Of a stretch of 62,000 nt of DNA, positions 1-62,000 are shown in pieces (the stretch's first letter is position 1; each line of letters opens with the position of its first letter). Source of the stretch: Chiloscyllium plagiosum. Its lineage: Eukaryota. The stretch lies in assembly GCF_004010195.1 (NCBI RefSeq), contig NC_057759.1, forward strand, positions 5,547,725-5,609,724, given 5' to 3'. A program made the translations under genes and the position numbers. The notes below the pieces were generated by a model. That model saw only the letters and a list, made by a program, of their open reading frames with translations, had not been told where the DNA came from and did not search any database.

Positions 1-310
1 TGACAAGCTGAAGGGCTGAGGCTCATTCAGCACTACACTCTGGTTTCCTCTACCTGCCTCACTAAAGTCGCACCCTTCTATCCCTGACCACTGATCGATT
101 TGAGGTAGTTAATCCAAGGGGTGTGACTGCCACCTGAAACAGAGCATCCAGGTAACTCCTGTGCCTCCCTGATGTGTGGCCATGTTCAGACCTCAGATTT
201 CAGCTCAACAATCTGAGCTGGAATCCCTCAACCAACACTTGTTATGGTGGTCGTAGCTATGAACCACAATGGGGTCCACCAGCTTTGAAGACATGCAGTT
301 AAGACACCCC
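1..310 (-). mobile_element. CR1 LINE ORF1 N-terminal remnant
   Basis: Minus strand reads as degenerate '...LVDPIVV...NKCW...ELKSE...HIRE..SYLDALFQVAVTP', resembling the Cys/coiled-coil start of CR1 ORF1; frameshifted. Confidence 0.55.
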
Positions 311-429
311 TCCATTTTTAATGACTTGGTACTTAATTTGATTTTTTAAACATTTCATGCTGAAAGAACATCCACTGTTGTTGGGGAGATTAATTAACCA
401 GGCTCAAGAGGCCAAAATTAAGTAAGTGC

Positions 430-960
430 AGATATCTTGAAAGATTGTGTGGCTGGCAGAGATTAGAGGTGGGAATGATCAGTATCATAGAGGGATTTGA
501 AAAGAACGACGAGAAATTTGTTAAAATGTTGCTTTTCCTCAATTGGTGACCTCTTTAGGTTAGTGAGCTCAGGGTGAGGAGAACAAAACTCAGTGTGAGT
601 GAGCACACGGGCAGCGCGGTGTTGGATGAGCTGAAGATTACAGGGAGGTTGAAAGTGGGAGGTGGATCAGGAGTGTGTTAGGGTCATTCAGTCTCGAGGT
701 TACAAAGGACTGGATGAGATTTCAGCACCTGGAGCTGAGACTTTGTTGGAGTCAGGCCACATTACTGAAATGGTAATAGAACATCACAGTGAGGATGTGG
801 GTCTGTGGTTTAAAGCTAATCTCCAAATGTGATATTCCCTTAATGTTGTGAAGAGCCTGGTTCAGACAGTTACCAGTGGGAGCGATACAGGTGGAGTCAG
901 GAAGTTTTGTAACAGGGACTGAAGCCAGCAAACAAAGGATCAGGCCTTTCAGCTGTTCCA
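430..960 (-). mobile_element. L2-clade LINE ORF2 C-terminal remnant
   Basis: Minus strand around 650-730 reads LIQSFVTSRLNDPNTLLIHLP, matching the L2 motif LIHAFVTSRLDYCNSLLxGLP. Confidence 0.6.
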
Positions 961-1361
961 CTATTGAATGAACTCGTGGCTACTGTGTGGAGTTCAGCCT
1001 TTGGCCCATATCCCTGAATACATTTGTAGAAGAAAAGTATATGTGTCTCAGATTGGAAACTAACAACTTAGTTGATTGATTTCCAAACCTCTTCGACCCT
1101 TTTCATATCGAAGTCATTCCTCACATCTTTCTCGAACAGACTCTGCTCCCACGTTCTTGATTAAATTGGAGAAAGTTTCTATTCATTCAGCACTGGATGT
1201 TGGGACGTTGTGCGAGTTGGACGGAGCTTCAAGGGAGTGTTGTCACATATGCCTGCTCTGCGGTCCTTCATGGTGGTGGAAGTGGCTGTTTTGGGAAGTT
1301 ATGCTCAAGGTATGGTTGAGCAGTTGGTCGATAAAACCCCTCTCATTCTCCTTCTAGTACT

Positions 1362-2425
1362 GTGGAATATAACGTGGGAAAATATATTGGGCGGCACAGT
1401 AGCTCAGTGGTTAGCACTGCTGCCTCACAGCACCAGGATCCCAGGTTCGATTCCAGCCTCAGGTCACCGTCTGTGTGGAGGTTGCACATTATCCCCAAAA
1501 CTGCATGGATTTCCTCCGGGTGCTCCGGCTTCCTCCCACAGTCACAAAGATGTGCAGGCCAGGTAAATTGGCCATGGTAAATTGCCCGTAGTGTTAGGTG
1601 CATTAGTCAGAGAGAAGTGGGTCTGGGTGGTTACTCTTCAGAGGGTCAGTGTGGACTGGTTGGGCCAAAGGGCCTGTTTGCACACTGTAGGGAATTTAAT
1701 CTAATATGCGTTTCGGCAGGAAGAGTAGGAGAGGTGAATATTATTTAATGAGGGAAAACTGCAGCGCAGAGAACTTTGGGTCCTTCTGCTTGAAAGATGA
1801 AAAACTAGCATCCGGGTTCAGTGAGTACCCAGGAAAGGAAATGGTCAGTTGGCTTTTATTTAAAGGGAATGGGGAGAAAAAAAATGGAAGTTTTGGTAAA
1901 ACTGTTCAAGAGATGGGTCAGATCACACTTGGAATACTGAGTTGCTTTTGTCCCTTGTTTTGGAAAAGGCAGTCCATAGAGTATTCAGGAGATTGATCCT
2001 GGATATGGGAGAAATTTCTCAGGAAATCAGTTTGAGCAGACTGCTTCTGTACTCATTGGAGTTCAGAAGAATGAGACAAGACCTTATGGAAAGATTCTGA
2101 GGGGTTTGACATTGTGGATTCAGGGAGATTGTTATTACTTGTTTGAGAGTTGAGGACATAATCTCAGAGTAAGGAATCACCTGTTTAAAATGGATCTGGA
2201 GGAATTCCTGCTGTTAGAGTACAGAATACTGCAGTGGCGGCTGTGCTGCTCAGTGTGTCCAAGGCTGAGATAAATAGATTTTTAATTAGGAAGGGATTCA
2301 ATGGTGGGGGCATAAGGCAGGAAAATTGAGCTGAGGATTATTGGATCAGTTCTGATCTCACTGAATGGTGAGAGCAGACTTGCTGGGTTGAGTTACCTAC
2401 TTCTGCTCTTACATCTGATGGTTTT
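1362..2425 (+). mobile_element. CR1 LINE 3' fragment interrupted by a SINE
   Basis: MEYNVGK... resumes after the SINE as ...RFGRKSR (CR1 FNVxKCxVxHFGRKN motif); ends in a CR1-like 3' UTR (cctacttctgctctt). Confidence 0.75.
1389..1705 (+). mobile_element. HE1-type tRNA-derived V-SINE
   Basis: GGGCGGCACAGTAGCTCAGTGG A-box, GGTTCGATTCC B-box, V-domain TTTCCTCCGGGTGCTCCGGCTTCCTCCCACAGTC, LINE-derived tail GGGCCAAAGGGCCTGTTT and AATCT repeats. Confidence 0.9.
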
Positions 2426-2485
2426 AAATATTTTCTTTTTTAGCTTCTCACTAGTTTTGCTTTTTGTTTTCAATGAACTTCACAG

Positions 2486-3110
2486 GTAATTAGATGATGA
2501 TTTGCAATGAGGAGACTTAAAACCAGGCACCACTTCCCAAGCTGCCGAGTTTATTGCCGCCTGAATATCATTGGGTTTTGAAGTAAAAAAAAAAGCACCG
2601 CTCACAGTGGGGGAGAAACCGTACATGTGTTGTACATGTGGACAAGTCTTCAGCAGATCACTGCCCGTCACGATATAAATACAGCCACACTGGGGAAAGG
2701 CCATTCATCTGTTCCAAGGGTGGGAAAGGATTCACTCGATCATCCACCTTGCTGAAACCCGAGCAAGTTCACACAGAGGACAGACCTTTGAAATGCTCAG
2801 AATGTGGGAGGTGTTTTAAAAACTCTGGGGCATGATATCCCAACAAGATCTTCACAGTGACGAAAGACCCTTCATGTGCTCTCACTGTGGGTGTGGGTTC
2901 AAGCCATCACCCAACCTCATTCAACACCAGCGGATCCACACTGGGGAGAGACCATTCACCTGCTCACACGACGGGAAAGGATTTTCTCATAAATCCAACC
3001 AGTTAAAACACCAGCGATCTCTCGGAAGGTAGAGGCTGTTCTGCTGTACTGACTGTGAGAAGAGAATCATTGTGAAATCCAAGCTGCTGAAACACCAGTG
3101 AATTCATGAG
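2486..3110 (+). pseudogene. Kruppel-type C2H2 zinc-finger array exon, degraded
   Basis: About 6 fingers with linkers (HSGEKPY, HTGERPF twice, [14 protein letters not shown]) spread over several frames; stops and lost Cys/His ligands; candidate acceptor ttcacag at 2485. Confidence 0.85.
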
Positions 3111-4299
3111 AAATGACAGTGCCTGGTTTTTACTGTGAATATCTCCCTGCTTCATAGTCTCAGCCAGAAGATTTTGTTTCAATTCCCACCTGATATGGAG
3201 CTATGTCAAAGAACTTAATTAGTTTTGTAATTGATAACTGAATGATATCCACTGGGGCAGGTTTCTACTGAAGTTAATGAACTCTAGCTCAGTTAAAGGG
3301 ATGACTGTTCTGGATGACAGTGAAATAAATGCACTTTGTGTTAAACACACTGTAACAAACCTATTTCTAATTTCTAAGTGCTCATTGAAGTGATCTCCCT
3401 CTGACTGTGTTATGGAAGAATCACTCAATGTTTTATAAAAAATACCAGGAGACACAGAAAATCCTTCACAAAATTAAACTTTAATCTTGCAAAATCAAAG
3501 CTGTGGGAGCTAGAGAAATGTCTTCCCTGGCTCCCCACAGGCTTTGTTCTACTGCAACTTATACAGTTGTTCTTCCCGCACTTATCGGATAACATTAGCA
3601 TAACCAATGATGCTGGCTTGCTTTATCTTTCTAAACTAATCACCGTCTGCCACACTGGTTCCCTCCATCACATTACAACCACATTGTTTTCAGCATTAGC
3701 TCATCTACCAGTGATTCGGCTAACCTATCACAATGCACTATCATTATCTGTTACTGGAGCCCTGTAATATGATACCAGGCATGCATTGCAACACTAAGAT
3801 AACTACATAACTGCCAGAGTAACTTCCATAACTGAAGGAGTTGGAATTTACTGTTGATCACATCCAGCACCCAATTTGATTCATTGTAGTCTTTCTCAAG
3901 TGACCGTGTGGAAATTTTAGCCTGGTTACAGGTGTTAATAAAAGGATAAAAAGTCAATTATATCAAATTTGTGGTGAACACCCAACTTGCTAACACTTTC
4001 TAATATCCTTCGCACTTCCTTTTGAAAAGTTTCTCTTTCTCTCTCCTCCATCTTGTGAGGAGCTCATGCAACTGCTTTGTCATTCAGATTGAGATAATCT
4101 GAGCAGCTGTCTCTTCCATGTCCCTCCTTTCCCTGAAACTGTCTCTGAAGTTCCACTTTGTCAGAGTCCTGAATACTCAACTTCCTCCAGCTCCTCTCCT
4201 ACCTGGGCTCCTCGTGTTCATGAGAACTAACTTCTTGTCTCTCAATTTTCCCACTCAATTGTCGAGCATCCAACCTCCTCCCATTCACTGATATTGGTA

Positions 4300-4620
4300 A
4301 CAGTTCTTGCTCTCGTCAGGTAAGGTCCCTGTCATTTGAATTCCACCATTATCGTCCATCCAGTGAAAACAAACATGGCCTCGTTTCCAAATTCCCTTTC
4401 CTTTCCAAAAAACTAGAACTTGGTAACCCCCAAGGGAGGAGCCTAGCCCTGGCTCCTGCTATTCTCAACCACACGACACCATGAGGTGAGCTCATCCAAA
4501 GGCATGGCATTAGTTTTCACACATCTGCTGACATTACCCAATTCTACCTCATCAGACAACCCAATGTCTCCATTATTCCACTGTTGCTAAATTATCAGAG
4601 AGTGTATTCCACAGCACTGG
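4300..4620 (+). mobile_element. L2-clade LINE RT remnant
   Basis: Around 4495-4550 reads IQRHGISFHTSADITQFYL (cf. HGISFHxYADDTQLYL), preceded by a PQG-like motif. Confidence 0.65.
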
Positions 4621-4629
4621 ATGTTTTAT

Positions 4630-4942
4630 TGATTTGTTGAGTCACAGGATGTGGGCATCACTCACTCATCCAGGGCAGTTAAGAGCCAACCACATTGCTG
4701 TGGATCTAGAATCATGTACAGCAAACTGGGTATGGACAGGATTTCCTTCCTTTCAAGGACTTCAGTGTACTAAGTGGGATTATCCAACAATAAACCAGGT
4801 CATCATTAGTCTTTTAATTCCAGATTTTCATTGAATTCAAATTCCATCATCTGTCATAGTGGACATCAAAACCAGATCCCACAAACATTACCTGGATCCC
4901 TAGTTTAATAGTCTGCCGATAATCCACTAAGCTACTGCTTCT
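4630..4942 (-). mobile_element. tRNA-derived SINE (second family)
   Basis: Minus strand begins with a tRNA-like head (GCAGTAGCTTAGTGG...GGTTTTGATGTCC); a related copy lies on + at ~28925-29440, split by a CR1 piece. Confidence 0.55.
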
Positions 4943-5534
4943 ATGAGCAGAAATTTGCTCCAGTTAAAAATTGCAAAATCCCTCTTGATCAATGTAATAT
5001 CTAGTCCATAACTCTGTGATATCCGCACATTGGGCTGTGTTTCGCCCTGCCCCTGTTACCTGCACTTCCTCACTGAGTTAGCTGCATTCCACTCATTCTG
5101 CCCACTTTAGCATCTCTGATTGTCATTGCTCCATTTATAGCAATGACGTTCTGATATTCCATCCCTCAACCAGTCTGCCTCTCTCCTTGTTAATATTTGT
5201 TCAAAACTTGCCCTGCAATCAAAATTTTCGTCATTCAAGGGAATACCATCCAATGTTTATTTTGCAGACTCTCCTGAAGGATGTTGAGATGTTCTCTTCC
5301 ATAAAACATGTTCCATGTGACTGATCTTCTTTTATAGTGTTAGGCCAGAGATTGCTTGTGTGTCTGAGGAGTCTGAAATGGTGCTACGTATTGTGTAATC
5401 AGAGTACAAACTTGGACTTTCATTCAATCGTAAAGTCATTGAGGCAGCTCAGAGCGATTGGGCCGAAGATACTAACCTGAGAAACTCCTGCAGTGGTGTT
5501 CTCGGTTTGGGATGATTGACCACTAAGAATTACA

Positions 5535-7060
5535 AACATAAGAATCTGGAGTAAGAGTTGGCCATCTGGCCCTTTGAGCCTGCTCTGCCATTCAAGAAGA
5601 TCACGGCTGATCTTTTCCCAGCTTCAGCTCTACTTTCCCAGCCTCTCACCATAACCCTGAATTCCTTTACTCTTCCAAACATTATCTTAGCTTTAAAAAC
5701 ATTCAATGAGGAAACCTCAACTGCTTCACTGGGCAGGGAATTCTACAAATTCACAACCCTCTGAGAAGGAACTTCTTCACCCTAAATCACCCTTCAGTCC
5801 TAAATCTACTCCCCCTAATTTTGAGTCAATGCCCTCTTGTTCGAGGTTCACCCACCAGTGGCAACTTTCTTCCTGCTTCAATCTCATCTATTCCATTCAT
5901 AATTTTATATGTCTCTGTAAGATTCATTCCCCACCAACCTTCTAAATTCCAATGATTATAATCCCAGCCTACTCAGTCTCTCCTCTTAAAGCAACCCCCT
6001 CAACTCAAGAACCTAGTGAGCCTCCTCTGCACCCTGTTTAGTGCCAGTACCTCCTTTCTCAAGTAAGGAGACCAAAACTGCACACAGTACTCTAGATGTG
6101 ACCTCACCAACACCCTATATAGCCACAACATATCCTCCCCGGTTTTAAACTCAATCCCTCCACCAATAAAGGACAATATTCCATTGGTCTTAGTATTTAC
6201 CTGTTGCATCCGCAGACCAGCCTTCTGCGATTTATGCTCAAGGAAACCCAAGTCCCATTGCACAGTAGCTTACTGCAAATTTTTACTGTTCAAATAATAG
6301 ACCATTTTACTATTATTGCTACTAAAATGGATGTCTTCACATTTACCAACATTGTACTCCATCTGCCAGATCTTCACCCACACACTTGTACATATGCCTC
6401 TAAACGTTTGTCATCTGCAAACTTTAACACACATGTGGTCCCCAACTCCACACCTTCTGTGTAAATTGTAAACAATTGTGGTCCTAACACTGATCCCTGA
6501 TTCACACCACTAGTCATTGATTGCCAACCAGAAAAGCATCCAAATTTCCCCACTCCTGTCAGTTAACCAACCCTCTGTCCATGCTAATCGATTGCCTGTA
6601 ACGCCGTGCACCTTCATCTTATGCAGCAACCTTTTGCACAGCACCTTGTGGAATGCCTTTTGGAAATCGAGATGTATCACATCACTTGGTCCACATTGTT
6701 CAGCGTACTTATAAAGTCTTCATAGTATTCTAGAAGATTAATTAAGCATGACCTGCTGTGCCTGGCGATTGGGACAATTTCTATTGAGATGCCTTGCTAT
6801 TTCTTCCTTGATAATAGACTTGAGCATCTTGCCACTACATATGTTAAGCTAACTGGCCTATAATTCCCCATTTGTTTTCTCTACCTCCCTTCTTAAACAG
6901 TGGCATCACATTTGCTGTTTTCCAATCTGCAAAACTGACCCAGACTCCAGCTAAGTTTAGAAAATTACCAAGAGCGCCATCTCTTTTAGTCCTCTCGGAT
7001 GCAATCCGTTAGGGCCAGGAGACTTTTCTACCCTTATATCTGTTAGTTTGTCCAATTTCT
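5535..7060 (-). mobile_element. CR1 LINE ORF2 3' half, degraded
   Basis: ORF 6000-6263 LYRVLVRSHLEYCVQFWSPYLRK; RT motifs on the minus strand; CR1 3' UTR at the left end. Confidence 0.9.
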
Positions 7061-9096
7061 AGGTCCTCACTGCAACAGGCTGGAGAAGATATGGCGGGGC
7101 ACCTGGCTGATAGCCACAGGTGAGGTCACAGAAGAGTGGAGGGTGGCAAAGGTATCATTATTCAAGAATGTTGCAAAGAAAAACCTGGGAACTACAGACC
7201 ATTAAGCCTTAATCTGTCTTAGGTAAATTACTTGAAGGTTCTGAGAGATATGATTTACATGCAATTGGAAAGATCAGGTTTGATATGGAATGGTCAGCAT
7301 AGATTTGTGAGTGTGTGAGGTCTTGTATTTTGGAAAGACAAATCAAGGTAGGAGTTTCATGGTGAATCATAAAGTATAAGGAGTATAGTGGAACAGAGGG
7401 AACTTGGAGTTCAAGTTCACAGTTCTGTCAAAGTGGAGTAATAGGAAGTTGGAAGAATTGAAAAAGGCAAGTTATCGTTTGAATAGGAGAGAAAGTTCAA
7501 AATGTCAGTGCAAAGGTTACAGCAGGTCACAAGGAAGACATTTATTGCAAAAGGAATTGAGTAGGGAAGTAGGTAATTGTTGCTGCAACTGTACAAGGGA
7601 TTGGGGTTTCCACATCCGGAGTACTGCGGACAGTTTTGGTCCCATTCCCTGAGGAGGGATGTAGTTGAGTTGGAGGGAGTTCAAAGGAGATCACTGAATT
7701 GATTGCCAAGATGAAAAGGTTATTCATATGAGAAGAGACTGGTACAATTTTGATCTCTCAAGGACAGAGGCAGTTCAGAAGAGTTTCACCCAATCATTTC
7801 CAGCGATGAAGAGTTTGCCTTAGATGAGAGATTGAGCGGTTTCTCTGGAGTTTGGAAGAGAAGAAAACTAACTGAGGGCTATAAGGTGATAAAGGGGGTA
7901 TTGACAAAGGAGATGAAGAGAGGATGTTTGCTCTTGTGGGAGAATCTAGAATGAGAGGTTATCGGTTCAGGATAAGGAGCTGGACAGATTGAAAATAGAG
8001 ATAAGGAGGAATGAATTCTCTCAAATGAGGAAGGGGTTGTAAATCTGTGGGATCACTACCCCCACACTGCATAAATTGGAGGAGGAGACAGACAGATTGT
8101 TAATCAGTGATGGGTCAAAGGGAGTGTTTGCAGGAAAGTGGAGAAGAGATGGAGAAGGAGAGTCCTTCATGGTAACCTCAACCAGTGAGAAATTCAAACC
8201 CACGCTGTCAATCTTTCTCCAAATTTCAAACCTGCCATCCAGCCAAATAAGCTAGCCCAACACAAAGCAAAGGGCAGAAAAGCAATTAATTCTGGTGACA
8301 GCACAAGTATTGAATGGAGAATAGTAGATCATGTTGGAGATAAACCTTTGATCTGTTGGGTTTTTCTTTGTAAGTGTATAACACCTTACCATCACCGGCA
8401 ACAGAAGCTGAATTTAGAAATACATTTGACAAAAGGGAGTTAGCACTCTATTACCCAGGCTGGTTTTGTTCTGTTCTGGACACCTTATTTAAGGAAGGCT
8501 GTTCAGATCCTTCAGACAGTGTGAAGGAGATGTATGGAAATTATACCAACGATGAGGGATTTTAGATACAGGGAAAGGTTCAGGAGATTGAGCTTATTCT
8601 CTTTCGAGCAGAGAAGATGAAGTGGTGACTTTATTGAGGTGTTGAAAATTTGAACAATTCTGACGGGAAAGCAAGTTATTGTTTCCCATTCATTGGTTTA
8701 TCTGTAACTGGCTAGAAAGAATTTCAAGATTGTCAGTGAGAGTGTGAGATGAGGAGAAGCTTATTGGGTTGTTGAGTTCAGAACGTGCTGCTTGGGAGGC
8801 AAATTCCATAGGAGATTCGAAAAGAGAGCTGGATATAAATTTGAAAGGGATGATGTTAGAGGGCCACAGAGATAGGGCTCGAGAGTGGGACTAGCTGGGT
8901 AGCTCTTTCAGGAGCTGGTACAGACAAGAGTGGCCTCCTTCCATACAGTAAAAGTTTGTGATTCTATGAACATAAAAGTTCTGAACCAGATTCTGGACAA
9001 TTCCAGGAGGTCATTCCTTGGAACCTTGGCGCAGTGATCTTGTTGCCAGGGATTTTTGCACATGAACAGCAGCAAATTGTTGTCACAAGCGGGATT

Positions 9097-9178
9097 GGAA
9101 ATCGAGCTGAGGGCATGAGTGAGGACAGACCTGCAAGAAATTTCGAATATGCAGAGATCGGGTCAAGTCTATTGAATG
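9097..9178 (+). pseudogene. Receptor cytoplasmic-tail exon A, copy 1 (acceptor deleted)
   Basis: Reads GNRAEGMSEDRPARNFEYAEIGSSLLN then GTGACT; the paralog at 17488-17580 has full splice sites. Confidence 0.55.
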
Positions 9179-9339
9179 GTGACTGTGAATCTGTGAGCTG
9201 CTGATCCTACATCATCACATATTGGTCAGCGTTCATGCTGGTATTCATCTGATTGGGAAGATCAACAAAAACAAACCTCTGGAAGCGTTGGAAGGAAGTT
9301 TGGGTTGTTTCCTCAACAACAGAGAAGTTTGGTGGTGGA

Positions 9340-10090
9340 GGGGTCACGATAGAGGTCTGTAAGATCGGTAGTATTGTACAGCAGAGAGACCTAAGGGTTC
9401 AGGTACATAATTATTTGGGGTTCGTGTCACAAGTAGACAACGTGTTTCAGAAAGTGTTTAGAACACTTGCCTTCATTGCTCAGCCCATTGAGTGTTGGAG
9501 TTCGGACACCATGTTGTGGTTGTACAGGACACTGGTGAAGCCTGTTCTGGTGTATTGTGTCAAGTTCTGGTTGCCCTGTTAAGGGAAGGAAATTATTAAG
9601 CTGGAGAGGGTTCAGAAAAGATATATCAGTATGTCATTAGGAATGGAGTGACTGAGTTATAAAGAGAGGCTGGATGTGTTGGGACTATTTTAACCAGACC
9701 ATAGAAGTTTGAGGGGTATGGAGGTTTATGAAATCATGATGGGCATAGATGAGGTGAATGGCAGGTATCTTTTCCCAAAGGTGGGGGACTTCAAGATCAG
9801 TGGACATTTTTTCAGGTGAGAGGAAAACCATTTTTAAAAACGAAATGATGGGCAACTTTTTTTTATGGCTAGTGGTTCAAATGGGGATTTAACTTCCAGA
9901 TGAAGTGGCGGATACAAGGACAGTTACCATGTTTAAAAGACATTTAGAGAAGTACAAGAATAGGAAAGGTTTGGAAAGATATGGGCCAAGTGCAAACAAG
10001 TGGGACTAGTTTAGGTTGAGATTATGGACGGCTTGGACTAGTTGGACTGAAGGGTCTGTTTACTTGCTGTATGACTCTACGATGCTATAA
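9340..10090 (+). mobile_element. CR1 LINE 3' fragment (HER1-like tail)
   Basis: LYRTLVKPVLVYCVKFWLP motif; tail GGACTGAAGGGTCTGTT...CTGTATGACTCTA is shared in form with the HE1 SINE tails. Confidence 0.85.
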
Positions 10091-10359
10091 TGAGGGACAT
10101 TAGCAGGGGGACAGGAAGCAGCTGTTCCCCTTAGTCAAAGGGTCAGTAACAAGGAGGGACGTCATTTTAAAGTGAATGGAAAGAGGATTTGAGAGCGATT
10201 TGAGGATTGTTTCACCCACAGAATGGTGGGGATCCTAAATGTGTGAAAATAAAATATTTGGACTTTCAGTTTCTATTTGAAATCACTAATTGCTCCGGTG
10301 TGTGGAAATGCCACTTGGTAACTGCAGGGGATTCCATGATTTATTAATGTGGAATATTC

Positions 10360-10980
10360 ATATAAAGGAGCTGGAGGAAGCCATTCAGCCCCTTGATCCT
10401 GTTCCACCATTCAATGGCAGATCTGTGACCTGACTCCATAGACCTGCCTGTGGACTCTATCCCCTTTAATAACTTTGCTGAACAACAAAAAAAAAATTCT
10501 CTCTCAGATTTAAAACCAACTGATGCAGTAATGCCTGCTGTTTGTGGAAGAGAGTTCCAAACCTCTCCCAGCCTTTGTGCGTAGCAATACTTCCTAACAT
10601 CTCTCCTGAACAGTCTGGCCCTAATTCTCCAGCCAGGCCCTCCCTAGTTAAAGGATCCCCAACCAGTGGAAACGCTTTCAATTTCTATACCCTGTCTTCT
10701 CCTGTTAATATCTTCGATCAGATCATCCCTAAACCCTGTAAATTCTGGACACAACAGGCTTAATTTGTGTAATCTCACCTCATAACTTAACCCCTGAAGC
10801 CCAGGTATCAATCTTGTAAACTCACGCTGTACTCCCAGGCCAATCTATCCTTCCTCAGGTGTGGTGCCCAGATCTGCTCCAAGTGGGGTCTAACCAGGGT
10901 TTTGTATAACTGCAGCATCCCTTCTGCATCCCTGTACTCCAGTCCTCTCGATATAAAGGCCAGCATTCCATTAGCTTTCT
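10360..10980 (-). mobile_element. CR1 LINE 3' fragment
   Basis: Reverse-complement CR1 3' UTR and LYKTLVRPHLE-like coding; paralog at ~18060-18680. Confidence 0.8.
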
Positions 10981-11117
10981 TCAGGCAATTAATGTCAGAG
11001 ATGAAAAGAAATGCAGAAATTGTTGGAGAAACTCAGCAGGGACAGATATTATTTGTCACCTGGGGACTGTCTGACTACGTTGAAAACAACTTTCCATCTT
11101 TTCTTTTGACCCTTTAG

Positions 11118-11159
11118 TTTTGAGCTGTGCTGGAGCCATGTACTCTTCAGTGAAGAACA
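11118..11159 (+). pseudogene. Receptor tail exon B, copy 1 (runs into assembly gap)
   Basis: Polypyrimidine tract cttttcttttgaccctttAG, then phase-1 LSCAGAMYSSVKN; the paralog at ~18815-18860 reads AGAV*CSIKNTG with no AG. Confidence 0.5.
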
Positions 11160-11459
11160 NNNNNNNNNNNNNNNNNNNNNNNNNNNNNNNNNNNNNNNNN
11201 NNNNNNNNNNNNNNNNNNGGGGGGGGGGGGGGGTACTTTGAGAATTATTACTAAACGGCAGAAAATCAAAGGCTTTCCGTATATCTGAGGGAGGCTGTGT
11301 GCGATGGGTGTGAAGGAACTTGGAATTCGTAGGGTACACCCTGGGATCCATCTGAGGAAGATAGAACAATATTGATTCTTCATGATTTTATTCCTTTATT
11401 CCTTACAGGGATATGTATGGTCAGAGTCTTCCCTGATTGAGCCATTCCAAGTATCTCAG

Positions 11460-11975
11460 TCTCAAGTCAGGAGTGTGATGGAATGCTCCCTACTTGCCTG
11501 GATGGTTGCAGCTCCAACAATATTCGAAAAGCTCAACATCGAGGGAAAAAGCAGTCCCCACTTAATTGGAACCACAACCACAAGCATCTACTCCCTCTAC
11601 TACCTATGCTCAGTAGCAGCAATACTAAGATGTACTGCAAAAATACAGCAAAGATCCTCAGGCAACATCATCAAAACCCATGACCACTTCCATCTAGAAG
11701 GACAAGTGCAGCAGATATTTGGGAACACACCCTCCACAAGTTCCCCTTTGGGCCACTCAGTGTCCTGACTTGGATATATGTCACTGTTCCTCTGGTGTCA
11801 TTGGGTCAAAATCCTGGAATTCCCTCCCTCAAGGCAGTGCGTGTCTACCTACAGTGCATGGACTGCAGCAGTTCAAGAAAGCACCTTCTCAAGTAGGGAA
11901 CTAAGGATGAGTTGGGCAATAAACACAGGGTTCAGTGGGTGTTGCCCATTGTCATGAGTGATTAATAATAAAAAA
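11460..11975 (+). mobile_element. LINE 3' end (CR1/L2-related family)
   Basis: QVRSVMECSLLAWM motif and A-rich tail after GGGCAATAAA; further copies at ~14280-14700 and ~19140-19685. Confidence 0.75.
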
Positions 11976-12276
11976 AGGTTGTAAATTACCCCGGGGCCTT
12001 CACCTTCCATATGTGAGCTTGTTCTGGGAGGGTAGGCACAGACTTTGTAGTGAATGTTGATGCAAAATATACATTCAATGTTATTGAGTCACCTGGTTCG
12101 TGAACTGCTTTGAAAATGTTGCTATATGGCCAAGAGATTAGGTTTATATTACTGTTGGGTTGGAGCTGTGACCTTAATTATAAGTCCATATTTAACTTTG
12201 AGGCATCATTTGCTGTTTTTTTAACATTCTGATCTCTAATCTTTTGGTCACTTTGCTTATTGTTTTTTGATTATAG

Positions 12277-12342
12277 ATGACTCCGAAACAGATAGCCCTT
12301 TGGTGTACTCAGTTTTCACCATCTCAAAACCAAGAAAGGCTG
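12277..12342 (+). pseudogene. Receptor tail exon C, copy 1 (66 nt, phase 1-1)
   Basis: ttttttgattatAG / GTAAAG; reads DSETDSPLVYSVFTISKPRKA. Confidence 0.65.
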
Positions 12343-13184
12343 GTAAAGAATATAATAGATATACACTTTATAACATTTCTGGTTCAGTGAAAGTGGAGAT
12401 TTTCTTTGGTTTATCTTAACCCTCAAAAACCTAGCCACTTTCAAACATCGCTAGTGTTNNNNNNNNNNNNNNNNNNNNNNNNNNNNNNNNNNNNNNNNNN
12501 NNNNNNNNNNNNNNNNNNNNNNNNNNNNNNNNNNNNNNNNNNNNNNNNNNNNNNNNNNNNNNNNNNNNNNNNNNNNNNNNNNNNNNNNNNNNNNNNNNNN
12601 NNNNNNNNNNNNNNNNNNNNNNNNNNNNNNNNNNNNNNNNNNNNNNNNNNNNNNNNNNNNNNNNNNNNNNNNNNNNNNNNNNNNNNNNNNNNNNNNNNNN
12701 NNNNNNNNNNNNNNNNNNNNNNNNNNNNNNNNNNNNNNNNNNNNNNNNNNNNNNNNNNNNNNNNNNNNNNNNNNNNNNNNNNNNNNNNNNNNNNNNNNNN
12801 NNNNNNNNNNNNNNNNNNNNNNNNNNNNNNNNNNNNNNNNNNNNNNNNNNNNNNNNNNNNNNNNNNNNNNNNNNNNNNNNNNNNNNNNNNNNNNNNNNNN
12901 NNNNNNNNNNNNNNNNNNNNNNNNNNNNNNNNNNNNNNNNNNNNNNNNNNNNNNNNNNCCTTGTTGCGATCAACAATATTTAATGTGACCAGGAATTTCA
13001 TCAACTTCACAGAGCCAGGTAATTCATTCTTCATCTTTGATCTGTGCTCGCTCTTCACTGGGGTCCAGCTGAAGTCTTGACAGGAACACTCTTAAAAACT
13101 TACTTCAGAAACTCAGCAGCTCAGCAGCATCTGTGGGGGGAAGGGAGAGAAAGAGTAATATCCTTTCTCAGATAAGGGAGGCCT

Positions 13185-13800
13185 TCATAGCAAGAAGATT
13201 CAAATCCAAGTGCAGGGATGTCTCGCTACAATTGGACAGGGTGAGACCACACCCTGGAGAACTGTGTACGCAGTTTGGGGTTTCCTTATTTGAGGAAGGA
13301 TATTGTGCCTATGGAGGGGGTGCAGAGAAGGTTTCCCAGAATGATTCCTGGGATGGTGGGACTGACAGATGGAGAGAGACTGGAATTATTAGGGTGACAC
13401 TCACTGGAGTTTAGAAGAATTAAGAGGGACTCTGATAGAAACCTATAAATTTGAACAAGGACGAAACAGAGTAAATGCGGGGAGGGTGTTCCCGGTGACC
13501 AGGCGGAGAGTCCAGAACCAGGGGGTCACAGTCAAAACGAAATGGAGTGGGACTGAGATGGGGAGAAATGTCTTTACCCAGAGAGTGGGAAGCCTGTGGA
13601 AGTCTGTGTCACAGAAAGCAGTCAGGGCCAGAATACTGAATGTTGTTCAGGAAGGAGTTGGATTGAGTTCTTAGAGGGTAAAGGGAGGGTGCGGGGAGAC
13701 AGGGGACTGTGTTGGGTGATTGGCCATGATCCCTTTGAATGGAGCAGGCTAGAGGGGCCGATAGGCCTCCCCCTGATGATATTTTCGATGTTTCTCTGTG
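13185..13800 (+). mobile_element. CR1 LINE 3' fragment
   Basis: VRPH..ELCTQF and RNVFTQRVGSLW motifs; CR1 3' UTR. Confidence 0.8.
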
Positions 13801-14279
13801 AATCGCCCAGTTGCCGCTGACAGGTGCCTCGATATATGCAGGCCGTGAAAATGAGGGACAGTAATTTCTAGTCGACAATTTAGAGAGAGTTGGTGCAGAG
13901 CGATCTTTTGAGTTTAACATCGAATAGTTTGGGTTGGATTGGTGGGATATTGTTAATGAGACAGGCTGCACAGTAACAATTATTTAATGCAATGGTGAGG
14001 TTTTGGAGGGAATTTTACAGACACGAGTGTTGGCAGAGGGTCAGGGCAACTGGGAACAGGAAACACTGGGGATGGTGTTTATATGAGGGTGTGCGTATGA
14101 GAGAGTATGTGTGTAGTGCGTTTGAGTGAGTATGAAAGTGTAAATGTCCGTGTGAGAGAGAGAGAGAGAGAGAGAGAGGCACACACACATTCTCATTGAC
14201 ACTTATATACTTTCACGTGCGCAAACACACACTCACTCAGTCACTTCTGCAGTGCACCTTGTAGACCACACCTGAGAAG

Positions 14280-14700
14280 CCGAGCACCATCCAGGAACAC
14301 AACATCCATTCCCTCTACCACCTGCACTCAGTCGCAGCTACGAGATGACCTTCAGAAATTCACCAAAGATCCTCAGGCAGCACCTTCCAAACCCACAACC
14401 ACGTCCATCTAGAAGGACAAGCACAGCAGATACATGAGAATACCACCTCCTGCAACTTTCCCTCTGAGCCACTCACCATCCCAACTTGGAAATATATCAC
14501 CATTCGTTTAGTGTTGCTGGGTCAAAATCCTGTAGTTCCTTCTCTAATGGTATCGTGGATCTACCTACAGCACAGGGATTGCAGTGGTTCAAGAAGACAG
14601 CTCATTACCTCCTTCTCAAGGGGCCAACTAGGGATGGATAATAAATTCTCGGCCCAGCCAGTGATTTTCGCAACCCACCAGTGAATTAAAAAAGAAATAA
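14280..14700 (+). mobile_element. LINE 3' end, same family as 11460-11975
   Basis: CCATCTAGAAGGACAAG...AACTAGGGATGGATAATAAA and an A-rich tail. Confidence 0.75.
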
Positions 14701-16427
14701 AGCACTATTTGGGAACGTTCTTTATGAGGATGTGGGCAGGCTGAACAAGTGGCAGACAAAATTACTTGGGGAGACATACAAAGAAATGTACTGTGTTCAG
14801 AGGAATGGTCAGCACAGATATAAACTAAAGGTTAAAATTGGAATAACTGTTGCTTGCGCATCAAAGAATCCAGATTCATTTACTAGCAGGAGAAGCTGAA
14901 TATTTACACTAAAACTTTCCTATGTTCTTCCTCTCTTATTTTCTCCCGCTGTTTCTTCCGGCATGTTCCCGGTCGAACAGAAGTAAGTGAGGTGGTTAGC
15001 AACTTCGAACAACATTCAAGCGCTGTCCAAATGGTCTGAAAATCACTCTAGGGTGCAAACCCAGCAATTTTACATCAGTTAGACAAATTGGAGCAAATGA
15101 ACCGTTGTGTCTGATTCGTTTGCAAATCTAAAGCACAACAGTTCAAATTGAGGACACACTCTCAATTTCCGTTAGACTGTGAACTGAGTGTTGGTCAGTC
15201 CCATTAGTGGTGAGGTTATCCATTTCAGTTGGAAGAATTGAAAAAGGCAACTTATCATCTGAATGGGACAGAAAGTTCAAAATGTCAGTGTAAAGGCTAT
15301 AGCAGGTCACAAGGAAGACATTTATTGCGAAAGAAATGGAATATGGAAGTAGGTAATTGTTACTGCAACTGTACAAGGGATTTGGGTTTCCACATCCAGA
15401 GTACTGCAGACAGTTTTGGTCCCTTTACTTGAGGAGAGATGTCGTTGAATTGGAGGGAGTTCAAAGAAACTCACTGAATTGATTGCCCAGATGAAAGTTT
15501 AGTCTTATGAGAAGAGACTGGTACAATTTTGATCTCTTTACTTGAGAACAGATGCAGTTTATACTGGAGGTAGTTCAGAGGAGATTCACTCAATCATTTC
15601 CAGAGATGAAGGGTTTGTCTTAGATGAGAGATTAAGCAGTATTTCTGGAGTTTGGAAGAGAGGAGATCTAACTGAAGGTTATAAAATGCTAAAGGGGGTA
15701 TTGACAAAGGAGTTGGAGAGAGGATGTTTGCTCACATGGGAGAATCTAGAATAAAAGGTTATCATTTCATGATAAGGGGCTGGGCAGACTGAAAACAGAG
15801 GTAAGGAGCAATGAATTCTCTCAAATGAGGAGGGGGTTGTACAATTGTGGGAACATCACCCCCCCGCCCAACCCCCCCACCACTGCATAAAGTGGAAGAG
15901 GAGACAGACAGATTGTTAATCAATGATGGGTCAAAGGGTGTGTTTGCAGGAAAGTGAAGTTGAGGCTGAGATGGGATCAGCTGCGATCGTATGGAATAGC
16001 AGAGCAGGTTCCTGAGGGGCCAGGTGGACTCGACCTGATGCCAGCCTGGATGTTCTTGTGGAGTTATATTGTTAGTTAATAGCAAAACTGCTAGGAGGGA
16101 GAAAATGAAGTTTGATTTAACAAAATAGGTTTTAATTCGTGAACATTCGAAAATAAAGACAAACATAATTCAACACAAATTTGGTGAAGGGCGTTGGTTG
16201 AAAGAAATGGAAAGACAATATATTTAGGTGGGTAAAAAAACTAGAGCTGGTTTGGAGCAGAGGGAGCTGGGGGTATATGTCCACAGATCAGTGAAGGCAG
16301 CATAACAGGGAGAGAGCAATTAATAAAATACACAGCATTCTTCGTTTTATTAATAAGGGCATAGAGTCCGAGAACAAGGAGCTGATATTGAAGTTATAAA
16401 AGACACTGGTGGACCTCAGCTGGAGTG

Positions 16428-16620
16428 TCAGAGAGAGAGAGAGGGAGAGGGTGATAACTGGTAGGTGGTAGTTTAACCTGAGGGTTACCATGCCTCCACA
16501 AGGGGAGAGATGGAGAAGGACAGTCCTTCATGGTAACCTCAACCAGTGAGAGATTCAAACCCACGCGGTCAATGTTACTCCATATTTCAAACCAGCCATC
16601 CAGCCAACTGAGCTAACCCA
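16428..16620 (-). mobile_element. tRNA-derived SINE (third family)
   Basis: Minus strand GGTTAGCTCAGTTGG A-box...GGTTTGAATCT B-box, body ACCCTCAGGTTAAAC; related copies at ~8148-8260 and ~28095-28320. Confidence 0.65.
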
Positions 16621-17487
16621 ACACAAAGCAGAGGGCAGAAAAGAAATTAGTTCCGGTAACAGCACAAGTATTGAATGGAGAATATTAGATCATGTTGGAG
16701 ATGTACCTTTGATCTGTTGGATATTTCTTTGTGTGTAACACCTTACCTTCACAGGCAACAGAAGCTGAATTTAGAAATACATTTGACAAAGGGAGTTGGC
16801 CTTTTATTACCCAGGCTGGTTTTGTTCTGTTCTGGACACCTTACTAAAGGAAGGATGTTCAAACCCTGGACACAATGTGAGGGAGATTTACGAGAATAAT
16901 ACCAATGATGAGGGATTTTAGATGCAGGGAAAAGTTCAGGAGACTGAGCTTATTCTCCTTCAAGCAGAGAAGATGAAGTGGTGACCTTATTGAGGTGTTG
17001 AAAGTTTGAACAATTTTGACGGGAAAGCAAGTTATTGTTTCCCACTCATTGGTCTATTAGTAACTGGCTGGTAGAATTTCAAGATTGTCAGTGAAAGAGT
17101 GAGATGAGGAGAAACTTATTTGGATTGCTGGGATTTGAATGTGCTGCTTTAGGGAGTGGTGGAGGTTTGAAAAAAGAGCTGAATATAAATTTGAAAGGGA
17201 TGATGTAAGAGGGCTACAGAGATAGGGCTGGAGAGTGGGACTACCTGGGTAGCTCATTCAGGAGCTGGTACAGACACAAATGGCCTCCTTCCGTACAGTA
17301 AAAGTATATGATTCTATGAACGTAGAAGTTCTCAGCCACATTCTGGATAATTCCAGGAGGTCATTCCGTGGGACCTTGGCTCAGTGACCTTGTTGCCAGG
17401 AGTTTTTGTACACGCACAGCAGCAAATTGTTGTCACGATCCGGATTGGAACTCGGTTGGGTAATGATCTGGAAATATTTCATTCCAG

Positions 17488-17580
17488 GGGAGGCGATGGG
17501 AAATCGAGCTGAGGGCCCGAGTGAGGACAGACCTGCAAGAAATTTCGACCACGCAGAGATCGGGTCAAGTCGATTGAACG
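17488..17580 (+). pseudogene. Receptor tail exon A, copy 2 (93 nt, phase 1-1)
   Basis: tttcattccAG / GTGAGT; reads EAMGNRAEGPSEDRPARNFDHAEIGSSRLN (Tyr of copy 1 is His here). Confidence 0.65.
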
Positions 17581-19971
17581 GTGAGTATGAATCTGAGAGC
17601 TGCTGATCCTACACCGTCATGTATTGGTCAGCGTTCATGCTGGTATTCGTCTGATTGGAAAGATCCACAAAAACAAATCTCTTCCTGGAAGTGTTGGGGA
17701 GGGAAGTTTGGGTTGTTGGGTGAGAAGGTTGATGGGTGAGGGGTACTTGTTAGCAGAGTGTAAGATTGGTAGTGTTGTAAAGCAGAGAGCCCGAGGGTTT
17801 CAGGTGCATAAATCTTTGAAGGTTGTGTCACATGTAGACAGGGTGTTTGAGAAGGTGTTTAAAACATTTGCCTTCATAGTTTTTAAACTCAAGGGTAAGA
17901 GGTTTAGAGATGGATTTGAGGATTGTTTCACCCAGAGGATGGTGGGGATCTGGAATGTGTGAAAATAAAATATTTGGACTTTCAGTTTCTATTTGAAAGC
18001 ACTAATTGCTCCAGTGTTGGAAATACCACTTGGCAACAGGATATATTGATGTGGAATATTCATATAAAGGAGCAGGAGGAGACCATTCAACCCATTCAGC
18101 ATGTTCCACCATTCAATGGCTGATGTGTAACCTGACTCCATCGACCTGCCTTTGATCCTATCCCCTTTAATAACTTTGCTGAACAAAAACATTATCTCTC
18201 AAGATTTAAAACTAACTGATCCAGCAATGCTGCTGTTTGTGGAAGAGAGTTCCAAACCTCTCCCAGTCTTTGTGCTTAGTAGTACTTCCGAACCTTTCTC
18301 CTTAACAGTCTGGCCCTAATTCTCTGGCTATGCCTTCCCTATTTCTAGCATCTCCGACCAGTGGAAACACTTCCAATTTCCGTACCCTGTCTTTTCCTGT
18401 TAATATCTTTGATCAGATCATCCATGAACCCTGTAAATTCTGGACAGTACAGGCTTAATTTGTGTAATCTCTCCTCATAACTTAACTCCTGAAGCCCAGG
18501 TAACATTCTTGTAAAGTCTCGCTGTGCTCCCTCCCAGGCCAATCTATCCTTCCTCAGGTGTGGTGCCCAGATCTGCTCCAAGTGGGGTCGAACCAGGGTT
18601 TTGTATAACTACAGCATCCCTTCTGCATCCTTTACACCAGATCTCTCAATATAAAGGCCAGCATTCAATTAGCTTTCTTCAGGCAATGAATGATAGAAAT
18701 AAAAGAAAATACAGAAATTGTTGGAGAAACTCAGCAGGGACAGATATTATTTGCCACCTGGGGACTGACTGTTTACTGCAAGACAACTTTTCAACTTTCC
18801 TTTTGATCCTTTATTTTTGCTGGAGCCGTGTAATGTTCAATAAAGAACACAGGCACCCCAATGGCAACTATTCATTTTGTTTACAAACCTCGAGATTCTC
18901 GAACAAGGGGGTGTACTCTGAGAATTAATATTAAATGGCGGAAAATCAAAGGCTTTCCGTATATCTGAGGGAGGCTGTGTGCGATGGGTATAACTCAATT
19001 TGGAATTTGTAGGGTAGATCCTGGGGTCCATCTGAGGAAGACAGAACAATATTGATTCGTCATGATTTCATTCATTTATTCCTTCGAGGGATATACATGG
19101 TTAGAATCTTCCCTGATTGAGCCATTCCAACTACCTCAGTCTCAAGTCAGGAGTGTGATGGAATGCTCCTCCTTGCCTGAATGGTTGCAGCTCCAACAGC
19201 ACTCGAGAAGCTTGACATCATCGCGGGACAAAGCAGCCCCGCTTGATTGGAAGTACATCCACAAGCATCCACTCCTTCTACTACCCATGCTCAGTAGCAG
19301 CAGTGTGTACCATCTACAAGATGTACTGCAGAAATACACCAAAGATCCTCAGGCAGCACCTTCAAAACTCACAACCACTTTCACCTAGAAGGACAAGTAC
19401 AGCAGATACATGGGAACACCCACCCTCTATAAGTTCCCCTTCCGGCCACTCAGTGTCTTGACATGGAAATATAACACTGTTTCTTCAGTGTCATTGTGTC
19501 AAAATCCTGGAATTTCCTCCTTGAGGGCAATGTGTGCCTATCTACGGAACATAGACAGCAGCAGTTCAAGAAAGCAGCTCGTGCCTACCTTCTCAAGGGG
19601 ACAACTAGGGATGAGTTGGGCAATAAGTGCTGGGTCCAGCGGGTGATGTCCATGTGCCATGAACAAATAATATAACAAAAAAAATTGTAAATGAGCCCAG
19701 GGCCTCTACCTTCCGATGTGAGCCTGTTCTGGGAGGGTAGGCACAAACTTTGTAGTGAACGTTGATGCAAAATACACATTCGATGTTATTGAGTCACCTG
19801 GTTTGTGAACTGTTTTGAAAAGGTCGATATATCGCCAAGAGCTTTGGTTTATATTCCTGCTAGGTTGGGACTGTGACCTTAATTATCAGTTTGAGGCATT
19901 GTTTGCTGTTGGTTTTACATTCTGATCTCTAACCTTTCGGTTCATTTTGCATTATTGTTTCTTGATTATAG

Positions 19972-20037
19972 ATGACTCCAAAACAGATAGCAGTTTGGTG
20001 TACTCAGTTTTCACCATCTCAAAAATGAGAAACATTG
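19972..20037 (+). pseudogene. Receptor tail exon C, copy 2 (66 nt, phase 1-1)
   Basis: tttcttgattatAG / GTAAAA; reads DSKTDSSLVYSVFTISKMRNI. Confidence 0.65.
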
Positions 20038-20154
20038 GTAAAAGATACAGTGTATATATATACTTTCCTAACATTTTTGGTTCAGTGAAAGTGGAGATTT
20101 TCTCTAGTTTATCTTAACCCTCTAAAACCTAGCCATTTTTAAACATAGCTAGTG

Positions 20155-21895
20155 AGAAAGGCCAATTTTGACGGTATTAGGCAAGAACTTTCAAAAGGTG
20201 ACTGGGCGCTGATGTTCGCAGGTAAAGGGATGGCTGGAAAATGGAAAGCCTTCAGAAATGAGATAACGAGAGTCCAGAGAAAGTATACTCCTTTGTTAGG
20301 GTGAAAGGAAAGGCTGGTAGGTGCAGCTGGATGACTAAAGAAATTAAGATTTCGCTTAAGAAAAAGAAGGAAACATATGTCAGGTATAGACAGGATAGAT
20401 CGAGTGAATCCTTCGGGGAGTATAAAGGCGGTAGGAATATACTTAAGAGCGAAATCAGGAGGGCAAAAAGGGGACATGAGATAGCTTTGGCAAATAGCGT
20501 TAAGGAGAATCCAAAGGGTTTTTACAAATACATTAAGGTCAAAAGGGTAACTCGGGAGAGAATAGGGCCCCTCAAAGATCAGCAAGGTGGCCTTTGTGTG
20601 GAGTCGCAGGAGATGGGGGAGATACTAAACGAGGATTTTGCATCAGTATTTACAATGGAAAAGGACATGGTAGGTATTGAATGTAGGGAAACAGATCGTG
20701 ACATCTTGAAAAATGTCCATATTACAGAGGAGGAAGTGCTGGATGTCTTGAAACGCATAAAAGTGGATAAATCCCCAGGACCTGATCAGGTGTACCCGAG
20801 AACTCTGTGGGAAGCTAGAGAAGTGATTGCTGGGCCTCTTGCTGAAATATTTGATCATTGATAGTCACAGATAAGGTGCCGGAAGACTGGAGGTTGGCGA
20901 AGGTGGTGCCATTTTAAGAAAGGACAAACGAGATAATAATAGACCAGAGAGCCTGACAGCGATGGTGGGCAAGTTGTTGGAGGGAATCCTGAGGGACAGG
21001 TTGTATATGTATTTGGAAAGGCAAGGACTGATTAGGGATAGTCAACATGGTTTTGTGCATGGGAAATCATGTCTCACAAACTTGATTGAGTTTTTTGAAG
21101 AAGTGACAAAGAGGATTGATGAGGGCAGAGCAGTAGATGTGATCTATATGGACTTCAGTTAAGCATTCAACAAGGTTCCCCATGGGAGACTGGTTAGCAA
21201 TGGAATGCAGGGAGAACTAGCCATTTGGATACACACCGGGCTCAAAGGTGGAAAACATAGGGTGGTGGTGGAGGGTTGTTTTTCAGACTGGAGGCCGGTG
21301 ACTACTGGAGTGCCACAAGGATCGGTGCTAGGTCCACGGTTTTTCATCATTTATACAAAGGAAATGAAGGTGGACAGTGAAGAAGGTTACCTTTGATTAC
21401 AATGGGATCTTAATCAGATGGACCAATGGGCTGAGAAAGAAAAATGTGAGGTGTTGCATTTGGGAAACAAATCTTAGCAGGACTTGTATACTTAATGGTA
21501 AGGTCCTAGGGAGTGTTGCTGAACAAAGAGACCTTGGAGTGCAGGTTCATAGTTCCTTGAAAGTGCAGTCGCAGGTAGATAGGATAGTGAAGAAGGCGTT
21601 TGGTATGCTTTCCTTTATTGGTCAGAGTATTGAGTACAGGAGTTGGGATGTCATGTTGCGGTTGTACAGGCCACTTTTGGAATATTGCGTACAATTCTGA
21701 TCTCTTTCCTATTGGAAAGATGTTGTAAACTTGAAAGGGTTCAGAAAAGATTTTTCAAGGATGCTGCCATGGTTGGAGGATTTGAGCTATAGGGAGAGGT
21801 TGATTGGGTTGGGCTGTTTTCTCTGGAGCATCGGAGGCTTAGGGGTGATCTTAGAGGTTTATAAAATCATGAAGGGCATGGATAGGATAAATAGA
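20155..21895 (+). mobile_element. CR1 LINE ORF2 fragment, 5'-truncated
   Basis: KSPGPDQVYPR, QHGFVHGKSCLTNL, DVIYMDFS and GVPQGSVLGP across frameshifted ORFs; near-identical subfamily to 61770-62000. Confidence 0.95.
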
Positions 21896-22024
21896 CCAGT
21901 ACAAGAGCTTAGTGTCTGAGAGTGGCCCCTTCTGGCCTTCGTCTTTGGGACAATGAGCCATTCGCTCTGGATCGAATATCATTCACAAGAAGAGCATTGC
22001 TATTTCATTGCCCTGAGTGTTTCT

Positions 22025-22875
22025 TTGATGACACAAAGATAGGTGGAAGGACAGGCAGTGTTGAGGAAGTGTGGAGTGGGCAATGAAATGGTAGATGGAA
22101 TACAATGTGGGAAAGTGGGAAGTTACGTACTTTAGTAGGAAGAACAGAGACAGAGACTGTTTTCTAAATGGGGAAAGGTTTCGGAAATCTGAAGCACAAA
22201 GGGACTTGGGAGTCCGGGTTCAGGATTCTCTTCAGGTTAACAGGCAGGTTCAGTTGGCAGTTAGGAAGGCAAATGTAATGTCAGCATTCATTTTGGGAGG
22301 TGTAGAATACAAGAACAGGGCTGTACTGCTAAGGCTGTATAAGGATCTGGTCAGACCACATTTGGAACATTGAGAGCAGTTTTGGGCCCCCTATCTAAAG
22401 AAGGATGTGCTGAACTTGGAAGGAGTCCAGAGGGGGTTTGCAAGAAAGATCCCAGGGATGAAGAACTTATCATATGAGGAGAGGTTGAGGTCTCTGAGTC
22501 TGGACTCGATGGAGTTTAGAAGGGTGAGGGAGAACCTAGTTGAAACTTGGAGAATACTGAGAGGCCCGGACAGAGTGGACATGGAGAAGATGTTTCCATG
22601 AGTCGGAGAGACTAAGACCCGAAGGCACAGCCTCAGAATGAAGGGAACTCCCTTTAGAACGGAAATGAGGAGGAATTTCTTCAGCCAGACAGTGGAACTC
22701 ATTACTGCAGACAGCTGTCATTATGTCTTTAAGACAGAGATAGATAGGTTCTTGATCAGTAGGAGGATCAACCGTTACAGAGAGAAGGCAGGAGAATGGT
22801 GTTAACAAACATATCAGCCATGACAGAATGGCAGGGCAGACTTGATGGGCCAAATGGCTGCTCTATCTTATGGTC
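22025..22875 (+). mobile_element. CR1 LINE 3' fragment
   Basis: DDTKIGG, MEYNVGK and LYKDLVRPHLE motifs, with 3' UTR. Confidence 0.9.
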
Positions 22876-22999
22876 TTGGCTACTTAGTGACTATTGGCCT
22901 GTGACGCATCACACAGTTTAGGCCCTCAGATTCAGAGCTTTCTGAGCGTGTGCTATGAGGCACCCACACTAAAAAGTGTGCAGGCAGCTGGACGACCAA

Positions 23000-24740
23000 T
23001 AGAACATACGGGCTAGGAGCCCTCGGGAGCCAGGTTCCCTCGTTCTTTATGGCTGTGACTGATCTCATCCCAGCCTCAACTCCAATTTCCTGCTCCCACT
23101 CCCTTTAACCTCTCACTGATTGACAATGTCTGTCCATCCCTTCCTTCAATTTATTCAGTGTCCCGATGTGGCGCCCCCTCCATATACACATACACACTGA
23201 CAAGAATTCCCAGATATTCCCACCCCCTCTCCCTTAGAGAGAAACCATTTTTCAACATCTCACTTTTCAGTCTGTCCCACCCCCTTCTCATGAAACGATG
23301 ACTCTATCATCTTCCATTGTCACACATGAGGAAACAACCTCTTTCTGTCTCCTATGTCAATCCCACCCCCTTTACCACCCTATGTCCCTCAGTTGGAACT
23401 CCCCTCATTCCTGTAAACTCCAGAGCATATTGGCCTTAACTGCTCAATCTCTCTTTTGAAGACAAACCCCTCCTCTCTGAACATGAAATGTACAAAATCA
23501 CGTTAGATGGTATCGCGGATGTAGAATCTCAAATCTCAAAGTGAGTTAGCCATAGTTTCCGAGAGGTCTGCAGCCCAGAAAAAAGGCCAATCGAGTCTGT
23601 GCTGGTCAGAAACAACCACTTCACTATTCTCTAATCCCTTTTCCTCAGTACTTGGCCCCATAGCCTTGGCGTCACGAGTGCACATCCAAATCCACCTGAT
23701 GACGGTTTTTGCCTCTCCCACCCTTACAAGCAATGACTTCCAGATTCCCCACCACCCTCTGTGTGAACAAGATTTTCCTCACATCCCCTCGAAATGGCCC
23801 TTACCTTCAATCTATACCCCTCTCCCACCTCCATCAAGGGGGGGGAAGTTTCTTCCTGCCTCCCCTATCTTCACCCCTCATCATTTTAATCATCCCTCTC
23901 TTTCAATCCACTCTGCTGTAAAGACAACAACCCCAGTCTGTCCAACCTCTCATCATTGAAAAAACTCTCCTGCCCCCAAGGCAATATGCTGGTAAATGTC
24001 CCTGTNNNNNNNNNNNNNNNNNNNNNNNNNNNNNNNNNNNNNNNNNNNNNNNNNNNNNNNNNNNNNNNNNNNNNNNNNNNNNNNNNNNNNNNNNNNNNNN
24101 NNNNNNNNNNNNNNNNNNNNNNNNNNNNNNNNNNNNNNNNNNNNNNNNNNNNNNNNNNNNNNNNNNNNNNNNNNNNNNNNNNNNNNNNNNNNNNNNNNNN
24201 NNNNNNNNNNNNNNNNNNNNNNNNNNNNNNNNNNNNNNNNNNNNNNNNNNNNNNNNNNNNNNNNNNNNNNNNNNNNNNNNNNNNNNNNNNNNNNNNNNNN
24301 NNNNNNNNNNNNNNNNNNNNNNNNNNNNNNNNNNNNNNNNNNNNNNNNNNNNNNNNNNNNNNNNNNNNNNNNNNNNNNNNNNNNNNNNNNNNNNNNNNNN
24401 NNNNNNNNNNNNNNNNNNNNNNNNNNNNNNNNNNNNNNTGCCTCTCCCACCCTTACAAACAATGACTTCCAGATTCCCCACCACCCTCTGTGTGAACAAG
24501 ATTTTCCTCACATCCCCTCGAAATGGCCCTTACCTTCAATCTATACCCCTCTCCCACCTCCATCAAGGGGGGGGGGGAAGTTTCTTCCTGCCTCCCCTAT
24601 CTTCACCCCTCATCATTTTATACATCCCTCTCTTTCAATCCACTCTGCTGTAAAGACAACAACCCCAGTCTGTCCAACCTCTCTCAATCATTGAAACTCT
24701 CCTGCCCCCAAGGCAATATGCTGGGAAATGTCCCTGTGCA
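23000..24740 (-). mobile_element. Decayed CR1 3' fragments spanning an assembly gap
   Basis: Reverse-complement CR1 tails and RKILFTQRVVG motif; 23710-24005 is repeated at 24439-24737 across the gap. Confidence 0.7.
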
Positions 24741-24799
24741 TCCCCTCACAATTCATTTAGATTCCACGAGATAGTGAGATGAGGAACAGTCAGCAAATA

Positions 24800-27700
24800 C
24801 AGCTTAACACATGGCTTTGAGGCTGGTGCAGGAGGGAGGGCTTCAGGTACCTAGACCATTGGGATACCTTCTGGGGAGAAGGTGGGACCTGTATATGAAG
24901 GACGGGTTGCACCTGAACTGGAGGGGCAGAAATGTCCTGGGTGGGAGATTTGCTCATGTGATTCAGCAGGGTTTAAACTAGTTTGGCAGGGGGTGGGAAT
25001 CAGAGCCACATGTCTGAGAGGGGGTCAGTTGCAGACGGGACAGTGACAGGATATATTGAATCTATCGGGAAGATTTCTTACGCGATGAAATAAAGGGATC
25101 GGTTAAAGTGTGTCTTCTTTAATGCAATGAGTATCTGAAATAAGAGTGATGAACTTGGAGCATGGATCAGTACTTGGGGACTATGATGTTGTGGCCATAA
25201 CGGGGATGTCAGTTTCAAAGGGGCAGGAATGGTTGCTTGATGTTCCAGGGTTTAGAACATTTAAAAAGACCAGGGAGAGTGGAAAAAGAGGAGGGGGTGC
25301 AGCATTGCTAATCAGAGTGTGCATCACAGCTACAGAAAGAAAGGTTGTTGAGGAAGGTTTGTCTACTGAGTCTGCATGGGTGGAAGTTAGGAATAGCAAG
25401 AGAACAGCCACCGCATTGGGGACTTTCTACAGACCACCTAATAGCAGTAGAGAGATTGAAGATCTCAGAGGTGGGCAGATTCTGGAAAAATGCAAAAGTA
25501 GCAGCGTTGTTGTTATGGGTGATTTCAACTTTCCCAATATCGACTGGAACTTCCTAAGTCCAGATGGTTTGGGTGGAGCCGTTTTTGTCAGGTGTGTTCA
25601 GGAGGGTTTCCTTACTCGGTATGTAGACAGACCAACGAGGGGAGGCGCCATTTTGGATTTGGTGCTCGGCAATGAGCCAGGACAGGTGTCAGACCTCTTG
25701 TTGGGACAGCACTTTGGTGAAAGTGATCACAACTGCCTCACATTTAGCATAGCCTTGGAGAGTGAAAGGAGTAGTTACCGAGGGAAGATATTTAACTTGG
25801 GGAAAAGGAAATTATGACGCTATCAGACAGGAGTTGGGAAGTACAGACTGGGAGCAATTGTTCCACAGAAAGGGCACAGCAGACATATGGATACTATTTA
25901 AAGAGCAGTTGTTGCAAGTGATGCACAAATTTGTTCCTCTGAGACTGGTAAGAAGGGGTAAGATTAAGGAACCTTGGATGATGAGAACAGAGGAACGTCT
26001 TGTCAAAAGGAAGAAGACAGCTTAAGTGAGGTGAAGGAAGCAAGGATCTAGCACACCTTTAGAGGATTATAGGCTTGCTAGAAAGGAGCTCAGAAATGGA
26101 CTGAGGAGAGCCAGGAGGGAACAGGAAAAAGGCTTGGCAAGAAGGATTAGGGAGAACCCAAAGGCATTTTACTCACACGTGATGAATAAGAGAATGATCA
26201 GGGAGAAGGTAGGGCCGATCAGGAATAGCGGGGGGAACTTGTGCGTGGCGCCTGGGCAGATAGGGGAAGACCTAAATGAGTTTTTTGCTTTGGTTTTCAC
26301 CAAGGAAAGGGAACTTGTTGTAAATGAAAACTTAGAGGAGCGGGGATACAGTCTTGACCCAATTAAGATTGATGAAGTTGATATGCTAGAAACTTTGGAA
26401 AACATTAAGATTGATAAGTCCCAGGGCCAGACCAGATTTACCCTAGGCTGCTCCGGGAAGCGAGAAAGGAGGGTGCTAAGCTGCTGGCGAGGATATTTGC
26501 CTCCTCACTCTCCATGGGAGTCGTACTGGAGGATTGGAAGGAGACGACTGTTGTTCCTCTTTTCAAGAAGGGCAATAGGGAAATCGCTGGCAATTACAGA
26601 GCAGTCAGTCTTATGTCTGTGGTCAGCAAAGTTGTGGAAAGAATTCTGAGGGATAGGATGTATAACTATTTGGCAAAGCATAGTGTGATTAAAGACAGTC
26701 AGTATGGCTTTGTGAGGGGCAGGTCATGCCTCACAAATCTTACTGAGTTCTTTGAGGAGATGTCAAGACAAGTCGACGACGGTCGAGCAGTGGATGTGGT
26801 GTATGTGGACTTTAGCAAGGCATTTGATAAGGGTTCCCCATGATAGGCTCATTCATAAAGTCAGGAAGTTTGGGAACAGAGAGATTTGGCTATCTGGATT
26901 CAGAATTGGCTGGCTGACAGAAGGCAGAGAGTGGTTGTAGATGGAAAGTATTCTGCCTGGAGTTCAGGGGTGAGTGGAGTCCCTCAGGGCTCTATTCTTG
27001 GGCCTCTGCTCTTTGTAGTTTTTGTAAATGACTTGGATGAGGAGGTTGAGGGGTTGGTTAGTAAATTTGCAGATGACACAAAGGTTGGAGGTGTCGTCGA
27101 TAGTATAGAGGGCTACTGTAGGCTGCAGCGTGACATAGACAGGAATGCAGAGCTGGGCTGAGAAATGGCAGATGGAGTTCAACTGGATAAATGCAAAGTG
27201 ATGCATTTTGGAAGATCAAACTTGAATGCTGAATATAGGATTAAAGACAGGATTTTGGCAGTGTGGAGAAACAGAGGGATCTGGGTGTGCAAGTGCATAG
27301 ACCCCTCAAAGTTGTCACCCAATGGATAGGGTTGTCAAGAAAGCATATGGTGTTTTGGCTTTCATTAACAGAGGGATCGAGTTTAAGAGACGCAAGGTTT
27401 TGCTGCAGCTCCACAAGTCCCTAGTGAGACCACACTTGAAATATTGTGTCCAGTTCTGGTCACACTACTATCAGAAAGATGCAGAGACTTTGGAGAGGGG
27501 GCAAAGAAGGTTTACCAGGATGTTGCCTGGACTGGACCACTTGCCATATGAAGAAGGGTTGAATAAGCTTGGACTTTTCTCTCTGGAGAGAAGGAGGGAG
27601 AGGGGAGACCTGATTGAGGTGCACAAAATAATGTGAGGAATAGATAGAGTCAATAGCCAGAGACTTTTCTCGCAGGATTGACTGGAATGAGAAGTCATAG

Positions 27701-27950
27701 TTTGAAGATATTAGGAGGAAGGTATAAAGGAGATGTCAGAGGTAGGGTCTTTACGCAGAGTTGTGAATGCATGGAATGCGTCGCCAGCTGTGGTGGTGGA
27801 AGCAGAGTCATTAGGGACATTTAATTAACTACTGGACATGCACATGGATAGCAGTGAGTTAAGGGGTGCATAGGTTCAGTTACTATATTTTACATTAGGT
27901 TTAAATCTCGGCAAACATCGTGTTCTGTGCTATACTTTTCTCTGTTCTAT
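24800..27950 (+). mobile_element. CR1 LINE: ORF1 end plus nearly complete, disrupted ORF2 (APE + RT)
   Basis: DGLHLNWRG (ORF1 esterase end), YRPPNSS, MGDFNFPNIDW, SDHN, GVPQGSILGP, FADDTK, RPHLKYCVQFW; TTCTAT-like tail. Confidence 0.95.
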
Positions 27951-27988
27951 ACATACCATTGGTAAAATGTCTTTTCTTTCACTTACAG

Positions 27989-28020
27989 GTCACTCTAATG
28001 ATGCAGCAGGAAGGAAACAC
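27989..28020 (+). pseudogene. Receptor tail exon D (32 nt, phase 1-0)
   Basis: Strong acceptor cttttctttcacttacAG; reads HSNDAAGRKH; followed by GCAAGT (GC donor or mutated GTAAGT). Confidence 0.45.
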
Positions 28021-28345
28021 GCAAGTTATTTTGCAGTGAAAAAGAGGGCAGTTAATTTTTAATCAGCAAAGTTATGTTTTTAGCAGGCGGTTAATGTAAA
28101 GTCACCATTGTCTCATTAGGGAGAGGGAGAAAGAGGTGTGGGGGAGAAAAAGAGAGAAAAAGCAACAACTGTTTTATGGTTTAACCTGAGGGTCACCACA
28201 TCTAAAACACAGAGAATGATCACACACGGCAATCTCAACCAGAGCAGCAATTGAACTGCATGCTGTCACCGTGACTATACATTGTAAGCCTACTATAGAA
28301 TCAACTGAGCTAACCAACCCCTGCATGGCCAGTGGCAGAAACATT

Positions 28346-28826
28346 GGGTGGCACAGTGGCTCAGTGGTTAGCATTGCTGCCTCACAGCGCCAGGAACCCA
28401 GGAATAATTCCAGCCTCGGGTGACTGTCTATTGGGAGTTTGCATATTCTCTCCTTCTCTGCGTGGGTTTTCTCCGGGTGCTCCAGTTTCCCCCACAGTCC
28501 AAAGATGTGGAGTTTAGATGGATTGGTTATACTAAGTTGCCCATAGTGTGAGAGTTATGCAGGCTGGGAGGATTAGCCATGGGAAATGCAGGGTTACAGG
28601 GATTAGAGAGGGTGTTGGGCTGGGGTTGGATGCTATCAGGGGATCAGTATGTGGACCCGATGGACTGAAAGGTCTGCTTCCACGCTGTAGGATTCTATGA
28701 TGTGCAGGTTCGGGGGATTGGCCATGGGTAATGCAGGGTTATAGGGGTAGGGTCGGGGTCTGGATGGGATCCTCTTCACTGGCTTGGGACAGACTGAATG
28801 GTCTCTTTCCACACTATATGGATTCT
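28346..28826 (+). mobile_element. HE1-type V-SINE with duplicated 3' part
   Basis: GGGTGGCACAGTGGCTCAGTGG head and V-domain; the tail ends at ~28700 and repeats (TGTGCAGG...GGATTCT) to ~28826. Confidence 0.88.
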
Positions 28827-29673
28827 GGGGACATCAATGTTTAGCTCAATGGTGTGGGGCAATTTATTCTGATCTCAATTTTGATGAGATTCACTTTCAG
28901 TTTCTGAAATAATGGGGAAGCAAAATCCTATGTTTTCAGCTCCCCAGGGTATGTCCCGCAGATGTGAATGTGAATCTTGCTGTGGCAGGTCGCGGATTTG
29001 GAATTCGATTTTAAATAAAACAGATCTGGAGTTAAGACTCTAATGATGACTGTTGTCAGGAACAAACAACCATCTGGTTCAAAATTGAAGACTGAGGTGA
29101 GGAGGAGTTTCTTCTCTGAGGGTTGAGAGTCGTTAGAACTCCTTGCCACAGAGAGCTGTATGTGGGGTCAGCGACCATGTTTAAGGCTGGGGTAGGTAGT
29201 TTCCTGATCAGTCGGGGAATTGAGGGTTACATGTTAAGTGCAGGAAAGTGAGCGTGAGGAATGGGGCATCAGCCACTATGTGATTGAATAGCTGAACAGG
29301 CTTGAAGGGCCGAATGGTCTTCTCCTGTTCCTGACTGTGATGGTCCTTAAGGGAATGAAACCTGCCCTCCTTACCGTCTCTGCTCTGCACTTGATTCCTA
29401 ACACTTTGCAAACTCTTCACTGCCTTCTGGCTGAATAAGTCGATTGGTTGAAGGACATTTCAGAATCGCATCCACTTCCCACCTTGACAGAGATGACCAC
29501 ATCCTGTTTAGAGTACAGAGAAATAACATTTGTCAGGGTCAGTTTTAGGCTTGTTCCAGTCATGTGCTTTGCCAAGAGAAATTGGTCTGTATAATGACCC
29601 CAGACATTCACAGCTCCTCCTGTATATTCTGATTGTCTTTCAGGCAAAGTTTGTTATTCTCATCCGTTTTCAG

Positions 29674-30572
29674 AGTCATACAGTACGCAAACAGGCCCTT
29701 CAGCCCAACTCGCCCATGCCAACCAGGTTTCCCAAACTCAACCGGTCCTATTTGTCTGCATTTGGCCCATATCTCTCTCAACTTTTCTTATCCATGTACC
29801 TTTCCAAATGTCTTTGAAATGTTGTAATTGTACCACTTCCTCTGGCTGCTCATTCCATATACTCACTGCCTTCTGTATGACAAATTTGTCTCTCAGGTCC
29901 TGTTTTAATCTTTCCCTTCTCACCTTAATCCTATGCTCACTAGTTTTGGACACCCCGACCCTGGGTAAAAGACCATTCCCATTTACCTTTTCTGTGCCCC
30001 TCGTGATTTTATAACCTCTGTAAGGTCACCCCTCAGCCTCCAGCGCTTCAGGGGAGAAAAGCTTCCAGCTTATGAAGCTTCCCCTTATAACATAAACCCT
30101 GCAATTGTGATGACATCTTTGTAACCTTTCTAGCTTAACAACATCCTTTCCACAGCAGGTTGACCAGAACTGTACACAGTATTCTAAAAGTGGCCTCACC
30201 AATATCCTGTACAGCTGTAACATGATGCCCCAACTCCTGTCATCAATGCTCTGACCAGTGAAGGGAAGCATGCCAAATGCCACCTTCACCACAGTGTCTT
30301 GCTACAATGCCACATTTAAGGAACTGTCTTCCTGCACCCCTAGGTCTGTTTGTTCGGAAACACTCCCCAGACTTGTACTATTAACAGTATAGGTCCTGCC
30401 CTGGTTTGCCTTACCAAAATGCAACATCTCACATTTATCTAAATTAAACTTCATCTGCCATTCCCTAACCCACTGGCCCAGTTGATCAAACTTCCATTGT
30501 CCTCTTAGATAACCTTCTCCTCTGTCCAAAATGCCACCAATTTTGGTCCTGCTCCTACTACGTTTCTTGTTG
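29674..30572 (-). mobile_element. CR1 LINE 3' fragment with 12-bp TSD
   Basis: LYRILVRPLLEYCVQFWS and FNLDKCEMLHFG motifs; ATCCGTTTTCAG at 29662-29673 and 30573-30584. Confidence 0.92.
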
Positions 30573-30584
30573 ATCCGTTTTCAG

Positions 30585-30784
30585 GCTGACCAAGCGGAAC
30601 AGCAACCACCCTGCATTACATAAGTCACCCTGAGGCACACAGATACAGGTGAGGATGAGGAACCAGGTCAAGACTAAGAGGGGAAAGTGAGGTCTGCAGA
30701 TGCTGGAGATCAAAGTTGAAACTTTATTGCTGGAATCAAGACTAAGAGGGAAACGTTCATGTTAGCCTTCCATGGACATTGTGA
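30585..30784 (+). pseudogene. Receptor tail terminal exon with disabled ITIM
   Basis: After ttttcAG, phase 0, and removing a 53-bp insertion plus one TSD copy: ADQAEQQPPCIT*VTLRHTDTGEDEEPGQD*EGNVHVSLPWTL*. TAA at 30621 sits at the Tyr position of IxYxxL. Confidence 0.6.
30683..30735. mobile_element. 53-bp Penelope-related short insertion with 15-bp TSD
   Basis: GAAAGTGAGGTCTGCAGATGCTGGAGATC family sequence flanked by TCAAGACTAAGAGGG at 30668-30682 and 30736-30750. Confidence 0.85.
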
Positions 30785-31199
30785 AACAGTGCAGAAGAAA
30801 GCCTGTGAAGCTTCACAAATCGATCAACAGCAAATCTATCTTCCAGCAAATAAGGAGGACAAGGAAGAGAAGGCATAGCACTGTCACGTTTCTGCGACTC
30901 GGCTAAGCTTTGTCTCAATTCACTCAGCAAGGTATCAGTTCGAAAGATGGACTTGTTTTGAGAAGCCATCTGAAATATAGTCTCTCCCAGAACTCTCGGT
31001 GGGTCAATTTATACCGCTGTAGCATGATCTATCTGTTGATGGCAGAGATTTGAGATTTTATGGTGTCCTCTCCTAACTTGAGCATCCAATTGATTTCGTG
31101 GGGAATGGGTCGAGGCAGACGAGACAATGAATTGAATGTACTCTGCGCATCATTTATTTAAACTGTGGTGAACTGGAAATAATTCAAGACAGGATCATT

Positions 31200-32030
31200 C
31201 ACCAGCCCTATCTTCGTTGCCCTCAAACTTCATCACTTAAAATACACATCCAGCTTTATTTTCATAGCTCATATGGAATCTACCTCCACCACTATCCCAG
31301 GCTGCACAATCCAAATCCTAACAACTCTGAGTAAAGACATTTCTCTTCATCTCACACTTAGCTCTCTTGCTGACAATGTTGAAATTGTGACCCTTAGTTA
31401 CTAACATACCAAGTAATGGTAACAAAATATTCTTCTTTCCACTGTCAAAATTCTTCATATTTTTGAATACCTCCATAAATTCCCCCTCTTAATCTTCTCT
31501 CCTCTAAGGAAAAGAAGCCTGGTGTCACTAATCCTTCCTTGTATGTAAAATCCTTCATTCCTGCTATCATTCTAGTAAATCTCCAGAGCTTGAAGATCCT
31601 TCCTTAAATAGAACTGAACACAAATGTGGTCTGACCGATGATTTGTTAAGGTATAGCATCACTTCCTCGTTTTATAATCAATGCCTTTATTTATAACTGT
31701 AAGGATCCTATAAACCTTCTTCACAATGGTTTCAGCTTGCCTGGCCACCGTTCATACACGTGAACCCGGAGGTCCCTTTGCTCCAGTGCTCCCCTCAAAG
31801 ATGTACCATTGACCCTGCATTGTTGCCATGTGTTTCTGTTCGCAAAATGTATTTCATTACATTTGTCTGCGTGGGAATTCATGTGCCAGATTTCTGCCCA
31901 TTTGGCCAACTTGTCAATCTCCCTGCGATGTCACTCAACATCATCCTCACAATTCACTCCTCTCCCTGGGTTAGTGTCAACTGTGAATTTAGAGATTATG
32001 TCCTCAACACCCAATTCCAAATCATTTATA
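31200..32030 (-). mobile_element. CR1 LINE fragment, old
   Basis: WAEIWHMNSHADKCNEIHF...EQRDL motif (ORF 31721-31909). Confidence 0.8.
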
Positions 32031-32034
32031 GAAC

Positions 32035-32295
32035 CATGTAGTTATCAATGTGTACGTGTCAGTTTCTTCTATGTGCAGGTAACTATCAATTCTACCTGTC
32101 CGTTTCCCCGATGTGAATATATATTTACCAGTCTGTTCCTGCTCTGTGAATTGAGACCGTCAATGTTGACTTGTATTTGTCCGTTTCCTATATGAATGTG
32201 TGAGTGTATTTACTGGTCTGTCCCTTCTGTGATTTGAGAATGTTGATATTAATCTGTATTTGTCATTTTTTCCTATGTCAATATGTGAATGCATA
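32035..32295. repeat. Degenerate ~45-50 bp minisatellite
   Basis: Recurring TGTGAAT...TATCAAT.TGTA..TGTC.GTTTC units; same consensus as 58740-59670. Confidence 0.55.
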
Positions 32296-34079
32296 TGTCA
32301 ATAAGTGAATGATATTTTTTATACCAATATGCAACACAACAGCACGTCATCTCCTTTCTCACCAAAATCAAAATCACTGATATGGTACAGCACAGAAGCA
32401 GACCATTCAGCCTATTGTGCCTGTACTGGCACATTCTCTTATGCATCAGTTCTGCAGTAATTGTTGGGAATGTGAACTTCATCCATACATTGTCAGTGTC
32501 TATATGGAAAGGACAATTTGACATGAGTTCTGCAGACATCAGACTTTTAATAACTGTAGTCCTTGGTTGGTCAGATCGCATTTGTGTTCAGTTCTGGGCA
32601 ACTTATTTAAGGAACGATCCTCAAGCTCTGGAGTGGGGTCATTGGAGATTTATTGGATCTCATTCACCTATGTTCAGTTGTGATTTTGTCTGAATGTAGC
32701 ACAGACTCTAAATAAACTCTTTTAATCATGCTTAATTGTATTGCATTTTAGTCTGTTTATTTTTACATTGTGTGAGAGTGCATGTATAGTAGACTTTATC
32801 AGGCGCTGCTGGGCACTGTCTATCCTCAGCTGTGATAAGTGATAGTGAGAGTCAATTCATATCTGGAAATAATTGAGGCCAAATTTTATTCTTTTCCTTT
32901 CAGCAGCCAGTGGCTGAGTGAGAGTGAGTTTGCTCTTGTGCTGCCAGTCTGTATCCCAGTTCATGTCTCCTGTAGTGAATGGGAAACAGCCGAAGTTCTT
33001 TAATTGTTAGTGCCTGTAGGAATCACGAGCAAGTGAAAATGTAACACACTGCAACAGAAAGGATTCTGTGCTGTTCTTCAGAGTCAAGGTAGGAAACACA
33101 ATGGACCTTTTGTATCTTGTATAGTGCGGAATCTAATAGGGAGTAATGATATAAAATGTTGGTCTCCAGAATGCCATCAGCTTTTGTTTCAGTGCATAGT
33201 GACGTTCTTTTATGAATACTGGTGAAGTAAAAATCAGTGTAAACTGAATCCATTTGCAACTAAGTGACAAACAATTCAACTGCATTGGAGCTGACTGACC
33301 TTGTATGGAAAAGACAATTGGCTAATTCACTTCAATTTTCTGATGTAGACAGAACATTACCCTGCTCTGTAGTGTGATGATGCACCATTAGCAGTAGTCT
33401 TATGTTGCTCTATAGTAGGAAGGAGAAAAGAAAAGGACTTGTTTTTTTTGTCATGCAGTGCAGAATATGTAAACTGTCAAATTCAATTCATGGAATAATC
33501 AACACTGTTTAACTCTGCTTGAAAATAAAATGCACAATTCTACAAGCCTAACAAATTTGGCATTTTTTCCCCCCTTTTCTCCACTGCTTGGAAGGGTGGT
33601 TATTAGATTCCACTGATATATTGTGAAAATTGCAGCCAGATTTCATGCTTTTTTGGTGATACATCCCAGGGAGGGGGAGGAGGAGTGCAGAGCTCTTTGT
33701 AGAAAATTGCAACAATTTTGAAAGAAGTACATAAATATCTAAAAAAAAAAGAATTTCTTGATGGACTGAAACAGACAAAACAAAGTCTTCTACTGCAATA
33801 TGAAGAAATGCAGAATGATGTTGTGATAAAGATGGGGATGATAAGCTCCTCTGCTACCATGATCCATTTATGCAAATGGATGCTGGCTGATCAGGATGAA
33901 AATTGTTAGCTGGTTGTTTCTGATCAGTGCAGACTCAAAAGTTTTGATGGGCCTGATTCTGTGCTGTCGGCCTCTCTCTCTCTGACAAAGGATCTGTGGG
34001 TATAAATAATTTTGAATGTAACATTTTCTGTTACTTGCAATGTCAATGGAACTGCATGGCTGTTAGATATTGTAATGTG

Positions 34080-34780
34080 TGTCAGGATGGTGCAGAGACC
34101 GAGTGTGAGAGTGTGTGTGTGAGAGTGTGTGTGTGAGAGTGTGTGAATGGAGGTGTTGCTTAGTCCCGTGTGAATCTTATTACACACCTCCCCGTGTGAA
34201 TCTTCTTATCTGTATGTAACTAGAATGGAATGTGTTTTTTAGCCTTGCTCTGCTCTAACCGAAAATGGAAGGTGTCGCTTAGTCCCGTGTGAATCTTGTT
34301 ACACACCTCCCCGTGTGAATCTTCTTATCTGTATGTAACCAGAATGGAATGTGTTTTTTAGCCTTGCTCTGCTCTAACCGAAAATGGAAGGTGTCGCTTA
34401 GTCCCGTGTGAATCTTGTTACACACCTCCCCGTGTGAATCTTCTTATCTGTATGTAACCAGAATGGAATGTGTTTTTTAGCCTTGCTCTGCTGTTCACAT
34501 GAATGTTTATATCTGGAAAAGAGTATATCAGCTGGAAAAGTCTCCAGTTCGGTGAGTCTGCTCCGGGGTTACGTTTAACCGCCGAGCGTGGGTTGTTGGC
34601 AACCGCTCTACGAGAACTGACGGCTCCCAGTTCCGGTAACATGTAGAGTGAGTATAAGCGCCCGTTGTAAGTATGAGACCTGGTTGTGGCGACGATGCGG
34701 GGAATAAAATGCCCATATTCTAGCAGACTCGCCTCTTGGTCGTTTGTTCTGTGTCAGACTACTCTCCTACGAACCTGACC
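34080..34780 (+). mobile_element. Putative solo LTR (retroviral-like)
   Basis: Termini TGTCAGG...CCTGACC (one mismatch to an inverted repeat), internal 119-bp tandem repeats, TATA-like motifs at 34506-34529, AATAAA at 34703, CpG-rich; no clean TSD. Confidence 0.6.
34146..34492. repeat. 119-bp tandem repeat, ~2.9 copies
   Basis: TAGTCCCGTGTGAATCTT recurs at 34161, 34280 and 34399; near-identical units, each with two CCCGTGTGAATCTT motifs. Confidence 0.95.
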
Positions 34781-34928
34781 TTGAGAATTTTTTAAAACAG
34801 TGTGTGAGTGTGAGTGTGTGTGTGTGTGTCATTTGGTTACGTACCTACACATCAATCAATCTAATGTAAGGCTTTGACACAGATTGTGCATTTGGAATTC
34901 ATATTATTTGATTGCTGTGTCTATGTAT

Positions 34929-35713
34929 GTGACAAAAGATTAATTGTCCTTCACAGTTACTGATAGCTGAAATGTTTCCTTCAATGTGCTCACTATCTAC
35001 CTCACATATAACTACAAACTAACAGCATTGTCTATTTGTTCACCTCGATTGTCACATTAAAAGTATCCTGACCTGTGAGGACAACCTCAATCGGGACTGA
35101 TTGCTGAAATGTATCCTTCAATTCAATTTGGACTCAATATGTACTTTCCATATGGTTGCTTAAAGTAACTGCATCAGCTATTTGTTCACCTTGATTGTAA
35201 CATTAAAATTATTGTTACTAAATGCAGACAATATAAAGATTGGTGAACTTGTGGGGAGTGTAGAAGTTTGTCAAAGGATACAGCAGGACATAGATCACTT
35301 TCAGATATGGGTGGAGAAATGACAGATTGAGTTTAATCCGGCAAGGTGTAAGATGCTGGACTTTGGGGGATCAATTGTTATGGAAAGATATACAGTTAAT
35401 GGCTGGACTCTGAACAACATTGGGGTTCAAGTCTATAGCTCCCTGAAAGTGGCCATGCAAATAGATAGGGTGGTAACTAGAAGGCGGCATATGGCGTGGT
35501 TGCCTTATTGGTTGACTTTCCATGGGCCATAATTAGAGTTTAGTGACAAAAGATTAATACTGTCCTTCTGAGTTACTGATAGCTGAAATGTTTCCTTCAA
35601 TGTGCTCACTATCTACCTCACATATAACTACAAACTAACAGCATTGTCTATTTATTCACCTCGATTGTCACCTTAAAAGTATCCTGACCTGTGAGGACAA
35701 CCTCAATCGGGAC
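34929..35713. repeat. ~170-bp direct repeat pair (34929-35097, 35543-35713)
   Basis: GTGACAAAAGATTAAT...CCTCAATCGGGAC occurs twice with few differences, flanking a diverged partial copy and a CR1 fragment (~35240-35510). Confidence 0.9.
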
Positions 35714-35867
35714 CTTGGGTTCCTGTCACACCACACACTCACTCATGCAGACCCTCTCTCATCCACACGCTTTCCCTCATACACACATACATGCACCCCC
35801 CCACACTCTCACCCTCTCACAGGCTTATACTCTATCATACTCATACACACACTTTACCAAGCATACT

Positions 35868-35918
<51 letters not shown>

Positions 35919-36463
35919 ACACACACAGACACACACACACAAACACACAAACACACAAACACACAAACACACACACGTAAGTCTCTGGGGTGAATTTGCA
36001 TTTGCAGATACATTCTATTTTGCTCAAAAAGAGCACAATCTGCAGGCTGTCAATCCATGTAATATTTTATAATTTCCTACTTTGGCAATAGAACCAGTCT
36101 GACTCATGATTGGGATACAGACAGACTCTAACCTCACACCTTTAATACATTGTCTGAGTTGAGATGTCACCCTTTTTTAAATAAAGTCTGAAGTCATGTT
36201 TGGAATGTGGCTTAAAAGAAGTTCTGGGATGTATATATTAATGAACTGAAACCTGCAACCCATTCTAAAAGATGAAACACTGAACAGCAATCTTGGTTTC
36301 TTCAAAATATCATTTCAGTTGCATGACACTATAATCTTTTATGATAGATTCTGTGTCTCATGATCCTGTTTCACAACTACCTGATGAAGGAGCAGCGCTC
36401 TGAAAGCTAGTACTTCCAAATGAACCTGCTGGACTATAATCTGGTGTTGCGTGATTTTTCAAT
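35690..36463 (+). mobile_element. Penelope-like element 3' end with CA-rich UTR and hammerhead core
   Basis: EDNLNRDLGFLSH (PLE C-terminus), (CA)n tract, CTGATGA-stem-GAAA at 36381-36405; homologous to 48626-49420 in reverse. Confidence 0.88.
36381..36416 (+). ncRNA. Minimal type I hammerhead ribozyme motif in PLE
   Basis: CUGAUGA-A-GGAGC-AGC-GCUCU-GAAA-GCUAGUACUUC; both catalytic-core boxes are intact, helix III is imperfect. Confidence 0.6.
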
Positions 36464-36464
36464 T

Positions 36465-37575
36465 GTGGTTGCCACATTACAGGAAGGACATGGAGGATTT
36501 AGAGAGGGTGCTGAAGAGGTTTGCCAGAATGTTGTCTAGTGGGTATGAGCTATAAAGAGAAGCTAGAAAATCCCAAATAGTTTTCTTCTGAGCAGAGACT
36601 GAGGGCAGACTTAATAGAAGTCTATAAAATTTTGAGAAGAGCTATTTGTAGCTCAGGTTGAGGTTCTGAATCTAGCTTTGCTCGCTGAGCTGGAATGTTC
36701 CTTTTCAGATGTTTTGTCACCATACTAGGTACCATCATCAGTGAGCCTCCAAATGAACCACTGGTGCTATGGCCCACTTTCTATTTGAGAGTCCACTACA
36801 TTGGACAAACAGGCAGAAAACTAGCCACTGGGATACATGAACATCAACTAGCCACAAAAAGACATGACCCATTCTCACTAGTATTCTTACATACAGATGA
36901 GGAAGGACACCACTTCGACTGGGATAACACATCCATCCTAGGAAAGGCCAGAGACGTGCACAAGAATGCCAAGAAGCATGGTATTAAAATGGAACTCTTA
37001 AAAACAAACACATTGTCTTGAATTCCATTTACCACCTCAGAGAAAATGAACACTAAATGACATCACCACAGAAAATGACATCACCAACCCAAGGAAACCT
37101 AAACACAGAAATACCACCAGTGCTTCATCCTGAGGCTCACTGATGATGTTACCTAGTATGGTGACAAAATGTCTGAAAACAAACCTTCCAGCTCAGCGAG
37201 CAAACCTATATCCAGAAGTCTATAAAATTATAAGATGCATGGTTAAAGCTGATGGTCAGAATCTTTTTCCAAGAGTTTGAAATGTCTAAAACTAAGAGGC
37301 ATGCATATAAGGTGAGATGGGGAAAGTTCAAAGGAGACCTAAGATGTAGTTTTTTTTAAATGTAGTGAGTGGTAGGAGTGGCACGCATTGCCGGGGTGGT
37401 GATGGACTCTGTTATGATAAAGGTATTGAAGGGACTTTTAAAAACGCAAATTAATATGCAAGAAATGGTGGAATATGGACCATGGGCAGGCAGAAGGGAT
37501 TAAATTTCATTCGGCACCACGTTCGGCACAACATCGTGGGCTGAAGGACCCATTCCTGTGCTGTACCGTTCTATG
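36465..37575 (+). mobile_element. CR1 LINE 3' fragment hosting a PLE insertion
   Basis: WLPHYRKD..LERV and RADLIEVYKI resume after 37213; CR1 tail at ~37540-37575. Confidence 0.85.
36632..37213 (+). mobile_element. Penelope-like element (GIY-YIG end) with inverted 5' pseudo-LTR and 16-bp TSD
   Basis: HYIGQTGRKLATGIHEHQLA; ~36665-36770 is the reverse complement of ~37115-37213; AGAAGTCTATAAAATT at 36616-36631 and 37214-37229. Confidence 0.9.
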
Positions 37576-37794
37576 TGCAGATTTAATGCAATGTATATTT
37601 TGGATAAGGATTCATTCAAATTGATTGGAACTGCATAGCATGCATTGAGAATATAGATTAAAAAATATAAACTTCTATTTCGTTGGTGGTGTTTGACTCT
37701 TGGTTTGAACAGATCTTTCTGGAAATGGAGCTCAGTATGAACCTGACTCAATCCACTCGGTGACTGTGGAAAGAAGAGGAGAGACATTCTACAG

Positions 37795-40700
37795 TGGGAC
37801 TTCGGAGAACTTGGAAGGTGGCTGAAAAGCAGGATATCCCGGTTAGTTATCTCCGGTTTGCTTCCAGTTCCTCGGGCTGGAGAGGACAGGAACAGGGAGA
37901 TAATGGACTTGAATGTGTGGTTGGGGAACTGGTGCAGGGAGCAAGGATTTAAATTCTTGGATCACTGGGGTATGTTTAGCGGTAAGGATAAAAAGGATCA
38001 TGCCGTAAGGTCAAGTGAAATAGGGATTGATAGGAAGGATGAGGGGAGTAACAAATTTAAATTATATATGAATGCACGAAGCATTAGAAATAAGGTGGAT
38101 GAGCTCGAGGCTCATTTGGAAATTGGCAGTTACGGTGTTATGGGGATAACTGAGACATGGCTTCAAGTGGACAGGGCCTGGGAAATGAATATTCAAGGCT
38201 ATACGTGCTATCGTAAGGAGAGACTGACTGTCAGAGGGGGTGGTGTGGCCCTGTTGGTAAGGAATGATATTCAGTCCCTTGCGCGGGGGGACCTAGAATC
38301 AGGGGATGTAGAGTCTGTATGGATAGAGCTGAGAAATTCGAAGGGTAGAAAGACCCAAATGGGAGTTATCTACAGGCCCCCAAACAGTAGCCTGGATGTA
38401 GTGTGTAAGTTGAATAAGGAGCTGAAATTAGCCTGTCGCAAAGATATTACTATAGTTGTTATGGGGGATTTCAACATGCAGGTAGACTGGGAGAATCAGG
38501 ATGGTACTGGACCCCAAGATAGGGAGTTTGTGGAGTGCCTCCGAGATGGATTCTTAGAACAGCTTGTGCTGGAGTCTACCGGGGAGAAAGCAATTCTGGA
38601 TCTGGTATTGTGCAACGAACCGGATTTGATCAGGGACCTCGAAGTAAGGGAGCCATTAGGAGGTAGTGACCACAAAACAATAAGCTTTCATCTGCAGTTT
38701 GAAAGGGAGAGAGTCGAATCGGAAGTGACAATATTTCAGTTGAATAAGGGGAACTATGGAGCTATGAAGGAGGCGCTGGCCAAAGTTTAATGGTGCAATA
38801 CTCTAGCAGGGATGGCAGTGGAACAACAATGGCAGGTATTTCTGGGTATAATGCAGAAGATGCAGGATCAGTTCATTCCAAAAAGGAAGAAAGATTCTAA
38901 GTGGAGGCTGGGGTGGCCGTGGCTGATGAGGGAAGTTAAGGACCATATAAAGACCAAAGGGAAAAAGTATAACATAGCAAAGATGAGTGGGAAATCGGAG
39001 GACTGGGCAACTTTTAAAGAACAACAGAGGATAACTAAAAAGGTGATACGCAAAGAAAAAATAAGGTACAAAGGCAAACTGGCCAAAAATATAAAGGAGG
39101 ATAGTAAAGGCTTTTTTAGGTATGTGAAAAGAGAAAAAATGGTTAAGACTAAAATTGGGCCCTTGAAGACAGAAATGGGTGAATTTATTACAGGGAACAA
39201 AGAAATGGCAGAAGAGTTGAATTGGTACTTTAGATCTGTCTTCACTGGGGAAGACACAAGCAATTTCCCAGATGTAATAGTGGCTGAAGGACCTGAACTG
39301 AAGGGAATTTATATTAGGCAGGAAATGGTGTTAGAGAGACTGTTAGGTCTGAAGGCTGATAAGTCCCTGGGACCTGATGGTCTGCATCCCAGGGTACTGA
39401 AGGAGGTGGCTCTGAAAATCATGGAGGCATTGGTGATCATTTTCTAATGTTCTATTGATTCAGGATCAGTTCCTGCGGATTGGAGGGTGGCTAATGTTGT
39501 CCCACTTTTTAAGAAAGGAGGGAGAGAGAAAACAGAGAATTATGGACCAGTTAGTCTGACCTCAGTAGTGGGAAAAATGCTGGAGTCAATTATAAAGGAC
39601 GGAATTACGACATCTGGATAGCAGTTACAGGATAGGTCAGAGTCAGCATGGATTTATGAAGGGGAAATCTTGCTTGACTAATCTTCTGGAATTTTTGAGG
39701 ATGTAACTCTGAAGATGGACAAGAGAGATCCAGTGGATGTAGTATACCTGGACTTTCAGAACGCCTTTGATAAAGTCCCACACTGGAGGTTAGTGAGCAA
39801 AATTAGGGCACAAGGCATTAGGGGCAAAATACTGACATGGTTTGAAAATTGGTTGGCTGACAGGAAACCAAGAGTAATGATAAACAGCTCCTTTTTGGAA
39901 TGGCAGGCAGTGACCAGTGGTGTGCTGCAGGGATCAGTGCTGGGACCGCAGCTTTTCACAATGTACATTAATAATATAGATGAAGGTATTAAAAGTAATA
40001 TTAGCAAATTTGCTGATGACACAAAGCACCCTGAGGCAGGGTGAAATGTGAAGAGGATGTTAGGAGAATACAGAGTGACCTGGACAGGTTAGGTGAGTGG
40101 ACGGATGCATGGCAGATGCAGTTTAATGTGGATAAATGTATGGTTATCCACTTTGGTGACAAGAACAGGAAGGCAGATTACTACCTAAATGAAGTCAAAT
40201 TGGGTAAAGGGGCAGTACAACGAGATCTAGGTGTTCTTGTACACCAGTCAATGAAGGTAAGCATGCAGGGACAGCAGGTAGTGAAGAAGGCTAATAGCAT
40301 GCTGGCCTTCATAACAAGAGGAATTGAGTATAGAAGCAAAGAGGTCCTTCTGCAGCTGTACAGGGCCCTGGTGAGACCGCACCTAGAATATTGTGCGCAG
40401 TTTTGGTCTCCAAATTTGAGGAAAGACATTCTGGCTTTTGAAGGAATGCAGCGTAGGTTCACAAGATCAATTCCCGGAATGGCGGGACTATCTTACGCTG
40501 AAAGATTGGAGCAACTGGGCTTGTATACACTAGAGTTTAGAAGGCTGAGAGGGGATCTGATTGAGACACATAAGATTATTAAAGGATTGGACACTCTGGA
40601 GGCAGGAAGCATGTTTCCGCTGATGCGCGAGTCCCGAACCAGAGGACACAGTTTAAAAATAAGGGGTAGGTCACTTAGAACAGAGTTGAGGAGAAACTTC

Positions 40701-40935
40701 TTCACCCAGAGAGTGGTGGGTGTATGGAATGCTCTGCACCAGAAGGCTGTGGAGGCTAAGTCTCTGGATACTTTCAAGAAAGACTTGGATAGAGCTCGTT
40801 AGGATAGTGGGATCAAGGGTTATGGGGATAAGGCAGGAACAGGATACTGGTTGAGGATGATCAGCCATGATCATAATGAATGGTGGTGCTGGCTCGAAGG
40901 GCAGAATGGCCTACTCCTGAACCTATTGTCTATTG
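37795..40935 (+). mobile_element. CR1 LINE: ORF1 end plus near-complete, disrupted ORF2
   Basis: YMNARSIRNK, ITETWL, MGDFN, SDH (APE); YLDFQNAFDKVPH, QGSVLGP, FADDTK (RT); several stops and frameshifts; tail CCTATTGTCTATTG. Confidence 0.97.
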
Positions 40936-41479
40936 AAAGGATGTTCTTCGCTGTGACAGCAGTAACATACCTGCTGTTTGTTCGAAGCAGCTGGTCACAC
41001 TTGGCTCTGTACCGAGGGAATATTACATTGTCTTGGTCCTTTGAGTACTTGCCTGGAGGAAGACAGAAGAGATACCTCCTGTAAATCAACATCAGTTGTG
41101 ATTGGCAGCATCAATGTAACATTCAGTTAATCAGCACTAGGATTTTTTTGTTTAAAGCCAGAAATTTAAACAGAACCATGAGTCTGATTCCACTCCTGCT
41201 CTGAGCTGCTCCTTGTCCATTTTTTCTTAAAATTCTAATACCAGTTGAGTTAGATTCAGAAACTAAACAACATCCATACATCTCCTTAAATGGGGCCACC
41301 TGATGGAAGTGGGGATGTGAGTTTAGTTATTGATCTATGCCTGTCAGTTCCTGCTTGGTGAATGTATGGGTGTAGTTATCAAACTGTAACTTTCAGTATA
41401 TGGTAAATATATTTACATATTCACACAGCATAGTCTGGTCTCATTGATAACTGAAGAATCATAAAAATAATACAGCTTC

Positions 41480-42885
41480 GGGGTGGGGGGGGGGGGATGC
41501 GGCATTCAGCCCATCTTGTCCATGCCTACGTGTCCTTTCTCATCCCACCTTCCTGCCAGAGCCTGTAAACTTGCAGTTTACAACACTTGAGGCTCAGTTC
41601 CAGGGAATTTTTGTTTAAAAAATGTAAGGTCTCTGTCTGCACCACCAAATTAGACAGTGAATTCCAGATACACACCACTCTCTGCATAGAAAAACATTTT
41701 TCCTCAAATTCTAATCCTACAGCCACTTAACTTGAATCCGTGATCCCTGGTTTTTGAACTCTTTGCTAAAGGAAACAGGTTCCTCCTGTCTAATGTCTCC
41801 CTCTCTCTAGTTAGTTAAAAATCACACAACACCAGGTTATAGTTCAACAGGTTTATATGGAAGTGCACGCTTCCAGAGTGCTGCTTCTTCATCAGGTAGC
41901 TGACTATTTAGTACTGTAGACCCCAGTACCCATGGGGTATATGTTCCAGGACCTACAGCGGAAACGCAAAACCGCAGATAGGTGCAAAACCATTAATTTA
42001 AATGGGAAATATACCTTCGCGGCAGTCTCCTGGTCCTGGAACATTTTCTTTTTATATGCTCGGACCACTGTAAACCACGGGTAAGTGAAACCGCGATAAC
42101 TGGACCCGCGGATACGAGTGTCGCCCTGTATTCCTTAATCATGGCACCACTGTTCCATGGAATACAACCCCAATCTCTCCAATCCCTACTGATAGCTACA
42201 ATTCACCAGCCCTGGCAACATTCTAGTAAATCTCCTCTGCACTCACTCCACAGCAATGACATCCTTCCTGTAATGTGGTGACCCGACCTGCACACAATAT
42301 TCCTGTTGTAGCCACCAGTGCCTCACACAGTTTCATTGTCATTTCCCTATTTTTGTATTCACCCTTCTGCCAATGAAGGAGAGCATTCCATGTGCCTTCT
42401 TTACAGCCCCTTCTATCTTTAGGGACTGAGCATTTGCACACTAAGATCTTTCACTTAACCTGTTCCCCTCAGTATACTCCCATTTATTGTCGATTCCCGT
42501 TTACCGTCTGACTTCCCAAAATGCATTTCCTCATACTTATCAGAGCTGAACTCTATTTGCCACGTTCTTGCCTACTCCACCAAACCATCAGTATAGTTTT
42601 GGAGCTTACAGCTATCCTCCACACTATCCACTACACGGCCAACTTTTGTGTCAACTGCAAATTTCACAAATTTGCCCAACATATGCAACTCCAAATCATT
42701 AATGGATAAAACAAACAGCAGAGGTCCCAACACCGAGCCATGCAGAGCACCACTTGTAACAGCTTTCCATTCACAAAGGCCACCATTGACCATTATCCTT
42801 TCTCTCCTGTGACTGAGCCAACTTTGGATCGAATTCAACACATTACTCTGCATCCCTCGGAGTATTACTTTTTGGAGCAGTCTGC
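41480..42885 (-). mobile_element. CR1 LINE fragment with nested PLE piece and MITE
   Basis: HGSVLGPLLFVLSINDL...KFAVDTK on minus; PLE terminus at ~41815-41900. Confidence 0.85.
41914..42128. mobile_element. Tc1/mariner (Tigger/MER2-like) MITE
   Basis: TA on both sides, imperfect terminal inverted repeats, internal GTTCCAGGACC and CCCGCGGATAC motifs typical of Tigger-derived MITEs. Confidence 0.65.
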
Positions 42886-45390
42886 TGTGACGCTGCTGCG
42901 GCTCCTTCAACATGCCTGTAAAAGAAACAGGCTCCGAAAAGTCAGAGTTGATGAGATTTAGGGCCATTTTGATTATAGCTAACAGGTAATGCCTCAGTCA
43001 AAAGGCTTCCACATTTTTAAGAACACCTGTACAATGAAAGGGGAGTGGCCCAATTTTCCCAGCTCAGCTTTTCTCTGGTTTGATTTGGTTTTTGGTTGTC
43101 TGGCTATTGACTGAAAGCAGTCAGGCAGTTGAAAAAGCTGCTGAACCCAAAGAAGCAGGTCCATGATAGTACTCTCTCTCTTACATCTCTCCTGTAAGAC
43201 CCTGTGTTTGACTTTACCTTTTGTGCCAAGGGGTATTTATGGGGATTGTTGTAAATGTTGTGTACACCATCATTAAGTTGGTATAGTTGTTGGGTTTTTG
43301 GATTTTTAAGTTATTTCGTATTCTGCTCTCTTTTGTTTCTGTATCATTCAGTAAATGTGTAAATCAAACTGTTTTGTTTAAAACTACTAGTTTGACCAGC
43401 TGCATCCCTCCTGGAATATCTTTGTTATACCCGCTTAAAACAATTAGCAAAGTTAGGGTCTGGGTTACTTTCTTGATATGTTTGGAGGGGGTCTGGCCTT
43501 TTCCATAACAGATTAGGGGCTGTTTGCAGAATTTATTCTGTAGTTCTGATTTGGGATTTGATTTGTTGGACTCGAAGGCAGCGAGTGGTAAATATTAGCG
43601 TCTTTGGGTTCCGAGTGTTGAATTCAATTGGTTTAAACAGTGCTTGGAGAAAGTGAGGACTGCAGATGCTAGAGATCAGAGACGAGCAAGTCAGGCAGCA
43701 TCTGAGGAGTAGGAGAATCAATGTTTTGGGCATCAGCCCTTCATCAGGAAACAATGTTTGGGATAGCAATGGTTCTTTGAGTCATCAAGATTTTCTGGGG
43801 GTGGAAGAAGTCGCTTCAGTTTTTGCAAAAAGTGATTAATGCCAAGCTGCTGGAATTAGCAGACAAGCTGGAGCTCAACTGCCTCCTTCCATGAGGAAAA
43901 GGGCAATAATTACAGTCATAGCTCACCATTTAAATTTCCTGGAAATGCCATCAGGATCTTTAGAGATGGCTAACATTCAATTGATAATAAAACAACTCGA
44001 GTTAGAGGCAAAAGTCAAGGAAAGGGCAACAGAAACAAAACAGTTTGAATTACGATTAAAAGCAGAAGAGAGCGAGAAGAGAGAGAGGAAAGGAAGAAAG
44101 AGGGAGTTTGAACTTTGGTAATTGACACTTAGACAGGAGTTCAAAAATTCACTTCCTGAAGTAATGAGAACCCATGTGTAAGAGCAGAGAGTTAAAACAG
44201 CAAGACTGGCATCAGAAATGGCTGATGATTGAGTTGATCAATAAATCAAAATTGGGCTGCCAAAATCAATTTCAATCCACGAGGGATAATAATTGTGGAT
44301 AAGAGAAATTCTCACATGGAAAGTAAAATGTAGATCTCTGTGAAGATCACTAGGATAATTTACCACAGGGTGAAAAGGAAACCCTTGAAGGGGAAAGACA
44401 AATGAAAAACTCTGGTGTTTTCAATAAAGTCGGCCACATGGAATCAGTATTAGCAGGTTAGGAAAAGCATTGAGAAGCCAGATGTAGGAAAATAGGATAA
44501 GCCAGTGAATTTTGTGGGAGTGGTAACAGAGAGCACTGTGGAGACTAGAAAGCTGTACCAGAATGTACAAGCTGGTCGGGGGGGAGGTTGTTTATGGAGG
44601 AAGTGCCAGATCTTCTTAAACCATACACCGTGAAGGTGAAGTTTACTCGCATAGGCCAGGAGCAGCAGGTAAAGAGGTAGCAATATTCAGAGTTATAAGG
44701 ATACTCTCAATCTGTGATGCTAAAAGATGAGGATATATGTACTTCTCAAGGACTATTGCCAGAAAAGGTATGAGTAACTGGAATTCACACTGAAATAAGA
44801 AATGCTTAACTGTAAGAAGTGAGGTTAGAGTGTCTAGTGAAGAGGGGAGAAGTCATAGTAGGAGTACTGGAATACAATTTGTCCTTGCTAATGATGTTGC
44901 TGATTCACTGGTGGGAGTGCCGATTGTGGTTGAAAAGTCAATGCAAATTCAGGCAACTGAACTATTGCAGGATATATATCCTGGGATGTTTCCTGACTGT
45001 GTGGTAACGAGGTCACAAAGTCACCAGTTGAAACAGGAAAGATCAAAGAGTACAGATAAGAAAGTTGAAGGGAAATTAGCAGAGACCCTGTTAAATCAGA
45101 TAGTTGAGACAAACCAGGAACAGAAATAACAAATCAGACATCTTTAGCTCAGGTAAATTAACTGAATTACAGCAAAAAGATGAAAATTTAAAGCAATTGT
45201 ATCAAAAGGCATATACAAAACGAATCCAAATGTATCCATGATTGTTAATATCTTAAAAATGATGTCTTAATGAGGAAATGGAGAACATCACATTCAGGCA
45301 GATGAGAAATGGGCAGAAGTTTATCAAGTTGTATTGTTAGTGGGTTATAGAAAGGACGTGTTGCAAGTATAGCACATGAGCTACCTGTAT
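42886..45390 (+). mobile_element. Gypsy (Gmr1-like) LTR retrotransposon, 5' LTR plus decayed gag-pro-int start
   Basis: LTR TGTGAC(42886)...ATAACA(43510); degenerate tRNA-Pro-like PBS (TAGGGGCT); gag EFKNSLPEVMRTHV..QRVKTARLASEMADD; integrase-N-like WAEVYQVVLLVGYRKDVLQV..HELP; no RT or 3' LTR seen. Confidence 0.8.
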
Positions 45391-48239
45391 AAATTGTCTG
45401 TTTGAAATTCACATTATTTAATTGTCATCTTGGTATGTGATAATTATTCAGTCAAGGATTAATTCTGTCCTTCTCAGTCACACATAAACTCCATGTAAAT
45501 ATGCTTTATCCTGGGTGGAGAATTTGAGCTGTAGGCAGAGGCTGAATAGGCTGGAACTGTTTTCCCTGGAGAGTGACCTTATAGAAGTTTATAAAATCAT
45601 AAGGCGCATGGAGAAGTGGTAGAGCCTGGTACAATTATAACATTTAAAAGGCATGTGAGTGAGTATAATGAGAAAGCCTTAAAACTTGCCCTTAAATACT
45701 TAGACTAAATGTAATGTTGAATTGTAGAACACAAGAAAATAAACTGGGCAGGCAGGGAGGCATCAGGCCACAAAAGGGGGAACCTAGGATGTGCAGAAGA
45801 TAAAAAAAAACATCTGTTCTCACCAAGTGACAGCAGGATGCTCTAAAGCAATTAAGAACATTTGCCCTAACATCAATGAATCTGTGTAAAAAAGGCACAG
45901 TGGTAACATTCACAGTTGTTAACTTATGAATTTAATGATGATTGTGATCTCGGAAACTTTGTATTATCTCAGAAGCATGTCAAAAGCCTTGTAATAAATG
46001 GTCAGGTCCTATCAATTATAATGGATTCTNNNNNNNNNNNNNNNNNNNNNNNNNNNNNNNNNNNNNNNNNNNNNNNNNNNNNNNNNNNNNNNNNNNNNNN
46101 NNNNNNNNNNNNNNNNNAGTGAGTGAGATTATTTGCATTTTGGGACGTAATGATGATTTTGAGTAGCCATCACTGATTATGAAAAACAACTCTAAAATGT
46201 AATATTGATGAAGCACTTGTTGGGCCGAAGGGCCTGTTTCCACACTAAGTAATTTAATCTAATCTAATCTTTAACTGACTTGGTGTTCCTACACACCACG
46301 ACTGCCCCACTGTCAATTCTAACTCGTCACGTCTTCTTTGAATTTGAATCACAACCCTGAAAAGAAAGCATGTTTAATTTGAGACTAATGAATCATTTAA
46401 AATTTAACCTTTCAGCCTCAGTTACAGAATAATTTTGTGCTTAAGATAAAAAGCAGGAGTCTGCTCTGAGCTTAAAAACTATTCTAAACCTAACATTGAA
46501 GAGATTCTGAAGAGATTCTGATCTGTCAGGAAACCATTTTATGGTCAAAGTTTGCCCTCCTCCACTAAAATGCCATTTTGTAAAACAATGATATCTGACA
46601 TGCAAGCTTTCAAAGTTACCTTATGATCTCTCCCACTTAGTTTAGACTGATACCTCTTTATGATAGGGACTTACCTCACCCACAGGCACTGACTCGGCTG
46701 GATCGTTTTTTTCCCACCTGATGGATGGCTACGGGTCTACAGGAGTGATCAGTTAAGCGCACACAGACCTGTTCATTAACTTCTCTTCCTTACGAATTAT
46801 TGCCTTTCCACTGTCTAATTAAGAACATGCAGTGTTTTTGTAAAGTTTTGTAAAAAGGAAGCCTGTTTGAGACAGAAGAGTGGAGTAGTCTGCGAGGGCT
46901 CTTAAAGGAAGAGCTAGTATCCTACTTTTCTAGGGTTTTAGAACCTCTGCTAGCCTGGTTTATAGGTGTCAATGTTACATTGTAACGGTGATACTATTGA
47001 TAAATAACGGGGAAGGCTAAAATTAAACTAAACTCTTTGCAAGAGGTTTTTATTCCAGACTACCAAAGTGTACGATCTCCAGGACAAACCAAGAGAGGCT
47101 TATAGATCTGAGTCCACAAGGGATTCCCTGGGCTGTCTCAAATCTGTACTTTAACAATATGATCAGAAAGGGTTTATAGAGAGATGGGCTTAGTGCTGGC
47201 AAATGGGACTAGATTAGGTTAGGATATCTGGTCGGCATGGACAAGTTGGACCGAAGGGCCTGTTTCCACGCTATACTTCTCTATGACTCGGCGACTCTTC
47301 GGTAACTCTTGCCCTATCAGTGAGCACAGTTTCCTTCCATCTCTGTACTTAACCCCTCCTTCACGAATGGTTGTTGAAATAATGCAACAATGTGGCCTAT
47401 TTGTCTATCTTCATTGTAACTCTGAAAATGCTCTTAATAATTGCAGATTTTAATGTTGTTCCTGAATGTCTATTTTGGATGAGAATTCAGTTTATCTATC
47501 TTCAACACTGGTGTGTAAGATAGATAAACTGGGCTACATACCTTCCGTTTGTTAGAGGCAGCTGGTCACTCTGTGCTTTGAACTGAGGAAGTATTACAGC
47601 GTCTTAGTTCTTTAGGTGTTTTTCTGGAGGAAGACACAGGGACACCACCTGTAAATCAACATGAGGCTAGTCTGGCAATATTGAACTGATCATGGTCATG
47701 TTCATTGCATCTTCATTAGGATGCGTGTTGTTTTTTTCTTTAAAAGCCAACAACTTAATCAGAACCACGGATCTGATTCCATTGTTGCCCTGAGCTGCTC
47801 CTTGTCTGGGGATTGTTTGTTTTTAATGTGATTCGATACCAGTTGGTTTGGAGATGTTGGTGGTGGACTGGGGTGCACAATGTTACACATCTAGTGCTTC
47901 CAAAAAAACTGTTGGACGAGAACCTGGTGTTGTGTGATTTTTAAGTTGATATCAGTTGAGTGAGATCCAGAAACTGAGCAACAACTGCCCAGCACCATGA
48001 ATGGGAATACTCAACCACCAGGATGCTTACACAGCTCAATATCCAACTCCCTAACTACCTGTTGGAAAGAGGAAAAACGGCGCTATTTCTAATGTTGTTA
48101 CCAAGACCCCAGTGTATGTCCTTTTACAAGAGTATCACATTCCTACAGTTGGTTCCACACAACCTCAGAAAGAGCGGGAAATAGATTGAAATTAAAACAG
48201 GGTTCAGAGGATTGCAAACCACAAGAATGTCCCATAGCA

Positions 48240-48600
48240 GCTTCTTCCCGCTCTGCCTCCCTCAGCAGGCCCACACACAGCCCGAGAAAGGCCTCTCTCT
48301 TCCCCCCAGCCCGCTCACTCCAAGTTCCGGGACCAGTTCCTGCTCCGCTCGGCCTCTTACAAACAGCCCCCGGTTCTCCCTGAACTCACCCCGAATCAAT
48401 CCCGGTCTCGGAGCCCCCTCTGTGTCCCAGGCTCCCATCCCGATGTGCTGCTGGAAGGAGCCTGCTGTTCCCTCACTTCCCTGGACGCTGATCTCTCCAT
48501 TGCGGTCTGTTTCAAACAAACCTCTTGCACTCACTGAGTAAATGCTCTTCAATGGCAGCGCTGGGGGAGGGCCTCACGCATGCGCTCCTTTACTCAGGAA
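48240..48600 (-). promoter_or_regulatory. GC/CpG-rich promoter and first exon with NRF1-type site
   Basis: Local GC/CpG enrichment, ACGCATGCGC at 48575-48584, ETS-like GGAAGTG and CCGGAAC on minus, donor at 48389-48384. Confidence 0.55.
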
Positions 48601-48625
48601 CAGTCAACTTTGGAGACAAAAGTAT

Positions 48626-51600
48626 AAAATCACACAACACCAGGTTATAGTTCAACAGGTTGAATTGGAAGCACACTAGCTTTCGGAGCATCGCTTCTTC
48701 ATTAGGTGGTAGTGGAGGGCTCAATCCTAACACACAGAATTTATAGCAAAAATTTACAGTGTGATGTAATTGAAATTATACATTGAAAAATTAATTGTCT
48801 ATTAAACCTTTCATCTGTTAGCATATCATGATAGTTTCACTTCTTTCATGTGTAAATCACAAAACCTTTTTTTAAAAAAGTTGCATTCTCAGGTTAGCTG
48901 TTAACAATGATGATAGCTCAACAATATGTTGAAGGTGTTAACCCCCTGTATTCTATGCCATGATGTTTAGATTGATTCTAATCTAAAAAGTGAGATAACA
49001 GAGTTTTACATAAATTCATGCAGTTTTTGAGCTCAGAATTCTACATGAATGCATGCAGTTTTTGAGTAAAGTACAATGTAACCTGGCAAGTACAAATTCA
49101 CCCCACAAAATATGTGTGTGCATGTGGGTCTTTGTCTGTTTGTGTGTGTCTGTCTGGGTTGGGGTTGTGAGTGTAAGAAAGTGTGTGTGTAGTGAATGCA
49201 AAGTGTCTTAAGTCTGTGAGGGGTTGCGTGTGGAAGTGTGTGTGGGTGTCTGTGTGCACGTCTGTGTGTATGTGTGTCCATGTGTATGTGTGTATAGGAG
49301 TGAGTGTGTGAGAGTGTTTGTGTGTGTAGGAGTATCTGTGTGTGTGTATAGTGCAATGGTGGTCAACTGTAATGTGACATGAACCCAAGGTCCCAGTTGA
49401 GGCCCTCCCTATGGGTACCGAACTTAGCTATCAGCCTCTGCTCGGCCACTTTTCACTGCTGCTTGTCCCAAAGTCCGCCATGGAGGATGGTCACCCGAAG
49501 GTCCGAGGTCGAATGTCCTGGGCCACTGAAGTGTTCCCCAACTGGAAGGGAACACTCCTGTCTGTGGATGGTTGTGCGATGCCCATTCATCCGTTGTCGT
49601 AGCCTTTCTCAGTTTCCCCAATGTACCATGCCTCTGGGCATCCTTGCCTGCAACGTATAAGATAGACAACGTTGGCTGAGTCACATGAGTACCTGCCATG
49701 TACAAGGTGGGAGGTGTCCCCACGCGTAATAGTAGTATCTATGTCCACACTCTGACACGTCTTGCAGCGCCTACCATGACAGGGTTGTATGGAGTTGTCC
49801 TGAGAGCCGGGCAGTTTGCTACGAATAACAATCTGTTTGAGATTTGGCGGTTGTTTAAAGGCAAGTAGTGGAGGTGTGGGGAAGGTCTTGGTGAGGTGCT
49901 CATCCTCATTGATAATGTAGGTCATGAAGAACATGGCCTAGTTTTTCAGCTCCTGAGAAATACTGAACAACAAAGGATACCCTGTCGGTTGCAGCATGTG
50001 TCTGTCTCCTGAGGAGGTCATTACATTTCCTTGCTGTGGTACGTGGGAACTGGCGGTCGATGAGTTGGGAATCTTACTCCGTTCTTGTGAGGGCATCCCT
50101 GAGTACTTCCAGGTGTCTGTCACGTTGCTCCTCATCTGAGCACATCCGGTGTACGCGCAGGGCTTGTCCATAGGGGATGGCTGTTTTAATATGTTTTGGG
50201 TGGAAGCTGGAGAAATGTAGCATTGTGAGGTTGTATGTGGGTTTGCGGGAGAGTGTGGTGCTGAGGTGTCCATCTTTGATGGAAATGCATGTGTCTAGTA
50301 ATGAGACAGATAGTTGAGAGTAGTCCATGGTGAGTTTGATGGTGGGATGAAACTTGTTGATGTCACTGTGTAATTTTATCAGTGACTCCTCGCCATGGGT
50401 TCAGAGGAAGAAAATGTTGTCAGTCTACCTGGTGTACAATGTTGGTTGGAGATCCTGCATAGAGAAGAAGTCTTGTTCGAACCTGTGCATAAAAATGTTG
50501 TCATATTGGGATGCAAATTTGGTCCCCATGGCTGTTCCATGTGTCTGGGTGAAGAATTGGTTGTCAAAGATGAAGATGTTGTGATCGAGCATAAAGCGGA
50601 TAAGTTGTAGAATGGTGTTTGGAGATTAGCAGTTGTTGGTGCTGAGTACTGAGGCTGTTGCCGCGATGCCATCATTCCGAGGGATGCTGGTGTAGAGTGC
50701 AGAAATGTTGTGACGAGGAATGTTCCTGGTTCGACTGGTCCGTGGGTGCTGAGTTTCTGTAAGAAATCAGTAGTGTCGCGACAGAAGCTGGGGATCCCCT
50801 GTATAATAGGTTTCAAGATGCCTTCCACACAGCCGGAGAGGGTCCCATTGCCCGACACGATGGGACGTCCCGGTGTGTTGGCTTTGTGTACCTTTGGAAG
50901 GCAGTAGAAGCCGCCTACACGAGAAGTACGTGGGATGAGGGCGCGTAGGGACCTCTGAAGGACTGGATCCAAAGTTCTGATCAGTGTGTTTTATTCACGG
51001 GTGTATTCTTTAGTCGGATCAGCTGGTATTGCCTGTAGTGTTCCTGGTTGTTCAGTTGTCGTTACACTTCCTTACAGTAATCTGTTCTATTCTGAATGAC
51101 AATGGCTCCTCCTTTATCTACTGGTTTGATGACAGTGTTGTGATTGGTTTTGAGAGCCTGGATGACATTGTGTTGTGAACGGGTGATGAATCTGGCATTT
51201 ATATATTTCCTGATGGTTTGAGCATACATGTCAAGCCCAGGGCAGTGGCCCTCTGGTGGGGTCGAAGTTGTCACCTTCTTTGGTCTCTCCTCTACAGATC
51301 GCCATGACGACTGTTCGTGTTCATCAGTGGTCTCATTGGGATCACTGCTGGCACCTTGAAACAATTCCCAGAGTCTCATTTGTCTGATGAACTCCTCCGT
51401 GCCTGCTGCAAGAACCAACGGGTCCATTTTGGTGGTGGGGCAGAAGTTGAGACCCCTACTCAGGACTTCAATCTCTTCTGGTCGAAGGGTGTGGTCGAAG
51501 GGTATAAGTTGACAATAGACTTCCCTGCAGTGATAATGTTGTCTACTGTGGTTCCAGGGTGGGCTTTGCAATTACTCGTGAGGATGCCAAGTTTCTCCAG

Positions 51601-51660
51601 TTTTTGTTCTTGGCGTGCATGTACGTGGTGTAGTTTTGTCGCCTTGTCTGACAATGTTGG
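48626..51660 (-). mobile_element. Penelope-like retroelement (RT + GIY-YIG), near full length, disrupted
   Basis: VLSRGLNFCPT, IKPVDKGGAIVI, FYCLPKVHK..PGRPIVS, GTAMGTKFA, YSCDSANVVYLIRC...WYIGET; CA-rich 3' UTR; many frameshifts. Confidence 0.95.
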
Positions 51661-51759
51661 GGAGAAAAGGTTCAGTCCCAGATAAGTTGGGGCGGGAGTG
51701 AGCTGGAGGCGGAGCTGGATGATCAAAGTCATTTCCCTGCTCTGTCTGTCACTCAGTTT

Positions 51760-51883
51760 CCTCTCCGGACCCGCCCCTCACTCTCTGTCAGCTCTTTCTC
51801 AGTCAGGTCGGGTCGGACTGTATAAAAAGGGAAGGGGCGGCAGCTCGGCTCTCATTCGGCAGCGATTGGAGTGAAGAAGCGTG
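51760..51883 (+). promoter_or_regulatory. Histone H4 promoter
   Basis: GC box (CCGCCC ~51771), GGACC element, TATAAAAA at 51821-51828. Confidence 0.75.
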
Positions 51884-51978
51884 ATGTCTGGAAGAGGCAA
51901 AGGAGGTAAAGGCCTGGGAAAAGGCGGAGCGAAGCGGCACCGCCCAGCGAACCCAAAGGCTCTTTTCAGAGCCACCCA
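51884..51978 (+). pseudogene. H4: Histone H4 with internal deletion (only N-terminal 20 codons retained)
   Basis: [20 protein letters not shown] (51884-51943) is joined directly to 3'UTR and the stem-loop; histone fold and stop codon are absent. Confidence 0.93.
51958..51973 (+). terminator. Histone 3' stem-loop (H4)
   Basis: AAA-GGCTCTTTTCAGAGCC-ACCCA with purine-rich HDE-like CAGAGAGCGG downstream. Confidence 0.95.
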
Positions 51979-52919
51979 AACCCTCCGACAGAGAGCGGAG
52001 ACCTGAGGACGGGGAAGGCAGTACACATTGATGGGATTGTTACTGTAGCCGGTTATTTCGCGTTTATCGCGACTTACAATTATTTCAGTTTCGAAAATGT
52101 ACTAATGCCGTGTTCTGAGGTCCGGCAGAGAACATTCGGAGTGGACGGTTCACTTTGTTGCTGTTTACAGTAGCGAATGATTTTAACATTGCAAGTATTC
52201 CCGGTGAATTTATAATTGCAAGTATTCCTACCATGTAGATAAGAGCTATTCGGCCAATCGAGACTCTACTGTCGTGCAACCTGATTATTCCATATAAAGA
52301 ATCGCATCGTGACTTGTAATTGTAAGATATAGCAGCAGCATTAGGCCATTCTGCCCATCCAGCTTCTTCTGCCATTCAAACTTCCCGTACCCTTCGATCC
52401 TCTTTTTTCGTGAATACCTGTCCATCTCAGTAATGATATCAATGTGTACCTGGCTGTCCATTCCATGAGTAATAGTTTGATTTTATTTATTGTGGAATCC
52501 AGACATTTATGTTACATATTACAGTATTTACATTTCCCAGGCATAACACTCTGGGAGACTGCGGATGTGTTATGGGGCGCGTTCTTTCCATCTGCCCGTT
52601 CAGGCAGCGATTACAAATTGTCTTCGGACAAGTAATAATTTGGATGAAATAAAAATGACCGATAAAGTGTGGTTCTGTAATTTTATCGGTGTACACTGTT
52701 TTAACTTTTAAAATGTTTCAATCGGCGGTTTTTCGAATGATTCACGGCGGGTACAGGTTCGGTTGCTCATCCAGAGAGAGCAGGAAGCGATAGGGGACAT
52801 ATTTCTATCGGAAGTTAGTTAAAAACAAACGGAAGGCAGCAGGGGTGATTTTGTGACTAATGAGATCTTCATTCAGGGATTGCGGAAATATAGTAATTAG
52901 AAGAGTGATTTTCACATCA

Positions 52920-53130
52920 AATTTTTGTGTTGGGTTAGATATTTCTCGAAAAAAACCCATCTCCTCATTGACTCCCTTTGCGATAACATGGCTTGTGGTG
53001 AGGTGGAGGTAGGAGGGAAAGGGAATAAATGGCGCCAAGAGATCAACAGCTTATTTTCAAATTTGAAAATGCCCGCCCTCACGTATAAAAGAGCAGGAGG
53101 TTATACAGAGAATGCATGTACACGTTGACT
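52920..53130 (+). promoter_or_regulatory. Orphan histone-type promoter with no intact CDS
   Basis: TGTGTT at ~52926, palindrome TTTTCAAATTTGAAAA 53054-53069, GC box 53072-53078, TATAAAAG 53084. Confidence 0.4.
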
Positions 53131-53634
53131 GGTTTTTTAATTATGAAACCAAACTTTACACAATCTCACTTTACCGCATTCCCTCCTTTTACAGCTGAAA
53201 AATGACTGACTGCTGTTGAACACGCGCTCTCTCCAGAGGCGAGCGAAAATAAGAGTGGGGATGAACCGAGCAGAGAATAAAATGCAGAGGTATATGCTGC
53301 AGCGACAGTGGGAGGATTCAGCTCTTACTGATGCAGTTAAAGGAAATGTGAGGCCAAACTCGATCGGGAACATCCGTGACACTATTCCAAACTCAGAACA
53401 TTGATCAAACAAAGATCACTCAGGCAGTGACCGTGCAATGAGAAATAATGTAGCTCCAGACACCCTTACAATCGTATTCTATATAATCTTCCTCTGCTGC
53501 CAGACAGTAACAGTATCCGATAAAAAATGAGACAGAAATATAGCTTTGCTAGGCATAACGGCCAGGGCTCTACACATTAAAAGGAAATTAATTCAATCCG
53601 ACAGAGTTCACCTCCTTTCACAGATGCTGTGAGT

Positions 53635-53650
53635 GGCTCTTAAAAGAGCC
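53635..53650 (-). terminator. Histone 3' stem-loop (H2A)
   Basis: Minus: AAA-GGCTCTTTTAAGAGCC-ACTCA, then HDE-like GAAAGGAGGTG. Confidence 0.95.
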
Positions 53651-53680
53651 TTTGGGTTGTCAGATTCAAGAACGATCTCT

Positions 53681-54070
53681 TCACTTTTTAGCAGATCCAG
53701 CAGCGGCAGTTTTCTTGGGCAGCAGCACGGCCTGGATATTAGGCAGCACCCCGCCCTGAGCGATGGTCACCCCTCCCAGCAGCTTGTTGAGCTCCTCGTC
53801 GTTGCGCACGGCCAGCTGCAGGTGCCTGGGGATGATGCGGGTCTTCTTGTTGTCCCGGGCCGCGTTACCGGCCAGCTCCAGGATTTCAGCCGTCAGATAC
53901 TCCAGCACCGCAGCCAGATAGACCGGCGCTCCGGCACCCACACGCTCAGCATAGTTACCCTTTCTCAGGAGCCTGTGAACACGGCCCACCGGGAACTGCA
54001 GGCCAGCCCGGGACGACCGAGACTTCGCCTTGGCGCGAGCTTTCCCACCGCCCTTTCCTCTTCCAGACAT
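53681..54070 (-). CDS. H2A: Histone H2A, replication-dependent, 129 aa, intact
   Basis: [40 protein letters not shown]...[15 protein letters not shown]; true ATG at 54070; intronless; TATA ~54127 and several CCAAT boxes upstream; stem-loop downstream. Confidence 0.97.
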
Positions 54071-54109
54071 GTTCACAAACACTTTGACAGAGAATGGTGC
54101 ACTCTGCCC

Positions 54110-54290
54110 ACATTGCGGCCTCTTATACCTTCCGGAGGAATGGTGGGCGACCATTTCTGATTGGTCAGCTCCCAATCAGAAATCTGCCTCTTTCCCCCAA
54201 TCGGGTGAGGGCCCGGGGAGGAGGGCGGAATCGACAGGCGCCAAATCATCAACCGCCTTCTTTCCAATCTGAAAAGCCCGCCAATTTCCA
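54110..54290 (-). promoter_or_regulatory. H2A promoter
   Basis: TATAAGA on minus at ~54127-54121; CCAAT/ATTGG motifs at ~54160, 54172, 54197, 54264 and 54281. Confidence 0.75.
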
Positions 54291-55051
54291 AACAAAGGAG
54301 TATGTTTTCCCTGAAACCTGAAGTGCAAAAACTGAGGAAGTTCAAAAAACATTAATATACATGATAATTTACTTTTAGTTTACAAATGTGTACTTCAAAC
54401 GGTCTTACTCTCCCTCATTTGCCGATCTGTATCTGTCCATTTCTGATCTTGAGAGTGGGTTATTTTCTAAACCTTGAGAAGAAGCTGAAACAAAACAGGC
54501 CAAACACTGCAGTCTGCAACCTGTCTTTTCTTTTCACATTTCAATACCACCCCGATATGCTCATAAACCAGCACACAACATTCTTCCGGCTCAGCATCGA
54601 GGGCGAACACGTTTTTAAAGACGATATTTTAAAGCTGTCGTCCCTCATCGCTCTCGATCGGATTCAGCAAAAACTCCACGTTTCAGCCCGGTAGCTGTGT
54701 TGGTGTTCTCTCGGTTCGGTTGCTTTATTTTGCAGGATGCTTTATTTTGCATTGCGAAAAATCGGATCAAATCCGCGCATTGGAAATGTAAAGTAAATCA
54801 TAAGTAAATGCATCAATCGTGGAACGGAAAGACGTGGGCATTTGTCCGCCAGGGGTGAACAAGCAAGATGAAAAATGACTCACTGGCGCTTGATCTGCTC
54901 TCTCCACCCCACTCCCGAATAATTTGCAAAGCACTTATTAACACAAAAACATATAGCACGAGAAGTTGAAACGCCTGATCAAGAATCACATGGAAACTAA
55001 AACAAAGAACTCTTAAAGAAATGGTTCAGCTGTCTCAGGGATGTTTTCGGT

Positions 55052-55067
55052 AGCTCTTAAAAGAGCC
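55052..55067 (-). terminator. Histone 3' stem-loop (H2B), one substitution
   Basis: Minus: GGCTCTTTTAAGAGCT; the terminal C>T gives a G-U base pair at the stem base. Confidence 0.9.
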
Positions 55068-55480
55068 TTTGGGTTGTGGGTGTGTGTCTCAGTACAATGC
55101 GGTCCTTCACTTGGAGCTGGTGTACTTGGTCACCGCCTTTGTGCCCTCCGACACGGCGTGCTTGGCCAGCTCCCCGGGCAGCAGCAGCCGCACGGCGGTC
55201 TGGATCTCCCGGGAGCTGATGGTGCTGCGCTTGTTGTAATGGGCCAGGCGGGAAGCCTCCCCCGCGATGCGCTCGAAAATATCGTTGACGAACGAGTTCA
55301 TGATGCTCATGGCCTTAGAGGAGATGCCGGTGTCGGGGTGAACCTGCTTCATCACTTTGTAGATGTAGATGGAGTAACTTTCTTTCCTGGACCGACTCCT
55401 CTTCTTATCATCCTTCACTCGCACCTTCTTGATAATTTTCTTCGTGCCCTTCTTGGAGGCGTGCTGTACTTTCTTCTCAT

Positions 55481-55940
55481 TTTTTTTAAATTTCAAAAAT
55501 ATACTTTATTCATAAAATATTTTGATAATCTGTACAATTGGTCATGCCATACATACGAAAACATTCCATTTCTTGGCATACAAAGACAGAATAATCATTC
55601 ATATATACAAGTCTGTATGATTACAACTGCTGAAAATGTGTTGCTGGAAAAGCGCAGCAGGTCAGGCAGCATCCAAGGAGCAGGAGAATCGACGTTTCGG
55701 GCATGAGCTCTTCTTCAGGAATCCTGCTCCTTGGATGCTGGCTGACCTGCTGCGCTTTTCCAGCAACACATTTTCAGCTCCGATCTCAAGCATCTGCAGT
55801 CCTCACTTTCTCCTTTACGATTACTATCCACATATTTAGCAGGGTGATCAGCAGCGCCCCCTTACTACGTCGGACCCCTGTGCTTAGGCATATAGATGCT
55901 ACACGGTGGTCTTTCCCCACCGCGCCTTGGCGGCAGCTGC
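55481..55940 (-). mobile_element. Tx1-like LINE 3' end inserted in H2B
   Basis: Minus reads AAAAKARWGKTTV* (recalled as a Tx1-type ORF2 C-terminus), 3'UTR ending AATAAAGTATATTTTTGAAATTTAAAAAAAA; poly(A) abuts H2B codon 3/4. Confidence 0.75.
55627..55815. mobile_element. Palindromic Penelope-related short element nested in the Tx1 fragment
   Basis: ~55632-55686 and ~55723-55779 are inverted repeats; hammerhead core on minus 55718-55686; TA(T/C)GATTAC on both flanks. Same family at ~43648-43750, 57030-57172 and 59011-59130. Confidence 0.8.
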
Positions 55941-55994
55941 ATCAACCATACCGCCTCTCACTTTCGGACACAGAAAAAGGGAAAGCGGGCTCGG

Positions 55995-56190
55995 AGTTCC
56001 CTCATTATAGACTGACGGCGTCAGCAATGCTAATGAGGGGTAGAGGAAAGCCTGGTTCCTGAATGGGTAGTTTACACAGAGTCATGCCCAAACATTGAGT
56101 CTCTCTGATTGGTTAGTGGAAAGCCTGGTTCTTGATTGGGTAGTTTACACAGAGTCATGCCCAAACATTGAGTCTCTCTGATTGGTTAGT
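55995..56190 (-). promoter_or_regulatory. H2B promoter with octamer variant and 73-bp tandem duplication
   Basis: TATAATGA on minus at 56009-56002, ATGCTAAT(GAGG) 56027-56034 (octamer ATGCAAAT variant), units 56045-56117 and 56118-56190 containing CCAAT boxes. Confidence 0.8.
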
Positions 56191-56782
56191 GAGATCCAAT
56201 GTGGATCTGCAATGAAATGTGAAATGGATAGCGATTCTGTTCTTGTCAGTCTGACTGAGGGAGAATTGTTTTGTGTCTGTGATACAGAAAGTGACTGTGG
56301 TATTGGCTCGGTTGTTGTGCTGATGCGTTTCTAGCTCCGCATGTCTGTTTCTGTTCCTCTGTATAGGCTGGAATTAACACAGAACTTGTCACTGTGTGAA
56401 AAAAAAGCTCTCATCCATTCGAAATTGCGATTACATTTGTTGTCAAGTTACACAAACCACTGGAACCTGACTGAATGTTTTCTATACTTGGGGTTGATGC
56501 AACTCGTTCTCAATTGCACGGAGTTGAAGAGAAATGAAAATAAGATGTTTCTATGTAATACTTTTCTTGAGTCACGAGCTTGACTGCGGGATGAATTATT
56601 TCTGAGATCTTGACTGATAACTGTGGGCCCAGAGACGTATCGATAACTGTGGGCTTTGAAAATACGTGCAGTGTAACTGAACCACGTTGCTGCACTTTTC
56701 AATTAAGCGGCTTGCAGTTTCATGCAGGGATTTATAACATTTCTCAGTCTTCCGCGAACGCCTGTTAACCAGCAACTGTTAG

Positions 56783-56787
<5 letters not shown>

Positions 56788-56820
<33 letters not shown>
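56788..56820. repeat. (TA)n microsatellite
   Basis: Perfect TA run. Confidence 0.95.
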
Positions 56821-56823
<3 letters not shown>

Positions 56824-58339
56824 TCACTTTAACTTTATATCTGTCGTGTCCTAATTTACACATTTTGCATTAACTCAACATTTGTCCAATGAGGCTCTGG
56901 TCCTCCATCTAATAGTCAGTATTATTTCAAGACAAGTTTTATTCTGTTACCATCAAACACTGATCTGAGCGGTAAAACGTTCCACTATTTGCCAGCCACT
57001 TGGAAATATTCCTCCAATCTGTGCCCCCAGGAGAAAGTGAGAACTGCAGATGCTGGGGATCAGAGGCTTATGCCCAAAACGTCGAGATGAAGGGTTTATG
57101 CTTAAAACATCGATTCTCCTGCTCCTCTGACGCTGCCTGACCTGCTGTGCTTTTCCAGCACCACACTCTCGATTCCAATCTGTGCCCGTCTGTTTCTGGG
57201 ATGTATTTTTGTAAACTCTATTTCACAGTCTTAACGTGTCAGTATGTTACTGGACTGTAACTCAAACCTTCTGAAGTGTACCTTATTGCTTTACTCTGTC
57301 AGTGTCAATTTTGAAAGTACCGGATACCACTTTGGACACAGGTAGGACTCACTACCCTCCACTCCCAAACCCTATGAATATCAGCCTCTGTAAATTGAAG
57401 TTGGGTTTGTATTTATAACTGCAGCATTTTGATAAATGATAATACTTTGTACATTGTTACTGACAATATCCGCAATGTCACTGCGGATGTTACATTGTTT
57501 ATGCCAGTTTCTAGCAAATCAACAGTTGTATTATACCCGAACAATTTATTGCTTTGCAGTGACTCAGTATTTCATTCTGTAACTGTCAGTTTATTGTTTC
57601 TAATCTTGTATTTACTCAGTTTCAGTCAATCACTGGCATGACAGAGAGCAAATATATCAACATCTCAAAGTTTCTGATGAAATGGATGGTTAATCTTTTA
57701 TTTCACTCCATCCTTGATACATCAGGGTAACTTATAACTGAATCGATCAGTATATGATCTGTGAGCACACACATATCAGTAAGTTACAGATAAAGTGTAT
57801 GGTGAATGATGCTGCAGATACAGTGTATATGCTGTAGTTATTAATTTCTTTCAATCTTGTGTCACTTGAACTATCTCAGAGCAGACGACCATAAGAAGTA
57901 TGAGAATTCTGTGACAATTCTATCTGCCTGTGTGTACTCTGTCATGAGAACAGATCACAAAGGCTTTAGTTATGGTCTTCATCTCATTTTGATGTTTAGT
58001 GCCCAAAACCAAAGACTCCCTTGTCTATCAATAAAGATAAATGGCTACATTAGCATAAATTAAGCTGATAACTCAACCCTAACTGCTCTCTGTGGATCAG
58101 AAGAAGGGGAGAATGTTCTGCATTGCTTTCTTAGACAGAAGGCTTCCTGTTCACAACTGTGTCCCTTACTCAGGATTCTCTCATGAGCATTGACATACTC
58201 CCAGCATCAACTCTGTCAACTCCCTTCAAATCACTTTTGTTTTCCTCTAAAAGTCATACATTGTTCTTCAAAACTCCAATGAGAATATACCCACCCATTT
58301 TATACATACAATGAGAGCGTATGTATCAATCAGCAGCTC

Positions 58340-58651
58340 TAGATTAGATTACATTACAGTGTGGAAACAGGCCCTTCGGCCCAACAAGTTCACACCGAAC
58401 CGCCGAAGCGCAACCCACCCATACCCCTACATTTACCCCTTACCTAACACTGTGGGTAATTTAGCATGGCCAATTCACCTGAATTGAACATCTTTGGACT
58501 GTGGGAGGAAACCGGAGCACCCGGAGGAAACCCACGCAGACACAGGGAGAACGTGCAAACTTCACACAGTCAGTCGCCTGAGGCGGGAATTGAACCCGGG
58601 TCTCTGGCGCTGTGAGGCAGCAGTGCTAACCACTGTGCCACCGAGCCGCCC
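58340..58651 (-). mobile_element. HE1-type V-SINE, well preserved
   Basis: Minus: GGGCGGCTCGGTGGCACAGTGGTTAGC...GGTTCAATTCC, V-domain, tail GGGCCGAAGGGCCTGTTTCCACAC and (AATCT)n. Confidence 0.93.
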
Positions 58652-58739
58652 AAAGTTTCTGCTATTTGAATATGAGAGTACAGGTATCACCCTCTCTCAA
58701 TAAGATTCTGCTATGTGCATACTTGAGTGAAGTTATCAC

Positions 58740-59670
58740 CCTATACTTGTTGGTTTGTACTGTGTGAATATGACAGTTTCTAGTCTGTAAATGGGATAGT
58801 TTAAATCAATCGGCCATGTCAATTTCTGTATTGTTAAAATGTGAACATAGTTAACAATGTCAACCTGCCATCTTCTGCGAAGTGAACATGTGGGAGTCCA
58901 TATTGAAATGTACCTGTTGCTTTCAGCGACAAGAATGCATGAGTTTAGTTATCAATCTTTTACTGTGAGTTTCTTCTATGTGAATGTATTGATTTAGTTA
59001 TCCATCTGTACTGATGAAGGGCTTTTAAACAAAACATCAATTCTCCTGCTCCTTGGGTGCTTCCTGACCTGCTGTGCTTTTCCAGCACCACACTCCCGAC
59101 TCTAATCTCCAGCATCTGCAGTCCTCACCTTTGTCTATCCGTTTGTACCTGTCAGTTTCTGATCTGTGAATATGGAAGTGTAGTTATTGATGTGTCCATC
59201 AGTTTCTGTAATTTGAATATGACTGTCTAGTTATCTATCTCTCCCAGTCAGTTTCTGTGATGTGAAGATGACAGTCCAATTATCTATCTCTCCCTGTCAG
59301 ATTCTGCTGTGAATATGAGAATGTCATTACCAGTCTATACCTGTCAGCTTTTGCTATGTCAATGTGATTTTAGTTATCAATCTGCCTCATTAGGTTCTAG
59401 GTGAATGTAAAAATGTAGTTATCGATATATACCTGTGAGATTCTGCTCTGGGAATGTGGGTGTTATCAAAATGTACTTGTCAGTTTCTGCAATTTGAATG
59501 TTTGAGTGCAGATTTCAATCTGTACCTGTCAGTTTTTGCAATGCGAATGTGTTTGTGCTATCATCAGTCTATTTCTGACAGCTTCAACTATATGAATGGA
59601 TGAGTGCATCTGTACCTGAAAGTATCTGTACCTGTCAGTTTGTGTTCTGTGAATAAGTGAGTGTACTTAC
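58740..59670. repeat. Degenerate ~48-50 bp minisatellite array
   Basis: Consensus approximately TGTACCTGTCAGTTTCTGCAATGTGAATATGAGAGTGTAGTTATCAATC, more than ten diverged units, interrupted by a PLE-related element at 59011-59130. Confidence 0.8.
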
Positions 59671-59772
59671 ACATTTGTCTCTTTTTAACATGACAGAAAC
59701 TACAGGAGCTCTATTTACTTCAAATCTCTGTTGCTCAACATGAATAAGATTTTATCTATTGCCATCCATATC

Positions 59773-60095
59773 AGGGCGGCATGGTGGCACAGTGGTGCCA
59801 GGGACACAGATTCAATTCCAGCCTTGGTTCATTATCTGTGTACAGTTTGCACATTCTGCCATGAGTTTCCTCTGCGTGCTGTAGTTGCATGGTCCAAACA
59901 TGTGCAGGTTTGCTGGATTAGCCACGGTAAATTGTCCTGTATTATTCAAGGATGTGCAGTGTCAGTGGGTTAACTGTGGTAAACGTGGAGTTATGGGGAT
60001 AGGGTGGGGTCTACATCTGGGTGGGATCCGCTTTAGAGAGTTGTTGCTGGGGGATGGGCCAAATGACCACTGTCTGTACTGGAGAAATTCTATGT
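59773..60095 (+). mobile_element. HE1-type V-SINE, degenerate
   Basis: GGGCGGCATGGTGGCACAGTGG head, deleted body, TGTGCAGGTT...GGGCCAAATG...TTCTATG tail. Confidence 0.8.
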
Positions 60096-60409
60096 ACTGT
60101 AAATGAAAGTAAGACTTTTTCTATCATTGTCAGTCTCCACAGTGTAAAGCACTTTGGATAATTTCCACAACTTTTATTCAATGGTACAGTTTTTGATTGT
60201 AAAGTTATATTCTGAATGTGCATTTTGAATTTATTGTTCACAGGTTTATAACCAGACCACTTTATGAGAGCTTTCTCATTCTGTGTCCAATAACCTCTGG
60301 ATATCTGTCTGAATGTGTACCTTTTCGTGTCAATATTTGATTTCCCTTTGGACAGGTATGATGCTTTGGAAAGTGTGTGTGTGTGTGGGGGGGGGGTGGT
60401 TATGGCTGT

Positions 60410-62000
60410 TCATGCTACGTTCCCCTGAGAATCAAAGTTTCTGGTACTGAGTCTGGCTCTAATGCAACGAGGGGTACATCGGCTTCCAAGAGATCAATTG
60501 TGTGAGGGGATTCTGTAGTCCGAGGTACAGACAGACGTTTCTGTGGCCAGTAGCGATAAAGCAGAATGGTGTGTTGGTTCCCTGGTGCCAGGATCAAGGA
60601 TGTCTCAGAGATGGTGCAGAATGTTCTCATGGGGGAAGAGGGGACAGCAAGAGGTCATTGTCCACATTGGAACCAACAACATAGGAAGGGAAAAGGTTGA
60701 GATTCTGAAGGGAGATTACAAAGAGTTAGGCAGAAATTTAAAAAGTTTACTCCCAGTGTTACAAGCTAGTGAGGGCAGGAATAGGTGGATAGAGCAGATG
60801 AATGCATGGCTGAGGAACTGGTATATGGGGAAGGATTCACATTTTTGGATCATTGGAATCTCTTTTGGGGTAGAAGTGACCTGTACAAGAAGGACGGATT
60901 GCACCTAAATTGGAAGGGGACTAATATACTGGCAAGGCAATTTCCTAGATCTGCTCAGGAGGATTTAAACTAGTAAGGTGGGAACGACGGAAGTAGTGAG
61001 GAAAGCGATCAGTCTGAGACTGGTACAGTTGAGAACAGAAGCGAGTCAAACAGTCAGGGCAAGCAGGGACAAAGTAGGACTAATAAATTAAACTGCATTT
61101 ACTTCAAAGCAAGGGGATTAACAGGGAAAGCAGATGAACTCAGGGCATGGTTAGGAACATGGGACTGGGATATCATAGCAATTACAGAAACATTGCTCAG
61201 GGATGGGCAGGACTGGCAGCTTCATGTTCCAGGATACAAATGCTACAGGAAGGATAGAAAGGGAGGCAAGAGAGGAGGTGTAGTGGCAATTATGATAAGG
61301 GATAGTATTACAGCTGTGCTGAGGGAGGATATTCCTGGAAATACATCTAGGGAAGTTATTTGGGTGGAACTGAGAAATAAGAAAGGGATAATCATCTTAT
61401 TGGGATTGTATTATAGACCCCCGAATAGTCAGAGGGAAATTGAGAATCAAACTTGTAAGGAGATCTCAGCTATCTGTAAGAATAACAGGGTGGTTATGGT
61501 AGGGGTTTTTAACTTTACAAACATAGACTGGGACTGCCATAGTGTTAAGGGTTTAGATGGAGAGCAATTTGTTGAGTACATACAAGACAATTTTCTGATT
61601 CAGTATGTGGATGTATCTACTAGAGAAAGTGCAAAACTTGACGTATTCTTGGGAAATAAGGCAGGGCAGGTGACTGAGGTGTCAGTGGGGGAGCAGCGAC
61701 CATAATTCTATTAGATTTAAAATAGTGATGGAAAAGGATAGACCAGATCTAAAAGTTGAAGTTCTAAATTGGAGAAAGGCCAATTTTGACGGTATTTGGC
61801 AAGAACTTTCGAAAGCTGATTGGAGGCAGATGTTCACAGGTAAAGGGATGGCTGGAAATTGGGAAGCCTTCAGAAATGAGATAACAAGAATCCAGAGAAA
61901 GTATATTCCTGTCAGGGTGAAAGGAAAGGCTGGTAGGTATAGGGAATGCTGAATGACTAAAGAAATTGAGGGTTTGATTAAGAAAAAGAAGGAAGCATAT
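60410..62000 (+). mobile_element. CR1 LINE ORF1 (SGNH esterase-like) and ORF2 APE, disrupted, runs off window
   Basis: GDSVVRGTD, VHIGTNN, DGLHLNWKG (ORF1); IAITET, YYRPPNSQRE, NIDWD (ORF2). Confidence 0.95.

Follow-up and report, generated by a model that had tools for sequence, protein, structure and literature searches.

Members of the Fc receptor (FcR) and Fc receptor-like (FCRL) family have a signal peptide that is split over two exons (the 30/21-bp rule), and immunoglobulin binding has been shown for some members only. Their ectodomains are assembled from the FcR-type Ig subtypes D1–D5, as outlined in PMC2413239. Several publications describe cartilaginous fish as being without FCRL genes. 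Akula et al. 2014 (PMC4016189) and a 2017 review (PMC5742104) report FcRL genes to be absent from these animals, and a 2026 review (PMC13337447) likewise finds none and asks how they manage without Fc receptors. In a single sentence, a 2024 single-cell paper (PMC11372145) notes fcrl3, fcrl5, and fcgr1a-like genes for bamboo-shark B cells. LOC122544513, a locus to which the models XP_043539736–743 may belong, is a B-cell marker in that study (47.7% against 3.2% of cells). No paper characterizing shark FCRL genes was found among the matches listed, in a search that left most subscription journals outside. The preliminary description of the locus studied here called its family uncharacterized, which holds for this literature but not for the databases, where automatic RefSeq models exist in several sharks and rays.

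The window, by which we mean the whole 62,000-nucleotide stretch of Chiloscyllium plagiosum DNA analyzed, very probably contains, judged from its sequence, the remnants of two paralogous carpet-shark gene copies of FCRL type, represented by their 3' parts. The copies, A and B, are about 87% identical and lie on either side of a 500-N gap. Round gaps of 500 N denote scaffold joins of undefined length. Copy B's 5' part and copy A's 3' part are hidden inside or past the gap. The features are as follows.

8145..12456, + strand: copy A block, tail exons E1–E3 and introns, truncated at the 500-N gap (self-BLAST).
9098..9178, + strand: E1a, remnant of the 93-nt exon, motif FEYAEI at 9142–9159 (alignment to copy B).
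11118..11159, + strand: E2a, start of the 57-nt exon, motif AMYSSV at 11135–11152 (top hit of the E2 profile).
12277..12342, + strand: E3a, 66-nt phase 1-1 exon, motif LVYSVF (profile scan, splice signals).
12459..12958, no strand: assembly gap of 500 N, parting copy A from copy B (self-BLAST).
12959..13018, + strand: copy B, membrane-proximal Ig exon, 3' end, followed at 13019 by its phase-1 donor GTAATT.
17488..17580, + strand: E1b, complete 93-nt phase 1-1 exon, AG/GTGAGT (profile search).
18815..18863, + strand: E2b, dead copy of the 57-nt exon (alignment to copy A).
19972..20037, + strand: E3b, 66-nt phase 1-1 exon, motif LVYSVF (profile scan).
27989..28020, + strand: E4, 32-nt phase 1-0 exon without Tyr, GC donor GCAAGT (top, full-length hit of the E4 profile).
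30585..30784, + strand: E5, phase-0 terminal coding exon, native stop TGA at 30782–30784 (profile scan, tblastn).
30683..30736, + strand: insertion of a 54-bp repeat fragment into E5; the window has four similar pieces at other places (self-BLAST).

In a frameshift-tolerant profile scan, the tail exons all fall on one strand, in order, and have lengths equal to those of the exons of intact proteins. When both strands were scanned in this way, the top two scores were 114 and 100 for E1 (next 30) and 71 and 69 for E3 (next 31), and the top score for E5 was 118 (next 34); E2 (48 and 34, next 33) and E4 (30, next 26) gave weaker signals. For the Ig exon end, a donor-anchored test over 11,590 GT/GC sites scored 43.2 against 19.5 for the next site, and tblastn agrees. 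The homology of the exons thus lies, on these scores, far beyond chance, whereas motif matching by itself does not. The short exons of the preliminary description are all present in their phases (93 nt 1-1, 66 nt 1-1 twice, 32 nt 1-0, and a phase-0 terminal exon), and its splice signals stand for the main exons but fail at E1a, where the acceptor is deleted, and at E2b, where it reads AT. Its motifs are also in place (FEYAEI, AMYSSV, LVYSVF twice, TAA at 18831 and 30621, and His at 30758). Their designation as ITIM-like suits intact relatives, which have strict ITIMs, but none of the motifs described in the window is strict: the pattern [ILVS]xYxx[LV] occurs 146 times in six frames and coincides with none of them.

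A profile of E1a and E1b run against 1,835,955,588 proteins gave five matches at E<=0.001, of which three were shark proteins spanning all 30 positions (E 6e-9); the other two were unrelated repeat proteins. Of 289 candidates in the tail search, seven proteins were retained, and every one comes from Stegostoma, Chiloscyllium, or Hemiscyllium. Pfam returned no family for the four tail-exon queries, and the two 66-nt exons, too short as a query, drew no match at E<=10 from the 37 candidates of a word-indexed search.

The preliminary description had proposed a search for homologs in elasmobranchs, and a protein profile search indeed recovered intact carpet-shark proteins in which five Ig domains are joined to an uncharged membrane helix and a tyrosine-motif tail. 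The Ig and transmembrane parts foreseen upstream in intact paralogs are therefore present, as is Tyr at all four predicted codons (the FDHAEI His, 18831, 30621, and 30758). The intact tail consists of a linker exon, exons of 93, 57 (skippable), 66, and 32 nt, and a terminal exon. It carries four or five tyrosine motifs, of which one or two in each of five carpet-shark tails follow the strict ITIM consensus (I/L/V/S)xYxx(L/V); catshark and ray tails have two or three strict ITIMs. The isoform models of these relatives skip exactly E2 or the membrane exon, and some are without the last Ig domain. The models include XP_059498323 and XP_059498327 of Stegostoma tigrinum (FCRL4/6-like), XP_072420101 of C. 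punctatum (FCRL2-like), XP_043539740 of C. plagiosum (PECAM-like in RefSeq), and XP_060712749 and XP_060710971 of Hemiscyllium ocellatum, one model of the latter species also being named PECAM-like. In all, relatives were found in eight elasmobranch species.

The carpet-shark models share tail exons, lengths, phases, and motif positions with the window copies, at 47–81% identity per exon (E1, E3, E4, and E5). Identity to XP_043539740 reaches 21/26 residues in E1a, 24/30 in E1b, and 10/13 in E2a; in E4, 5–6 of 10 residues are identical to carpet-shark relatives, and the LVYSVF of E3 reads LVYSVI, LVYSVV, or LLYSVV in relatives. Even intron read-through sequences match, such as the read-through tail of Stegostoma XP_059498487, which corresponds to the intron downstream of E2b. 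The models are intact, whereas the window copies exactly match none of them and, in a tree, pair together, separately from the two hemiscylliid lineages that are intact (82/84 support, not starred).

Although the preliminary description held that the family cannot be named, it can be named Fc receptor-like, and we consider true FCRL ancestry of the elasmobranch genes likely. The best PDB sequence hits of the relatives are human FCRL5 (E 2e-49), FCRL4, and FcgammaRI, which make up all seven profile hits at E<=1e-8, and the alignment to FCRL5 is colinear over 430 residues. All seven non-elasmobranch hits of the ectodomain search are from frog or turtle, five being FCRL-named and two unnamed Ig proteins. 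In a domain tree, elasmobranch and frog/turtle domains form D1-type (82), D2-type (98), and membrane-proximal (89) groups, with D3 and D4/5 types less resolved; the domain extraction behind it overlooked a few domains, among them the turtle D2 and the fifth one of carpet sharks, and the trees were built without PECAM-1, CD22, LILR, or LITR outgroup sequences. By PDB hits and domain tree, the ectodomain of the intact relatives is thus of the FcR-type Ig subtypes. The relatives also have the uncharged helix, separate tail exons, and YxxL/I/V motifs of the inhibitory class, of which the window holds the tail exons only.

It is improbable that these pseudogenes belong instead to an offshoot of PECAM-1 or of the LRC type (LILR/PirB). 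Such an origin would fit the PECAM-like RefSeq names in C. plagiosum and H. ocellatum, the first carpet-shark domain, which joins no tetrapod type, the missing D2-type domain, and the place of PirB in the top Foldseek rows. With the AlphaFold model of XP_043539740 (mean pLDDT 71.5, pTM 0.43), Foldseek ranked PirB, titin, and contactins above FcgammaRI, which came 16th with the highest identity (25–26%), so that the whole-protein fold search does not single out FCRL. In the ESM Atlas, PECAM clusters (0.97) stand just behind FCRL clusters (0.98). Against this origin, none of the 27 PDB sequence hits at E<=1e-5 is PECAM-1, CD22, a Siglec, or an LILR, a result that for PECAM-1 depends on how much of it the PDB contains. 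The non-elasmobranch ectodomain hits are all from frog or turtle and mostly FCRL-named, a grouping of domains by FCRL type extends over shark, ray, frog, and turtle, and the tails align with those of turtle FCRL. A CD22/Siglec identity is disfavored as well, since a Pfam V-set signal lay only at residues 249–274 of P0005, with no passing stretch, and no Siglec was hit in the PDB.

Within the FCRL-type assignment, the preliminary description was right to see an elasmobranch receptor of the Ig superfamily, represented by its 3' part and bearing a tyrosine-motif tail, that is now a pseudogene, as the intact homologs and the lesions attest. Copy A consists of three pieces that are 83–86% identical to 16506–20154 by self-BLAST. 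Its E1a has lost the acceptor and first codons through a 52-nt deletion and has GTGACT as donor, and the end and donor of E2a fall inside a 59-N gap. Tyr is retained in E2a and E3a. In copy B, the window shows no more of the proximal Ig exon than its last 60 nt; a 17-nt deletion shifts the frame between VAIN and IFN and brings a stop at once. E1b has His for Tyr (FDHAEI, codon 17550–17552), while E2b has lost its acceptor (AT for AG), carries 7-nt and 1-nt deletions, reads TAA at 18831, and ends in a GC donor. E5 has TAA at the Tyr codon 30621, a second in-frame TAA at 30675, and His for Tyr at 30758. The fragment inserted in E5 is flanked by a 14-bp target-site duplication (30669–30682 and 30737–30750) and, as TAA is present in both duplicates, this stop is older than the insertion. 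Copy B therefore counts an Ig frameshift, Tyr to His twice, a dead E2, two stops, an insertion, and a membrane exon that was not found. The frames of E1b, E3a, E3b, and E4 are open with intact splice signals, which counts against the pseudogene reading.

Elsewhere, the window contains histone genes, a zinc-finger remnant, and LINEs; the last two occupy the 9 kb that precede copy A, where no Ig, membrane, or linker exon was found. Nothing above background was found anywhere in the window for the Ig1–4 exons (tblastn and profile scan) or the membrane exon (profile scan), and no linker exon was found in it. The preliminary claim that the window has neither an Ig nor a transmembrane exon is thus corrected by the Ig exon end at 12959–13018 and stands for the membrane exon. 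A linker candidate at 14949–14982 (9 whole codons) ranked 1,084th of 11,594 sites and is unsupported, a tblastn match at 15127–15321 (E 0.25) lies within LINE sequence and was treated as chance, and an ORF at 3405–3767 that looked LRR-like by eye had no Pfam or Atlas hit. No AATAAA or ATTAAA follows E5 until 32711, which leaves the 3' end undefined. There is no open frame running from ectodomain through membrane helix to tail, and neither window copy is able to make a receptor.

The exons also appear to drift as introns do. Copies A and B agree at 161/182 exon and 2862/3285 intron positions (Fisher p=0.73), and coding sequence shows 13.3 replacement against 2.7 silent differences (pN/pS 1.4), a comparison limited to 182 exon bases and to 16 codon-region differences, and weakened by the fast evolution of immune-receptor tails in any case. 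We consider it quite improbable that one copy is still used, for example B as a transcribed pseudogene or, with the broken Ig exon skipped, as a secreted ectodomain, or A as part of a live gene that only mis-assembly has broken. Isoform models of the relatives do omit the last Ig domain or the membrane exon, Tyr is kept in E2a and E3a, and the 5' exons of copy B are outside view; yet the drift of the exons, the missing Ig1–4, membrane, and linker exons, and an identity of 87%, which makes alleles of a single locus improbable, argue against continued use. Among sequencing runs sharing words with 30460–31200, 13 of 24 rows contain part of this segment, and five of the 13 (two studies) hold 0.69–0.72 of 71 words; no RNA run is among the matches listed. 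We take neither observation as evidence either way. A single gene with E1–E3 duplicated internally into one very motif-rich tail, to which the shared strand, compatible phases, and seemingly complementary lesions (in E1 copy A is dead and copy B open, in E2 the reverse) would lend themselves, is very improbable and largely refuted by the Ig exon end that lies with its own donor between E3a and E1b, right after the 500-N gap, and by full-tailed carpet-shark proteins, none of which, among those compared, repeats E1 or E3. The unusually motif-rich tail of the preliminary description accordingly dissolves into two gene copies summed across the gap.

On the reading of two separate copies, a segmental duplication produced A and B; B was inactivated by many separate lesions and A lost the E1 acceptor and its upstream exons, while LINEs filled the introns. 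Homology, exon structure, lesions, and duplication are seen in the sequence, whereas the order of most lesions is inferred. The intact gene encodes a type I receptor whose five Ig domains are C2-type and whose membrane helix is uncharged, with four to five tyrosine motifs in the tail. By analogy with tetrapod FCRL, this receptor would be carried on leukocytes, probably B cells, where engagement would lead to phosphorylation of tail tyrosines, recruitment of SH2-domain phosphatases, and damped activation. Given true FCRL ancestry, immunoglobulin is a putative ligand, although its binding is doubtful. That a genuine elasmobranch FCRL clade undergoes birth-and-death in carpet sharks and that its intact member is a B-cell inhibitory receptor binding shark IgM, IgW, or IgNAR is, taken as a whole, unlikely.

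The pseudogene itself is ordinary birth-and-death turnover; the wider point is the existence of FCRL relatives with domain types and tail layout common to turtle and frog FCRL. The intact relatives matter because surveys state that sharks and rays are without such receptors, and in eight elasmobranch species they provide named, testable candidates. If the assignment is true, the FCRL family and its multi-tyrosine tail would date to the first jawed vertebrates, as opposed to the published bony-fish origin. This novelty is softened by the FCRL names that RefSeq already gives automatically and by the bamboo-shark fcrl genes of PMC11372145.

Compared with known systems, PECAM-1, CD22/Siglec, and PirB/LILRB share a multi-Ig ectodomain and an ITIM tail with the relatives, which is a generic likeness of fold, without sequence hits in the PDB and without an N-terminal V-set domain in the relatives. 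The FCRL-named models of Scyliorhinus canicula, S. torazame, Pristis pectinata, and Mobula hypostoma have the same four-motif tail layout and share Ig domain types, but these catshark and batoid models differ from those of carpet sharks in their identity (about 30%), six to seven domains in longer forms, and the lack of an E2 exon; a D2-type domain is found in S. torazame and batoids, not in the carpet-shark subfamily. With tetrapod FCRL the relatives share an uncharged helix and a multi-exon YxxL/I/V tail, features that PMC2413239 reports for the inhibitory type of frog FCRL (XFL). Turtle FCRL (FCRL2/3) tails align with shark tails motif by motif, the last motif being YENV in turtle, YENL in catshark, and YANL in carpet sharks. 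The carpet-shark first domain joins no tetrapod type and the D2 type is missing; the likely relation to tetrapod FCRL is put here at the level of the family.

On sequence grounds, the feature is best regarded as a pair of pseudogene fragments from an FCRL-type family of elasmobranchs. The observation in the preliminary description is confirmed and its interpretation is partly supported. Every segment that it named is present, its motifs check out, as do the TAA codons at 18831 and 30621, and the following tail exons were confirmed in the sequence:

12277-12342 and 19972-20037, + strand: two 66-nt exons, phase 1-1
17488-17580, + strand: 93-nt exon, phase 1-1
27989-28020, + strand: 32-nt exon, phase 1-0, with a GC donor
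30585 to the TGA at 30782-30784, + strand: terminal exon, phase 0

In a frameshift-tolerant scan of the window, the profile of each tail exon scored highest at that exon. Taken alone, the argument from motifs is weak, because the strict ITIM pattern turns up 146 times across all six frames of the window and none of the motifs listed in that description fits it. The repetition of motifs is the result of duplication, and 8145-12456 matches 16506-20154 at 83-86% identity in three pieces, introns included.

The preliminary description had found no Ig exon in the window; one exon end had been overlooked directly after a 500-N gap (12459-12958):

12959-13018, + strand: 3' end of a membrane-proximal Ig exon, with a phase-1 donor at the expected residue

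This exon end scored 43.2 in a donor-anchored test of 11,590 sites (runner-up 19.5), and it carries a 17-nt deletion that leaves a shifted frame and a stop. An Ig exon cannot stand in the middle of a tail, and the exon chain therefore comprises two partial genes. Copy A (8145-12456) holds E1a, E2a, and E3a (its versions of the 93-, 57-, and 66-nt exons) and runs into the gap; Ig, membrane, and linker exons were sought upstream of it within the window and none were found. Copy B (from 12959) holds the Ig exon end followed by E1b, E2b, E3b, E4 (32 nt), and the terminal exon E5, and a search of the window for its membrane exon found none. The round 500-N gap is presumably a scaffold join of nominal length. 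The tail only seemed unusually motif-rich because the motifs of two partial gene copies, separated by the Ig exon end, had been summed. At 14949-14988 (+), unique sequence at the expected linker-exon position shows a pyrimidine tract, a short segment, and then a perfect GTAAGT donor; as a linker-exon candidate of copy B, it was unsupported by a corrected peptide test.

That the chain is a pseudogene is borne out by lesions in both copies. Besides the frameshifted Ig exon, copy B has Tyr replaced by His in E1b and a dead E2b (acceptor AT, 7-nt and 1-nt deletions, a TAA, and a GC donor), while its E5 is interrupted by TAA at both 30621 and 30675 and has His at 30758. The same exon also took up a 54-bp insertion, which is flanked by a 14-bp target-site duplication. 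The second TAA (30675) predates the insertion, because both 14-bp duplicates carry it. In copy A, a 52-nt deletion removed the E1 acceptor. The copies are identical at 161/182 exon and 2862/3285 intron positions (Fisher p=0.73), and E1 and E3 together show 13.3 replacement versus 2.7 silent differences (pN/pS 1.4); these figures fit drift since the duplication, although the counts are small. A 10-row tail tree joins the copies to each other (82/84, not starred) inside an unresolved carpet-shark group, separate from the two intact hemiscylliid lineages. The copies themselves most likely do nothing.

A profile built from both E1 copies and scored against 1,835,955,588 protein representatives gave five matches at E<=0.001, three of them shark proteins spanning all 30 positions: Stegostoma tigrinum 'Fc receptor-like protein 6' (XP_059498327, E 6e-9), a Stegostoma fragment, and a Hemiscyllium ocellatum model. 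The remaining two are unrelated repeat proteins. Searching with the Stegostoma tail returned seven proteins from 289 candidates (Stegostoma, Chiloscyllium plagiosum, C. punctatum, and Hemiscyllium), and a cluster look-up of the relatives gave 23 named sequences. Full-length relatives combine five Ig domains with an uncharged membrane helix and a tyrosine-motif tail bearing FDYAEI, VYSSV, L(V/L)YSV(I/V), I(T/I)YATL, and N(V/I)YAN(L/V), which place Tyr, as predicted for intact paralogs, at all four codons flagged beforehand. Exon lengths in the window equal those implied by the relatives' proteins, whose isoforms omit precisely the 57-nt exon or the membrane exon. E1, E3, E4, and early E5 share 47-81% identity with the five carpet-shark proteins used for comparison; against C. 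plagiosum XP_043539740, E1b is identical at 24/30 positions and E5 at 23/33. RefSeq isoform models P0019, P0022, P0031, and P0014 of the relatives are without the membrane exon and keep the tyrosine tail. A Xenopus clone described in one report (PMC2413239) resembles shark models with the tail but without the membrane exon.

The proposal of an elasmobranch receptor is upheld by the shark homologs, but the family, said to be one that cannot be named, is probably FCRL-type. The best solved relatives of the C. plagiosum protein are human FCRL5 (E 2e-49, colinear across residues 33-465), FCRL4, and FcgammaRI, with PECAM-1, CD22, and LILR absent among its 27 solved-structure matches at E<=1e-5; all seven matches in a profile search of solved relatives were FCRL5, FCRL4, or FcgammaRI. 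An ectodomain search yielded 19 proteins from 2,665 candidates. Seven are from frog or turtle, and 12 are from elasmobranchs, among which Scyliorhinus torazame, S. canicula, Pristis, and Mobula are new to the list. In a quick 63-domain tree, which has no outgroup and misses some domains lost by the extractor, domains of one type cluster together whether they come from shark, ray, frog, or turtle (support 82 for the D1 type, 98 for D2, and 89 for the proximal type, with D3 and D4/5 less resolved); the first shark domain joins no type and the carpet-shark subfamily is without the D2 type. The carpet-shark tails can be aligned, each motif with its counterpart, to those of catsharks, rays, and turtle FCRL. 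Against a clean FCRL assignment, however, RefSeq names of the relatives switch between FCRL and PECAM-like, the Atlas places PECAM clusters just under FCRL clusters, and a whole-model fold search puts PirB and titin on top.

The elasmobranch FCRL-type family is annotated automatically and is apparently uncharacterised in the literature; searches that covered few subscription journals found no paper characterising a shark FCRL. A 2014 survey found FcRL homologs absent from the sharks screened (PMC4016189), as repeated in 2017 (PMC5742104) and likewise in 2026 (PMC13337447). The reference list of PMC6795676 includes a paper from 1988 under the title 'Fc receptor for shark IgM'. The value of the present result rests almost wholly on the intact relatives, which contradict the published claim of absence.

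Elsewhere in the window, a decayed C2H2 zinc-finger array, broken by stops and by a frameshift (2600-3110, +; Pfam zf-C2H2 E 6e-9), lies 6 kb 5' of copy A. A stop-free frame of 120 codons at 3405-3767 (+), in unique sequence and leucine-rich by eye, gave no family and no match in Pfam and Atlas searches. Nearly identical stretches of ~300 bp (23710-24005 and 24439-24737) flank a 433-N gap and are probably a contig overlap left unmerged, and a unit of ~119 bp stands in three tandem copies at 34140-34492. Open histone H2A and H2B frames share one strand (53684-54172 and 55110-55502, both -), the N-terminal part of H2B looking divergent, and frames at 50379-51571 (-) resemble the remnant of a Penelope-type reverse transcriptase.

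ITIM receptors recruit phosphatases. The intact relatives may be inhibitory leukocyte receptors, because they have strict ITIMs (1-2 per carpet-shark tail), an uncharged helix, and likeness to the inhibitory class of frog FCRL as described in PMC2413239; engagement would then cause the tail to be phosphorylated and to recruit SH2 phosphatases. In a bamboo shark study (PMC11372145, supplementary table), the PECAM-like isoform X5 gene LOC122544513 is a B-cell marker and another 'X5' gene marks erythrocytes; the common label 'isoform X5' makes LOC122544513 an unverified candidate for the gene of XP_043539743.
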